Positions 1-64,000 of a DNA stretch of 64,000 bases are shown piece by piece. The position numbers and the translations under genes are program-made. Source of the stretch: Macrostomum lignano (Eukaryota); the NCBI GenBank assembly GCA_002269645.1, contig NIVC01000323.1, positions 290,092 through 354,091 of the forward strand, in the 5' to 3' direction. The notes under the pieces are model-generated. The model saw nothing but the letters and a program-made list of their open reading frames with translations. It made no database searches and was not told where the DNA came from. Numbering within the stretch: the first letter of the stretch is position 1; each line of letters begins with the position of its first letter.

Positions 1-75
1 CATAGAGAACAGTTAGGCTTGTGGGGTGTCAGTCATAGATAACAGTTAGGATTGTGGGATGTCAGTCATAGATAA
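1..75. repeat. ~33-bp tandem repeat (GTCAGTCATAGATAACAGTTAGGATTGTGGG), running off the window edge, intronic
   Basis: Two-plus near-identical units visible at the window start. Confidence 0.6.
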
Positions 76-172
76 TATGCTGTATGTTTTTTACATAATT
101 ATCAGCCGTATAGCCATAACTGTGCTCGGTAGTCTTGAGCTTCATATCCAGACTAACCATTTCATCCTTCAG

Positions 173-542
173 GTCCCGTCTGCGCGGGCGTTGTAGGCCT
201 AAAGATGCCTCGCTACTGTTTGTTTGGCGACACAGTCAACACAGCCTCCAGAATGGAGAGCAACGGCCTACCGCTAAAGATTCATATCAGCTCCTTCACG
301 CACGAGATTTTAGAGGAAATTGGAGGATTTGTCACTACAGCTAGAGGCGAAGTCGAAATGAAGGTACGGAGCTATACACGTGTGAATAACTTTTAAGCTT
401 TTAAATATGTATAATCTCTGTTTCTGACCTGAATACTTTGATTGATCTCCAGGGTAAAGGAAAGCAACTCACCTACTGGCTTCACGGCGAGGGCGACAGC
501 ATAGTAGACCCGGTTGTATCCAACGGGTCACTCAATCAGTAA
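173..542 (+). CDS. Guanylyl cyclase catalytic domain, last two coding exons (173-363, 453-542)
   Basis: AG at 171-172, then [32 protein letters not shown]...GEVEMK; GT at 364; AG at 451-452; then [13 protein letters not shown]...NQ and TAA at 540-542. The motif and the K|GKG intron position are typical of class III guanylyl cyclases. Confidence 0.93.
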
Positions 543-1089
543 AAAAGCGTGCTTTTAACATCTGAATTGGTTCACAAAACACCTTCTCATTCGCTTAAAA
601 GTAATGTGCTTATCCGCTGAACACAGTTTACCTGGTGATTGTTTTTAAGAATCAGATGGCAGTAATAACAACTCCCTGCTTACTGAAGTACAGATAATTA
701 AAGTAGAATGACGCTCACCTTCAAAGAAAACAAAAATATTATTTGAACTAAGGTAGTAAATACTCGTAGTATTTTGCATATCCAGATGGGTCACAATGCT
801 CTGTTCTAGGATGCGTATTTTGCTTGTTATTTTGTATATATTCATTAGCTCGTACTGGCTTTGACTTTCAAGCATTCTCAGTTTTGAAAACAATGTAGTA
901 AGTTTAATGTGCGTATACTACTAATTAGTATTCATTCTAAGTAGCATTTTTTGAATTTCGCTACGGTATGAAATTGCTTAATTACATCATTTCTAGCTGG
1001 TCTTATTTAAAAGAGATTCTACGAATTAATTTGTGTGATGGATGCTCCACAGCTTAGTTTAGGGCTTTAAAATTTACTCATTTTCTTAA

Positions 1090-1257
1090 TGGGACGCTAG
1101 AATTCGCGCAATTGGATTTGAGTTAGAGGGTTTAGATAGGAGTATTTGTTGGTGTAAATGTATTTAAATACATTCCCGCGAAATTCAGTCGCTTGGATTC
1201 CAGTTTGTTCAAAACCTAGTCGCGCGAATGCCAAATCGCGCGAATTCTAGCGTCCCC
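1090..1257. mobile_element. Small MITE, possibly PIF/Harbinger-type
   Basis: 19-bp perfect terminal inverted repeat GGGACGCTAGAATTCGCGC / GCGCGAATTCTAGCGTCCC, flanked by TAA and TTA; no coding capacity. Confidence 0.55.
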
Positions 1258-3242
1258 TTATGATTAGAAAACTAAAAAAACATGTACACACACGTAGAGC
1301 TAAGCTTGCTTATAAATCAAAGAGAACGAATACTGCAGTCGCACATTTATTTAGCAAAGTGTCTTGTCCACTAAAGCATGCTCGATTGGGTCGATGTTAG
1401 CGGCAACTCAGCTTCAAGTTCACGCTTGCAACTGTTTAGATTCATTCCACGGCTTAAAAATTTGAATTATGTAAACTTTTTTCGTTTTCTATAATTAGAA
1501 TTGATATTTGATGAAAAACTTGCAATACATTAAAATAAATTTGTAGATTCATATACACATATTTTTGTATGTCAATCCTACGAGCTAAGCAATTTTTCAA
1601 CTGTTTTTTAACGTTAAGACATTAGGATGAATATTTGTGCAAAGCCCGCTTCAAATGAAAGTCTGCCGTTTGTTGTTGTGAAATAAAAAAGTTATATCGC
1701 TAATAATATATTACGCATACAAGCACCACAATGTACATGGATTCTGAGCTCAAACTTGTTAGTGTTTTCTGTTAATGCTGAGATTACGCCTGCCTGTTTT
1801 GTACATTAGTATGATATATATCTCAGGAATCAGAAAGAAGAATACGTGCTTCAGCCAGTTGTATTATTTGTACAACTGTCCCATCGTTAAGTTTTGTATA
1901 TGTGGCGATAAATAGCTATATTGTACGAAAGTATTCAAAGATTGATGTATTTCTTGTATTTGTTAGTTCTCGAATACGGTTTGCAATTCAAACCAGGTCA
2001 ATGATCAAGCTAAAGCTAATTAGCTACAACTAACCAACCAAATGTACGCGCTAATAAAAGTACATGTAAACTAGCTCGTAAACTAAGTCCAACAAAAGTT
2101 CGAATCCCCTATCAAAAATGAGTGAGCTATCAGACGAAACAAAATTGCATGTTATACAAAGAAAATAACTCACGTTAATTCGCGATATGTTATACTTATA
2201 CATTCTCGTACAACAATTCAACGTTCCCGAGATGTCGATGACAGATACGTACTTTTACATTTCACCGACGTTCAGCCTCGACCAGACTGCGGTCCTCCTC
2301 CGACGGGCTTAACAGCTGGCAGGCCAATACTACTAGTACGTCCTTATCCGTCGATGTGATGTAAATGTCGACGTCGATGTGTATTGAATTGAAGGGAAAA
2401 CCAGTAAAGAATGTAAAAAAATTAAAACGACCATGAGTGTGCTGTGTAGTTTTTTATTTTCAAAAAAACCTCAGGAAGATGACCAGAGCGTCAGTCTAAA
2501 GCAGCTGGCCAGAGCGATCAAACTACAGAAGCTGCTGAAGTTTGACAGCTGCGACGACCTGTCTGACGAGTTCCGCGGGCGCACTGCTGAAAATAGCGAC
2601 AAGACAGATTCAAAGCTATGAGGCTGAATTCGACATCTAAAGTCTTCCATGAGCCCCTCATTGACTTCAAAGCTATCAGCTGGGACATTCACCAATCACA
2701 CGGATCTGTAATTCCTCTACGGCTCTGATGAAGGCTGCTGCAGAAAAATTCCACTAGCTTTACTGGCTTACCAATTGGAGCACTGAAAATGCTTGGGGCA
2801 GGACTGCTCTACTAGACTTGACTGACTGTTCAAAAAAGTAAAACAGGTGAATTCTTTCGAAGCGGTAAGCAGCTTTTTAAACAGTACGCCCATAGAACTC
2901 ATAGAACACAAAGTAACAACAAAGTACTTTGACTACTCGCCGTCGAGCTTAGGTAGTTTTTTGTAACAAGTTCAAAACTCATGCAAATGCTTAACTCAAG
3001 GACTTCTAGACGAGAAAGAAGTCTCGTCTATAACTAAAATTGTCCTTAGCTTAACTTTGCCCTGCATTTGCTTTTAAAAAGAACAGGCTCCAGTTTTAAG
3101 GATTGGCAGTAGTACTTATGGCTCTATAGAGTGTGTCAATCAGATTCAAACAATTTTTTCAGTGTAATTTGAGAATTATTCGTTCATCAAACTTTTTTAC
3201 CGCAAGGACCGGATGAAGAATCCAGCTCATGGCAGTTTTACA

Positions 3243-3481
3243 GGTTTGTGCTCGACCAGCTGTCTCTCATTCGGCCGAACCGCGACATTTTCGGCTTTGC
3301 TGGACCAGTTGGACTGACCAGAATCATGGAGCGGTACGAGGCCAAGCATCCGCTGACAAACGACTCCATGGAAGCGGTGTACGTGCCGCCATCGTTCAGC
3401 TTCTATCCGTACGAGAACAACTCGTGGAGCGGCATTTCGGAGGTTTTTTCAAAACTATCGACTGTCCAATATGGGCATTAG
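3243..3481 (+). CDS. Possible exon of a GT32/A4GALT-like glycosyltransferase C-terminal region
   Basis: TTTTACAG acceptor, then FVLDQLSLIRPNRDIFGFAGPVGLTRIM...VYVPPSFSFYPYENNSW, which resembles the GP..LT / FYP...W pattern. No upstream exons were identified. Confidence 0.3.
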
Positions 3482-4630
3482 CTGCAGGAAACTGACCGAC
3501 GCCAATGATCCCAGTATGCAGCATCTCAGAACGGTGAAGAACCTGACGCAGCTGTGATCAAATATCACCAATTATAACCCGGTCACGGATTCGTCACCAA
3601 CTGTGTTCGCCCTTCACGACATGCGGAAGAGCGGAACGAGCAGGGGTGGAGTTCTTGGACGGGAGTACTTCTCTGAGCAAATCGAAATTGTTCAAGTTGT
3701 AAAAGGGATTCTACTTGGTAGCTCGTACTAACTTTACAAGAGTTTAAATATCGTTGATTCGTCACCCGTCTCGGCTTTTTCTTCTGCTAATTGCAATGAT
3801 TTCAGCTGTACTTAAGCAGTGTATTTCATTGCATGAGATGTGGACAAAAAGAAGCGAGGGTTAATTAAATTTATACGTCACAATATGAAGTTTTTGCTGC
3901 GGAGCAAGGCCGATCAAAGTATTCAATCATGAAATTTTTGTTACACAACTGTAACGGTTCGATAATTCTGAGTTTGAAGCGATTGTGTTTCTTAAAACTT
4001 TAGTAGAATCAAATGCTATTTTTTGCTGTCTTACTTGTGTACGTCAATTTATTCTAGGGTTCTAATAATATGTTTTAGGATTTTGTTTAAGTAGATTTCG
4101 TTTCCAAGAAATGAGACTCATATTTAAGCATGCAACTTATAGTATTTTTCTGTAAACGTGTGGCAGCCTTGAACGTATATCAACTTAGCATGTACGTGAG
4201 ATATAAATTATAATCAGAGCCGATCACTTATCAAGATTTATTATGCTACGAGTAATAGTAAATCGTCCAGGACTGACAGACGTAGCTGCTGAACCATACG
4301 CTGCTAATACTCTCCTTCGCTAGTAATATTAAATATACCGGACTCGTTACACAACATTTATTCGAAGTATTGAACACTTCAAAAAGCGAAATACATGTAC
4401 CAACAAAATCATTTATCTTTTCTTAGAGCACGAAGGCTTTGTTGAAGTTATTATCAGCAAAAAGGCAATAAAATTTTATTGCTTAGGTCATTGATGGTTT
4501 TCTAATTTTAACTCATCAGACAAGATAAGATAAGACAAGATAAGACAAGTGTCAACGATGCATAAGCTAAGATGAATTCTAACAAAACGAAAAAGTTGCA
4601 TGTTGTTATACAAAAAAAGCGTTCAAGTTA

Positions 4631-4830
4631 AAGATCAACTTTTTAGTTTTACTTGAGTTACTTCAGTCTCATGGCTGAATAACTAAATTGTCTATAGTAA
4701 CATGCACAGTGTATACGCGAGTCGCTGAGCCGCTAGATTAAAAGATACTAAGAAATAATAAAAGATAGTTTTACGTGCTTTGAGCAGAGCATGAGGCCTT
4801 CTCTGTAAAAACTGGAATACTAATCCTTGG
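4631..4830. repeat. Dispersed ~200-bp repeat, copy 1 (copy 2 at 9851-10033); possibly LTR-derived
   Basis: Shared blocks TTTTTAGTTTTACTTGA, AATAATAAAAGATAGTTT, GTGCTTTGAGCAG, CTCTGTAAAA and TAATCCTT. Confidence 0.6.
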
Positions 4831-5268
4831 CTTTTTCACTGAAAAACGACACTAGCGACGACGCTTGGTTTAATCGAGCCACTCGAGCCAGCTGAAATCG
4901 GACGCTGGTTTCAGCGATTTTAGGCGGTCGCCAAGGTGCACAGATGGACTGACGAGGCGCTAAAGTATGCACTCATCTCTTAACTTTGGAAGGAAGGCGT
5001 TTTAAACACTGGCTGCCAGAGGAGGTCTATCAAAAATCCTATGCAGATCTATGCTAGAAAAGGAAATTGAGACTGAAAATTGATCGCGCACCGATACGCG
5101 TTTCATCACATGAGACAGGAAGATGGAGAAGAGGTAGCAACTTTCTCCAGAAGACTCCGACTATTAGCGGAGCCGTGTGTGTTTACGGACCGGGAAAGAT
5201 TTGCCTCCAACTCATGGAGAAAAATCTTTTAACTCAAATTTTTATCTCTGAATTTTGCTTTAGGGTAA

Positions 5269-5530
5269 TGCTTCTCCAGTGTCGAGAATGAGGAGCACTT
5301 CGTCTGTGACTGCCCAGCCTTTGCCCTTTACTCAGGGCAGGCTGACCTACCATGGGCACAATGTAATCCGGACCTCGCCGACGCTTTCAGTTCTGCCAGC
5401 TCGTAGCGCAACCAAAAGGCTACCGGGCGAGCGACCATCCACCTCCCGGACTCTACGAAGGGGCACCCAATTGGGACACCGGCACCACCGGATCTTCCTG
5501 CGCAGCACTAGCTGCCCGTGGTTTGCTAGG
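5269..5530 (+). mobile_element. Degenerate non-LTR retrotransposon C-terminal zinc-knuckle remnant
   Basis: Reads CFSSVENEEHFVCDCPAFA, an E-H-x3-CP pattern of CCHC knuckles, with a frameshifted continuation (RLTYHGHNVI). Confidence 0.4.
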
Positions 5531-5723
5531 GCCAAGACACAGTCAACATGGTTTGACATTCACCTCATTTTCATTTCCACCAATGAAAATTTACCGAAAA
5601 GCAAGCACACGGTTGGTCAGAAAAAGGATATATAATAGGCTTCATAGAAATTTTTATTTTAGAAGCGATCAGCATCGTCTCTCGTTTATTACTCTGAAAA
5701 AATCCAGCAGCCTACAAGCAAAA

Positions 5724-6461
5724 ATGAACAGGGTATCAAACATTGTAGCCTGGATGAGTCTTGTACTCGGCCTCACCGCCGCCAGCGAACAGGTGTACAC
5801 CCTCATTGACGGCAGCCTCTGCATCAACGATGAGTTTGTTGAGTCCTACCCGAACGAGGACAGCAAAATTGGGTGCGCTGCTCTGTGCTCCGAGAAGCTG
5901 CGCTGTCAGGCGTTCAGCCTGGCTGACGGTCCGTGCCAGCTGTTCGTGTTTGATAAGTGCAGCAAGTCGGTGAGGAGCTGCGGCTGCTCCAGGAGAGGCC
6001 GGGTGTTCGTCAAGCAGCGGCCGGGACTCGAGGCGGGCGCGCTGTGTCCGTCTGGCTACGGCATGGACCTGTGTGGAGTGAAGTACAGGCTGTACTCTGG
6101 CATCGGGACGTGGTGGCCGAGCAGGCAGAAGTGCGAGTCAGAGAGCGGTCTGGTCATCATGGCCGACGTGACCAGCGCTGAGGAACTGAGCCACGTGGAC
6201 TGGATTTTTACCGACAATAGTAATTCGAGATTCTGGCTCGGAGGCCTCCAGCCAGAAGGCAGTGCGGAGCCGGCTGGCGGTTGGTACTGGGTCGGCTGCA
6301 ACACCACCGTTGATCCAGCTTTTTGGCGCAGCGGAGAGCGAAACAACCACGGCGGCTTTGAACCCACGATAGCCAAGACAAACACCCAAGGCCTGACTGA
6401 CGTCAGGGAAGATTCTTCGGCCAGCATTGCATTCTGCGAGTGTGCCTCTCCGTTCGACTGA
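5724..6461 (+). CDS. Secreted PAN/apple-domain plus C-type lectin-like domain protein (245 aa, intronless)
   Basis: ATG at 5724; signal-peptide-like IVAWMSLVLGLTAA; PAN cysteine pattern (CAALC...CQAFS...CQL); CTLD features (W..SRQKC, FWLGG, WYW, FW..GERNN, terminal FCE). Confidence 0.85.
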   Translation: MNRVSNIVAWMSLVLGLTAASEQVYTLIDGSLCINDEFVESYPNEDSKIGCAALCSEKLRCQAFSLADGPCQLFVFDKCSKSVRSCGCSRRGRVFVKQRPGLEAGALCPSGYGMDLCGVKYRLYSGIGTWWPSRQKCESESGLVIMADVTSAEELSHVDWIFTDNSNSRFWLGGLQPEGSAEPAGGWYWVGCNTTVDPAFWRSGERNNHGGFEPTIAKTNTQGLTDVREDSSASIAFCECASPFD

Positions 6462-6964
6462 AACTCATCGGATTTTTAACAACATTAGTGAACAACCACT
6501 GAAGTCGAGGTTGAGCTTTAGCTACTCAGTGGACTTTCAACCAAGGACTGTCCTCGAAAACTTAAAAGTTTATCATATATGCCTGAATACTCCGTTGATC
6601 TCTACGTAGTTGATGAAACGATTTTTTTCTCTCTAAAATTTGTCGTGGCCTATATAGCCTTTCTCTCGATGGCAAACTGAAAATCGAATAGGTTTGTTGT
6701 TGCTGCTTTTGCTTTGAAATTAGTAATTTTAAGTTCCAACATTTTTTATCATATGCAAATTTTAATTAACCAAGACAGATGCTGACAGAACCGGACAAGT
6801 ACTGTGTTCTGTGCAAGTGACTACTGCCTTTTAATTGATTCTGAGAAACTGCAGGCACCGCCGAGTAAGAGGAACCGGATAAACAGATTTAATCACAAAA
6901 TTATATTTCTAAGCTGTCAAAGTGACCGTCAAGCCGTGTTTAAGCGTCCAGAATTAGTTATATA

Positions 6965-7897
6965 CTGGGTGCTGGGACTGGGTGCTGAGAACCGGCCTGC
7001 CCAACCTGGATGACGGCTTCCTTTTGAGAAGACGCACGAGTCGGCGGCACCCGGAGAAGCGGCTCTCCGTTCTCGGCTACGCGGACGACCTCGCGCTACT
7101 TTCATCGACGGCTGAAGGTGCCCAGCGGCTGCTTGATGGCCTGACGGCGGCAGCGTCGCGGGTCGGCCTTAAGCTGAACGCGCGGAAGACGGTAGTGTTC
7201 ACGGTGCCCTCCGACTTGCCGGCCGAGATCAATTACCGAGACGCTGCCGGGAATGCATTTATGCTTACCCGCTGCGAGCGCTTTGTGTACCTCGGCGGTT
7301 CCGTGCCGGACGTTGCCGACGACCTGAAGAGACGACGAGGACTGGCCTGGGCCGCATTTCGATCTGTGCGCTCCGTGCTCCAATCTGAGGCCCTGGACGA
7401 CGGGCTCAAGGCTCGGCTGTTTCAGGCAGTCGTCGAGACTGTCCTGTTGTACAACGCCGAGACTTGGACCCTGACGGACGCCTTGGAGAGGCAGCTGGAC
7501 GCTGCGCATGCGGCCATGCTGCGTGCGGCTTTCGGAGTGCGCAGCGGCCCAGGCAGCGAGACCAATGCCGCGCTCTACACTAGGGCGCGCCTGACGCGGC
7601 CTTCTGACCTGCTGCGCGGGCGGCGACTTCGACTGGCTGGCCACGTCATCCAGTCGGAGGCCCGCTGTCCTGAGCCGCTACACGACGTGCTGCTGCTCAA
7701 GCTGCAGGGACCGCGGAGGCGAGGCCAAGGGCGAACGGTGCGATACCCTGACCGACTTTTGAGTGACGCTGGCGCCCCGGACCAAGCAGAGGGATGCGAC
7801 TTCCTGAGGGCAATGGCCCAGAGACGCGCTTTCTGACTGCTCCCCCCTTTCTGGCTACTGCGTGGCCGGCGGGAGCAGTACCTTGTTGTTGTTGTTG
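6965..7897 (+). mobile_element. 5'-truncated RTE-clade LINE with open RT C-terminal frame
   Basis: YADD motif, FVYLG and LLYNAETWTL; stop at 7836; (GTT)n tail; 10-bp TSD TAGTTATATA at 6955-6964 and 7898-7907. Confidence 0.9.
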
Positions 7898-8968
7898 TAG
7901 TTATATAACTACATGTAATAATTCAAACATTCCGTCTGCTTACAGTACACAGATTTCCTAATGAAACCTGACGCAATGTATTCAGAAATTTATTCAGTAA
8001 CGTCGCAATGTTACAACGTGCTAGATATTACCTAGCTCGTAAATACATGCACTTTTTTTAAAGCACAAATACCGTGTATTCAATACAGTTTACATTGTTA
8101 TGATTGTCGGAAGTCGTGAAGTCGGAATGAAAAATCCAGCTGTAGCTAGTTCATTAGACAACCTTCTACTTCGATTTTTAAGCAAACCCTCTCTTCATTA
8201 AACAAAACTGCAGTCAGTTTTTTATTTAAAATCTGTTTGACCTTCTTAAATATAGTTGACCTCAGTTTTAGTCTGACGCATAAACAGTTTGCATCAAAAG
8301 TTACTTGTACTTGTTCTTTCGTAGTTTGGAGTTTTTATACAACGCCAAGCAACATCATGTATCAAAAATACTCGATGGATCATTTCTGAGAAGCGATCAG
8401 TGTGAAATTACCGGTTTGCATTACCCCCAAATGGTTTCGCGGGTCAAAGATTCCTCAAATCAATGAATGAGTGCCATCTGATTTTTCAAAAACATATTGT
8501 GGTAAAGAAGTCGAACAACACATTACATTCGCACTAGACTGCGTTGCAACTTAGACTTGACTTCACCCTGTCGAAAATAAAAAAATCATTGAGGAATTGC
8601 TGGGACGTCAAGGCTCATGGGGAAATTTCTGAAATAGACTCACAGGGGTTGCCGATATAAGACGATCTCTTTCTTCTAGTGTTAGCCATCTTCTAGTTCT
8701 AACGGATTCTGCTGCATTTTTGAGACCTTACAACCGAGATCGCGGTTGGCTATATTCTTTCTTGTCTCAACTTTGTCGTTAACTTAAATATAAGTTAGGA
8801 CTTAAGTAGTTATGAATTAAGTTCTTTGAAAGCGAGGAAGAAAGAAGTGTCCTGGGGGCTGAGCTCCCGTCTATTCTAAAAAATAACTCCAACTTCATCC
8901 CCTGCCATCGATGGGTGTGGTGTCGCGTGGTTAACGACGGCAAGTTTTACACAAACAGCAGATGCAGT

Positions 8969-9105
8969 AACAACAACAATAACAACAGAATACGCAGTTA
9001 GCTTCACTGTGTCACAGGGCGCGCTTCAAGGCCAGGTCGCGGATGAACACCACGCTGCCGGCCGAATCCGGGGCGCCGGCGTCAGCCAGCAGGCAGTCGA
9101 CGCGC
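8969..9105 (-). mobile_element. Short 3' fragment of an RTE LINE
   Basis: Minus strand reads VDCLLADAGAPDSAG...LKRAL* followed by a (GTT)n tail; homologous to 12770-12896. Confidence 0.75.
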
Positions 9106-9569
9106 CCGCTGGCTCCTCCCCAGTAGCGGCCCCGTGCCGAGCTGATTTAATATTCTTTGGCCGGCCGCTTCCGCTAGTCAGCCGCCTCGCCTTTGAGCTT
9201 CTTAACTTTGAAATTGATGGTTGCTGCTGTATATTTTTGCCTGCGTTGCTGCATTCCATTCTGGGCCCCTACTCGTTTGCTGTATTCCATTGTCTTGGCT
9301 GCCTCATTAGATACTGTATGCCGGCTTCAGTTTACCTCAGCCTTGCCTCTCTTCCTGCCCTTGTCTTTGCCTCATTTTAAGTCTACAAGCTGTTGATACC
9401 CGCGGATTTTGAACCATCTGAATTCTAATTCCCGTAACTGTTTTTGCAGGCAGTCTTGAATTTAATTTCATACTCAACCAAAAACTGCAATATCGCAACT
9501 CCCAAAACTCTGCAAGGTCTGCAAGAAGGTCACCCGCCGAGCTTATGCGAAGGCATGCGCTTCGTACCA

Positions 9570-9845
9570 CGGCACTCATCGTGGTCATCGGAAGTCATTC
9601 AGAAGTCATCGGACAAGAAGGCAAGACCATCGTGGACGTCCAATTGGATGAAGACAAAGTTGGGCGTTACCACCGAGAGCAGACCAGGCCAAGGTTCCCA
9701 CATGAGAGACCTCAGCAGGACATCACAGCTGATTCAGGCGAATCTGAGGTAACCGAACCTTGGAGAAGCAACCGCTTGAGAAAAGCTTCGGACAGACTAA
9801 CCTACGATCGACCTGGTCACTCTAGCTAATGGGAAGCAGTGTTGG
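9570..9845 (+). mobile_element. Ty3/Gypsy pol C-terminal remnant with a putative PPT and 3' LTR start
   Basis: EVIGQEGKTIVDVQL...RYHREQTRPR and WRSNRLRKASDRLTY resemble integrase C-termini; GGGAAGCAG precedes TGTTG at 9840. Confidence 0.5.
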
Positions 9846-9850
9846 AATTG

Positions 9851-10033
9851 AAGATAAATTTTTAGTTTTACTTGAAAGAGCCGTTAACGGCTGAGTGACT
9901 TATTTGCCTATGGCAACATGTACAGTGTACTATTCGCGAGATTAAATATACTAGGGAATAATAAAAGATAGTTTGATGTGCTTTGAGCAGGGCACAAGGC
10001 CTCCTCTGTAAAAGTGGAGCATTAATCCTTTGG
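9851..10033. repeat. Dispersed ~200-bp repeat, copy 2 (candidate LTR body)
   Basis: Aligns by eye to 4631-4830 and lies directly after the Gypsy-like PPT. Confidence 0.6.
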
Positions 10034-10458
10034 TCGTAAATTGATCAATCAAAAAGTTGTAATTGACATTTGATTGATGGAAATTCTCATGCGTTTTTAA
10101 TTCCTTTAAAAACAAATGAAAACGTATGAATAATGGACAGTGAAGTGAATGCTTTATAAACATGTGACACCGAAGTAACCTGTCACCTAAATGGATGTTA
10201 CTGAAGTGATTGACACCGAAGTGCGCTTTGTAGATGATATTTTTGACATTGATAATATTTTAGCGCTGAAGGCAGGTAGTTCAGGTATTTAAGTTTTAAA
10301 ATATCTATACTCAGCAACATTCAAAAGTTCCACCCTCCAAGCGAGATGAAAATGTTCTCACTTATTGCGACAACTTCTCACTCTGCACAATCCAACCCTC
10401 AATTGTTACGCAACTAAGCCGCGAGGAGAAGAAAGTTGATTAAATCAATAATAAACGT

Positions 10459-10850
10459 CAGTGGCACAAAATCATAACAATTTATTTTTTACAATATTAA
10501 GTTAGAATCTCGGTGCTTAATAACGCGTGTGGGATCTCAACGCACACAGAAGTGCAGCGAATCTGCGGGGCATCGCCAGGATGAGGCAGCGCAGAAAGTC
10601 CTGGGGAAGCTGCGGCCAAGCGTTTTCAGTGGCATTACGCAGCTCTGCAACATTTTGTGGTGGATTCTCTTTCCAAATGCTGCGTTTTCGAAAAGTCCCA
10701 GACATGCTCGATGGGATTCATGTCTGGGAACCGGGAAGACCAGCGCAGAGTGCGCAGCTGTAGCTGTTCTTTCAGTTGACTAACAGCATCGGCTTGGTGA
10801 GGCGGCGCGTTGTCACCCTGGACAACCCCCGAGTGGTAATAAGCTTCGCG
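10459..10850 (-). mobile_element. Tc1/mariner transposase 3' remnant
   Basis: QGDNAPPH...W..RFPDMNPIEHVW, then a frameshift, then ELRNATENAWPQLPQ...MPRR...HTRY*; CAGTG terminal motif at 10459. Confidence 0.85.
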
Positions 10851-11929
10851 CGTACCGTAAGTTGCGTCACTCGCAAAGTGAGCAAAATTCATCTCGTTTG
10901 GAGGGTGGAACTTTTGCATGTTGCTGAGTATATACACAATACTCTCAGTCTAAATAGCTGGCAGTGGCAGTACGAGCTCGCATATTTACTTGTACGAATC
11001 AAAGCGGCTCAAATCGGAATCAAAACACTCAACAGATAAGAGAGCAAAGCAGCAAATTAAGCCAGCAAATTCCTGCCAGCAAGCTTCAGCTAGCGCAGCA
11101 GATTTCCTGCTGGCAAATCTCGTCCTCGCATTTAGCAGAGTAATTTTAATTACAATTAACGATAGGTTCTCCACTATGCAGCGTCCAAAACACCTGAAGG
11201 CACTGGGAAAACTTTTAGTCAGCCCCAACTGGATCGGTGTTAAATATCAGAGTTTGCAGTTGCCAAGATAAATGTTTGCATGTCGCACCAACCCGATGCC
11301 GGATGCCAACTCTCATAACTAAAGCAGCTGCTACATGTACGAGTAGATCGCTTATTTGAGTTTTACATTATGCTCAAAATAAAGAGTCTAACCTGGGTTT
11401 GGGTAGGGAAAAACTGACTCCAACGGAATTTGCACAAGTTTATCTACAATTCTGTATAAAACTGCGTGGGTGTCAAATAACTGCAGTAACCAGATCAGGT
11501 TGCATTAAATAAATTTGGAGTGTAGAAATTGACTAGCAGTGGAAAATAAAAAATTAATATTGGATACAATTTTTTCTCGGAAGTAAAATGGTCCGACCGG
11601 GCGTAGCTTGGTTGAGTGTTAAACCAGTGGGGCGTGGCTCATGTGCGTTGGTGCAGGGGGAGGTGGGCCGGGCCTTGGTCACGTGCGTTTCTTTATTTAT
11701 AAACTTGGTGGCGTTATTTAGTGCGATGCGGGCTGTCGCTGACCCGCCAAGCGCGTATTGATTTTTTTATGACTAGTCCTGTGAAGTTTGCGTGCTTACG
11801 GCAAAAGCTTTTGCGGGGATTTGCGGGGATTTTTTTTCACACGTTTTTCAACGTAGAAAGGCGTATTATATCTTCTTGCTACAGCAATCAAACTAGCCAT
11901 AGGATCTGCTTTGAGCTACCAAGAATGGG

Positions 11930-13260
11930 ATTTTCATCTCTAATATCTCTAATCCTCCATGTTTACAGCCATACGCCGATAAGTCCGGAGGAACTGCCTC
12001 AGCAGTTTGCAGTCTTCAATGATCAACAAACATAGAATAATGATTTAGTATTTGTAAGATAAATAAAAGAAAAATACAGACCAAAGAAAATTTTAAAACT
12101 GTCTTCTTTCCAGATAACTAAAATCTTTCGAAAACGCGATCAAAATCAGTATAGGACTGTAAGTCCTATAGGACTAAATCGCTAATCTAGGTTTGCTCGT
12201 ATGTAACGCTCTAGAGATTTAACCGATTGTTTGTATTCTCTAAAAAATTTTGGTGAAAACGCGATCAAAATTGGTCAATTCCGCGCTGTCAGCAGTTCGT
12301 CTACCTCGGCGGTCTGGTACCTGACGTCCGCGAAGATCTGCGGCGTCGCCGCGGGCTCGCTTGGGCTGCCTTTCGCTCTGTGAGGGCGGTCCTGCAGTCC
12401 GAGGCCCTACCCGACCGCCAGAGGGCGGCGCTGTTCCAGGCGGTGGTCGAGACCGTTCTGTTGTAGTACAACGCCGAGACCTGGACGCTGACGGATTCGC
12501 TTGAACAGCAGGTCAACGCGGCGCACGCTGGCCTGCTGCGCGCCGCCTTCAACATCGGCGTCGAGCGAGTCAACAACGCGGCACTCTATCGCCGCGCCGG
12601 CCTGGCCCGTCCAAGTGAACTGCTGCGACTTCGGCGACTCCAGCTGGCAGGCCACATCATCCGCGCCGAGTCCTACTGCCCGCAGCCGGTGCAGGAGGTG
12701 CTGCTGCTGACGCTGCAGGCACCCTACCGGCGCGGCCAGGCCCGAACTCGGCGTTTCGTCGACTGCCTGCTGGCCGACGCTGGCGCCCCGGACTCTGCTG
12801 GCGGTGCAGCCTTTGTTCGCAGCCAGGCTCTGAAGCGTGCCCTGTGACGCTGCTTTTTTCCACCTGACAGCGTAATTTGTTGCTTTGTTGTTGTTGCTTA
12901 CATACAAACAAACATAGGTAGGAGATTGAGTATAGGTAGATTGTCATTTTCATCTTTAATATCTCTAATCCTCCAAGTTTACAGCTATTATACGCCGATA
13001 AGTCTGGAGGAACTTCCTCTGCAGTGTGCAGTCTGCAATGATCAACAAACATCGATTAGATATTTAGTATCCGTAAGATATATAGAAGAAAAATACAGAT
13101 CAAAGAAATATTAACTGTCTTCTTTCCAGATAATTAAGAATCTTCTGGCGAAAACGCGATCAAAATTGGTCTATTGGTTCTATTTCTAGAGCGTTACATA
13201 CAAACAAACATAGATTAGATATTTAGTATATTTAGATATATAGGTAGAAGATAGAAGATA
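11930..13260. repeat. Tandemly repeated ~300-bp element, possibly Helitron-like non-autonomous; copies at ~11930-12275 and ~12900-13260
   Basis: ~220-bp direct repeat (11930-12145 vs 12945-13168); recurring GAAAACGCGATCAAAATTGG and TTACATACAAACAAAC motifs. The family assignment is inference. Confidence 0.5.
12281..12896 (+). mobile_element. Degenerate 5'-truncated RTE LINE
   Basis: RCQQFVYLGG...LAWAAFRSVR...VVETVLL*YNAETW (inserted TAG)...LKRAL* at 12845-12847, then a (GTT)n tail; related to 6965-7897. Confidence 0.85.
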
Positions 13261-13305
13261 GAGATGGATAGACAGAATATAGAAAGAAGTGAGCTGTTGA
13301 TTGGT

Positions 13306-13805
13306 CAATCAGTGCAATCAATCAGTGCAATCAATCAGTGCAATCAATCAGTGCAATCAATCAGTGCAATCAATCAGTGCAATCAATCAGTGCAATCAAT
13401 CAGTGCAATCAATCAGTGCAATCAATCAGTGCAATCAATCAATGCAATCAATCAGTGCAATCAATCAGTGCAATCAATCAGTGCAATCAATCAATGCAAT
13501 CAATCAGTGCAATCAATCAGTGCAATCAATCAGTGCAATCAATCAGTGCAATCAATCAGTGCAATCAATCAGTGCAATCAATCAGTGCAATCAATCAATG
13601 CAATCAATCAGTGCAATCAATCAGTGCAATCAATCAGTGCAATCAATCAGTGCAATCAATCAATGCAATCAATCAATGCAATCAATCAGTGCAATCAATC
13701 AGTGCAATCAATCAGTGCAATCAATCAGTGCAATCAATCAATGCAATCAATCAGTGCAATCAATCAGTGCAATCAATCAATCAGTGCAATCAATCAGTGC
13801 AATCA
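13306..13805. repeat. 13-bp minisatellite (CAATCAATCAGTG)n, ~38 copies
   Basis: Directly visible; accounts for the three overlapping QCNQS ORFs. Confidence 0.95.
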
Positions 13806-15443
13806 TTAGAAATTTGAGAAGGGAAGAGGTGACGGTGAGCGCACAAAATACTGTAAGTAGACGCAGAGAAAGGGGGGGCAGCGCAGGAAACTAGTGCAGA
13901 AAGAGACAAAAAGAGGGGAGATAGGGAAAGTACACGAAGAATAGGGCGGAGCGCAGAGGAGATAGGGTAGAGGGGGAGGTACAGAGAGGGGTAGGGAGCT
14001 CCGGAAAGGCAAGTGTGGCGGCAGGGGAGACGGAGCCAAGGCAGCAGGGGGTGCAGCAGAGCGGGAGTCTCTAGGCCTGGTCGGAGACCTGGCCGAGTCT
14101 CGACAGCTCTGAGCAGGAGGTGCACGGCGATGAGCGGGACCCTTCGAAAATGTGTTCAAATCATGCTTGCATTGACAATGATTCAATTGCCCTCGAAACC
14201 ATTCATTCAAGTCCTGCAGCTATTCTCTCACCTCTGTCTTTCCCTTTGTGTAAGAGCCCAGGAGTAATGCGTTTTACACCCCGTCAACCTTTTATAACGC
14301 TACAAATCACTAATGCATACAAAAAGTCCCTATTCCTAATACCAATACAGTCACAGTCACAAAATTGTATTACATATAATATTATGCTTAATGACTTATA
14401 ATTAATTGCTAAATTGTGCTCGTACAACTGACTGAACCACCTTAACTTAACAAAACTTTCTGCGAACAGATCGACTCAAACACAGCCTGCGAGGCTGTGG
14501 AAGATGGAACCAAAAAGCTCGAACGAGAGTCACAAAAGCGCTCAGCTGCACACAGAGATCTGGATCACGATGTGAAACTTAAACTGTCGTTTGAAGAAAC
14601 TCTCCGCTGTGCGAGTCCAGACGTTCAGGAGGAGCTGCTTGTAACTCTTGAGCTTTGCGAGGCCTGCTACCTGCTTGTCCAACTGGTTCAGAGACACAGG
14701 CGAGCCATTTGCGACCACCAGGGGCACGAGAGAGAAGGTTGAGCAGCTGATGCACGGGTCGGTGAGTCAGACTAGTCATTGCAATAGCTTTGCAACATCG
14801 CATAAAAAAGACCAAGGTGAGAGATTCAATTATTGAATATACATGTAAGTGATTGGTGATTCTCTTGCAGCAGTCACTGGCTGAAAGGAGCTTCGAAGGA
14901 CAGCGCGAGCGTTGCCAGGTCCAGAAAGCACCGATAAGGACCAGCTGGACCGGGGAAGAGACCCACCCGTAAGGTTCAGCCTCGTTGCCCTGTTCATCTG
15001 CCTTTGCGGCCTGTCGCCCCTGGTCTTCTTAGGGCAGAAGTCCCGGCGCTACGGATTTGCCTTTGGCAAGGAGTGCCTGGTGGCAGCCGTTTGCAAGCAT
15101 CTCGCTCGCCGCGTCAGAAGAAGCGTTCTGGGTCGCTACTCGTCTGCTAGAAGGATTTTGATTGGCAATTGCGTTTTGCTTCTCTTCTTTGGAACATATG
15201 TGCTCATCTGTTCGGTTAGCTACTCATATCACATATCATGTGATCACCCCGAGTCAGGCAGCGGCAGCGGCGGCTTCTGACCTTCCCTGTGCTTTTTTCT
15301 AACTGGCGTCAGAGCGGAAATAAAATTTCTAAGAAACACCGCGGCTGCGCACCTGCGGCGCTCGCGGCTCCTCTGGGGAGCGAGTTTGGAGATAAAATGC
15401 TTTGTTGCCATGGCAACCTTCGGCTTTGTTACCTGCTTTTGAA

Positions 15444-16509
15444 GTGACTGTAAGTTGAGGCCAGATTGGTGACTCACTCATTAGTGACTGTGAGCTGAGG
15501 CCAGATTGGTGACTCACTCATTGGTGACTGTGAGCTGAGGCCAGATTGGTGACTCACTCATTGGTGACTGTGAGCTGAGGCCACATTGGTGACTCACTCA
15601 TTGGTGACTGTGAGCTGAGGCCAGATTGGTTACTCACTCACTGGTGACTGTGAGCTGAGACCACATTGGTGACTCACTCATTGGTGACTGTGAGCTGAGG
15701 CCAGCCAGATTGGTGACTCACTCATTGGTGACTGTGAGCTGAGGCCACATTGGTGACTCACTCATTGGGGACTGTGAGCTGAGGCCAGATTGGTGACTCA
15801 CTCATTGGTGACTGTGAGCTGAGGCCACATTGGTGACTCACTCATTGGGGACTGTGAGCTGAGGCCACATTGGTTACTCACTCATTGGGGACTGTGAGCT
15901 GAGGCCAGATTGGTGACTCACTCATTGATGACTGTGAGCTGAGGCCGGATTGGTGACTCACTCATTGATGACTGTGAGCTGAGACCACATTGGTGACTCA
16001 CTCATTGGTGACTGTGAGCTGAGGCCAGCCAGATTGGTGACTCGCTCATTGGTGACTGTGAGCTGAGGCCAGCCAGATTGGTGACTCACTCATTGGTGAC
16101 TGTGAGCTGAGGCCACATTGGTGACTCACTCATTGGTGACTGTGAGCTGAGGCCAGCCAGATTGGTGACTCACTCATTGGTGACTGTGAGCTGAGGCCAG
16201 ATTGGTGTCTCACTCATTGGGGACTGTGAGCTGAGGACAGATTGGTGACTCACTCATTGGTGACTGTGAGCTGAGGCCAGATTGGTGTCTCACTCATTGG
16301 GGACTGTGAGCTGAGGACAGATTGGTGACTCACTCATTGGTGACTGTAAGCTGAGGCCACATTGGTGACTCACTCATTGGTGACTGTGAGCTGAGGCCAG
16401 ATTGGTGACTCACTCATTGGTGACTGTGAGCTGAGGCCACATTGGTGACTCACTCATTGGTGACTGTGAGCTGAGGCCAGATTGGTGACTCACTCATTTG
16501 TGACTGTGA
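15444..16509. repeat. 40-bp minisatellite (GTGACTGTGAGCTGAGGCCAGATTGGTGACTCACTCATTG)n, ~26 copies
   Basis: Directly visible, with some 44-bp variants. Confidence 0.95.
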
Positions 16510-17097
16510 ACAACTCAAACAGCTCGCGCAAAAGCCAGAGAAGCTGACAAAATTACGAATTCAACTTAAGCTGCTGCATCAAGTCTCTCCAGCATCTCCC
16601 TGACCAAGCCGACCTTTAAATTTTCAAGTTTCATGCAGAAAACTGCTACTGTACATTTGGCTTATATATTTCATTAAAAGCATTGGCAATTGGGTATTGA
16701 AGTCCGCAGAACAAAATCGCAGAGAAAAGCCCGCATCAAAGCAGACACGCAGCTTGAACCGAAAAAGCAATTCAGCATGCAGTGTGAATTTAATTGCAGC
16801 ACAAATGTACAAAATTGCAATTCACAGCAGGAAGGCTGCTGGAACTCGATGGCTCTCGATGTGCTCATTTCCTAAAAGTGCAACTGAGTCAGCCACAATG
16901 GAAGATCTATGCACAATAACCCAAGAGCATGTACAAAACTTATGAATCAAATAAATACAACGGTAAGGAAAACAGGAAAACAGAACGCTAAAAGTACTAA
17001 GTAACTGGGTCTAAAATTCCGGTCCAGCAAAACTTATAAATCTGAGCAAGTCACCTGACAAGTCTTGTTTTCTCGAAGTCCTAAAGTGCAGTAAACA

Positions 17098-17832
17098 TGT
17101 TTAACATGGCTCGTTTGCCCGTGTTTACGGGAGGAATCACTTCGGGGCCGTTGCCTTCTCTAAGGTAATAGGTGACTCTTGTTTCTAAAAATAGATACTG
17201 AGTCATGCGGCCCTCTGCACTTTACCCGCAGACCCTGCCTTCTCTAAGGCGGAGGGTGACGTCAGTTCTAAAAATAGAACAGAGTCACGAGGTCTGGCAC
17301 ACACTGGCGCAGCGGGGATTTCCTACCTATAAATTCGTGCCCCTCACCCTTGGTTCAGTCAAAGATTCGGAGTCTTCTTGATCTTCTTTAGTCTAGTTTT
17401 CCAGACTTAGTTCAGTTTCCCATTTAGCTATCTGTAATTGGCCTGACTAAACTTAGACGCCCAAGCCTAAAGGAGGCTAGCACTGTCTTCCCAACCACCC
17501 CCTGAGCCCGGTGGGATCTGCTGACCACCAGGACGCCTTGTTCATTAATCTGCAAATCTGCACGCTGTGCTGAGTTCGTTGACTTATTTATTTCGTTTCG
17601 ACGGGAAGCTCACCTCATCAAAGGCCGAGACCTAAAAAACTGGTGGCAGCACTACCTACGCTACTAAGAGCTAATAGAAGGCTTTCGGTTAAAGCCGGTT
17701 AGCCCAAATCACTGTGCTAGACAGCAGGAGAAGCACAGGTACAACATTGGAGGCAGCGGTGGGATTTGAAGACCTACTAGACCACCCCAGGAAAACCAAA
17801 AGTACTTCAAGAGCAACGAAGTCTTCAGATCA
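17098..17832 (+). mobile_element. LTR (~17098-17746) plus tRNA-Leu primer-binding site and a short internal stub
   Basis: TG...CA ends; duplicated U3-like blocks; TGAGTCA at 17199, TGACGTCA at 17257, TATAAA at 17328; TGGAGGCAGCGGTGGGATT at 17748-17766 matches the tRNA-Leu PBS with one mismatch. The left boundary is approximate. Confidence 0.7.
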
Positions 17833-19371
17833 CTGCAGTCTCATCCGACTGAGCTTGGCGTGAGTCCAGCTGTCTCTCTGCTCCGCTGCTGTTTCCATGG
17901 CAACCAGGCGCCCCAAGTCCGAGCCGTCTCGCCGCAGCCTCGCCCTCGCCCACAGCCTCCGCTCCTCATCTTCCCTGCTGCGGTGAGCGGAGCTGTCACT
18001 GCCGCTGCGGTTCAAAACTCGCCACCGCTTCTGCCTGACCCAGCCGATCTTCTCCTCGTCCTGCGTCTCCATGGCGACGCGTCTCTCTTTCTCGATCATC
18101 TCCATCTGCCGCAGGCTGAGATCCACGTGCTCGCGGCAGTCGCTGTAGTGAGCCAGAGTGAGCAGCTCCTCCAAGTCCGGGTCTCCAAGCAGCTGTTCAA
18201 TCCAATGATCTAATTCGATTGCAGGTGCGCGATTGCGGAGCAGCTCAGCTTGGAGACTCCAGCTCAGGCAGCGGAAGTTCACGTACAGGTGGGAGGAGAG
18301 AGGCTGCGACAGTCTGGCTGTGAACAGAGTCTTCATGAACTCGGGAAGGAATGGAAAGCGAGGCGGAGAGTCGCAGGGGAGGCAGAACCTCCACGCCCAG
18401 TCTGAGTCTGTTTGCAATTTTATCAATATACTCCAGTTTCTACTCTCGTCTCGAATATCCTGTGGCTTCAACCCTGACTCAACCTGATGTCTCTGCAGCT
18501 CCATCGCGAGTCTCTCAGCCTCCTCAGATTCTCCGAACTTCAAATGCGCCATGGCGGTCATGCACAGGGCGGCGCACTTGCACCACTGCAGCTCATGCAG
18601 GAGACTGAGCTGCCTCATCACGGTGTCTCTGTCGCTCGATTCCGACTGCAGCTCGCTCACACACTGGTGCACCACACTGTACACGTCTGCGAACTTGTAG
18701 TAAAACTCTGAAGCATAACTTCCTTTCCTGATCTCCGTGACAGCAAGCGGGGCTGTCAGAGGCAGCAGAGTGAACGGGTGAAAGTAGAACTTCTCTGGCT
18801 GCAGAGGTCTCACGAGTCTCCTCAGCTGCTCGACCACTCCGCTGATGTCGCTTCTCAGCTCACAAAGTCGGTCTCGAACCCTCGCCTTCGTGTTTTCGAA
18901 GTCGCCGCCAATTCCAGCGTTCTTGAAGTAGAGCGGAGCGTCGGGCATGAAGAAGTGCGGCATGCACTCATCGGGCGAGCTGCTCGAGTCGATGAAGCTC
19001 AGCATCAAGTCGAGAGACTCCTTGAGCAGAGCGATCAGATTGTGGGGCTGCCAAGCCTCACTTGAAGGATCTGTTCCATGCTTCTCCAGCATTGTGAAGA
19101 GCAGAGTCTTTGCATGGTAGGTCTTGAGTCCAGGTGTGTCCAGAGTGAGCGGCAAGTGTCTCTTGAAGATGAACTTGGTGAGTGTGAACAGCTGGCCCTG
19201 GACTGTGCTCAGCCGTCTCATGATGTCTTTCTCTTGGAAGCTGAAGCTCACTCTGAGCTCGTTGGTCGAGCTCGGTCTGGTCGCCCGTACGAGGTGAACT
19301 TTGCCATAATGCTTAATTTTATAATTAATGTCGTCATCATCATCATCATCATCATCACCATCATAATCATT

Positions 19372-19407
<36 letters not shown>

Positions 19408-20582
19408 GTCATCAGTGTCACCATCAAAAATACTGAATGGAATCAGTTTTCTCATTCTGGCCTTGCAGAAACTTCTGCAGCACTGGATCGCATGGCATGT
19501 GTCCTGTGCAGGCCGCACACCGCATGCCGTGGCTGTCACTGCAGGTTGGCTGCCTGCAGAGCGTAGTTAGCGGAGAGTGGCTTTATGGCGAGTGAAAAAT
19601 ATAAGTTTGTTTGAAACTGCTTGAATGTGCTGGTTGAGTTCGTTCTGCTCATGTGTCAGTGCTACTACTGTAATCAATGAATGAAGCAAAGTATTCGTTA
19701 AAGTGCTTGCAGGGGCACCGCTATGGGGTTGATGATGGGGAGAGAAAGCGAAAAGTTATTAAACTTCCTTTCAGATCAGATTTTAACGTACTGCGCATAG
19801 TAAGCATTGTAATTATAACATCTGAGGTGCTGAGGCAGTACATTGGATAAATAATCAGCGGTCTCCGTCCGTGACAACGATTGTCTGGCGTATATTACCT
19901 CGTGCTCATTATCTTAAAGAGTCACGAAATACAATGAAAAGAACACTAAGTGTCTGTTGAGATGAGCTGTTGAGAAGGCTGAAAAGGAACTGAAGGACTG
20001 GAAGTCAATTCCAAAGACAATCAAACAAGTTGCCTGATTGGTTGCCAGAATTTTTTTCAAAGTGGAATGAGAGCTGGATGTTTTTCAGAATGGTTTTAAA
20101 TTCAGGTTGAACTTGTGAACTCAAAAATTCAGAAACTTCGTATTGAATAAAAAATCGATTGAGCAATTCATGGATTGGCATAGGGAGCCGAGCGTCACTC
20201 ACCTGCTCCGACTGGCACCTGTGCGTGGCCCTCCTTGACCTGCAGCGGAGTGGCGTCTTTGCAGGAATCCCGGAAGCTTTCTTGTCCATCGCAGCCGCCT
20301 TCTAGATGGAACTTTTGCCCAGCAACCAGCACAGTCCAGTCAATGTCCGAGTCTGCAGCTGTCCTGCCGTTTACTTGCACCAGACTGTTGGCCCAGCCCT
20401 CTGCGTAGCTGCCCGTCATCTGCCTGCAATTGCCATCCTGTGCGACGTCTTTTGCTACTTGTTGCAGCCAGTCAGCCAGTCTCTGCTGACGCTTTGCTCT
20501 CTGCTCGGTGAATCCCGCCTCGCTGAGCAGTCGATGCAGCTCCTCGCTGAGACGGCGGTCTTGCTCGGAGTGGTCTGAGAGT
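17830..20582 (-). CDS. Copy 1 NTase/Mab-21 half
   Basis: GSYAEG...DSDID, QDTCHAI, HLV, LRVSFSFQEK, LKTYHAKTLLF and PHFFMP motifs of the Mab-21 family. Confidence 0.88.
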
Positions 20583-22055
20583 CTGGGTGGAGAGGTGAGA
20601 AAGGAGTCAGTGGAGGTGGATTTGCAGCGTGGCCCAAGCTCAACCCAAGGGAGGAAGACAGTCAGACTCACGGATGGAGGCGTTGAGCGACTGTCTGCGG
20701 GTGCTTTGGGTTTCTGGAATGTGTGAAGGAAAGCGAGGTAAGGTAGCGAAGTGATTGCGAGTAGAATGGCAACTAATGCAAACTGACTTGGTGGGATTCA
20801 GCAGCCGCAGCACCTGCCGCTGCTCAAATCGCTGTGCGAGCTGCTCACACATGAGGCCCTGACTGTCTCGATGGCTGGAATCGGCTCCATTGTCGATGAG
20901 AGTCTTGGCTGCTCGCACGTGACCGGCTTGGCAGGCTCGTGACAGAGCAGTGCGACCGTGAGTGTCTTGAGCGTGCAGTGAGGCGCCGAGTTGGATGAGT
21001 TGGTGAATGAGCTCGTGATGACCTGCATCAGCTGCGAGCATGAGAGCGGTGGCTCCGGTGTTGTCGTCTGGAAGATCGACATGCTGTGTGCTGAATCGCT
21101 CATAATTGAGCAGTGTGGAAGCAAGAGCGACGTGTCTTTGAGAGATGGAGAGACGGAGCAGGCATGTTATTTGATCTGGTTGCATTCGAGAGAGGGTGTC
21201 GTTGAGCACAAAGTTCCTGCCTTCAATGGCCTTTGCTGCAGTGAAGCTGAGGATGGAGCTGTATTTGAAAAGCCATTCCGGTTCGAGTACGAGGGAGGCA
21301 ACGACATTTTCGCGAAGACGAGAGCAAGCCGGGACTGCGCATTGGAAACGGAGATTCGCTCTCTGATCCGGACTCGAGAGACACGCAATGAGAAAATCGA
21401 CGATTTCAAAGTGACCCTCTTTTGCAGCGTTTTTGGCAGCATTGATGCAGCAGGTGTCCCTGTTTGGTTGGTCATTGATTTGCATGACGAGAAACTTGAC
21501 GATTTCAAAGTGACCCCGGTCTGCAGCAATACCGGCAGCTTTGGTGCAGTAGGTCTCCCTGATTGGTTGGTCATTGATTTGTGGAACTAAAAACTTGATG
21601 ATTTCATAGTGACCAGGAAGTACAGCCCATTCGGCAGCGTTTTTGCAGCAGGCGTCCCTTTTTAATCGGTCATTGATTCGTGAGACGAGAAACTTGACGA
21701 TTTCAAAGTGACCCCGGTCTGCAGCATTTACGGCAGCTTCGATGCAGCAGGTGTCCCTGTTTGATTGGTCATTGAATTGTGGAACTAGAAACTTGATGAT
21801 TTCAAAGTGACCATAAAGTAGAGCGCTTTCGGCAGCTTTATTACAGCAGGTGTCCCTGTTTGATCGGTCATTGATTTGTGAGACGAGAAACTTGACGTCT
21901 TCAACATGACCAATTCTTGTAGCAGTGCAAGTAGCCTCGACGATGTCGTTAAAGTTCCCGTGGGTTGCAGCGCGTCGAGCAGTTTGCGTGATGTTGTCGG
22001 TGGTGACGGACTGATGGCGACTTTGGTTTTGGTTCATTGTTCTGGAGAGCGGCAT
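17830..22055 (-). CDS. ANK-cGLR copy 1: ankyrin repeats plus cGAS-like/Mab-21 nucleotidyltransferase (~1137 aa, in frame)
   Basis: Exons 22055-20788, 20713-20672, 20582-20203 and 19553-17830 with GT-AG introns in phases 2, 2, 1; total 3414 nt. The start could instead be ATG 22037. Confidence 0.8.
20788..22055 (-). CDS. Copy 1 ankyrin exon: 5 atypical 33-aa repeats plus canonical ANK repeats
   Basis: GHFEIVKFLV...RDTCC repeats; GATALMLAADAGH and GRTALSRACQAGH. Confidence 0.9.
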
Positions 22056-23367
22056 TGGACGTGAAAGGCTAAAAGTGAGAGAAAAAGCAAGGAGGAAGGG
22101 AGAAAGAGAGGAGCGAGAAAATGGAATTGAGAAAGAGGGTAGGAAAAAGAGGGGGCGGAAAGGAGAAAGGCAGGAAGAGATAAAAAGGGGAGGGAGAGAG
22201 AAAGAGAGGAAGGGAGAGATGGAGAGGTGAATCTTACCTTTGATCTTTGGCTGCTGTCAAAGTAGCAGCTGTCAGTCACCGGTGCTGTCTGCAGCTCAGT
22301 TCGCCCTTATTGCCCCGGTCAGGCAGTCTAAAATTCAGATTATGCTGAAATGTTCAACCTGTTTACCTACCGCCTGCCCCAGCAATCTGAGCCTCACTAG
22401 GCACGGTTTAAATGGTAGCGTCATCCGTGCTGTCTATCTATCTATCTATCTATCTATTGCCAGGACCTGCACCGGAGCGGTTACGAAAATTAGATATCTC
22501 GGTAGTTGCTCGCACTCTTTTGCACTACTTGAGTAGTCTGATTTTCGTTCGGCATGGCTGGTTCCAGCAGGTAGTTCCTCTGGATAAAAGCGCTTACCGC
22601 GCCCATTGGCTTTCCAGCTGCCTTAATCGTTTCCGGTGATCTTGTGTGCGTGCTTTTAGCTTGATTGGCTCGCTTCGCTCGCTCTTTCTCGCTATCTACT
22701 ATCTATCTATCTATCTATCTATCTCTTAGATAGTGACTCTTAGTCAGTGAGCAATCGCAAGCCCAATTAACAGCCCACTCCAGGCAAACCCAGCAGACTG
22801 AAGCAGGGCAGAGCAGGACTCACCGATCGCCAGTTATGATTATGAACTCGCCAGTCTGCTGACGGAGCGGCAGGCAGAAACTCCCAGGCCGCAGAGAAGG
22901 CGGAACTCGCAAAAGCAGGCAGGAGGCTCTGCAGCAAGCAAACACTGATACTTGGGATAAAAGGAAGAGACAGAAGACGGCAGAGGGGCAGAAGTTCTAG
23001 CCAAGAGCAGCGGCGGGCTGCTACAGAAATACCGATCGCTGGTTGGAATGAGGAAAGGCTGGGAGAGAAAAACCAGACGGCAAGGCAGAGCAAAAAAACG
23101 CACAGCAGAGTGGGGTCTTGTCGATGCGAGTGTGTGCAGCGGCCACAATGGAAACTCATTCCCGCACATTGGGAGGGCTGACTGGGCAAACAGAGGAAAC
23201 ATAAAAGAAAGCATTTAGCCCTCACACCAATGAGTACATGTAACTGCGCATTGGCAGGAAAATCGTGTCCGAAACGCTTCCGGAATAGCAAAAGCAAAAT
23301 TGGCCATTTCAGTCTCGCTTTAAAGCCGGGATTCAGATCAGATTCTTCACAACTGAGACAAGCTTTA

Positions 23368-23740
23368 TTGGAATCTGAGCACGAGTTTCACTGGAATCTG
23401 AGCACGAGTTTCATTGGAAACTGAGCACGAGTTTCATTGGAAACTGAGCACGAGTTTCATTGGAAACTGAGCACGAGTTTCATTGGAAACTGAGCACGAG
23501 TTTCACTGGAATCTGAGCACGAGTTTCATTGGAAACTGAGCACGAGTTTCACTCTGGAATCTGAGCACGAGTTTCACTCTGGAATCTGAGCACGAGTTTC
23601 ACTCTGGAATCTGAGCACGAGTTTCATTGGAAACTGAGCACGAGTTTCACTGGAATCTGAGCACGAGTTTCACTGGAATCTGAGCACGAGTTTCACTGGA
23701 ATCTGAGCACGAGTTTCACTGGAATCTGAGCACGAGTTTC
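23368..23740. repeat. 23-bp satellite B (TGGAATCTGAGCACGAGTTTCAC)n, spacer 1
   Basis: Directly visible, ~16 copies. Confidence 0.95.
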
Positions 23741-24081
23741 GTTGTAAAATTTTTGAAGGTTATTATTGACCTTAAAAATTTTTAATGCAGAACAATTTTT
23801 GTACTGGCAGCTTCCATGTCTCCTCTGTAGCCAGGGCTGACCGCTCGCCCACCTGCCACTCACCGAGCATTTTTGCTCTCTGCTTGCTTTCACTACGAGT
23901 ATCTTGCTGCAGTTTGAGTTTGAGCAGTGCGGCACGCGGCCATTTTGCAGCAGGGGCGAATCCAGTGGGCTGAGCTGAGGGGCTGCTGCGGCCCCACTGA
24001 AATTTTGAGCTGCCCTTCTGGCGACCCCGCCAGGACAGCCGCTGAGGACCGGCGCCCAAATGCAGCCTCCGCACCGCAGCC

Positions 24082-24275
24082 ATGGCGCCCTTTTCCTGCT
24101 GCCCCTGCATTGCGGCCTGGCATTGGCGCCCTTTTCCTGCTGCCCCTGCATTGCGGCCTGGCATTGGCGCTCTTTTCCTGCTGCCCCTGCATTGCGGCCT
24201 GGCATTGGCGCCCTTTTCCTGCTGCCCCTGCATTGCGGCCTGGCATTGGCGCTCTTTTCCTGCTGCCCCTTCATT
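24082..24275. repeat. 41-bp GC-rich satellite C, spacer 1
   Basis: GGCGCCCTTTTCCTGCTGCCCCTGCATTGCGGCCTGGCATT, ~5 copies. Confidence 0.95.
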
Positions 24276-25019
24276 GCGTCATGGCGTCAGTGATGGTGAA
24301 GACACAGTGCGTGGAAAAACGTGATTGACTTCGGCAGTGAGGCCAGCACTATGTCACAAAAGCATGTAGGATGTAGTTTGATATTTTGATTATTTACTGG
24401 GATTTTACGGTAATTCGCATTCAGTTTTCTTAGAGTTCCTCACATCTCACAACACTTTCTGCATCCATATGCGCTATCCATTGAACACTAAACCCGCAAG
24501 CACAGGAGAATCCTTCAAGGAATACTAAGTGCTCGTAGTTATTTGAATCGAATCCTTATGGTGCGTTTGCTGCACCAAAGTGCTTTGATGCCTCAAGGCA
24601 AATTTATCTGTAAAAAGAATGCCGATGTGAATGACATTCTAGATTTAAAAAGATGCTGCAGAGCCGAGCGGCCACCCACAGCCGGAAGTTCAGGAGGTGC
24701 CGCTGCTGGCGCTGCAGGCAGCCACCGGCGATTCTGCAAATCTGCAACTGAAAATTCGTCAAATCTCTCAGCACCCCGCACTTTGAAGGCAGCATTGTGG
24801 GGCAGAGAACACCAAAGGTGAGTTTAAGAACTCATGCACAAACTCTTCCATTATTTTTAAATCTATTTGTGAGCTGTAAAAAGCAAGCAAACATACTACA
24901 AGCGCATTTGAGCAAAGCAACTTCAGCTACTGAAGTACAGATTGGGGAATTTTTTTATTTTTATAGTTTTCTGATCAATACGAAACAGCAGTAAATAAAA
25001 TAAGCGAATTTTAGTTACT

Positions 25020-25413
25020 GTTCATGACGGAGCTGTCAGGCTGTCAGTCACTGAATGTTCATGAGGGAGCTGTCAGGCTGTCAGTCACTGAATGTTCATG
25101 AGGGAGCTGTCAGTCACTGAATGCTCATGAGGGAGCTGTCAGGCTGTCAGTCACTGAATGTTCATGAGGGAGCTGTCAGTCACTGAATGTTCATGAGGGA
25201 GCTGTCAGGCTGTCAGTCAGTGAATGTTCATGAGGGAGCTGTCAGGCTGTCAGTCAGTGAATGTTCATGAGGGAGCTGTCAGTCACTGAATGCTCATGAG
25301 GGAGCTGTCAGGCTGTCAGTCACTGAATGTTCATGAGGGAGCTGTCAGTCACTGAATGTTCATGAGGGAGCTGTCAGGCTGTCAGTCCCTGAATGTTCAT
25401 GAGGGAGCTGTCA
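25020..25413. repeat. 37/29-bp satellite D (GTCAGTCACTGAATGTTCATGAGGGAGCTGTCAGGCT), spacer 1
   Basis: Directly visible. Confidence 0.95.
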
Positions 25414-26032
25414 GATACATGAGTACATGATGAAAGAACATGAAATCGGTTTGCAGACCGATTGAGGTGATTCTGCAATAAACCAGGAGCATGTGCACAT
25501 AATAATTTCAGCATAAAATACAATTATTTAGGAGAAATATGCAGCAAAATTTCTCAAAAAGCTCGCGCAAAAGCCAGAAAAGCTTACAAAATTTCGAGTT
25601 GAACTCAAGCTGCTGCATCAAGTCTCTCCAGCTTCTCCCTGACCCAGCCGACTTTTGAATTTTCAAGGTTCATGTAGATAACTGTTACCTGTGCATTTGG
25701 CTTGAATGTTGTCATTAAAAAGCATTTACAACCGGGTATTGAAGTCCGCAGAGCAAAGAAGACACGCAGTTTGGACGGGAGAAAGCTATTTAGCATGCAG
25801 TGTGAAATGAATTGAAGCACAAATGTACAAAACTGCAGTTCATAGCAGGAGGCCTACTCGATCTCAATGGCTCTCGATGTGCTCATTTCCTCGCAACTGA
25901 GTCACCAACAAGGGAAGAACTAGGGAAAATATTCAATTTACAAAAAACCCATGGATCAACTGAATTTAGCCGAACAAAATCAGGGACTAAGAAGCAGATT
26001 AGGGAGACCGAACATTTAAATCAAGCAATATC

Positions 26033-28107
26033 TTAATAATGCGACTCGAATTTGAGGACTCCGGCTGCTGCATCAAGTCTCTTTAGCTTCTGCCTGACCC
26101 AGCCGATCTTCTCCTCGTCCTGCGTCTCCATGGCGACGCGTCTCTCTTCCTCGATCATCTCCATCTGCTGCAGGCTGAGCTCCACGTGCTCGCGGCAGTC
26201 GCTGTAGTGAGCCAGAGTGAGCAGCTCCTCCAAGTCCGGGTCTCCAAGCAGCTGTTCAATCCAATGATCGAATGCGATTGCAGGTGCGCGATTGCGGAGC
26301 AGCTCAGCTTGGAGACTCCAGCTCAGGCAGCGGAAGTTCACGTACAGGTGGGAGGAGAGAGGCTGCGACAGTCTGGCTGTGAACAGAGTCTGCGTGAACT
26401 CGGGAAGGAATGGGAAGCGAGGCGGAGAGTCGCAGGGGAGGCAGAACCTCCACGCCCAGTCTGAGTCTTCTGGCAATTCAGTTTCTCTGATGAATTCTAT
26501 CCCTTCAATATCCTGTGGCATCAACCCTAACTGAACCTGATGTCTCTGCAGCTCCATCGCAAGTCTCTCCGAATCTTCGGATTCTCCGAACTTCAAATGC
26601 GCCATAGCGGTCATGCACAGGGCGGCGCACTTGCACCACTGCAGCTCATGCAGGAGACTGAGCTGCCTCATCAGGGTGTCTCTGTCGCTCGATTCCGACT
26701 GCAGCTCGCTCACACACTGGTGCACCACACTGTACACGTCTGCGAACTTATTGTAAAACCCTGACCACTTAGTTCCTTTCCTGATCTCCGTGACAGCAGG
26801 CGGCGCTGTCAGAGGCAGCAGAGTGAACGGGTGAAAGTAGAACTTCTCTGACTGCAGAGGTCTCACGAGTCTCATCAGCTGCTCGACCACTCCGCCGATG
26901 TCGCTTCTCAGCTCACAAAGTCGGTCTCGAACCCTCGCCTTCGTGTTGTCGAAGTCGCCGCCGATTCCAGCGTTCTTGAAGTAGAGCGGAGCGTCGGGCA
27001 TGAAGAAGTGCGGCATGCACTCATTGGGAGAGCTGCTGCTCGAGTCGATGAAGCTCAGCATCAAGTCGAGAGACTCGTTGAGCAGAGCGATCAGATTGTG
27101 GGGCTTCCAAGCCTCACTTGAAGGATCTGTGCCATGCTTCTCCAGCATTGTGAAGAGCAGAGTCTTTGCATGGTAGGTCTTGAGTCCAGGTGTGTCCAGA
27201 GTGAGCGGCAAGTGTCTTTTGAAGATGAACTTGATGAGTGTGAACAGCTGGCCCTGGACTGTGCTCATGTTTCTCATGATATCTTTCTCATGGAAGCTGA
27301 AGCTCACTCTGAGCTCATTGGTCGAGCTCGGTCTGGTCGCCCGAACAAGGTGTACATTATCATTAATACTCGTATAAGGAAGCAGTTTTTAATTCCATCT
27401 TCACAGAAACTGCTGCAGCACCAGATCGCATGGCACGTGTCCTGTGCAGGCCGCACACCGCACGCCGTCGCTGCCACTGCAGGTTGGCTGCCTGAAATGC
27501 GCAGAGAGCGGAGAGTCGCTTTATGGAGAGTGAAAAAGATGGGTTGGTTTGAAACTGCAAATTTTCTCTTGATTAGTTCAGTTTAAGTTTCTAATGAAAT
27601 ATCCTTTAAAAAAGAAAGTTTTTTTCACTTATTTGTTTAGCGGATCTGCATTCGCATTCAAAGAAGTTGCTGGAGGCTGATTGCATGCAGATTTCAGCAT
27701 TCTGATGATGAACCCAGCCTCACTCACCTGCGCCTACCGCCACCTGTACGTGGCCCTCCTTGTTCTGAAGCCGAGTGGCTGTTTTGCAGGAATCCAGCCA
27801 AATTCTTTGTTTACCGGTATTGCAGCCACCTTCCAGATGGAACTGATGCCCAGCAACCAGCACAGTCCAGTCAATGTCCAAGTCTGCAGCTGTCCTGCCG
27901 TTCACTTGCACCAGACTGTTGGCCCAGCCCTCTGCGTAGCTTCCCGTCATCTGCCTGCCATCCTGTGTGAGGACACGAGCGACTCCTTCCAGCCAGTCAG
28001 CCAGTCTCTGCTGACACTTTGCTCTCTGCTCGGTGAATCCAGCATCGCTGAGCAGTCGATGCAGCTCCTCGCTCAGACGTCTGTCTTGCTGGGAGTCGTC
28101 TGAGAGC
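26033..28107 (-). CDS. Copy 2 NTase/Mab-21 half (frameshifted)
   Basis: GSYAEG...DLDID; SFSFHEK, LKTYHAKTLLF and PHFFMP. Confidence 0.8.
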
Positions 28108-28162
28108 CTGGAATGATCCGAGATGCGTGTGGGTGACTTGCTCAAAGTTGGATGGACAGAAC

Positions 28163-28551
28163 AAGCAGGAGAGCTGAGAGTGCAGCTGCTGCAGCACTCA
28201 GACTGGCATCTCAAGCAGGAGAGCTGAGAGTGCAGCTGCTGCAGCACTCAGACTGGCATCTCAAGCAGGAGAGCTGAGAGTGCAGCTGCTGCAGCACTCA
28301 GACTGGCATCTCAAGCAGGAGAGCTGAGAGTGCAGCTGCTGCAGCACTCAGACTGGCATCTCAAGCAGGAGAGCTGAGAGTGCAGCTGCTGCAGCACTCA
28401 GACTGGCATCTCAAGCAGGAGAGCTGAGAGTGCAGCTGCTGCAGCACTCAGACTGGCATCTCAAGCAGGAGAGCTGAGAGTGCAGCTGCTGCAGCACTCA
28501 GACTGGCATCTCAAGCAGGAGAGCTGAGAGTGCAGCTGCTGCAGCACTCAG
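28163..28551. repeat. 50-bp intronic satellite E, copy 2 (~8 units)
   Basis: CAAGCAGGAGAGCTGAGAGTGCAGCTGCTGCAGCACTCAGACTGGCATCT repeated; internally palindromic. Confidence 0.95.
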
Positions 28552-29066
28552 TCCAACCCAATCTCAACCCTGCTGAGTTTCGCTGCAATTTCTGCCCCAA
28601 GCTGCCAGCCTGTTAGAAGGCGCAATGCGGCAGTGAAAGCCGAACCGATCAGACTCACCGATGGAGGCCCGAATCCAAGAGGTGAGCGGCTGCCTGTCGG
28701 GCCTCTGGGCTTCTGCAATGCAGGAAGGAAAGGAAGTTCTTACAGCATTTGAGTCTAAGATTTTCAAAGTCAAAAAGAGAAAGCAGAGGCAGGCGGAAGC
28801 AGAATACCGAGAGAAAGCAGACAATTAGCAAGAGATAGTCGAGTCAATACCGGGAATACCACCATTTCAAAGAGAAGTTGCTTGCTGGACGGGAGATTTG
28901 TGAGTTGAAAATATTGAAGCGGCTGCGGTCTGCAGTGAGCTGCACCTGAGCAAACCGCTGCCCAGATAGGGGCTGCTCACGAAATCATGATATCACGAAA
29001 ACAGCGAGTGACCATCCTATAATGGGACTCCTATTATTCGAAAAACCGGTTTTTGAACTTCTGTTT

Positions 29067-29370
29067 TAATAATAATAATAGTATTTGATTACATCTGGCC
29101 TAATAGGTCGATGGGCAACCGACAGCTCAGCCGCAGCTATTGCGCGGCGCATCTGAAGACTGCGTATGGCTGTTCAGTCCAAGGACTGCGGGGGTCGCCA
29201 CACACAGCCTCAATTACCCTTGATTTTACGATTTTACAGCTGGGTGAACTGAAGCAATGCAGAGTTAAATGTCTTGCTCAAGAACACAAATTGTTCCGAG
29301 TCGGTCGAGAATCGAACCCCCGACCTTCCACCAACGCTCTAACCACTAGGCACTATCACTAGGCACCTAC
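29067..29370 (-). mobile_element. tRNA-derived SINE with a CORE-like domain
   Basis: Minus strand: CCTAGTGGTTAGAGCG (A box), GGTTCGATTC (B box), TTGAGCAAGACATTTAACTCT...CAGCTGTAAAAT (CORE-like) and a (TAT)n tail; also present in copy 3. Confidence 0.65.
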
Positions 29371-29704
29371 TAGGCACCACCACAATATTTAGAACTACCG
29401 AATATGGCAAATGCTAACCTGAATGTGACCCAAGTCTCACCCTTTCTATTCAAAAAACCGCACCTGTTAAATGATAGAATTCCTTTTTTGACCTCATCAA
29501 AAAATGGGTAGAGGCCATGTTCGGATCAAATCATGTATAAATACAAACGTAAAATCCGAGCTCAAAAGAGATCTTGAGTTTGCTAGAGCAGCATAACGAG
29601 GCAATTGTTATTTAGTTATTGAAAGCTGCGTATTGTCGGCCGTTACTAATCTGTCGATTTATATTGAGCTATTGAATTTGAGGCCTCCATATTCTTATGG
29701 GATT

Positions 29705-30070
29705 ATTTTTTTTTATTAGAGGCAGGGGGGTTGTGTGCACCCTGGCGCACTTTAGGCGACATAGGCACACAACCGGCGAGAGGCATTGCTGCCCATTCCG
29801 CCGACTCCCCTGAGCAGGCATACAAGCGGGCGGATACGTTACGCAGGCACACACTCACACAGGAGTGTACAGCGGCCCTAACTTTATCAATTGTTAGGCA
29901 TGTACACTTCACTGCGCCTTGGGGGGTTGGCTCTCAAGGCCGTTAATTGCACAAGCGAGCCAAGCCAAAATTCCAATTCAGCCCCAAATTAATGTGGCTG
30001 CACTTGGAATCGAGCCTGGGTCGCGGCACACCAGAGCAGCTGCGCTACCGCTGGGCTACGGCCCCCCTTC
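29705..30070 (-). mobile_element. Full-length tRNA-derived SINE, present in copy 2 only
   Basis: Head GGGGCCGTAGCCCAGCGGTAG...GGCTCGATTCC, poly(A) tail, and 13-bp TSD TTCTTATGGGATT at 29692-29704 and 30071-30083; absent at the equivalent site (~46790) in copy 3. Confidence 0.85.
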
Positions 30071-30514
30071 TTCTTATGGGATTGGATACTCGTAGGATCC
30101 GCGGACCGATTCCGATACTCTTAGACGATGTTTGATTGATTGAGTTTGGTACCCTAGAGTACCCGATAGGAGCACAGGACTCCGATTCCGTTACTTCTAG
30201 AAACATACGCTCTTTTGGAGGACCTCGCTATTGTCCTAGAGTTGAGTTTATTACTAGGGCGCATCCCCGATATCGGTATTTACTGATTAAAAGAAATGCA
30301 TTAACGTGGACGGATCAATTTGTTAAATTCATTAAAATGCTATCATATTCAGCCGCCTTCAGAATCTTAAGAAATCCGGAGGAGGAAAACTTGAGTAGAC
30401 AAGCTCTACGGACCAGCACGACAAAGAGGAGCCCGCAATAGTAAGTGATCACTGAATTCGGTCACTTACTTGCGATCTGGAAAAAGGAGTTCGTGCGTTT
30501 AGACACTAGACTTA

Positions 30515-30516
<2 letters not shown>

Positions 30517-30580
<64 letters not shown>
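30517..30580. repeat. (CT)n microsatellite (also at 47232-47290)
   Basis: Directly visible. Confidence 0.95.
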
Positions 30581-30583
<3 letters not shown>

Positions 30584-30694
30584 GTCCCTTTCTCTCTAGT
30601 GTGCTAAAGCGAGCTCTTCAGCATTACAGAAGTACTTACTTTACTAAAACGCGATACAGTACTCAAAAGTTCGCGAGATTTTCGCCTCACTCAC

Positions 30695-32160
30695 CCCGCT
30701 CCACTGGGATCCAGCAGCCGCAGCACCTGCCGCTGCTCAAACCGCTGTGCCACCTGTGCACACGTCAGACCCCGACCGTCTCGATGACTCGCATCCGCTC
30801 CTCTGTCCATCAGAACCTTGGCTGCTCGCGCGTGACCGGCTTCGCACGCTCGTGACAGAGCAGTCCGACCCTGACTGTCTTCAGCACGCACTGACGCACC
30901 GAGATCGATGAGTTTCTCAATGAGTTCGTGATGACCTGCATCAGCTGCCAGCATGAGAGCAGTGGCTCCAGTGCTGTCTTCTGGCAGATCGACATGCTCT
31001 GTGCTCACTCGCTCATCATTGATCAGTGTGACAGCAAGAGCGACGTGTCTTTGAGAGATGGAGAGACAAAGCAGCTCTGTGATGCGAGCTGGCTGCATTC
31101 GAGAGAGGGTGTCGTTGAGAACAGAGTTTATGCCTTCGATGGCCATTGCTGCAGTGAAGCTGAGGATGGTGCTGGATTGGAAGAGCCAGTCGGGCTCGAG
31201 GCCGAGGGAGGCAACGACATCTTCGAAAAGACGAGAGCAAGCCGCGACTGCGCATTGGAAACGAAGATTCGCTCTTTGATCCGGACTTGAGAGACACGAG
31301 ATGAGGAACTTGACGACTTTTTCTTGATTCGATTCTGCAGCAGATTTGGCAGAGTCAATGCAGAACTGATCTCTTTTTGTTGGGTCAGCGACTGTCTGCA
31401 CCAGAAACTTCACCACTTTTAACTGACCCTCGGTTGCAGCAGATTCGGCAGCCTCGATGCAGCACTGATCTCTTTTTGTTTGTTCAGAGACTGTCTGCAG
31501 AAGAAACTTCACCACTTCTAATTGACCATTGATTGCTGCAGATTTTGCTACCTTCCTGCAGAACTGATCTCTTTTTGTTTGTTCAGAGACTGTCTGCACA
31601 AGAAACTTCACCATTTCTAATTGACCATTGATTGCTGCAGATTTTGCTGCCTTCCTGCAGCACTGATCTTTGTTTGTCTGGTCAGCTATTGTCTGCACCA
31701 GAAACTTGACCACTTCTAACTGACCTTTGTATGCGCCTTGTTTTGCTGCCTCAATGCAGCACTGATCTCTGTTTGTTTGGTCAGTGACTTTCTGCACCAG
31801 AAACTTCACCACATCCCACTCACCAGCGAATCCAGCATATTCCGCAGTCCCCATGCAGCACTGATCTCTGTTCATTTGATCAAGGATTGTCTGCACCAGA
31901 AACTTCACCACATCCCACTCACCAGCGGATGCAGCATATTCCGCAGCCCCAATGCAGCACAGATCTCTGTTTGTTCGGTCAGCGACTGTAGGCACGAGAA
32001 ATTTCACCACATCCCACTGTCTTTCTTTAGCTGCAATTGGCACACATTTTTCACAAAAGTTTGTTTTGTCTTTCTCGCTTTTCTGAAGCTGCAAATGATG
32101 CTGCAGTGCTTGGATGTCTCCAGCCTTCACGGCTTCGTAAGCGCTTTCTCTTTGGCTCAT
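30695..32160 (-). CDS. Copy 2 ankyrin exon: 7 atypical repeats plus canonical ANK repeats
   Basis: G.(W/L)(D/E)VVKFLVQT..DQT.RDQCC repeats; in-frame TAA 15 nt upstream of the ATG; GTGAGT donor at 30694. Confidence 0.9.
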
Positions 32161-32543
32161 TGGTTTCTCCTCTTATACAAGGTTTTACTGTGGCTGGTTT
32201 GATGCTGCTGGCTAGAACCAAAAATTGCCTCTCTGCTCTCGTCCTTGTAAGTCTGAGGGGTTGAAAATATGGTAACAATTTACGGTCATGCTAAGTTTCT
32301 CCGTTTTATCTAATCACTGTGCGGTTTTGTTTGACAATCCTCTGGCTGAACTCGGGGAAGTGGATGAGGCAAGTCGTGAGGGGTGGCAAATGGAATGTTC
32401 AAGGAGAGAATAGAGAGGGAAACTGGAAAATGAGAGACAGAAGAGATTGAAGGTGATAAGAGAGGAGAGAAACGGAGAGATGGGGAGATAAAAATGGACA
32501 GAGTGGAGAGGAGGGCATCGCTGCGTTTTGATACGCTTTTCTA

Positions 32544-32740
32544 CCAGGGGCCTTGCCACCAGGGGCCTCACCACCAGGGGCCTTGTCACCAGGGCCTTGT
32601 CACCAGGGGCCTTACCACCAAGGGCCTTACCACCAGGGGCCTTGTCACCAGGGGCCTTACCACCAAGGGCCTTACCACCAAGGGCCTTCCCAGGGGCTTT
32701 AGCACCAGGTGCTTTAGCACCAGGTGCTTTAGCACCAGGG
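32544..32740. repeat. 15-bp satellite A (ACCAGGGGCTTTAGC and variants), spacer 2
   Basis: Directly visible; resumes at 33663-33710 after the MITE. Confidence 0.9.
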
Positions 32741-33662
32741 TAGGGGTGCTCAGGGTCGAGTCGGGTTTCGGGTCGGGTTTTGGTACCGGGTTTGGAGTTT
32801 GGCGTTAGGTGTTCGGATTCAGGTTTAGGGTCGGGTTTATTTGGGTTTTCGATTTCAACGAAAAATAAATTTTAGCTATTTTAAAACAAATTTCTCCTAA
32901 TGTCGTTATGTAACATTTTTTCAGTATAAAAAAGCGACAATTTAAACTTTGAAAAACCGAAATGATGCTTGAATTTAAGTTTTCAATTACAAATGTAGGG
33001 TTCTACGGATGAAATCTATGAATGTATGGATTTTGGCTGGCCACTGGACTATGCTTGTGGATTTAAAAAGTCTCTATAATTTATAAACTTTTTTATTGAA
33101 CACATGAATTGCTGATGCCAACGGAAATAGCACATCGTCCCGTGACATTTCTGACTTCGATTCGACATTCGGCAAACCGGCATTCCATATTGTTACATTC
33201 AGCCTTTATTAGACCTAAATATAATGGTGTTACCGTTAATTCTATTCCGTATGGAGCCAATTAATTGTAGTCCTACACTGAGGGTTTTGGCTTGTAGGCC
33301 CCCTAGTTGTAGCTTGTGTTGCAGTTGTGAGATAAAATTAAGCTAAACACCCTACTAATGAATATACCTACAGTACAGTATACTATCTACTAGCTAATGA
33401 CTAGAAATAGTGAGTTTTGGAGTCAGGACTGCAGATGAAAACGAGATGTAGACTAATGTAGACTAGGACGAGTAACACTCCCCTCCGAGCCCCCCTTCAT
33501 TCGTCACTCTTAAAAAAACGATTATCACAGAAAGCCTGAGATGTGGCGTTTACCTTTCAGGGAAAGTTCGGTCCGCATTGGGTTTTGGTTCGGGGTTTTC
33601 TGCACGAGATTCATTGCAAAGTTTACCCTGAACCCGGAAAAATGGAAACCCGAACACACCTA
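32741..33662. mobile_element. hAT-type MITE inserted in satellite A (copy in spacer 2)
   Basis: TAGGGGTG...CACACCTA imperfect TIRs; subterminal CGGGTTT/AAACCCG repeats; 8-bp TSD CACCAGGG/AACCAGGG. Confidence 0.7.
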
Positions 33663-34462
33663 AACCAGGGGCTTTAGCACCAGGGGCGCCAGCACCAGGT
33701 GCACCAGCACATTTTCCCCTTTGTGTTGAGTTGGATTTTTTATAATATTGCTAGAGATTCCTTGCAAGCGGAGATAAAAAAGGGAGGGGAAAGGCAAAAT
33801 ATAGTCTATTAACCCGGAGTATAGGAGTGAGTGAGTCAGTGAGTAATCGCAAGCCTAATTGACAGCTCACTCCAACGCCAGCCCAGCAGACTGAAGCAGG
33901 GCAGACTCAGGCAGAGCAGGACTCACCGATCGCCAGTTATGATTATGAACTCGCCAGTCTGCTGATGAAGCGGCAGGCAGAGACTCGCAGGCCACAGAGA
34001 AGGAGGAACTCGCAAAAGCAGACGGGAGGCTCTGCAGAAAGCAAACACGGTACTTGAAGTACCGAACGCTGGTTGGAGGGAAGGCTGGGAGAGAAAAGCC
34101 AGACGGCAAGGCACAGGACAAAAACGCACAGCAGAGTAGGGGCTTGTCGAAGCGAGTGTGCGCAGCCGCCACAAGAAACTCATTTCCGCACATCGGGAGG
34201 GCTGACTGTGCAGACAGAGGAAACAGGAACGAAAGCATATGCCCCTCACCAATGAGTACATGCAACTGTGCATTGGCAGGAAAAGCGTTGTCCAAATCGA
34301 AACGCACATTGGAATTGCCCAGCCCAGTTGGTTTCCACAAAGCAGTTTGTCCAAGAGAGCGGAGGCAGCTAGCTGTCTGCTCAAAATTCTCGATAATTTC
34401 GGAATAGCAAACCAAATTTGGCAATATTTGTCTCGCTTTAAAGCTGACCGAACTCTTCACTA

Positions 34463-35303
34463 CTGAGCACGAGTTTCATTGGAATCTGAGCACGAGTTTC
34501 ACTCTGGAATCTGAGCACGAGTTTCACTCTGGAATCTGAGCACGAGTTTCATTGGAATCTGAGCACGAGTTTCACTCTGGAATCTGAGCACGAGTTTCAT
34601 TGGAAACTGAGCACGAGTTTCACTGGAATCTGAGCACGAGTTTCATTGGAATCTGAGCACGAGTTTCATTGGAATCTGAGCACGAGTTTCACTCTGGAAT
34701 CTGAGCACGAGTTTCATTGGAAACTGAGCACGAGTTTCACTGGAATCTGAGCACGAGTTTCACTGGAATCTGAGCACGAGTTTCATTGGAATCTGAGCAC
34801 GAGTTTCACTCTGGAATCTGAGCACGAGTTTCACTCTGGAATCTGAGCACGAGTTTCACTGGAATCTGAGCACGAGTTTCACTCTGGAATCTGAGCACGA
34901 GTTTCATTGGAAACTGAGCACGAGTTTCACTGGAATCTGAGCACGAGTTTCATTGGAATCTGAGCACGAGTTTCATTGGAATCTGAGCACGAGTTTCACT
35001 CTGGAATCTGAGCACGAGTTTCATTGGAAACTGAGCACGAGTTTCACTGGAATCTGAGCACGAGTTTCACTGGAATCTGAGCACGAGTTTCATTGGAATC
35101 TGAGCACGAGTTTCACTCTGGAATCTGAGCACGAGTTTCACTCTGGAATCTGAGCACGAGTTCCACTGGAATCTGAGCACGAGTTTCACTGGAGTCTGAG
35201 CACGAGTTTCACTGGAGTCTGAGCACGAGTTTCACTGGAATCTGAGCACGAGTTTCACTGGAGTCTGAGCACGAGTTTCACTCTGGAATCTGAGCACGAG
35301 TTC
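34463..35303. repeat. Satellite B, spacer 2 (~36 copies)
   Basis: Directly visible 23/25-bp units. Confidence 0.95.
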
Positions 35304-35632
35304 CGCTTGTAAAATTTCTGAAGGTTATTATTAACTTTAAAAATTTTTAATGCAGAACAATTTTTGTTCTGGCAGCTTCCATGTCTCTTCTGTAGCCAGG
35401 GCTGACCGCTCGCCCACCTGCCACTCATCGAGCATTTTTGCTCTCTGCTTGCTTCCACTATCTTGCTGCAGTTTGAGTTCATGCAGTGCGGCACGCGGCC
35501 ATTTTGCAGCAGGGGCGAATCCAGTGGGCTGAGCTGAGGGCTGCTGCAGCCCCACTGAAATTTTGAGCTGCCCTTCTGGCGACCCCGCCAGGACAGCCGC
35601 TGGGGACCGGCGCCCAAATGCAGCCTCCGCAC

Positions 35633-38580
35633 CGCCCTTTTCCTGCTGCCCCTGCATTGCGGCCTGGCATTGGCGCCCTTTTCCTGCCGCCCCTGCATTG
35701 CGGCCTTGCATTGGCGCCCTTTTCCTGCCGCCCCTGCACTGCGGCCTGGCATTGGCGCCCTTTTCCTGCTGCCCCTGCATTGCGGCCTGGCATTGGCGCC
35801 CTTTTCCTGCTGCCCCTGCATTGCGGCCTGGCATTGGCGCCCTTTTCCTGCTGCCCCTGCATTGCGGCCTGGCATTGGCGCCCTTTTCCTGCCGCCCCTG
35901 CACTGCGGCCTGGCATTGGCGCCCTTTTCCTGCTGCCCCTGCATTGCGGCCTGGCATTGGCGCCCTTTTCCTGCTGCCCCTGCATTGCGGCCTGGCATTG
36001 GCGCCCTTTTCCTGCTGCCCCTGCATTGCGGCCTGGCATTGGCGCCCTTTTCCTGCCGCCCCTGCATTGCGGCCTGGCATTGGCGCCCTTTTCCTGCTGC
36101 CCCTGCACTGCGGCCTGGCATTGGCGCCCTTTTCCTGCCGCCCCTGCACTGCGGCCTGGCATTGGCGCCCTTTTCCTGCCGCCCCTGCACTGCGGCCTGG
36201 CATTGGCGCCCTTTTCCTGCCGCCCCTGCACTGCGGCCTGGCATTGGCGCCCTTTTCCTGCTGCCCCTGCACTGCGGCCTGGCATTGGCGCCCTTTTCCT
36301 GCTGCCCCTGCATTGCGGCCTGGCATTGGCGCCCTTTTCCTGCTGCCCCTGCATTGCGGCCTGGCATTGGCGCTCTTTTCCTGCTGCCCCTGCATTGCGG
36401 CCTGGCATTGGCGCCCTTTTCCTGCTGCCCCTGCATTGCGGCCTGGCATTGGCGCCCTTTTCCTGCCGCCCCTGCATTGCGGCCTGGCATTGGCGCCCTT
36501 TTCCTGCTGCCCCTGCACTGCGGCCTGGCATTGGCGCCCTTTTCCTGCCGCCCCTGCACTGCGGCCTGGCATTGGCGCCCTTTTCCTGCCGCCCCTGCAC
36601 TGCGGCCTGGCATTGGCGCCCTTTTCCTGCCGCCCCTGCACTGCGGCCTGGCATTGGCGCCCTTTTCCTGCTGCCCCTGCATTGCGGCCTGGCATTGGCG
36701 CCCTTTTCCTGCCGCCCCTGCACTGCGGCCTGGCATTGGCGCCCTTTTCCTGCCGCCCCTGCACTGCGGCCTGGCATTGGCGCCCTTTTCCTGCTGCCCC
36801 TGCATTGCGGCCTGGCATTGGCGCCCTTTTCCTGCTGCCCCTGCACTGCGGCCTGGCATTGGCGCCCTTTTCCTGCTGCCCCTGCACTGCGGCCTGGCAT
36901 TGGCGCCCTTTTCCTGCCGCCCCTGCACTGCGGCCTGGCATTGGCGCCCTTTTCTTGCCGCCCCTGCACTGCGGCCTGGCATTGGCGCCCTTTTCCTGCT
37001 GCCCCTGCACTGCGGCCTGGCATTGGCGCCCTTTTCCTGCCGCCCCTGCACTGCGGCCTGGCATTGGCGCCCTTTTCCTGCCGCCCCTGCACTGCGGCCT
37101 GGCATTGGCGCCCTTTTCCTGCTGCCCCTGCATTGCGGCCTGGCATTGGCGCCCTTTTCCTGCTGCCCCTGCACTGCGGCCTGGCATTGGCGCCCTTTTC
37201 CTGCTGCCCCTGCATTGCGGCCTGGCATTGGCGCCCTTTTCCTGCTGCCCCTGCACTGCGGCCTGGCATTGGCGCCCTTTTCCTGCTGCCCCTGCATTGC
37301 GGCCTGGCATTGGCGCCCTTTTCCTGCTGCCCCTGCATTGCGGCCTGGCATTGGCGCCCTTTTCCTGCTGCCCCTGCATTGCGGCCTGGCATTGGCGCCC
37401 TTTTCCTGCTGCCCCTGCATTGCGGCCTGGCATTGGCGCCCTTTTCCTGCCGCCCCTGCATTGCGGCCTGGCATTGGCGCCCTTTTCCTGCTGCCCCTGC
37501 ACTGCGGCCTGGCATTGGCGCCCTTTTCCTGCCGCCCCTGCACTGCGGCCTGGCATTGGCGCCCTTTTCCTGCCGCCCCTGCACTGCGGCCTGGCATTGG
37601 CGCCCTTTTCCTGCCGCCCCTGCACTGCGGCCTGGCATTGGCGCCCTTTTCCTGCTGCCCCTGCACTGCGGCCTGGCATTGGCGCCCTTTTCCTGCTGCC
37701 CCTGCATTGCGGCCTGGCATTGGCGCCCTTTTCCTGCTGCCCCTGCATTGCGGCCTGGCATTGGCGCCCTTTTCCTGCTGCCCCTGCATTGCGGCCTGGC
37801 ATTGGCGCCCTTTTCCTGCTGCCCCTGCATTGCGGCCTGGCATTGGCGCCCTTTTCCTGCCGCCCCTGCATTGCGGCCTGGCATTGGCGCCCTTTTCCTG
37901 CTGCCCCTGCACTGCGGCCTGGCATTGGCGCCCTTTTCCTGCCGCCCCTGCACTGCGGCCTGGCATTGGCGCCCTTTTCCTGCCGCCCCTGCACTGCGGC
38001 CTGGCATTGGCGCCCTTTTCCTGCCGCCCCTGCACTGCGGCCTGGCATTGGCGCCCTTTTCCTGCTGCCCCTGCATTGCGGCCTGGCATTGGCGCCCTTT
38101 TCCTGCCGCCCCTGCACTGCGGCCTGGCATTGGCGCCCTTTTCCTGCCGCCCCTGCACTGCGGCCTGGCATTGGCGCCCTTTTCCTGCTGCCCCTGCATT
38201 GCGGCCTGGCATTGGCGCCCTTTTCCTGCTGCCCCTGCACTGCGGCCTGGCATTGGCGCCCTTTTCCTGCCGCCCCTGCACTGCGGCCTGGCATTGGCGC
38301 CCTTTTCCTGCTGCCCCTGCATTGCGGCCTGGCATTGGCGCCCTTTTCCTGCTGCCCCTGCATTGCGGCCTGGCATTGGCGCCCTTTTCCTGCCGCCCCT
38401 GCATTGCGGCCTGGCATTGGCGCCCTTTTCCTGCTGCCCCTGCACTGCGGCCTGGCATTGGCGCCCTTTTCCTGCTGCCCCTGCATTGCGGCCTGGCATT
38501 GGCGCCCTTTTCCTGCTGCCCCTGCACTGTGGCCTGGCATTGGCGCCCTTTTGCTGCTGCCCTGCACTGCGGCCTGGCAT
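35633..38580. repeat. Satellite C large array (~72 x 41 bp)
   Basis: Directly visible; the 41-aa periodicity of the six ~1000-aa ORFs equals three 41-bp units. Confidence 0.97.
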
Positions 38581-39419
38581 GGTTATGACACAAAATGTAT
38601 CAATAAATCGGGAAGAAAATTTAAGATATCATCCTACTAATACAAAGTAGAAATGTAGAAAAGTAAACAAAAACTAATAACTGTTTGATTAAAAAATTGA
38701 AACTGACGAGGGAAACCGAAGATTTATAATAAACAAAGACAATGAAAGCTATAAGAAAAATTGCAAAAACAGATGGAAGTGAAATTCAAGGACCTGTTTG
38801 CTTATGGAGAAGGAGACAAATATGCAAGCTGAAATTAGTAGATAGAGGTGCAGCTGAGATGCGGAAGATCCTGAGAAGTAGAAGTAGAGATCCATTTACA
38901 GACGTGAGTAAAAATATTAAAATTACAAAATTATAACATGGGTTTCAGCATTTGAAATCATATAATTAAGTGCATTGCCTAATAATCAAAAAGTTTTATT
39001 AAAAAGCTGTAGTGTTGAGATAAAGAAAAGCAAAGAACAGTTCCGGAGTAAATTCAGTCATGCAGTTTTGGTTGCTTTTCAAACAATTCCAATTAGCTGA
39101 CATCATGCATGGCCTCCGCCTTATCTACTTGGCGGAATTCCGCTCCAAGGCTCGGAGAGGCGCACGGGTGGCGCCACTTCATTTGCTGCTGGATGGCGCC
39201 AATGGTGCAGCCAGGCGCTCGAAGGCGGGCGTCCAAAAATTGAAGATGCGCTTTGGTCATCGAGCTGACGCCCCTTGAGCATTTGGTGCCTCGGCGCGGT
39301 TGGCAAAGTCTGCCCGCGTGCGTGTTTCGCCATTTGTCGGCCAGCAGCCCATGATGAAGTCTCCAGGCTGAGTGGCTTTCAGCGGCAGAGGAAGCGTCGG
39401 AGCTGGGCTTGCTATCGCC

Positions 39420-39592
39420 TCCGCCGCCCAGCTGCCTCCGCCGCCCAGCTGCCTCCGCCGCCCAGCTGCCTCCGACGCCCAGCTGCCTCCGACGCCCAGC
39501 TGCCTCCGACGCCCAGCTGCCTCCGACGCCCAGCTGCCTCCGACGCCCAGCTGCCTCCGACGCCCAGCTGCCTCCGCCGCCCAGCTGCCTCT
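39420..39592. repeat. 17-bp minisatellite (CGCCCAGCTGCCTCCGA)n
   Basis: ~10 copies visible. Confidence 0.9.
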
Positions 39593-40059
39593 ATACCGCA
39601 AAGGTCATTCAGCGTTTCTGCTGCCTCGGCATCGCTGCTCGGATCTCGCGGCCTCCTTATCACGTCGCCCACAATGTCACCGCATTGTTGGTGGCATTCG
39701 ACTGTTCGAGTCTGTTTAGAAGGGAATTTCGAAGGGAATGAAATTATTTTAATATGCGATCTTCGCTGTTGATTATATGATTATCACAGTTGATTATCTA
39801 TCAGTTGTGAGAGAATTCATTTACCTTTCTATTTTTACGGTGTTCAAGACCAAGAGCTTAAAAAACTCACCTATGGCTGAGACGCAGAACTCCTTCGGCA
39901 CGGTGCAGCTGATCGGCCATCCGTCCTGTTTCTCAGCCGAGTCGCACAGCAGCAGGCCTTGAGTCTCAAGATATTCCGCTAACAACTGAAGAAACTTCGC
40001 ACGGCATCTGCTGACCCATGAGTGGCTCTCGATTTGTGTGCCTTGACACAGGTAAAAAC

Positions 40060-40393
40060 AAATGACCAACAGCTCAATGACCAACAGCTCAATGACCAAC
40101 AGCTCAATGACCAACAGCTAAATGACCAACAGCTCAATGACCAACAGCTCAATGACAAACAGCTCAATGACCAACAGCTCAATGACCAACAGCTAAATGA
40201 CCAACAGCTCAATGACCAACAGCTCAATGACCAACAGCTCAATGACCAACAGCTCAATGACCAACAGCTCAATGACCAACAGCTCAATGACCAACAGCTC
40301 AATGACCAACAGCTCAATGACCAACAGCTCAATGACCAACAGCTCAATGACCAACAGCTCAATGACCAACAGCTCAATGACCAACAGCTCAAT
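40060..40393. repeat. 15-bp minisatellite (AATGACCAACAGCTC)n
   Basis: ~22 copies; source of the NDQQL ORF. Confidence 0.95.
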
Positions 40394-40558
40394 GAGTTTG
40401 AGCAGTGCGCCACTCGGCCATTTTGCAGCAGTGGCGAATCCAGCGGCTGAGCTGAGGGGCTGCTGCGGCCCAACTGAAATTTTGAGCTGCCCTTCTGGCG
40501 ACCCCGCCAGGACAGCCGCTGGGGACCGGCGCCCAAATGCAGCCTCCGCACCGCAGCC

Positions 40559-40875
40559 ATGGCGCCCTTTTCCTGCTGCCCCTGCATTGCGGCCTGGCAT
40601 TGGCGCTCTTTTCCTGCTGCCCCTGCATTGCGGCCTGGCATTGGCGCCCTTTTCCTGCTGTCCTGCACTGCGCCTGGCATTGGCGCCCTTTTCCTGCTGC
40701 CCCTGCATTGCGGCCTGGCATTGGCGCCCTTTTCCTGCTGCCCCTGCATTGCGGCCTGGCATTGGCGCCCTTTTCCTGCTGTCCTGCACTGCGCCTGGCA
40801 TTGGCGCCCTTTTCCTGCTGCCCCTGCATTGCGGCCTGGCATTGGCGCTCTTTTCCTGCTGCCCCTGCATTGCGT
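40559..40875. repeat. Satellite C, second block in spacer 2
   Basis: 41-bp units plus shortened variants. Confidence 0.9.
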
Positions 40876-41615
40876 CATGGCGTCAGTGATGGTGAAGACA
40901 CAGTGCGTGGAAAAACGTGATTGACTTCGGCAGTGAGGCCAGCACTATGTCACAAAAGCATGTAGGATGTAGTTTGATATTTTGATTATTTACTGGGATT
41001 TTACGGTAATTCGCATTCAGTTTTCTTAGAGTTCCTCACACCTCACAACACTTTCTGCATCAATATGCGCTATCCATTGACACACAAAACTCGCAAGCAC
41101 AATAGAATCCTTCAAGGAATACTAAGTGCTCGTAGTTCTTTGAATCGAATCCTTACGGTGCGTTCGCTGCACCAAAGTGCTTTGATGCCTCAAGGCAAAA
41201 TTATCTGTAAAAGAATGCCGATGTAAATGACATTCTAGATGTAAAAAGATGCTGCAGAGCCGAGCGGCCACCCCAGCCGGAAGTTCAGGAGGTGCCGCTT
41301 CTGGCGCTGCAGGCAGCCACCGGCGATTCTGCAAATCTGCAACTGAAAATTCGTCAAATCTCTCAGCACCCCGCACTTTGAAGGCAGCATTGTGGGGCAG
41401 AGAACACCAAAGGTGAGTTTAAGAACTCATGCACAAACTCTTCCATTATTTTTAAATCTATTTGTGAGCTGTAAAAAGCAAGCAAACATACTACAAGCGC
41501 ATTTGAGCAAAGCAACTTCAGCTACTGAAGTACAGATTGGAGAATTTTTTTATTTTTATAGTTTTCTGATCAATACGAAACAGCAGTAAATAAAATAATC
41601 GAATTTTAGTTACTG

Positions 41616-42046
41616 TTCATGACGGAGCTGTCAGGCTGTCAGTCACTGAATGTTCATGAGGGAGCTGTCAGGCTGTCAGTCACTGAATGTTCATGAGGGA
41701 GCTGTCAGTCACTGAATGCTCATGAGGGAGCTGTCAGGCTGTCAGTCACTGAATGTTCATGAGGGAGCTGTCAGTCACTGAATGTTCATGAGGGAGCTGT
41801 CAGGCTGTCAGTCACTGAATGTTCATGAGGGAGCTGTCAGGCTGTCAGTCAGTGAATGTTCATGAGGGAGCTGTCAGGCTGTCAGTCAGTGAATGTTCAT
41901 GAGGGAGCTGTCAGTCACTGAATGCTCATGAGGGAGCTGTCAGGCTGTCAGTCACTGAATGTTCATGAGGGAGCTGTCAGTCACTGAATGTTCATGAGGG
42001 AGCTGTCAGGCTGTCAGTCCCTGAATGTTCATGAGGGAGCTGTCAG
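41616..42046. repeat. Satellite D, spacer 2
   Basis: Directly visible. Confidence 0.95.
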
Positions 42047-42693
42047 ATACATGAGTACATGATGAAAGAACATGAAATCGGTTTGCAGACCGATTGAGGT
42101 GATTCTGCAATAAACCAGGAGCATGTGCACATAATAATTTCAGCATAAAATACAAATACAATTATTTAGGAGAAATATGCAGCAAAATTTCTCAAAAAGC
42201 TCGCGCAAAAGCCAGAAAAGCTTACAAAATTTCGAGTTGAACTCAAGCTGCTGCATCAAGTCTCTCCAGCTTCTCCCTGACCCAGCCGACTTTTGAATTT
42301 TCAAGGTTCATGTAGATAACTGTTACCTGTGCATTTGGCTTGAATGTTGTCATTAAAAAGCATTTACAACCGGGTATTGAAGTCCGCAGAGCAAAGAAGA
42401 CACGCAGTTTGGACGGGAGAAAGCTATTTAGCATGCAGTGTGAAATGAATTGAAGCACAAATGTACAAAACTGCAGTTCATAGCAGGAGGGCTACTCGAT
42501 CTCAATGGCTCATTTCACACTGTCATTTGACATTTGATTGTGCTCATTTCCTCGCAACTGAGTCACCAACAAGGGAAGAACTAGGGAAAATATTCAATTT
42601 ACAAAAAACCCATGGATCAACTGAATTTAGCCGAACAAAATCAGGGACTAAGAAGCAGATTAGGGAGACCGAACATTTAAATCAAGCAATATC

Positions 42694-44764
42694 TTAATAA
42701 TGCGACTCGAATTTGAGGACTCCGGCTGCTGCATCAAGTCTCTTTAGCTTCTGCCTGACCCAGCCGATCTTCTCCTCGTCCTGCGTCTCCATGGCGACGC
42801 GTCTCTCTTCCTCGATCATCTCCATCTGCTGCAGGCTGAGCTCCACGTGCTCGCGGCAGTCGCTGTAGTGAGCCAGAGTGAGCAGCTCCTCCAAGTCCGG
42901 GTCTCCAAGCAGCTGTTCAATCCAATGATCGAATGCGATTGCAGGTGCGCGATTGCGGAGCAGCTCAGCTTGGAGACTCCAGCTCAGGCAGCGGAAGTTC
43001 ACGTACAGGTGGGAGGAGAGAGGCTGCGACAGTCTGGCTGTGAACAGAGTCTGCGTGAACTCGGGAAGGAATGGGAAGCGAGGCGGAGAGTCGCAGGGGA
43101 GGCAGAACCTCCACGCCCAGTCTGAGTCTTCTGGCAAATTAGTTTCTCTGATGAATTCTATCCCTTCAATATCCTGTGGCATCAACCCTAACTGAACCTG
43201 ATGTCTCTGCAGCTCCATCGCAAGTCTCTCCGAATCTTCGGATTCTCCGAACTTCAAATGCGCCATAGCGGTCATGCACAGGGCGGCGCACTTGCACCAC
43301 TGCAGCTCATGCAGGAGACTGAGCTGCCTCATCAGGGTGTCTCTGTCGCTCGATTCCGACTGCAGCTCGCTCACACACTGGTGCACCACACTGTACACGT
43401 CTGCGAACTTATTGTAAAACCCTGACCACTTAGTTCCTTTCCTGATCTCCGTGACAGCAGGCGGCGCTGTCAGAGGCAACAGAGTGAACGGGTGAAAGTA
43501 GAACTTCTCTGACTGCAGAGGTCTCACGAGTCTCCTCAGCTGCTCGACCACTCCGCCGATGCGCTTCTCAGCTCACAAAGTCGGTCTCGAACCCTCGCCT
43601 TCGTGTTGTCGAAGTCGCCGCCGATTCCAGCGTTCTTGAAGTAGAGCGGAGCTTTGGGCATGAAGAAGTGCGGCATGCACTCATCGGGCGAGCTGCTCGA
43701 GTCGATGAAGCTCAGCATCAAGTCGAGAGACTCGTTGAGCAGAGCGATCAGATTGTGGGGCTTCCAAGCCTCACTTGAAGGATCTGTGCCATGCTTCTCC
43801 AGCATTGTGAAGAGTAGAGTCTTTGCATGGTAGGTCTTGAGTCCAGGTGTGTCCAGAGTGAGCGGCAAGTGTCTTTTGAAGATGAACTTGATGAGTGTGA
43901 ACAGCTGGCCCTGGACTGTGCTCATGTTTCTCATGATATCTTTCTCATGGAAGCTGAAGCTCACTCTGAGCTCATTGGTCGAGCTCGGTCTGGTCGCCCG
44001 AACAAGGTGTACATTATCATTAATACTCGTATAAGGAAGCAGTTTTTTAATTCCATCTTCACAGAAACTGCTGCAGCACCAGATCGCATAGCACGTGTCC
44101 TGTGCAGGCCGCACACCGCACGCCGTGGCTGCCACTGCAGGTTGGCTGCCTGAAATGCGCAGTGAGCGGAGAGTCGCTTTGTGGAGAGTGAAAAAGATGG
44201 GTTGGTTTGAAACTGCAAATTTTCTCTTGATTAGTTAAGTTTAAGTTTCTAATGAAATATCCTTTAAAAAAGAAAGTTTTTTCACTTATTTGTTTAGCGG
44301 ATCTGCATTCGCATTCAAAGAAGTTGCTGGGAGCTGATTGCATGCAGATTTCAGCATTCTGATGATGAACCCAGCCTCACTCACCTGCGCCTACCGCCAC
44401 CTGTACGTGGCCCTCCTTGTTCTGAAGCCGAGTGGCTGTTTTGCAGGAATCCAGCCAAATTCTTTGTTTACCGGTATTGCAGCCACCTTCCAGATGGAAC
44501 TCTTGCCCAGCAACCAGCACATTCCAGTCAATGTCCGAGTCTGCAGCTGTCCTGCCGTTCACTTGCACCAGACTGTTGGCCCAGCCCTCTGCGTAGCTGC
44601 CCGTCATCTGCCTGCCATCCTGTGTGAGGACTCGAGCGACTCCTTCCAGCCAGTCAGCCAGTCTCTGCTGACGCTTTGCTCTCTGCTCGGTGAATCCCGC
44701 ATCGCTGAGCAGTCGATGCAGCTTCTCGCTCAGACGTCTGTCTTGCTGGGAGTCGTCTGAGAGC
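42694..44764 (-). CDS. Copy 3 NTase/Mab-21 half (frameshifted)
   Basis: GSYAEG...DSDID; QDTCYAI; HLV; SFSFHEK; LKTYHAKTLLF. Confidence 0.8.
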
Positions 44765-44818
44765 CTGGAATGATCCGAGATGCGTGTGGGGGACTTTCTC
44801 AAGTTGGATGGACAGAAC

Positions 44819-45609
44819 AAGCAGGAGAGCTGAGAGTGCAGCTGCTGCAGCACTCAGACTGGCATCTCAAGCAGGAGAGCTGAGAGTGCAGCTGCTGCAG
44901 CACTCAGACTGGCATCTCAAGCAGGAGAGCTGAGAGTGCAGCTGCTGCAGCACTCAGACTGGCATCTCAAGCAGGAGAGCTGAAAGTGCAGCTGCTGCAG
45001 CACTCAGACTGGCATCTCAAGCAGGAGAGCTGAGAGTGCAGCTGCTGCAGCACTCAGACTGGCATCTCAAGCAGGAGAGCTGAGAGTGCAGCTGCTGCAG
45101 CACTCAGACTGGCATCTCAAGCAGGAGAGCTGAAAGTGCAGCTGCTGCAGCACTCAGACTGGCAATCTCAAGCAGGAGAGCTGAGAGTGCAGCTGCTGCA
45201 GCACTCAGACTGGCATCTCAAGCAGCAGAGCTGAGAGTGCAGCTGCTGCAGCACTCAGACTGGCATCTCAAGCAGGAGAGCTGAGAGTGCAGCTGCTGCA
45301 GCACTCAGACTGGCATCTCAAGCAGGAGAGCTGAGAGTGCAGCTGCTGCAGCACTCAGACTGGCATCTCAAGCAGGAGAGCTGAGAGTGCAGCTGCTGCA
45401 GCACTCAGACTGGCATCTCAAGCAGGAGAGCTGAGAGTGCAGCTGCTGCAGCACTCAGACTGGCATCTCAAGCAGGAGAGCTGAGAGTGCAGCTGCTGCA
45501 GCACTCAGACTGGCATCTCAAGCAGGAGAGCTGAGAGTGCAGCTGCTGCAGCACTCAGACTGGCATCTCAAGCAGGAGAGCTGAGAGTGCAGCTGCTGCA
45601 GCACTCAGT
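44819..45609. repeat. Satellite E, copy 3 (~16 units)
   Basis: Same 50-bp unit at the same intronic position as in copy 2. Confidence 0.95.
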
Positions 45610-46154
45610 CCAATTCAATCTCAGCCCTCCTGAGTTTCGCTGCAATTTCTGCCCCAAGCTGCCAGCCTGTTGGAAGGCGCAATGCGACAGTGAAAGCCGA
45701 ACCGGTCAGACTCACCGATGGAGGCCCGAATCCAAGAGGTGAGCGGCTGCCTGTCGGGCCCCTGGGCTTCTGCAATGCAGGAAGGAAAGGAATTTCTTAC
45801 AGCATTTGAGTCTAAGATTTTCAAAGTCAAAAATGCAAAGCAGAGGCAGGCAGAAGCAGAATACCGAGAGAAAGCAGACAATTAGCAAGAGAGAGTCGAG
45901 TCAATACCGGGAATACCACCACTTCAAAGAGAAGATCGCTTGCTGGACCGGAGATTGGTTAGTTGAATCGGGCTCGATTTGTTAGTTGAAAATACTGAAG
46001 CGGCTGCGGTCTGCAGTGAGCTGCACCTGAGCAAACCGCTGCCCAGATAGGGGCTGCTCACGAAATCATGATATCACGAAAACAGCGAGTGACCATCCTA
46101 TAATACGAGCTAGGACTCCTATTGTTCGAAAAACCGGTTTTTGAACTTCTGTTT

Positions 46155-46470
46155 TAATAATAATAATAGTATTTGACTACATCTGGCCTAATAGGTCGAT
46201 GGGCAACCGACAGCTCAGCCGCAGCTATTGCGCGGCGCATCTGAAGACTGCGTATGGCTGTTCAGTCCAAGGACTGGGGGGGTCGCCACACACAACCTCA
46301 ATTACCCCAGCTAATGCCGGCACCCATTTTACAGCTGGGTGAACTGAAGCAATGCAGAGTTAAGTGTCTTGCTCAGGGACACAAATTGTTCCGAGTCGGT
46401 CGAGAATCGAACACACGACCTTCCACCGACGCTCTAACCACTAGGCACTATCACTAGGCACCTACTAGGC
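46155..46470 (-). mobile_element. tRNA/CORE-like SINE, copy 3 counterpart
   Basis: Counterpart of 29067-29370; CORE-like CCTGAGCAAGACACTTAACTCT...CAGCTGTAAAATGGGTG. Confidence 0.65.
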
Positions 46471-47229
46471 ATCACCACTACTTTTAGAACTTCCGAATAT
46501 GGCAAATGCTAACCTGAATGTGGTCTAAGTCTCACCCTTTTTATTCAAAAAACCCCACCTGTCAAATGATAGAATTTCTTTTTTGACCTCATCAAAAAAT
46601 GGGTAGAGGCCATGTTCGGATCAAATCATGTATAAATACAAACGTAAAATCCGAGCTGAAAAGAGATCTTGAGTTTGCTAGAGCAGCATAACGAGGCAAT
46701 TGTTATTTAGTTATTGATAGCTGCGCATTGTCGGCCGTTACTAATCTGTCGATTTATATTGAGCTATTGAATTTGAGGCCTCCATAGTCCTATGGGATTG
46801 GATACTCGTAGGATCCGCGACCGATTCCGAAACTCTTAGACGATGTTTGATTGATTGAGTTTGGTACCCAAGAGTACCCGATATGAGCACAGGACTCCGA
46901 TTCCGTTACTTCTAGAAACATACGCTCTTTTGGAGGACCTCGCTATTGTCCTAGAGTTGAGTTTATTACTAGGGCGCATCCCGGATATCGGTATTTACTG
47001 ATTAAAAGAAATACATTAACGTCGACGGATCAATTTGTTAAATTCATTAAAATGCTATCATATTCAGCCGCCTTCAGAATCTTAAGAAATCCGGAGCAGG
47101 AAGACTTGAGTAGACAAGCTCTACGGACCAGCACGACAAAGAGGAGCCCGCAATAGTAAGTGATCACTGAATTCGGTCACTTACTTGCGATCTGGAAAAA
47201 GGAGTTCGTGAGCTTAGACACTAGACTTA

Positions 47230-47272
<43 letters not shown>

Positions 47273-47407
47273 GTCTCTCTCTCTCTTTCTCTTTCTGTCC
47301 CTTTCTCTCTAGTGTGCTAAAGCGAGCTCTTCAACATTACAGAAGTACTTACTTTACTAAAACGCGATAAAGTACTCAAAAGTTTGCGAAATTTTCGCTT
47401 CACTCAC

Positions 47408-48870
47408 CCCGCTCCACTGGGATCCAGTAGCCGCAGCACCTGCCGCTGCTCAAACCGCTGTGCCACCTGTGCACACGTCAGACCCCGACCGTCTCGATGA
47501 CTCGCATCCGCTCCTCTGTCCATCAGAACCTTGGCTGCTCGCGCGTGACCGGCTTCGCACGCTCGTGACAGAGCAGTCCGACCCTGACTGTCTTCAGCAC
47601 GCACTGACGCACCGAGATCGATGAGCTTCTCAATGAGCTCGTGATGACCTGCATCAGCTGCCAGCATAAGAGCAGTGGCTCCAGTGCTGTCTGGCAGATC
47701 GACATGCTCTGTGCTGACTCGCTCATCATTGATCAGTGTGACAGCAAGAGCGACGTGTCTTTGAGAGATGGAGAGACAAAGCAGCTCTGTGATGCGAGCT
47801 GGCTGCATTCGAGAGAGGGTGTCGTTGAGAACAGAGTTTATGCCTTCGATGGCCATTGCTGCAGTGAAGCTGAGGATGGTGCTGGATTGGAAGAGCCAGT
47901 CGGGCTCGAGGCCGAGGGAGGCAACGACATCTTCGAAAAGACGAGAGCAAGCCGCGACTGCGCATTGGAAACGAAGATTCGCTCTTTGATCCGGACTTGA
48001 GAGACACGAGATGAGGAACTTGACGACTTTTTCTTGATTCGATTCTGCAGCAGATTTGGCAGAGTCAATGCAGAACTGATCTCTTTTTGTTGGGTCAGCG
48101 ACTGTCTGCACCAGAAACTTCACCACTTTTAACTGACCCTCGGTTGCAGCAGATTCGGCAGCCTCGATGCAGCACTGATCTCTTTTTGTTTGTTCAGAGA
48201 CTGTCTGCACAAGAAACTTCACCACTTCTAATTGACCATTGATTGCTGCAGCTTTTGCTACCTTCCTGCAGAACTGATCTCTTTTTGTTTGTTCAGAGAC
48301 TGTCTGCACAAGAAACTTCACCACTTCTAATTGACCATTGATTGCTGCAGATTTTGCTGCCTTCCTGCAGCACTGATCTTTGTTTGTCCGGTCAGCTATT
48401 GTCTGCACCAGAAACTTTACCACTTCTAACTGACCTTTGTATGCGCCTTGTTTTGCTGCCTCAATGTAGCACTGATCTCTGTTTGTTTGGTCAGTGACTT
48501 TCTGCACCAGAAACTTCACCACATCCCACTCACCAGCGAATCCAGCATATTCCGCAGTCCCCATGCAGCACTGATCTCTGTTAATTTGGTCAAGGATTGT
48601 CTGCACCAGAAACTTCACCACATCCCACTCACCAGCGGATGCAGCATATTCCGCAGCCCCAATGCAGCACAGATCTCTGTTTTCTCGGTCAGCGACTGTG
48701 GGCACGAGAAATTTCACAACCTCCCACTGTCTTTCTTTAGCTGCAATTGGCACACATTTTTCACAAAAGTTTGTTTTATCTGTCTCGCTTTTCTGAAGCT
48801 GCAAATGATGCTGCAGTGCTTGGATGTCTCCAGCCTTCACGGATTCGTAAGCGCTTTCTCTTTGGCTCAT
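47408..48870 (-). CDS. Copy 3 ankyrin exon (7 atypical repeats)
   Basis: Near-identical to copy 2; phase-2 GTGAGT donor at 47407. Confidence 0.9.
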
Positions 48871-49555
48871 TGGTTTCTCCTCCTATACAAGGTTTTACTG
48901 TGGCTGGTTTGATGCTGCTGGCTAGAACCAAAAATTGCCTCTCTGCTTTCGTCCTTGTAAGTCTGAGGGGTTGAAAATATGGTAACAATTTACGGTCATG
49001 CAAAGTTTCTCCGTTTTATCTAATCACTGTGTGGTTTTGTTTGACAATCCTCTGGCTGAACTCGGGGAAGTGGATGAGGCAAGTCGTGAGGGGTGGCAAA
49101 TGGAATGGTCAAGGAGAGAATAGAGATGGAAACTGGAAAATGAGAGACAGAAGAGATTGAAGGTGATAAGAGAGGATAGAAACGGAGAGATGGGGAGATA
49201 AAAATGGACAGAGTGGAAAGGAGGCCATCGCTGCGTTTTGATACGCTTTTCTACCAGGGGCCTTACCACCAGGGGCCATGTCACCAGGGGCCTTACCACC
49301 AGGGGCCTCACCACCAGGGGCCTTACCAACAGGGGCCTCACCACCAGGGGCCTTACCACCAGGGGCCTCACCACCAGGGGCCTTACCACCAGGGGCCTTA
49401 CCACAAGGGCCTTACCAGGAGCTTTACCACCAGGGGTTTTAGCACCAGGGGCTTTAGCACCAGGGCCTTTAGCACCAGGGCCTTTAGCACCAGGGGCTTT
49501 AGCACCAGGGCCTTTAGCACCAGGGGCTTTAGCAGCAGGGGCTTTAGCACCAGGG

Positions 49556-50475
49556 TACGGGTGCTGAGGGTCGAGTCGGGTTTCGGGTCGGGTTTTGGTA
49601 CCGGGTTTGGAGTTTGGGGTTAGGTGTTCGGGTTCAGGTTTAGGGTCGGGTTTATTTGGGTTTTCGATTTCAACGAAAAAGTTTTAGCTATTTTAAAAAC
49701 AAATTTCCCCTAATGTCGTTATGTAACACTTTTTCAGTATAAAAAAGCGAATATTTAAACTTTGAAAAACCGAAATGATGCTTGAATTGAAGTTTTCAAT
49801 TAATGTATGTATGTAATCTATGAATGTATGGAATTTGGCTGGCCACTGGACTATGCTTGTGGATTTAAAAAGTCCCTATATTTATAAAAAAATTTATTGA
49901 ACACATGAATTGCTGATGCCAATGGAAATAGCACATCGTCCCGTGACATTTCTGACTTCGATTCGACAGGATCATTCGGCAAACCGGCATTCTATATCGT
50001 TACATTCAGCCTTTATTAGACCTAAATATAATGGTGTTACCGTTAATTCTATTCCGTATGGAGCCAATTAATTGTAGTCCTACACTGAGGGTTTTGGCTT
50101 GTAGGCCCCCTGGTTGTAGCTTGTGACCTTGTGTTGCAGTTGTGAGATAAAGTTAAACTAAACACCCTACTAATGACTATACCTACAGTACAGTATACTA
50201 TCTACTAGCTGATGACTAGAAATAGTGAGTTATGGAGTCAGGACTGCAGATGAAAACAAGATGTAGACTAATAGAGGTACCCCAGGACGAGTAAATCCCT
50301 CCCAGCCCCCCTTCATTCGTCACTCTTGAAAAAAAGATAATCACAGAAAGCCTGAGATGTAGCGTTCACCTTTCAGGGAAAGTTCGCTTCGGATTGGTTT
50401 CGGTTCGGGGTTTACCACGAGATTCATTTCAAGGTTTACCTTGAACCCGGAAAAATGGAAACCCGAACACACCTA
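49556..50475. mobile_element. hAT-type MITE in satellite A (copy in spacer 3)
   Basis: Perfect 8-bp TSD CACCAGGG at 49548-49555 and 50476-50483. Confidence 0.75.
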
Positions 50476-51686
50476 CACCAGGGCTTTAGCACCAGGGGCT
50501 TTAGCACCAGGGGCTTTAGCACCAGGGACGCCATCACCAGGGGCTTTAGCTCCAGGGGCTTTAGCACCAGGGGCTTTAGCACCAGGGGCTTTAGCACCAG
50601 GGGCGCCAGCACCAGGGGCTTTAGCACCAGGGGCTTTAGCACCAGGGGCTTTAGCACCAGGGGCTTTAGCACCAGGGGCTTTAGCACCAGGGGCTTTAGC
50701 ACCAGGGGCTTTAGCACCAGGGGCTTTAGCACCAGGGGCTTTAGCACCAGGGGCTTTAGCACCAAGGGCTTTAGCACCAGGGGCTTTAGCACCAGGGGCT
50801 TTAGCACCAGGGGCTTTAGCACCAGGGGCTTTAGCACCAGGGGCTTTAGCACCAGGGGCTTTAGCACCAGGGGCTTTAGCACCAGGGGCGCCATCACCAG
50901 GGGCTTTAGCTCCAGGGGCTTTAGCACCAGGGGCGCCATCACCAGGGGCTTTAGCTCCAGGGGCTTTAGCACCAGGGGCTTTAGCACCAGGGGCGCCAGC
51001 ACCAGGGGCTTTAGCACCAGGGGCTTTAGCACCAGGGGCTTTAGTTCCAGGGGCTTTAGCACCAGGGGCTTTAGCACCAGGGGCTTTAGCACCAGGGGCT
51101 TTAGCACCAGGGGCTTTAGCGCCAGGGGCTTTAGCACCAGGGGCTTTAGCACCAGGGGCTTTAGCACCAGGGGCGCCAGCACCAGGGGCGCCAGCACCAG
51201 GGGCTTTAGCACCAGAGGCTTTAGCACCAGGGGCGCCAGCACCAGGTGCTTTAGCACCAGGGGCTTTAGCACCAGGGGCTTTAGCACCAGGGGCGCCAGC
51301 ACCAGGGGCTTTAGCACCAGGGGCGCCAGCACCAGGGGCTTTAGCACCAGGGGCGCCAGCACCAGGGGCTTTAGCACCAGGGGCTTTAGCACCAGGGGCT
51401 TTAGCACCAGGGGCTTTAGCACCAGAGGCTTTAGCACCAGGGGCGCCAGCACCTTAGGGTCTTTAGCACCAGGGGCTTTAGCACCAGGGGCTTTAGCACC
51501 AGAGGCTTTAGCACCAGGGGCGCCAGCACCAGGGGCGCCAGCACCAGGGGCGCCAGCACCAGGGGCTTTAGCACCAGGGGCTTTAGCACCAGGGGCTTTA
51601 GCACCAGGGGCGCCAGCACCAGGGGCTTTAGCACCAGGGGCTTTAGCACCAGGGGCTTTAGCACCAGGGTCTTTAGCACCAGGGGC
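50476..51686. repeat. Satellite A large array (15 bp; left block at 49254-49555)
   Basis: ACCAGGGGCTTTAGC, ~80 copies; source of the LAPGA and LVLKP ORFs. Confidence 0.97.
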
Positions 51687-52438
51687 GCAAGCACATTTTA
51701 CCCTTTGTGTTGTGTTGGATTTTCAATATTGCTAGAGATTCCTTGCAAGCAGAGATAAAATAGGGAGGGGGAAGGCGAAATATAGTCTATTAACTCGGAG
51801 GACTTAGTCAGTGAGTAATCGCAAGCCTAATTGACAGCTCACTCCAACGCCAGCCCAGCAGACTGAAGCAGGGCAGACTCAGGCAGAGCAGGACTCACCG
51901 ATCGCCAGTTATGATTATGAACTCGTCAGTCTGCTGATGAAGCGGCAGGCAGAGACTCGCAGGCCACAGAGAAGGAGGAACTCGCAAAAGCAGACGGGAG
52001 GCTCTGCAGCAAGCAAACACGGTACTTGAAGTACCGAACGCTGGTTGGAGGGAAGGCTGGGAGAGAAAAGCCAGACGTCAAGGCACAGGACAAAAACGCA
52101 CAGCAGGGTGGGGGCTTGTCGAAGCGAGTGTGCGCAGCCGCCACAAGAAAGTCATTCCCGCACATTGGGAGGGCTGACTGGGCAGACAGAGGAAACAGGA
52201 ACGAAAGCATTTAGCCCTCACACCAATGAGTACATGCAACTGTGCATTGGCAGGAAAAGCGCGTTGTCCAAATCGAAACGCACATTGGAATTGCCCAGTC
52301 CAGTTGGTTTCCACAAAGCAGTTTGTCCAAGAGAGCGGAGGCAGCTAGCTGTCTGCTCAAAATTCTCGATAATTTCGGAATAGCAAACCAAATTTGGCGA
52401 TATTTGTCTCGCTTTAAAGCTGACCAAATTCTTCACTA

Positions 52439-53452
52439 CTGAGCACGAGTTTCACTGGAATCTGAGCACGAGTTTCACTGGAATCTGAGCACGAGTTTCA
52501 CTGGAATCTGAGCACGAGTTTCACTGGAATCTGAGCACGAGTTTCACTGGAATCTGAGCACGAGTTTCACTGGAATCTGAGCACGAGTTTCATTGGAATC
52601 TGAGCACGAGTTTCACTCTGGAATCTGAGCACGAGTTTCATTGGAATCTGAGCACGAGTTTCACTGAAATCTGAGCACGAGTTTCACTGGAATCTGAGCA
52701 CGAGTTTCACTGGAATCTGAGCACGAGTTTCATTGGAATCTGAACACGAGTTTCATTGGAATCTGAGCACGAGTTTCACTGGAATCTGAGCACGTGTTTC
52801 ACTCTGGAATCTGAGCACGAGTTTCACTGGAATCTGAGCACGAGTTTCACTCTGGAATCTGAGCACGAGTTTCATTGGAATCTGAGCACGAGTTTCACTC
52901 TGGAATCTGAGCACGAGTTTCACTGGAATCTGAGCACGAGTTTCACTGGAATCTGAGCACGAGTTTCAGTGGAATCTGAGCACGAGTTTCATTGGAATCT
53001 GAGCACGAGTTTCACTGGAATCTGAGCACGAGTTTCATTGGAATCTGAGCACGAGTTTCATTGGAATCTGAGCACGAGTTTCACTCTGGAATCTGAGCAC
53101 GAGTTTCATTGGAATCTGAGCACGAGTTTCATTGGAATCTGAGCACCAGTTTCACTGGAATCTGAGCACGAGTTTCATTGGAATCTGAGCACGAGTTTCA
53201 TTGGAATCTGAGCACCAGTTTCACTGGAATCTGAGCACGAGTTTCATTGGAATCTGAGCACGAGTTTCACTGGAATCTGAGCACGAGTTTCACTGGAATC
53301 TGAGCACGAGTTTCACTGGAATCTGAGCACGAGTTTCACTGGAATCTGAGCACGAGTTTCATTGGAATCTGAGCACGAGTTTCACTGGAATCTGAGCACG
53401 AGTTTCATTGGAATCTGAGCACGAGTTTCATTGGAATCTGAGCACGAGTTTC
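52439..53452. repeat. Satellite B, spacer 3 (~44 copies)
   Basis: Directly visible. Confidence 0.95.
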
Positions 53453-53767
53453 GCTTGTCAAATTTTTGAAGGTTATTATTGACAATTTTTGTTCTGGCAG
53501 CTTCCATGTCTCCCGTGTAGCCAGGGCTGACCGCTCGCCCACCTGCCACTCACCGAGCATTTTTGCTCTCTGCTTGTCTCCACCATCCTGCTGCAGTTTG
53601 AGTTTGAGCAGTGCGCCACTCGGCCATTTTGCAGCAGGGGCGAATCCAGTAGGCTGAGCTGAGGGGCTGCTGCGGCCCAACTGAAATTTTGAGCTGCCCT
53701 TCTGGCGACCCCGCCAGGACAGGCCGCTGAGGACCGGCGTTCGAATGCAGCCTCTGCACCGCAGCCA

Positions 53768-53920
53768 CGGCGCCCTTTTGCTGCTGCCCCTGCACTGCGG
53801 CCTGGCATTGGCGCCCTTTTGCTGCTGCCCCTGCATTGCGGCCTGGCATTGGCGCCCTTTTCCTGCTGCCCCTGCATTGCGGCCTGGCATTGGCGCCCTT
53901 TTCCTGCTGCCCCTGCATTG
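53768..53920. repeat. Satellite C, spacer 3 (~4 copies)
   Basis: Directly visible. Confidence 0.9.
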
Positions 53921-54804
53921 CGTCATGGCGTCAGTGATGGTGAAGGCCAGCACTATGTCACAAAAGCATGTAGGATGTAGTTTGATATTTTGATTATTTA
54001 CTGGGATTTTTCGGTAATTCGCATTCAGTTTTCTTAGAGTTCCTCACACCTCACAACACTTTCTGCATCAATATGCGCTATCCATTGACACACAAAACTC
54101 GCAAGCACAGGAGAATTCTTCAAGGAATACTAAGTGCTCGTAGTTCTTTGAATCGAATCCTTACGGTGCGTTCGCTGCACCAAAGTGCTTTGATGCCTCA
54201 AGGCAAAATTATCTGTAAAAAGAATGCCGATGTAAATGACATTCTAGATGTAAAAAGATGCTGCAGAGCCGAGCGGCCACCCACAGCCGGAAGTTCAGGA
54301 GGTGCCGCTGCTGGCGCTGCAGGCAGCCACCGGCGATTCTGCGGCTGCCTGCTGGCTGAGGAGGTGCCGGCTGACCTTTGATGTTATTGTGACCTTGCAG
54401 CTTTTTATGTACTGTTATGTTTGTCTTCAGGGATTTTACAGTTGATTCACTGTAGGATTCTCATATTATATTGAGGTAATCACTAAGGTATTTTGTTTCG
54501 TGAACTGAAAAATCATAAAATCTCTCACCACGCGGAACTTTGAAGGCAGCATTGTGGGGCAGAAAACACCAAAGGTGAGTTCAAGAACTCATGCACAAAG
54601 TCTTCCATTATTTTCAAATCTTTTTGTGAACTATAAAAAGCAAGCAAACATACTACGAGCGCATTTGAGCAAAGCAACTTCAGCTACTGAAGTACAGATT
54701 GGGGAATTTTTTTATTTTTATAGTTTTCTGATCAATACGAAACAGCAGTAAACTGTAAAAGCAAGCAAATGTATTTTAACAAAGCAACATAAAATATTAT
54801 AAAA

Positions 54805-55214
54805 CAGTCAGTGAATGTTCATGAGGGAGCTGTCAGGCTGTCAGTCACTGAATGTTCATGAGGGAGCTGTCAGGCTGTCACTCACTGAATGTTCATGAGG
54901 GAGCTGTCAGGCTGTCAGTCACTGAATGTTCATGAGGGAGCTGTCAGGCTGTCACTCACTGAATGTTCATGAGGGAGCTGTCAGGCTGTCAGTCAGTGAA
55001 TGTTCATGAGGGAGCTATCAGGCTGTCAGTCAGTGAATGTTCATGAGGGAGCTGTCAGGCTGTCAGTCAGTGAATGTTCATGAGGGAGCTATCAGGCTGT
55101 CAGTCAGTGAATGTTCATGAGGGAGCTGTCAGGCTGTCAGTCACTGAATGTTCATGAGGGAGCTATCAGGCTGTCAGTCAGTGAATGTTCATGAGGGAGC
55201 TGTCAGGCTGTCAG
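54805..55214. repeat. Satellite D, spacer 3
   Basis: Directly visible 37-bp units. Confidence 0.95.
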
Positions 55215-55814
55215 ACTGCAGGGTACAGGGGTACATGATGAAATAAATTTGCTGACTGTTTGAGATGATTCTGATAGCAGGTGCTTAAAGAATAAGGAGC
55301 ATGTGCACACAATAGTTTAAGCAAAAAAATACATCTAAAAGTGATCAGAAATATGTGCCGCACATTTTCTTCAAAACGCCAGAGAGGTCTTAAAAATTCC
55401 GAGTTAAACTCAAGCTGCTGCATCAAGTCTCTCCAGCTTCTTCCTGACCCAGCTGACCTTTAATTTTGCAGGATGATGCAAACAAATGTTACATGTACCT
55501 GTACATTTGGCTTGAATATTTCATTAAACAGCATTAACAATTGTGCATTGAACATAAAGAACATGCAGAACATAATCGCAAAATCGAAAAGCCCGCATCA
55601 AAGCAGACGCACAGTTTGAAGGGAAAAAGCAGTTCAGTATGTGGTGTGAATTTAATTAAAGCGCAAATGTATAAAACTGCAGTTCATAGCGGGAGGGCTG
55701 CTCGAACTCGATGCGCTCAATCCAAAAAAGCTAAAAGACAAACTAAACCCAATAGCCAGAAATTCCAGGGGCTTTCATGCAGATCACGCAGAACCCTCAT
55801 CAAGTCAGCGTGCA

Positions 55815-58800
55815 TCAGAATAAGCAGTTTGATTCAACAACGTCTCTCCAGCTATCGATGTACTCGTTTTGTAAAAAAATTACTGACAAACAGAAGCAAA
55901 ACCACAGCAAAGCAAAGCAAAATAAAACAAAAGTCTTCCTTGTGCGACCTTGGTTTTGCGATTTGACTTGGAGTAGTTCGGATGCTCCATCAAGTCTCTC
56001 CAGCTTCTCCAGTCTCATCCGACTGAGCTTGGCGTGAGTCCATCTGTTTCTCTGCTCCGCTGCAGTTTCCATGGCAACCAGGCGACCCAAGTCGGCCCCG
56101 TCTCGCCGCAGCCTCGCCCTCGCCCACAGCCTCCGCTCCTCATCTTCCCTGCTGCGGTGAGCACCGCTGTCACTGCCGCTGCGGTTCGAAACTCGCCACC
56201 GCTTCTGCCTGACCCAGCCGATCTTCTCCTCGTCCTGCGTCTCCATGGCGACGCGTCTCTCTTTCTTGATCATCTCCATCTGCTGCAGGCTGAGCTCCAC
56301 GCGCTCGCGGCAGTCGCTGTAGTGAGCCAGAGTGAGCAGCTCCTCCAAGTCCGGGTCTCCAAGCAGCTGTTCAATCCAATGATCGAATGCGATTACAGGT
56401 GCGCGATTGCGGAGCAGCTCAGCTTGGAGACTCCAGCTCAGGCAGCGGAAGTTCACGTACAGGTGGGAGGAGAGAGGCTGCGACAGTCTGGCTGTGAACA
56501 GAGTCTGCGTGAACTCGGGAAGGAATGGGAAGCGAGGCGGAGAGTCGCAGGGGAGGCAGAACCTCCACGCCCAGTCTGAGTCTTCTGGCAGTATTTTATT
56601 GAACACGTACCAGCTCTCGTTGTTTTGAATATCCTGTGGCATCAACCCTGATTCAACCTGATGTCTCTGAAGCTCCATCGCGAGTCTCTCAGCCTTCTCA
56701 GATTCTCCGAACTTCAAATGCGCCATGGCGGTCATGCACAGGGCGGCGCACTTGCACCACTGCAGCTCATGCAGGAGACTGAGCTGCCTCATCAGGGTGT
56801 CTCTGTCGCTCGATTCCGACTGCAGCTCGCTCACACACTGGTGCACCACACTGTACACGTGAGTCCATCTGTGAGTCCATCTGTTTCTCTGCTCCGCTGC
56901 AGTTTCCATGGCAACCAGGTGACCCAAGTCGGTCCCGTCTCGCCTCGCCATCGCCCACAGCCTCCGCTCCTCATCTTCCCTGCTGCGGTGAGCACCGCTG
57001 TCACTGCCGCTGCGGTTCGAAACTCGCCACCGCTTCTGCCTGACCCAGCCGATCTTCTCCTTGTCCTGCGTCTCCATGGCGACGCGTCTCTCTTTCTCGA
57101 TCATCTCCATCTGCTGCAGGCTGAGCTCCACGTGCTCGCGGCAGTCGCTGTAGTGAGCCAGAGTGAGCAGCTCCTCCAAGTCCGGGTCTCCAAGCAGCTG
57201 TTCAATCCAATGATCGAATGCGATTACAGGTGCGCGATTGCGGAGCAGCTCAGCTTGGAGACTCCAGCTCAGGCAGCGGAAGTTCACGTACAGGTGGGAG
57301 GAGAGAGGCTGCGACAGTCTGGCTGTGAACAGAGTCTGCGTGAACTCGGGAAGGAATGGGAAGCGAGGCGGAGAGTCGCAGGGGAGGCAGAACCTCCACG
57401 CCCAGTCTGAGTCTTCTGGCAGTATTTTATTGAACATGTACCAGCTCTCGTTGTTTTGAATATCCTGTGGCATCAACCCTGATTCAACCTGATGTCTCTG
57501 AAGCTCCATCGCGAGTCTCTCAGCCTTCTCAGATTCTCCGAACTTCAAATGCGCCATGGCGGTCATGCACAGGGCGGCGCACTTGCACCACTGCAGCTCA
57601 TGCAGGAGACTGAGCTGCCTCATCAGGGTGTCTCTGTCGCTCGATTCCGACTGCAGCTCGCTCACACACTGGTGCACCAAACTGTACACATCTGCGAACT
57701 TGCAGTACAATTGTTGAGAGCCACTTCCTTTCCTGATCTCCGTGACAGCAGGCGGCGCTGTCAGAGGCAGCAGAGTGAACGGGTGAAAGTAGAACTTCTC
57801 TGACCGCAGAGGTCTCACGAGTCTCCTCAGCTGCTCGACCACTCCGCCGATGTCGCTTATCACCTCACAAAGTCGGTCTCGTACCCTCGCCTTCGTGTTG
57901 TCGAAGTTGCTGCCGATTCCAGCGTTCTTGAAGTAGAGCGGAGCGTCGGGCATGAAGAAGTGCGGCATGCACTCATCGGGAGAGCTACTCGAGTCGATGA
58001 AGCTCAGCATCATGTCGAGAGACTCCTTGAGCAGAGCGATCAGATTGTGGGGCTGCCAAGCCTCATTTTTAGGATGGGTGCCATGCTTCTCCAGCATGAA
58101 GAATAGCAGAGTCTTTGCATGGTAGGTCTTGAGTCCAGGTGTGTCCAGAGTGAGCGGCAAGTGTCTCTTGAAGATGAACTTGATGAGTGTGAACAGCTGG
58201 CCCTGGACTGTGCTCAGGTCTCTCATGATGTCTTTCTCTTGAAAGCTGAAGCTCACTCTGAGCTCGTTGGTCGAGCTCGGTCTGGTCGCCCTAACGAGGT
58301 GAACATCATTCCTGTTTGCAGTCAGTTTTTTAATCCTGTCCTTACAGAATCTGCTGCAGCACAGGATCGCATGGCACGTGTCCTGTGCAGGCCGCACACC
58401 GCACGCCGTGGCTGTCACTGCTGGTTGGCTGCCTGAAGAGCGCAGTGAGAGGAGAGTCGCTTTGTGGCGAGTGAAAAAAAATGGTTGGTTTGAAACTGCA
58501 GATTTTCTTTTGGCTCGTTTGGAGTTTTAAGTATTTCAAAATATCCTTTGAAACGAAGGGTAGAATTTTATTTAATCCTGCAATAAATGTTTTGGCGGAA
58601 ACGCCATTTACACACTCGCCAAATGTACACATGCGCGCTAATGCTATTTATGTTTATTCAGTCCTCCAATTTTATTCAGCAGATTTTTGGCACCCGCCAA
58701 AGCTTTGGCAATTTTTGGCACTCCACAGAATTTACACGCTCTCTGAAGAGCCAAATATATGCATTTGTGAGGCATGAGCCTCTGCACCCACTAAGTTAGC

Positions 58801-59593
58801 CCAGCTTCAGCTTCAGCTGCTCTGGCTTCATCAGGTTGCAGCTCAGCACAGCTGATCAAGCATCATCAGGACTCAGTGCCAGCAGCAAGGCACCAATCAG
58901 GCAGTCAGGGCGGCTTTTCCAATTTTATTTGAATTTTTGAACTGAGAGCAGCGGCACCTACGCAGAGCCGTGCCGCCTACCGTGGGTCACCCAAGCACCG
59001 CTGCACCCACTCTGCTGCAATCGGAGCCTGTGAATTCAAAACCCAATGGCCCGGCTCAGCCAGTCGGCATCAGAGTTTTCTTTTCAATTTCGCCTGCCGC
59101 TTGTTTCAGCACCCAAGCCGACATTCGCAGTCACAGAAGCTGCTGGACTCTTGTTCGCCACTCGGGCGAATTTGAAATTGAGCAAAGTTAACTTGCTCCT
59201 AGTTGCATGCGGATCTCAACATTCTAATGATGAACCCAGCCTCACTCACCTGCTCCCACTGCAACCTGTGCGTGGCCCTCCGTGACCTGCAGCCGAGTGG
59301 CGTCTCTGCATTGCTGCCGATCTCTGTTGCAGCCACCTTCCAGATGGAACTGCTGCCCAGCAACCAGCACAGTCCAGTCAATGTCCGAGTCTGCAGCTGT
59401 CCTGCCGTTCACTTGCACCAGACTGTTGGCCCAGCCCTCTGCGTAGCTGCCCGTCATCTGCCTGCGATCGTCATCCTGTGTGAGGACTCGAGCCACTTCT
59501 TCCAGCCTGTCAGCCAGTCTCTGCTGACACTTTGCTCTCTGGTCAGTGAATCCCGCATCGCTGAGCAGTCGATGCAGCTCCTCGTCTGAGAGT
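55815..59593 (-). CDS. Copy 4 NTase/Mab-21 half
   Basis: GSYAEG...DSDID; QDTCHAI; HLV; SFSFQEK; LKTYHAKTLLFF; PHFFMP. Confidence 0.88.
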
Positions 59594-62500
59594 CTGGAAG
59601 GATGCGAGTGTGTAAAGTATTGAAGGTCAGAGTGCAGGTGCAGTCAGTAGAGACGGATTTTAAAATTGCAGTGGCCAAGCTCATGTAGTGCATGCGCCCT
59701 TGTCAGTTGGCAGGGCGCGTTGCACTTTGGGGCTGGTTGGGGGGTTGGCGGGCGTGGCAGGGTCTGGCCGCCGGCCGTGCTTTGCGCGTGCCCCTCCCCA
59801 GCCGTGCCCCTGCCCCGTGCTCAGGGCTGGTTGGCTGCGGCCGGGTCAGCTTTGGCGCGGGTGCAGCCCCTCCCCCCTTAGGCGGGGTTTTGATTGGCTG
59901 GGCCGGCGTGGTTTGTTTTGGTGAGCTTAGCCGGTGGGGCCATCGGCCCCAGGGTTCGGTTATTATTTAATGCGGCTCTAGGCCTTGCTCACGCCCTTCG
60001 CGCTGTTTCTCTGTTTCTCTGTTTCTCTGTTTGTTCTGTTTGTTTTGCTCGTGCTGTTTCGTGCTTTGGAATTGGTGTGCTCGCAGAGTACAAGTGCGAG
60101 ACTAGACAGTTAAACAGCAACTCTAGCTATTGAATACTCTAGCTAAGAAACACAAGAGCCTTAAGAAGAATCTCGGAGGTTAGAACCTGCACTGTACAAC
60201 GAGCGAATCAATGAACGCAATAGCGATTTGGCCACTGGTAAGCCGCCTGCTGTTTGAGTTCTTTCTTTTCTGGGAGCTTGTTAGGCTGAGTTCTTGCCAG
60301 AGCGTCATAACGCCGGTAGATCATATAGCTTTTGTAGTACTGTACCGTCTACTCTATATAGTGTGTACAACCTACAGTCTCGAGACTAGAAGCACCCGAG
60401 AGTGTCACCACACCTCGAGCCGCAGCGTGAACTCTGAGTGTCACAACACCAGAAGGATCGGACTATTATCGCAGAGCGTCGTTACGCCTGCTCGTATTCA
60501 TAAAAGTACAGACAGAGTGTCACAACGCCTGTTATATAACGTATAATATATATTGTACTCGGGACTGGGCACCCAAACCGACCCGGACACTCAATCCAAG
60601 GAAGGCAGGTGGCAGTAAAAGCGGCCAGACTCACGGATGGAGGCAGTGAGCGTCTGGCTGGGGTTGCTGTGTGTTTCTGGAATGTGTGAAGGAAAGCGAG
60701 GTAAGGTAGCGAAGTGATTGCGAGTAGAATGGCAACTAATGCAAACTGACTTGGTGGGATTCAGCAGCCGCAGCACCTGACTCTGCTCAAATCGCTGTGC
60801 GAGCTGCGCACACGTGAGGCCCTGACTGTCTCGATGGCTGGCATCGGCTCCATTGTCGATGAGAGTCTTCGCTGCTCGCACGTGACCGGCTTGGCAGGCT
60901 CGTGAGAGAGCAGTGCGACCGTGAGTGTCTTGAGCGTGCAGTGAGGCGCCGAGATCGATGAGTTTGTGAATGAGCTCGTGATGACCTGCATCAGCTGCGA
61001 GCATGAGAGCGGTGGCTCCGGTGTTTTTATCTGGGATATCGACATTCTGTGTGCTGAATCGCTCATGATTGAGCAGTGTGGCGGCAAGAGCGACGTGTCT
61101 TTGAGAGATGGAGAGACGAAGCAGGTGTGTGATTTGAGCCGACTTCATTCGAGAGAGGGTTTTGTTGAGAACAGAGTTCCTGCCTTCGATGGCCATTGCT
61201 GCAGTGAAGCTGAGGATGGTGTTGGATTGGAAAAGCCAGTCGGGCTCGAGGCCGCCGAGGAAGGCAATGACACTTTCGCGAAGACGAGAGCAAGCCGCGA
61301 CTGCGCACTGAAAACGGAGATTCGCTTTTAGATCGGGACTTGAGAGACACGCGATGAGGAACTCAGCGATTTCAAATTGACCACAAAATACAGCTTTTTC
61401 AGCGGCTTTGATGCAGCAGGTGTCCCTGTTTGATTGGCACTTGATATGTGAGACAAGAAACTTGACGATTTCAAAGTGACCATTTTCTGCAGCTTTTTCG
61501 GCAGTTTTGATGCAGCAGGTGTCCCTGTTTAACTGGTCACTGATTTGTGGGGCGAGAAACTTGACGATTTCAAAGTAACCCTTGACTGCAGCTTTTTTGG
61601 CAGCATTGATGCAGCAGGTGTCCCTGTTCGATTGGTCATTGATTTGAGGGACGAGAAACTTGACGATTTCAAAGTGACCATTGTCTGCAGCTTTTTCGGC
61701 AGTTTTGATGCAGCAGGTGTCCCTGTTCGATTGGTCATTGATTTGTGAGACGAGAAACTTGATGATATCAAAGTGACTGGAGACGAGAAACTTGACCATT
61801 TTAAAGTAACTGTTGACTGCAGCTTTTTCGGCAGCTTTGATGCAGCAGGTGTCCCTGTTCTTTTGGTCATTGATTTGTGAGACGAGAAACTTGACGATTT
61901 TAAAGTGACTATTGACTGCAGCTTTTTTGGCAGCATTGATGCAGCAGGTGTCCCTGTTTGATTGGTCACTGATTTGTGGAACGAGAAACTCGACGATTTC
62001 AAAGCGACCATTACGTGCAGCAGATTCGGCAGCAATGATGCAGCAGGTGTCCCTGTTTGATTGGTCATTGATTTGTGCGATGAGAAACTTGACGAATTCA
62101 AAGTAACCCTTGACTGCAGCTTTTTCGGCAGCATTGATGCAGCGGGTGTCCCTGTTTGATTTTCCATTGATTTGTGATAGGAGAAACTCGGCGACTTCGA
62201 AGCGGCCAAACAATGCAGCTCTTTTGGCAGCAATGATGCAGCAGGTGTCCCTGTTTGATTGGTCATTGATTTGTGCGATGAGAAACTTGACGAATTCAAA
62301 GTAACCCTTGACTGCAGCTTTTTCGGCAGCATTGATGCAGCGGGTGTCCCTGTTTGATTTTCCATTGATTTGTGATAGGAGAAACTCGGCGACTTCGAAG
62401 CGGCCAAACAATGCAGCTCTTTTGGCAGCTTTGATGCAGCAGGTGTCCCTGTTTGATTGGTCATTGATGTGTGGGACGAGAAACTTGACGATTTCAAAGT

Positions 62501-62729
62501 AACCAAAAAATGCAGCTCTTTTGGCAGCATTGATGCAGCATGTGTCCCTGTTTGATTGGTCATTGATTTGTGGAACGAGTAACTTGACGTCTTCAAAGCG
62601 ACCCTTGCGTACAGCAGTGCAAATGTCCTGATGGATGTCAGATAAGTGCCCTTCGGTTGCAGCACCTCGAGCAGTTGGCGTGATGTTGTCTATGGTGATG
62701 CGCTGATGGCGACTTTGACTTTGACCCAT
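55815..62729 (-). CDS. ANK-cGLR copy 4 (~1660 aa, in frame; 12 N-terminal repeats; duplicated C-terminal module)
   Basis: Exons 62729-60751, 60676-60635, 59593-59250 and 58432-55815 in phases 2, 2, 1; total 4983 nt. Confidence 0.8.
59684..60589. mobile_element. Solo LTR (906 bp) in an intron of copy 4
   Basis: TGT...ACA termini and 4-bp TSD CTCA (59680-59683, 60590-60593); the empty site matches copy 1 (AAGCTCAACCCAAGG). Confidence 0.8.
60751..62729 (-). CDS. Copy 4 ankyrin exon: 12 atypical 33-aa repeats, one partial repeat and canonical ANK repeats
   Basis: FEIVKFLV.QINDQSNRDTCCI.AA..AA..G repeats at 99-bp periodicity. Confidence 0.9.
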
Positions 62730-63523
62730 TGTTCTTAGGAGCCTGTTGGATGAGAAAGGTTGAGAATGGGAGAAGAAAAGAGAAAGAGACGTAGGGAGAA
62801 AGAGGGCGATAAAGTGGGGAGGGAGAAATAGGCAAAGGAAAAGATGGTAGGAAAGGAGAAAGAGGGGGAGAAAGAAAGGAAAGGCGGTAGAGGGAGGGAA
62901 CAGAAATGCAGCTTTGCGGTTGTAAATGTTTTAAGCGAATTTTAAAGAGACGTTGTGAACCTTACCTGTGACACGGACCCTTGAGTAGTAGAAGGTCTGG
63001 ACAAGAAACAGAAAAGGAAAATTTTAATTAGCGTACGACATACGGCCAAGGCCAAAACGAATGAGTGGGTAGCATTTTCCCTCTGTCCCGGACCCAGAGC
63101 TCTCTCTCCCCTTACTTTGAGACTGTTCAAGCTAGGAATTCGTTCCTCTGGTCTTTATGTGGGTGGGGTAGGGAAGAGACAAAGTACCTGTTCAGTGCTT
63201 CAGCTTCATTTTTGTGCGCTTCGGAACCAAGTCTTTGTTAAGAGCAAGTGCATACAAGGTTTCTAGCCTAGGGATTACAGTGTACAGATTGGGCTTCGTG
63301 TGACTCAACCCTAGCATGTCCGTACATATCCCACTCTTCTTTCTTTTTGTTCTTGAATGTACTCTCTCATTCTTCCCGTCCTCATATTAAATACAGGAAG
63401 AAAATGGTAGGAATATAGTTTTCCTACAAAACCTGCTATCCTGCAATCTCAATCTACCTTACTGATTCAAGTTTTTACTTCACCAATCCTATATACTAAA
63501 ATCGTTTCTATTACTAAAAGAAC

Positions 63524-64000
63524 ATGGATTACAAGTGTCGTGCATTTGGCTGCACAAGTGGCTACAAAATCATTCGCAACAAGTCGAGACTAAGGTGACA
63601 TTTCATTCTTTTCAAGCTTTATGGTTGAAAGCCACCCAAGAAAAGATTTTGTTCCTTCTAAGCACTCGAGGATGTGCTCCCTGCATTTTGTGCACCAGTG
63701 ACTTCATCGAGGAACATTCCGACAGCAATTTTCGCAGATCGAAGAACTTTGAAACGAACAAGCTGACGAAAGGTATTTAAAGAAGGACGCAGTACCAACT
63801 ATCTTTCCTAATGCACCGGCTTATCTGTCCTCAAAGCCAGCCGCTGTTCGACACTCCGCTTCGATTGCAACTGTCTCCGGTCGCCTAAACAAGGAAGTTC
63901 AACGCTTAAAAGCCATGGAAGAGGCATTTGAAGATGACGATAACATCAGCTCTCTGAGTCTGGCGGAGGTGAAAGGTCGACTGGATGAGAAGAGCAAAAA
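63524..64000 (+). pseudogene. Frameshifted THAP (C2CH) domain, probably the N-terminus of a P-element-like transposase; runs off the window
   Basis: MDYKCRAFGC...VTFHSF...RKDFVPSKHSRMCSLHF...YLKKDAVPTIFP, spread over several frames. Confidence 0.75.

Follow-up and report, generated by a model that had tools for sequence, protein, structure and literature searches.

The terminal 64 kb of contig NIVC01000323.1 (positions 290092–354091) from the Macrostomum lignano assembly Mlig_3_7, henceforth referred to as the window, carries four head-to-tail, minus-strand copies of a gene whose spliced product combines ankyrin (ANK) repeats with a cGAS-like nucleotidyltransferase (NTase). The array is a set of four paralogues from the large ANK-fused cGAS-like receptor (cGLR) family of M. 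lignano, each encoding a protein of the cGAS fold that would probably act as an enzyme triggered by a ligand. All four copies have four exons, which encode in order 5–12 ANK-like repeats of 33 aa, a conserved canonical ANK block, a micro-exon linker, the NTase, a domain of ~225 aa and a charged tail. No further fragments of this gene were found beyond these copies in the 64-kb window. The array of four genes proposed in an earlier note on this DNA was confirmed, but only copies 1 and 4 are frame-intact, and the frameshifts in copies 2 and 3 had been missed.

Results

Copy 1 opens with exon 1 (20788–22055; all features lie on the minus strand), which holds the start codon, ~5 ANK-like repeats of 33 aa bearing an RD.CC motif, and the canonical half of the ANK region, which is conserved. 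The 42-nt micro-exon (20672–20713) runs from phase 2 to phase 2, and its junction peptide matches that of paralogue P0001. Two catalytic motifs, GS and then DSDID, come from the NTase exon (20203–20582), which ends in phase 1. The last exon (17830–19553) supplies the third catalytic Asp (RPAQDT), the Mab-21_C helical lobe, a 227-aa C-terminal domain downstream of the cGAS-like core (18016–18696), the charged tail and the stop codon. A (GAT)n expansion confined to copy 1 has placed an in-frame poly-Asp run (19330–19425) in a core loop of the cGLR.

Copies 2 and 3 are similarly organized. Exon 1 spans 30695–32160 in copy 2 (ANK, ~7 repeats) and 47408–48870 in copy 3, where the annotated gene BOX15_Mlig009595g1 begins with this ANK exon. 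It is followed by micro-exons of 54 nt (28659–28712 and 45716–45769), NTase exons at 27728–28107 (GS...DLDID) and 44385–44764, and last exons at 26033–27491 and 42694–44149, respectively. Exon 1 of copy 4 (60751–62729) encodes the N-terminus MGQSQS and ~12 ANK repeats, and the micro-exon is again 42 nt (60635–60676). The NTase exon of copy 4 (59250–59593) measures 344 nt, 36 nt below the other copies, and remains in frame. In its last exon (55815–58432) the C-terminal domain and tail are duplicated in tandem and in frame, with units starting from ~57689 and ~56858.

The splice sites follow a common pattern, in which ^ denotes the exon boundary. The ANK-exon donor reads AA^GTCAGT in copies 1 and 4 (between 20788 and 20787, and between 60751 and 60750) and GG^GTGAGT in copies 2 and 3 (between 30695 and 30694, and between 47408 and 47407). 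The micro-exon ends in CCTCCATC[C/G]^GTGAGT in 4/4 copies, and the NTase exon opens at the acceptor CCAG^[A/G]CTCTCAGAC (20582, 28107, 44764 and 59593) and closes with GCAG^GTGAGT in phase 1. The acceptor of the last exon, YYYCAG^GCAGCCAACC, lies at 19553, 27491, 44149 and 58432. The donors, micro-exons, NTase acceptor and phase-1 intron were present in all four copies exactly where the earlier note had placed them. The reading frame is kept across every junction in each copy, and splicing of three introns yields uninterrupted ORFs of 1137 aa in copy 1 and 1660 aa in copy 4.

Because the four copies are paralogues, their repeated motifs do not amount to four independent observations. Independent support was provided by GenBank entry PAA85498.1 (BOX15_Mlig009595g1), which is residue-for-residue identical to the copy-3 model up to the first stop and belongs to an annotation whose basis is a genome-guided RNA-seq transcriptome (PMC5730564). 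A locus designated L002 is 100% identical to window positions 58870–33536, the locus containing the PAA68676.1 gene (L001) uses the same splice sites as the window copies, and the junction peptides of the window genes recur in paralogues P0001, P0003 and P0005. Since copy 3 coincides with an RNA-seq-guided annotation and paralogues carry the same junction peptides, the predicted union of the ANK and Mab-21 ORFs as exons of one gene, as put forward in the earlier note, is supported. Copies 1, 2 and 4 have no entry in the M. lignano protein collection, possibly because transcripts overlapping repeats were left out of the GenBank submission (PMC5730564).

The ANK region displays the tandem 33-residue repeats that characterize an ANK-repeat protein. 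Ank_2 matched copy 1 at E 5e-42 over 6 stretches and copy 4 at E 2e-49 over 9 stretches. At the DNA level, 99-nt tandem repeats amount to 5.3, 6.8, 6.8 and 12 units in copies 1–4, so that the ANK repeat number ranges from 5 to 12 across the four copies.

Profile matches to the core were mixed. PF20266 (Mab-21_C) scored above the Pfam cut-off in copies 1 and 4, with copy 1 reaching 24.3 bits where 24.1 are required, while PF03281, the Mab-21 NTase-domain model, gave no match at E ≤ 0.01 in either copy. Of the Pfam matches anticipated in the earlier note, the ANK and Mab-21_C ones were therefore obtained and the PF03281 one was not. The PF03281 miss reflects the limited sensitivity of that model and not the absence of a defining biological feature.

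The fold was assessed on a paralogue, P0006, and not on a window protein. P0006 shares 87% identity with the copy-1 core; its AF2 model has a pLDDT of 82.5, and the top 50 Foldseek matches of that model are cGAS, MAB21L1 and MB21D2 (probability 1.00, E ~1e-7). By way of this paralogue, the structural match to cGAS foreseen in the earlier note was borne out. Together, the P0006 model and the PF20266 match indicate the bilobal cGAS/Mab-21 fold, and the best sequence match in the PDB is annotated as "cGAS-like receptor 1". An alignment-based profile search of the PDB was dominated by ankyrin proteins and was uninformative on the core.

The motifs GSYAEGW, D[S/L]DIDW and RPAQDTC occur in 4/4 window copies and in most of 51 paralogues, giving the hG[GS]...[DE]h[DE]h...h[DE]h pattern that defines the catalytic site of cGLRs. 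In the P0006 model these sites fall at the junction of strand 60–64 and helix 66–69, on strand 87–93 and on strand 146–155, a predicted placement resembling that of Pol-beta-type NTases. Because the acidic triad is retained, the genes were not grouped with the non-catalytic proteins of the MAB21L1/2 type, in which the acidic active-site residues are lost. The core pI was considered as a pointer to ligand class and dropped, as it is basic in most paralogues but ~5 in copy 1 owing to the poly-Asp insert.

The exon that the earlier note named after Mab-21 does encode Mab-21_C, but it also encodes the conserved C-terminal domain of ~225 aa, which had not been separated from it. The AF2 model of this domain from copy 1 is confident (pLDDT 88.1, pTM 0.87), and a Foldseek search against the PDB returned no significant match, only TPR-like noise at E ≥ 0.8.

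Scans of the 64-kb window for tRNA and Rfam families found nothing, and Pfam analysis of five other window ORFs identified a reverse-transcriptase fragment only. Satellites are abundant in the spacers and introns of the array. Region-wise dN/dS was ~0.5 for most regions and copy pairs, which counts in favor of the receptor reading, and positive selection was not convincingly indicated. The sole value >1, for the C-terminal domain of copy 1 versus copy 4 (dS = 0.035), more likely reflects gene conversion. The family may have diversified through tandem duplication, changes in repeat number and sequence exchange between copies.

Among annotated proteins, PAA68676.1 (P0001, BOX15_Mlig016402g1) is nearest to copy 1, with 77% identity over the full length and ~85% in the core. 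PAA68676.1 is listed in Table S2 of Li et al. 2023 as an Ank_2-fused cGLR that was cloned for their screen, with the ANK-less core purified. The M. lignano ANK-fused cGLRs of that study (for example, PAA68676.1 and PAA93208.1), together with PAA85498.1, share species, exon structure and domain order with the window genes. Copy 4 differs from the catalogued proteins in its duplicated C-terminal domain and 12 repeats, and copy 1 in its poly-Asp insert. Clustering at 50% identity gives at least 98 groups that match with E ≤ 1e-10, and all those checked are from M. lignano. The ANK-fused M. lignano cGLR family is already known from GenBank, UniProt and the Li et al. 2023 catalogue, and copy 3 is itself in GenBank; the description of the gene as hidden does not hold, given that fused ANK and Mab-21_C proteins were annotated in M. 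lignano beforehand.

Compared with vertebrate cGAS (for example, PDB 4k9b and 6ct9), the flatworm protein has the same bilobal NTase and Mab-21 helical fold (TM 0.5–0.56 normalised to cGAS, probability 1.00) and the G-S, [DE]h[DE] and third-acidic motifs in equal order. Sequence identity is only 13–17%, and PF03281 does not match the flatworm protein. The N-terminus is a disordered basic tail in vertebrate cGAS but an ANK array in the flatworm protein, which also has the additional C-terminal domain of ~225 aa. In the coral Stylophora pistillata, cGLRs fused to ANK or death domains have been described (Li et al. 2023), and they show a similar fusion of core and ANK within an expanded, highly variable repertoire. 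S. pistillata belongs to a different phylum, and there is no evidence for a common origin of the ANK fusion; its genome encodes several STINGs as well as active cGLRs.

Discussion

The window genes would encode receptors in which the resting protein is inactive, like other cGLRs, and in which engagement of a ligand or partner would lead to production of a nucleotide second messenger. Recognition or autoinhibition may be assigned to the ANK array, the C-terminal domain or both. In proposing that a cyclic-nucleotide synthase is under the control of a repeat sensor, the earlier note went too far; at most, the ANK repeats may exert such control.

MAB21L1/2 have been proposed as non-enzymatic scaffolds or adaptors. 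The window proteins could likewise have kept the cGAS fold as a scaffold or adaptor, with direct signalling left to the ANK repeats and the C-terminal domain and, in some paralogues, to caspase or kinase domains fused to them. The lack of reported activity for M. lignano cores in a 140-protein screen points in this direction (Li et al. 2023). Five M. lignano cores were purified there, two of them from the ANK-fused subfamily of the window (#92 and #93), and the 15 active enzymes came from insects, anemones, molluscs, hydras and corals only, with no flatworm among them. The M. lignano constructs were made without the ANK part and were offered dsDNA or poly I:C only. No functional study was found in the literature on Macrostomum with cGAS or STING. 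The missing PF03281 match would also fit a scaffold, as would the annotation of C-terminal ANK and Peptidase_C14 domains in paralogues P0054, P0055 and P0191 and of Pkinase in P0013, although these fusions could be merged gene models. Retention of GS, DxD and the third Asp in most of 51 paralogues at 30–85% identity would be unexpected if catalysis were dispensable. MAB21L1/2 (PDB 5eom) has the common fold and is among the Foldseek matches, but Mab21L1/2/3 have no predicted functional active site (Li et al. 2023), whereas the window genes keep the motifs. A purely scaffolding role is accordingly considered unlikely.

The array could instead be largely evolutionary debris, the product of a recent expansion confined to this lineage, in a genome that is duplicated and rich in repeats; its members would be drifting into pseudogenes, and these four copies would have no specific function. 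Only 2/4 copies have an intact frame in this assembly, as copies 2 and 3 show a 1-nt deletion apiece in the last exon. In copy 2, A6 is shortened to A5 at ~27391–27395. In copy 3, GCGACATC becomes GCGCATC at ~43562, which is why the PAA85498.1 CDS stops at 43536. Weak constraint (dN/dS ~0.5–0.8), the satellite-rich spacers and introns, the poly-Asp expansion of copy 1, the internal duplication of copy 4 and the three unannotated copies are likewise consistent with decay. However, each lesion is a single-base frameshift with no further stops (the downstream frame of copy 3 stays open to 42694), and indel errors are plausible in a PacBio/Canu assembly (PMC5730564). The annotation of copy 3 is transcript-derived, the exclusion of repeat-overlapping transcripts at submission may explain the unannotated copies, and across three introns copies 1 and 4 stay in frame for 1137 and 1660 aa, all of which makes decay without function rather improbable.

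That the ANK and Mab-21 ORFs are separate adjacent genes, the scenario named in the earlier note as a refutation, is hardly tenable: every unspliced ANK ORF does continue past the proposed donor to a genomic stop and the ANK part is absent from one annotated paralogue, P0006, but the NTase exon opens at a conserved acceptor and lacks a conserved start codon, dozens of annotated paralogues have ANK and Mab-21_C in a single protein, and the RNA-guided CDS PAA85498.1, equal to the spliced copy-3 model, already contradicts this reading.

For the ligand-triggered, ANK-fused cGLR array favored here, a broader and quite doubtful extension is that the Macrostomum proteins constitute a lineage-specific modular repertoire, in which the cGAS-like core is coupled to variable ANK regions, to a C-terminal domain that is private to the lineage and new in fold and, in some members, to caspase or kinase effectors. 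Such a repertoire would follow an NLR-like sensor-to-effector logic and may bypass STING.

The raw sequence alone sufficed to arrive at a correct four-exon model, micro-exon included, and the biology adds little to what was known of the family. The C-terminal domain, uncharacterised yet confidently folded in the AF2 model, is mildly interesting. From platyhelminths, cGLR signalling is said to have largely disappeared, and M. lignano is amenable to transgenesis and RNAi. The window genes offer a practical entry to the question of why M. lignano kept and expanded its cGLRs when most platyhelminths have lost them.

Results

The minus strand carries four units arranged head to tail (17830-62729), referred to as copies 1-4, each with a long ankyrin (ANK) open reading frame (ORF), a short ORF with a nucleotidyltransferase (NTase)-like motif, and a long ORF. 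An earlier note, made from the raw sequence alone, had proposed that the ANK and Mab-21 ORFs are one spliced gene present four times. Tblastn of copy 1 against the window returned the four units and no extra fragments beyond them, and each detail of the proposed splice signals and micro-exon was borne out on reading the minus strand. The ANK exon ends in the donor AA/GTCAGT (20788/20787 and 60751/60750) or GG/GTGAGT (30695/30694 and 47408/47407), where the slash marks the exon boundary. The micro-exon measures 42 nt in copies 1 and 4 but 54 nt in the other two, and terminates in all copies with CCTCCATC, then C or G, then /GTGAGT. The NTase exon is entered through the acceptor CCAG/, followed by A or G and CTCTCAGAC, and ends in GCAG/GTGAGT in phase 1, while the last exon is entered through the conserved acceptor YYYCAG/GCAGCCAACC.

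The ANK, micro-, NTase and last exons are located at 22055-20788, 20713-20672, 20582-20203 and 19553-17830 in copy 1; 32160-30695, 28712-28659, 28107-27728 and 27491-26033 in copy 2; 48870-47408, 45769-45716, 44764-44385 and 44149-42694 in copy 3; and 62729-60751, 60676-60635, 59593-59250 and 58432-55815 in copy 4. Translation is uninterrupted in copies 1 (1137 aa) and 4 (1660 aa). The start codon of copy 4 is ~1.3 kb from the contig end, the window being the terminal 64 kb of contig NIVC01000323.1 (positions 290092-354091), and the array may continue past the end of the assembly.

Decisive support for the single spliced gene was provided by copy 3. Its model, translated to the first stop, is an 836 aa protein identical to the annotated M. 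lignano protein PAA85498.1 (P0030, BOX15_Mlig009595g1, UniProt A0A267GHG4), and the DNA of that locus is 100% identical to window positions 58870-33536 over 25,335 bases. The GenBank annotation of GCA_002269645.1 (Mlig_3_7) is based on a genome-guided StringTie/TACO transcriptome assembled from RNA-seq (PMC5730564), so all three introns in copy 3 derive from transcripts. Neither the spliced proteins of copies 1, 2 and 4 nor the ANK and last-exon ORFs that copies 1 and 4 would yield without splicing had an exact counterpart in the protein collection. Transcripts overlapping repeat annotations were dropped before GenBank submission (PMC5730564), and this filter may be the reason that copies 1, 2 and 4 are missing.

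Annotated paralogues gave the same picture. When protein sequences were searched with the last 739 aa of copy 1, 51 were retrieved, of which 49 are named Macrostomum lignano (the other two being P0034 and P0040); most of the 51 combine ANK and Mab-21_C Pfam domains within a single protein. PAA68676.1 (P0001), the annotated protein closest to copy 1, is encoded at its own locus with donor and acceptor sequences identical to those of the window copies, and the junction peptides of the proposed models recur in such paralogues (...LRLLNPTKNPKHPQTVAQRLHPLSDHSEQD in copy 1, ...LRLLNPTENPQHLQAAAQRLHPRWDHSEQD in P0001).

Copies 2 and 3 share 98-99% identity, introns included. The last exon of each carries one single-base deletion that was overlooked in the earlier note: an A6 run is reduced to A5 near 27391 in copy 2, and GCGACATC to GCGCATC near 43562 in copy 3. 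Neither copy contains a stop other than that resulting from its deletion. Mlig_3_7 being a Canu PacBio/Illumina/454 hybrid assembly (PMC5730564), each deletion could mark either a very young pseudogene or an indel error.

Pfam searches of copies 1 and 4 yielded strong ankyrin matches. Of the Mab-21 models named in the earlier note, Mab-21_C (PF20266) was found, barely over its cut-off, whereas the NTase model PF03281 had no match in either copy. A structure model was made of P0006, an annotated ANK-less paralogue 87% identical to the core (the cGAS/Mab-21-like part) of copy 1, with a pLDDT of 82.5 and a pTM of 0.83. All of its best 50 Foldseek PDB matches were cGAS, MAB21L1 or MB21D2, at probability 1.00, with E between ~1e-7 and 1e-5 and TM scores, normalised to the target, of 0.37-0.56; alignments mostly covered ~380 columns, with some MAB21L1 chains covering only ~200. 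By sequence alone, the best PDB match was ‘cGAS-like receptor 1’ (8gjy, E 0.011). All four window copies, and the majority of the 51 paralogues, carry the motifs GSYAEGW, D[S/L]DIDW and RPAQDTC. In the P0006 model, G65 and S66 lie at a strand-helix junction, D87 and D89 open strand 87-93, and D148 is on strand 146-155. Judged from motif order and predicted secondary structure, this is the arrangement expected of a Pol-beta-type NTase such as cGAS. With the fold matches, Mab-21_C and the catalytic motifs, assignment to the Mab-21/cGAS-like family held, and we regard it and the gene model as close to certain.

Copy 1 alone carries an in-frame run of ~32 Asp residues derived from (GAT)n (19330-19425) in a loop of the core. 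This insertion lowers the core pI to ~5, compared to 7.3-8.8 in the other window copies and 8.3-9.5 in most paralogues.

The ~370-residue core is followed by a conserved domain of ~225 aa (18016-18696 in copy 1). Modelled alone (pLDDT 88.1, pTM 0.87), it folds into four TPR-like helices, a small sheet and further helices, in that order; no PDB fold match was significant (best E 0.8, none at E ≤ 0.001). A charged tail segment of ~70 aa (RWRV...SRMRL) is present in copies 1 (17830-18015) and 4 and missing from copies 2 and 3, which terminate in KLKRLDAAAGVLKFESHY (26033-26100 and 42694-42760), similar to the extreme C-terminus of the paralogue P0003. Its absence could be due to a deletion or to an optional internal intron. 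In copy 4, the C-terminal domain and charged tail are tandemly duplicated in frame, with the two domain units at 57689-56028.

The N-terminal regions contain 33-aa ANK-like repeats with a conserved RD.CC motif, numbering ~5, 7, 7 and 12 in copies 1-4, respectively. Between copies, dN/dS is ~0.5 for most regions and pairs. For copies 1 and 2, dS is ~1 in the N-terminal repeats versus 0.08-0.28 in the remainder, a contrast that fits either shuffling of the repeats or gene conversion that has homogenised the 3' half. Copy 4 (62729-62709) and several paralogues (P0001, P0005 and P0010) begin with MGQ[SN]QS or MGQNLS; Gly2 is missing in copies 1-3. The N-myristoylation consensus is MGxxx[ST], which the copy 4-type N-terminus fits, and some family members may thus be targeted to membranes.

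Searched exhaustively by phmmer, 1.84 billion cluster representatives yielded 180 matches to P0006 at E ≤ 1e-3, of which 98 reached E ≤ 1e-10; many matches span both core and C-terminal domain at 30-48% identity. All nine named representatives looked up, down to E ~1e-18, were from M. lignano. In the weak tail, alignment was confined to the Mab-21_C region; one example carries PF03281 and PF20266 and is therefore a generic cGAS-like receptor (cGLR). Outside the window, P0054, P0055 and P0191 are annotated with additional C-terminal ANK and caspase (Peptidase_C14) domains after the core, and P0013 with a protein kinase domain; such annotations may reflect genuine sensor-effector fusions or the merging of neighbouring gene models.

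Several satellites accompany the array. A 50-nt satellite inside intron 2 (28162-28551 in copy 2, 7.8 copies; 44818-45608 in copy 3, 15.8 copies) accounts for the chief length difference between these two genes. A 37-nt satellite lies ~0.6 kb downstream of the stop in copies 2, 3 and 4 (25019-25414, 41614-42046 and 54805-55214), and likewise downstream of the paralogue at L001, the P0001 locus (36237-37025). A 23-nt satellite is found upstream of copies 1-3 (23369-23740, 34463-35302 and 52439-53452). Since these two flank the copies, the duplication unit seems to take in flanking satellites. A 41-nt satellite at 35633-38580 (~72 copies, 97% matches, GC ~68%, strong AT skew) has no stop codon in any of the six frames over ~1000 codons, and its unit recurs in shorter arrays at 24083-24285, 40560-40881 and 53769-53929. 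A 15-nt satellite (50476-51686, ~80 copies) generates long artefactual ORFs on both strands (PLVLK, GALAP and FSTRG repeats). Elsewhere, a plus-strand reverse-transcriptase fragment (6982-7836; RVT_1 28.8 bits, slightly below the 29.6 cut-off) is probably a degraded retroelement, and a plus-strand 312-aa Cys-rich ORF (5523-6461) with the stretch FWLGGL...GGWYWV...ERNN appears C-type lectin-like by eye, with no Pfam match at E ≤ 0.01.

Discussion

Contrary to the wording of the earlier note, the gene is not hidden: catalogues already include the ANK-cGLR architecture and family, and copy 3, one of the four, is annotated just as proposed. Li et al. (2023; PMC9980059), the only relevant report found in a literature search for cGAS-like receptors with ankyrin repeats, surveyed ~3,000 cGLRs and state that 87% are stand-alone enzymes, whereas others include fusions to TPR or ankyrin repeats; PAA68676.1 is listed in their Table S2 with Ank_2 domains. 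Their 140-protein biochemical screen (Table S3) included five M. lignano proteins, two of which, #92 PAA93208.1 and #93 PAA68676.1, belong to this ANK-cGLR subfamily and were expressed without the ANK part. The 15 active enzymes came from insects, anemones, molluscs, hydras and corals, and many cGLRs seemed inactive in vitro, probably because the right ligand was missing (PMC9980059). Literature searches turned up no functional work on cGLRs or STING in Macrostomum.

By analogy with established cGLR behaviour, the window proteins would be inactive at rest, and a ligand would induce synthesis of a nucleotide second messenger. They would then be ligand- or partner-gated nucleotidyltransferases in which recognition or autoinhibition is the task of the ANK array, the C-terminal domain or both. 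We rate this enzymatic-sensor mechanism slightly better than an even chance. The chief alternative is that the proteins act as non-catalytic scaffolds, which would agree with the lack of reported activity and with the effector-domain fusions among paralogues but is at odds with the conservation of the catalytic residues.

What the locus adds to the catalogued family is three unannotated paralogues and an uncharacterised C-terminal domain, in a tractable animal, M. lignano, that offers the means to learn what a flatworm cGLR senses.

Follow-up and report, generated by a model that had tools for sequence, protein, structure and literature searches.

Arrays of variable repeat number with a hypervariable residue stripe in ankyrin-fused cGAS-like genes of Macrostomum lignano, a candidate diversifying recognition module

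Most animal cGLRs are orphan receptors, and the phylum to which Macrostomum lignano belongs is said to have lost most of its cGLRs. The question raised by the present locus is whether the arrays of 33-aa repeats that precede a putative second-messenger enzyme in four neighbouring genes form a module by which recognition is diversified. The window analysed, a 64-kb stretch at the end of M. lignano contig NIVC01000323.1 (its last 64 kb), carries the four paralogs in tandem, all on the minus strand (Table 1). In each copy, an N-terminal array of 99-bp (33-aa) units is followed by a degenerate plus canonical ankyrin (ANK) segment, a cGAS/Mab21 nucleotidyltransferase and a clade-specific C-terminal domain, with the array and the ankyrin segment encoded together by one intron-free exon (exon A). 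Taken as a whole, the observations below are best explained, with confidence somewhat above even, by the array being a diversifying recognition module on a cGAS-like enzyme.

Table 1. Features of the four tandem paralogs (positions in the 64-kb window)
Feature	Position	Strand	Description
Copy 1 exon A	20788-22055	-	Start codon, cap unit, five-unit array, degenerate helix pairs ('linker'), canonical ANK repeats
Copy 1 array	21384-21878	-	5 x 99 bp; di-residues LY DR LP DR KE
Copy 1 micro-exon, 42 nt, NPKHPQTVAQRLH	20672-20713	-	AG/.../GTGAGT sites, phases consistent
Copy 1 exon B	20203-20582	-	Nucleotidyltransferase N-lobe, GSYAEGW and DSDID
Copy 1 exon C	17830-19553	-	Third catalytic Asp (AQDTCHA), poly-Asp insert, Mab-21_C, clade-specific C-terminal domain
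Copy 2 exon A	30695-32160	-	7-unit array at 31297-31989
Copy 2 micro-exon (28661-28711), exon B (about 27726-28127) and exon C (26033-27495)	26033-28711	-	
Copy 3 exon A	47408-48870	-	7-unit array at 48007-48699; annotated gene BOX15_Mlig009595g1
Copy 3 micro-exon (45718-45768), exon B (about 44383-44784) and exon C (42694-44153)	42694-45768	-	
Copy 4 exon A	60751-62729	-	12-unit array at 61350-62570
Copy 4 micro-exon (60635-60676), exon B (about 59248-59643) and exon C (55815-58439)	55815-60676	-	

Exon A of copy 1 is an ORF that matches Pfam Ank_2 (E 1.4e-47) and ends at a phase 2 donor (CAA/GTCAGT); the resulting 4-exon model encodes 1137 aa with zero internal stops. Residues equivalent to the micro-exon were found in annotated paralogs, and the stretch has a pLDDT below 50 in the AlphaFold2 model of one of them (P0001, PAA68676.1, 82% identical to copy 1); it is thus modelled as a flexible tether from the ANK module to the enzyme. 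Copy 3 is identical to an annotated family member (P0029), while the nearest annotated counterparts of copies 1 and 4 are no more than 85-89% identical. When an independent allele of the cluster was sought in the one assembly (GCA_002269645.1), the annotated gene was found on NIVC01000323.1 only. Copies 2 and 3 share about 97% DNA identity and, on this evidence, represent one recent segmental duplicate, so that the window holds three independent arrays and not four.

The earlier sequence-only reading had the array joined to a second-messenger enzyme. Each of the four copies has the motifs GSYAEGW, S-D-I-D and AQD, so that the catalytic motif GS…DxD…D is intact. Across 30 family members, G400, S401 and D422 do not vary, and conservation of D424 and D483 is 90% or higher; in a 10-member set, the catalytic G, S, D, D and third D are all invariant. 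Matches to the Pfam family PF20266 (Mab-21_C) exceeded its curated cut-off of 24.1 bits, scoring 25.8 (exon C of copy 1) and 29.0. A single-sequence phmmer search of the enzyme part against PDB gave no match, and a family profile was needed, which matched cGAS (E 5e-6), cGLR1 (8gjy; 2.5e-5) and MAB21L1 (0.009). Foldseek with the full-length model returned ankyrin matches only among its best 50, with no enzyme match to cGAS there. By sequence homology, the enzyme is assigned to the cGAS/Mab21 nucleotidyltransferase family with its catalytic residues conserved; the family part of the earlier claim therefore stands, and the activity of the enzyme is putative.

Two of the four reading frames are interrupted, in copy 2 by the loss of 1 bp from an A-run of exon C (within 27378-27399) and in copy 3 by a 1-bp deletion within 43553-43569, where the frameshift truncates the annotated protein. 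These lesions, and a dN/dS of 0.6-1.5 in the C-terminal domain, would fit a decaying cluster made of young pseudogenes of an over-expanded family, in which variation is drift. Such decay is improbable: copies 1 and 4 are open over 1137 or more codons in four exons with consensus splice sites, the Mab21 core evolves at a dN/dS of about 0.3 between paralogs with the catalytic residues intact in all four copies, and the A-run deletion of copy 2 could be an error of long-read assembly. Moreover, drift would not pile changes into three codons, as is found in the arrays (below).

The number of repeats was determined in two ways. By translation, the arrays consist of 5, 7, 7 and 12 full 33-aa units in copies 1-4, each array being preceded by one degenerate cap unit; Tandem Repeats Finder reported 99-bp arrays of 5.3, 6.8, 6.8 and 12.0 copies at 21390-21911, 31336-32010, 48046-48717 and 61391-62607, respectively. 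The 5/7/7/12 series originally read from the sequence was thus reproduced. An 11-aa insertion (33 nt, 61746-61778) lies in unit 8 of copy 4. As no array exceeds 1.2 kb and the units are 73-100% identical, an assembly artefact is unlikely to be the source of these numbers. The description of the repeats as highly similar within each gene needs qualifying, their identity being moderate (75-83% at the nucleotide and 58-69% at the amino-acid level).

The arrays are enlarged by in-frame block duplication, recently so in copy 4: units 2-3 and 4-5 of copy 4 are 97-100% identical in DNA, and periods of 198 bp were detected by Tandem Repeats Finder in copies 1 and 4. Since the duplication that gave rise to copies 2 and 3, the unit number has remained unchanged (7 each), while the adjoining non-coding satellites have changed up to twofold in copy number. 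Among the paralog arrays compared (up to 12 scored units), one of nine units (P0008) has an identity of 82%, or 91% in the framework, with the differences concentrated at positions 17-18 and 21-25. Satellites are abundant in the window, with periods of 15, 17, 23, 37, 41 and 50 bp. Other in-frame coding expansions were also seen, namely the poly-Asp tract, an in-frame 837-bp tandem duplication in exon C of copy 4 and LLGDPD repeats in paralogs.

The fold of the units was examined by profile and by structure prediction. Pfam Ank_2 covers the arrays in 6-9 stretches (E 1e-47 to 1e-52), with exact 33-aa spacing. In the AlphaFold2 models, each unit forms a helix of 17-18 residues plus a helix of 9 (pLDDT 85-97), and in the copy 4 model (pLDDT 85) a long and a short helix recur in every unit. 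The best Foldseek match was AnkB with 24 repeats (5y4d; E 5e-12, TM 0.50), and 48 of the best 50 matches were ANK proteins or DARPin fusions. The units are therefore of ankyrin type, in a predicted solenoid of stacked helix pairs. However, the TPLH motif is absent, its place being taken by (R)D-T-C-C-I-x-A-A (CCIxAA), and the beta-hairpin finger is absent from the models, in which one helix of 17-18 residues spans that stretch in every unit. Hence the array units are a derived ANK variant.

Within this framework, two positions stand out in variability. The pairs of residues before the conserved Gly (positions 21 and 22 in our unit register) that had been listed for three of the copies were exact on re-translation: those of copy 1 (Table 1), SA FA YK IN IN TE ES in copy 2, and FF LF VK LF VK RN VN VN DN VK EN FC in copy 4. 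These positions had been named as the most variable, and they have the highest entropy both among the 24 window units (3.2 and 3.0 bits) and among 77 unique units of the wider family (3.55 and 3.08 bits), the latter with 48 different di-residues; positions 18, 14 and 24 are raised in variability too. The linker and the canonical ANK repeats, described as conserved, are indeed so (dN 0.08-0.13; dN/dS about 0.5). An ungapped alignment to the proteins' own canonical repeats and to the DARPin consensus places positions 21/22 at ankyrin positions 13/14, which agrees with the proposal that the pair is the 'xx' of AAxxGH randomized in DARPins. Across ankyrin repeats at large, few positions are less conserved than 13/14, so part of the di-residue pattern is generic.

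Variation spread evenly over the unit would have spoken against the original proposal. Instead, along the long inner helix the variability moment (0.59) points to 171 degrees and the hydrophobic moment to 11 degrees (permutation P 0.004), and the variable sites cluster on one non-hydrophobic face of this helix. The placement of the di-residue at an 'ankyrin binding surface' is consistent with the 13/14 register and the single helix face, although the unit is not a canonical ankyrin repeat and the placement itself is inferred from register and helical periodicity.

Selection at the codon level was assessed by tree-based and single-step counts, because pairwise Nei-Gojobori counts at codons 21/22 were saturated, with synonymous counts inflated by the averaging of multi-nucleotide changes over paths. 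On tree-based counts, which assume a single tree and are thus affected by recombination among units, nonsynonymous change relative to the global synonymous rate was 3.2-fold at site 21, 2.7-fold at site 22 and 2.6-fold at site 18. For single-step changes, codons 18, 21 and 22 together gave 38 nonsynonymous and 3 synonymous changes (omega 3.15), compared with an omega of 0.71 in the other 30 codons (Fisher P 0.0034), a contrast to be read with the fact that the sites were picked after seeing the data and that parsimony was applied to recombining units. Furthermore, 49 of the 117 multi-nucleotide codon replacements fell in these three codons, which were often replaced at two or three bases while the framework was kept. 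The same concentration was seen in recent duplicates (38 nearest-neighbour unit pairs of at least 88% nucleotide identity), in which codons 18/21/22 account for 44 of the 174 amino-acid-changing codon differences (25%; expected number 15.8; P 3e-10), with a ratio of nonsynonymous to synonymous changes of 44:2. On their own synonymous counts, however, sites 21/22 have a dN/dS of about 1.1-1.3 and the site-wise tests are non-significant. The positive selection anticipated at single sites is thus suggested by the pooled omega of about 3 at 18/21/22 and is not significant in the strict tests at 21 and 22.

These figures bear on a rather unlikely alternative, in which the array is a scaffold, autoinhibitory or oligomerization domain without ligand specificity, the di-residue is unconstrained and the repeat number is a by-product of tandem duplication in this genome. 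The window's richness in satellites and in-frame coding expansions, a whole-unit omega of about 0.8, the local dN/dS just given for sites 21/22 and the variability of ANK positions 13/14 in most ankyrin proteins are all in keeping with it. Pure neutrality, however, predicts a replacement rate of about 1 relative to the pooled synonymous rate, yet about 3 is seen at 18, 21 and 22; nor does it sit well with the 44:2 ratio in recent duplicates, with a framework that is kept while the three codons change at two or three bases, or with coding arrays that were steadier than the adjoining satellites in copies 2 and 3.

Under the favoured reading, the array would most likely be a recognition module that binds a ligand or partner. 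Its length would change as blocks of one or two units (99 or 198 bp) are duplicated in frame, and its specificity would be determined by a stripe of residues (14, 17/18 and 21/22, with 21/22 dominant) that lies on the exposed side of the long inner helix and that selection keeps diverse. Engagement of the array would then trigger the production of a nucleotide second messenger or, in certain paralogs, act through a directly fused caspase (P0085, P0209 and P0086) or kinase (P0010), fusions that give the family an immune-like context. We infer an active enzyme, an immune role for the system, and a stripe that faces the concave groove and binds a ligand, which is probably a protein. A cGLR clade with marks of a diversifying surface would provide a concrete idea of how ligand range expands beyond nucleic acids, which is testable because M. 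lignano is a laboratory flatworm model.

The best 50 database matches were all from M. lignano, and the four tandem genes belong to an ankyrin-fused cGLR radiation of very large size, seen in this analysis in Macrostomum alone. Their architecture is already known, as relatives were catalogued as ANK-fused cGLRs by Li et al. 2023, with which enzyme family and domain order are shared: ANK- and TPR-fused cGLRs are reported there as minority architectures, PAA68676.1 is listed in Table S2 with Ank_2 domains, and the clade is treated as cGLRs, five M. lignano proteins (P0001 among them) being included in the screen of Table S3. The M. lignano constructs (Table S3, rows 89-93) start at or just before the enzyme domain, and the arrays were therefore left out; the activity-label column is blank for these rows, unlike for the active-enzyme rows checked. 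In that screen, 15 of 140 enzymes were active, and ligands are not known for several of the 15 (Li et al. 2023). Repeat numbers, hypervariable sites and selection in the arrays are what the present analysis adds, and no analysis of them was found in the text and supplementary tables of Li et al. 2023 as available; nor was anything specific found in a literature search for Macrostomum with cGAS/STING or for the locus tags. The repeat dynamics and the hypervariable stripe of these cGLRs thus appear to be undescribed.

The closest parallel is in fungi, where the ANK, TPR and WD sensors of NLRs consist of fixed-length in-frame tandem repeats that vary in number, positive selection acting on a few sites of the solenoid's binding face (Dyrka et al. 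2014, PMC4986451; het-e/het-d, Podospora). Likewise, the flatworm arrays are in-frame tandem repeats of fixed length that differ in number (here between paralogs) and are attached to a signalling domain. In contrast to the fungal sensors, the host is an animal and the partner domain is a cGLR and not a NOD, with no NACHT or NB-ARC domain found by Pfam; moreover, at 58-69% amino-acid identity the window arrays fall under the level by which internally conserved repeats were defined in fungal NLRs (at least 85% unit identity over at least 100 aa), and only P0008 (82%) comes near. The favoured reading would bring to animals the strategy of fungal NLRs, in which a conserved framework is kept, units are duplicated and a few exposed sites are varied.

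DARPins offer a second comparison, since the flatworm di-residue lies at library positions 13 and 14 and DARPin fusions are among the top Foldseek matches. The other DARPin library positions are 2, 3, 5 and 33. Unlike in DARPins, these are not all variable in the flatworm units: the corresponding TCC/I is conserved, the hairpin stretch is predicted as part of the long helix, and variation is seen instead at 14 and 17/18, which lie one turn and two turns up the helix. A more far-reaching version of the favoured reading, to be regarded as tentative, is that Macrostomum has a germline-encoded repertoire of natural DARPin-like binders on cGAS-like enzymes (on caspases and kinases in sister genes), a pattern-recognition family of an animal in which specificity for protein (non-nucleic-acid) ligands arises through unit duplication and selection on a stripe of three to five residues per repeat. 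If true, such a repertoire would be a functional parallel to the repeat sensors of fungal NLRs, and the blank activity label of the isolated enzyme domains in the published screen would be accounted for.

Finally, the arrays resemble TAL effectors in having 33-35-aa units with a variable di-residue at the turn between two helices, and a code of the TALE or PPR type was considered, in which successive units of the array would each recognize a base of a nucleic acid through their di-residue. The regular 33-aa units with a repeat-variable di-residue at a helix-turn junction invite this idea, and nucleic acids are the usual ligands of cGLRs; the active cGLRs with identified ligands respond to dsDNA or dsRNA (Li et al. 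2023). It was nevertheless judged highly unlikely. The fold matches ankyrin and not TALE, the order of the helices differs as well, and 48 di-residues in 77 units, a vocabulary far larger than that of TAL effectors, are far above the need of a four-letter code. Furthermore, the arrays are near neutral in charge (pI 6.2-6.3 in copies 1 and 2, 8.8 in copy 4), and copy 1 has an acidic enzyme region (pI 5.0, poly-Asp tract included).

The window was an exact match to the terminal 64 kb of contig NIVC01000323.1 (M. lignano GCA_002269645.1) and had a eukaryotic look, with introns and abundant satellites. It harboured four paralogous genes (copies 1-4), arranged head-to-tail on the minus strand, each coupling an ankyrin-type array to a cGAS/Mab21 nucleotidyltransferase (cGAS-like receptor, cGLR). 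The four-exon model of copy 1 features consensus splice sites and encodes 1137 aa with no internal stops, and NCBI's annotation of copy 3 (P0029, BOX15_Mlig009595g1) confirms the exon order, including a micro-exon. Copies 2 and 3 derive from one recent segmental duplication (~17 kb, 94-97% DNA identity) and thus are not independent. Locus L001, one of the fetched loci carrying family members, corresponds to window 33536-58870, and the window end was taken to be the contig end; the copy 4 start codon is 1.3 kb away from this end, and as the contig breaks off here, further genes of the tandem cluster may follow past the break.

Features of the four-gene cluster and their positions in the window
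Feature	Position	Description
Exon A, each gene		single intron-free exon: start codon, degenerate cap unit, 33-aa array, degenerate helix pairs (the 'linker' of the sequence-only reading), canonical ankyrin repeats
Micro-exon, each gene	20672-20713, 28661-28711, 45718-45768, 60635-60676	42-51 nt, between ankyrin exon and enzyme exon
Exon B, each gene	20203-20582 in copy 1	GSYAEGW and S-D-I-D
Exon C, each gene		third catalytic Asp, Mab-21_C domain, C-terminal domain of ~400 aa
GAT/TCA microsatellite, copy 1 exon C	19334-19414	poly-Asp tract; none in copies 2-4
A-run with deletion, copy 2 exon C	27378-27399
One-base deletion, copy 3 exon C	43553-43569
Tandem duplication, copy 4 exon C	56034-56858 / 56871-57689	in-frame, 837 bp
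Intron 1 satellite, copy 2	28162-28551	50-bp period
Intron 1 satellite, copy 3	44818-45608	50-bp period
Further satellites	35633-38580, 34463-35302, 52439-53452, 50476-51686, 15443-16509
Retroelement fragment	6982-7836
Copy 4 start codon to contig end	62729-64000

Tandem Repeats Finder detected 99-bp arrays of 5.3, 6.8, 6.8 and 12.0 copies in copies 1-4, and translation yielded 5, 7, 7 and 12 full units, with every di-residue that the sequence-only reading had listed before the conserved Gly reproduced exactly; the 'high' similarity that it had claimed within each gene was more modest, with units 75-83% identical in nucleotides and 58-69% in amino acids. Unit 8 of copy 4 carries an 11-aa insertion. 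In the unit register Q1-I-N-D-Q-S-N-R-D-T-C-C-I-x14-A-A-x17-x18-A-A-x21-x22-G23-H24-F-E-I-V-K-F-L-V-x33, entropy within the window was highest at the di-residue, as had been proposed (positions 21 and 22; 3.2 and 3.0 bits). The same two positions ranked first among 77 unique units from ~20 family proteins (3.55 and 3.08 bits), followed by position 18 (2.76 bits), and independent arrays from other contigs also varied most there. The Cys-Cys pair at positions 11-12, where ankyrin has TPLH, is nearly invariant in all arrays and might serve in packing, redox chemistry or metal binding.

The arrays matched Pfam Ank_2 (E from 1e-47 to 1e-52). AlphaFold2 models of a full-length paralog (P0001; pLDDT 81.7, pTM 0.76) and of copy 4 exon A (pLDDT 85) both showed a continuous solenoid, in which each unit forms a 17-18-residue helix followed by a 9-10-residue helix. 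As the top structural matches were long ankyrin domains (AnkB 24 repeats, TM 0.50) and DARPin fusions, the units are ankyrin-derived without having the canonical form: an almost invariant D-T-C-C-I-x-A-A stands in for TPLH, and the first helix is predicted to take in the hairpin. AAxxGHFEIVKFLV aligns ungapped with AADAGHHELIHQLI from the canonical repeats of the same protein and with the DARPin consensus, thus equating the di-residue with ankyrin positions 13/14, as first suggested. It is highly improbable that the array is a TALE-like reader of nucleic acids.

The placement of variable sites was judged by helical periodicity along the long helix rather than by model coordinates. Residues 10, 14, 17, 18, 21 and 22 lie opposite the conserved face (C11-C12/A15-A16/A19-A20), with a variability moment of 0.59 at 171 degrees versus a hydrophobic moment at 11 degrees (permutation P = 0.004). 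Variation is thus neither even along the helix nor on the packing face, either of which would have spoken against the original proposal. If ankyrin helix 1 is the counterpart of the long helix, as their alignment suggests, this exposed face would be the concave groove.

In pairwise counts, pN at codons 21-22 was saturated at 0.55-0.76, far above the whole-unit pS of 0.20-0.30. A neighbour-joining tree was built from the DNA of 68 unique units, drawn from the window plus five further loci; parsimony counts on it put the nonsynonymous rate at 3.2 (site 21), 2.7 (site 22) and 2.6 (site 18) times the synonymous rate over all sites. Single-step changes at codons 18/21/22, which were picked post hoc with the data already seen, comprised 38 nonsynonymous and three synonymous ones (omega ~3.15), versus an omega of 0.71 at the other 30 codons (Fisher P = 0.0034); these codons also took 49 of the 117 multi-nucleotide replacements. 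Among recent duplicates (38 nearest-neighbour unit pairs of at least 88% identity), they held 44 of 174 amino-acid-changing codon differences where 15.8 were expected (P = 3e-10), with N:S of 44:2. All these counts come from arrays that recombine, and strict site-wise binomial tests at sites 21 and 22 on the 68-unit tree found no significance. Ankyrin repeats generally vary at positions 13/14. Taken together, the codon counts lend moderate support to diversifying selection at the hot codons. The favoured reading, which we consider somewhat probable, is that the array is a recognition module with a diversifying specificity stripe, tethered to the cGLR enzyme by a flexible linker that the micro-exon encodes; this tether is modelled at low confidence (pLDDT below 50).

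Units 2-3 and 4-5 of copy 4 share 97% and 100% DNA identity, which indicates a recent 198-bp block duplication; a 198-bp period was also found in copy 1. Several paralogs hold unit blocks that are identical or repeated in succession, for example a doubled MN-IR-FM block in P0004 and IR-IR and IN-IN-IN runs in P0041. Arrays of such units reach 12 in the family, and the more divergent members have longer arrays. Copies 2 and 3 have each retained seven units since their duplication, while the 50-bp satellite of intron 1 has come to differ (7.8 versus 15.8 copies, in segments of ~97% identity) and other satellites were likewise altered; thus, the coding arrays are not hyper-unstable. Dense satellites (periods of 50, 41, 23, 15 and 40 bp) occur inside and between the genes, with 72 copies in the 41-bp array. 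Copy 1 units are as near to copy 4 units as to one another, which shows common ancestry and is no proof of exchange between genes. The proposal of a reshufflable recognition module is partly supported, by the 13/14 register, the exposed face and the moderate selection signal.

On the enzyme side, the Pfam Mab-21_C match exceeded the curated cut-off, and a ten-member family profile matched cGAS (E 5e-6), cGAS-like receptor 8gjy (2.5e-5) and MAB21L1 (0.009) in PDB. The G-S, D-x-D and third Asp are invariant or almost so across the family, and a dN/dS of ~0.3 between paralogs points to purifying selection on the Mab21 core. In the C-terminal domain dN/dS is 0.6-1.5, which would suit a non-specific scaffold whose exposed sites are relaxed, in a genome where tandem duplication is frequent, a rather unlikely alternative, and also a set of decaying pseudogenes. 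The latter, which we find improbable, draws further on two frameshifts in exon C: copy 2 lacks one A in the run right after the third catalytic Asp, but this could be an assembly error, and copy 3 lacks one base past the Mab-21_C domain (GCGACATC to GCGCATC), where its annotated protein stops. The duplication in copy 4 (98% identical halves) doubles the last ~279 codons of the C-terminal domain. At synonymous sites the paralogs differ by ~0.26 in exon A but only by 0.05-0.10 in the C-terminal domain, which suggests gene conversion that keeps the 3′ exon homogeneous and leaves the sensor end to diverge. An insertion in exon B, e.g. at window 20203-20330, separates the DxD strand from the third Asp and contains conserved H-x4-C-x5-C ... 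G-H residues, of which H and the G-H pair are invariant and each Cys is at least 90% conserved; they could form a metal site, at a position different from that of the cGAS zinc thumb.

In Li et al. (2023), ANK- and TPR-fused cGLRs are minority architectures, P0001 (PAA68676.1) is listed with Ank_2 domains in Table S2, and the 140-enzyme screen took in five M. lignano proteins, whose Table S3 constructs start with the enzyme domain or shortly ahead of it and have an empty active-enzyme label column. The passages and supplementary tables consulted hold no analysis of the arrays, and a literature search found no other paper with one. The closest concept is that of fungal NLRs, whose internally conserved ANK, TPR or WD repeats are polymorphic in length and under positive selection at the concave face (Dyrka et al. 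2014, PMC4986451). Thus the architecture is already known and the repeat-level features appear new.

When copy 1 exon C was run with HMMER against the full set of 1.84 billion representative proteins, just 136 clusters were returned at E ≤1e-3 and 76 at E ≤1e-10. All 16 sampled named clusters with E below 1e-8 were from M. lignano, and the sampled weaker matches included Mab21-type proteins from annelids (Lamellibrachia) and bivalves (Sinanodonta) sharing the Mab21 core only; judged by these matches, the family is a very large radiation that the searched collection shows only in Macrostomum. A C-terminal caspase domain (Peptidase_C14) follows the cGLR part in P0085, P0209 and P0086, the order Mab21, ANK, caspase recurring in three separate gene models, and a protein kinase domain follows it in P0010 and P0048; such fusions would fit a role in signalling or cell death. 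Close to family members, both in the window and at positions 1-2773 of L006, another family locus, there are retroelement fragments, namely a reverse transcriptase and an ORF for gag-protease-RT-integrase.
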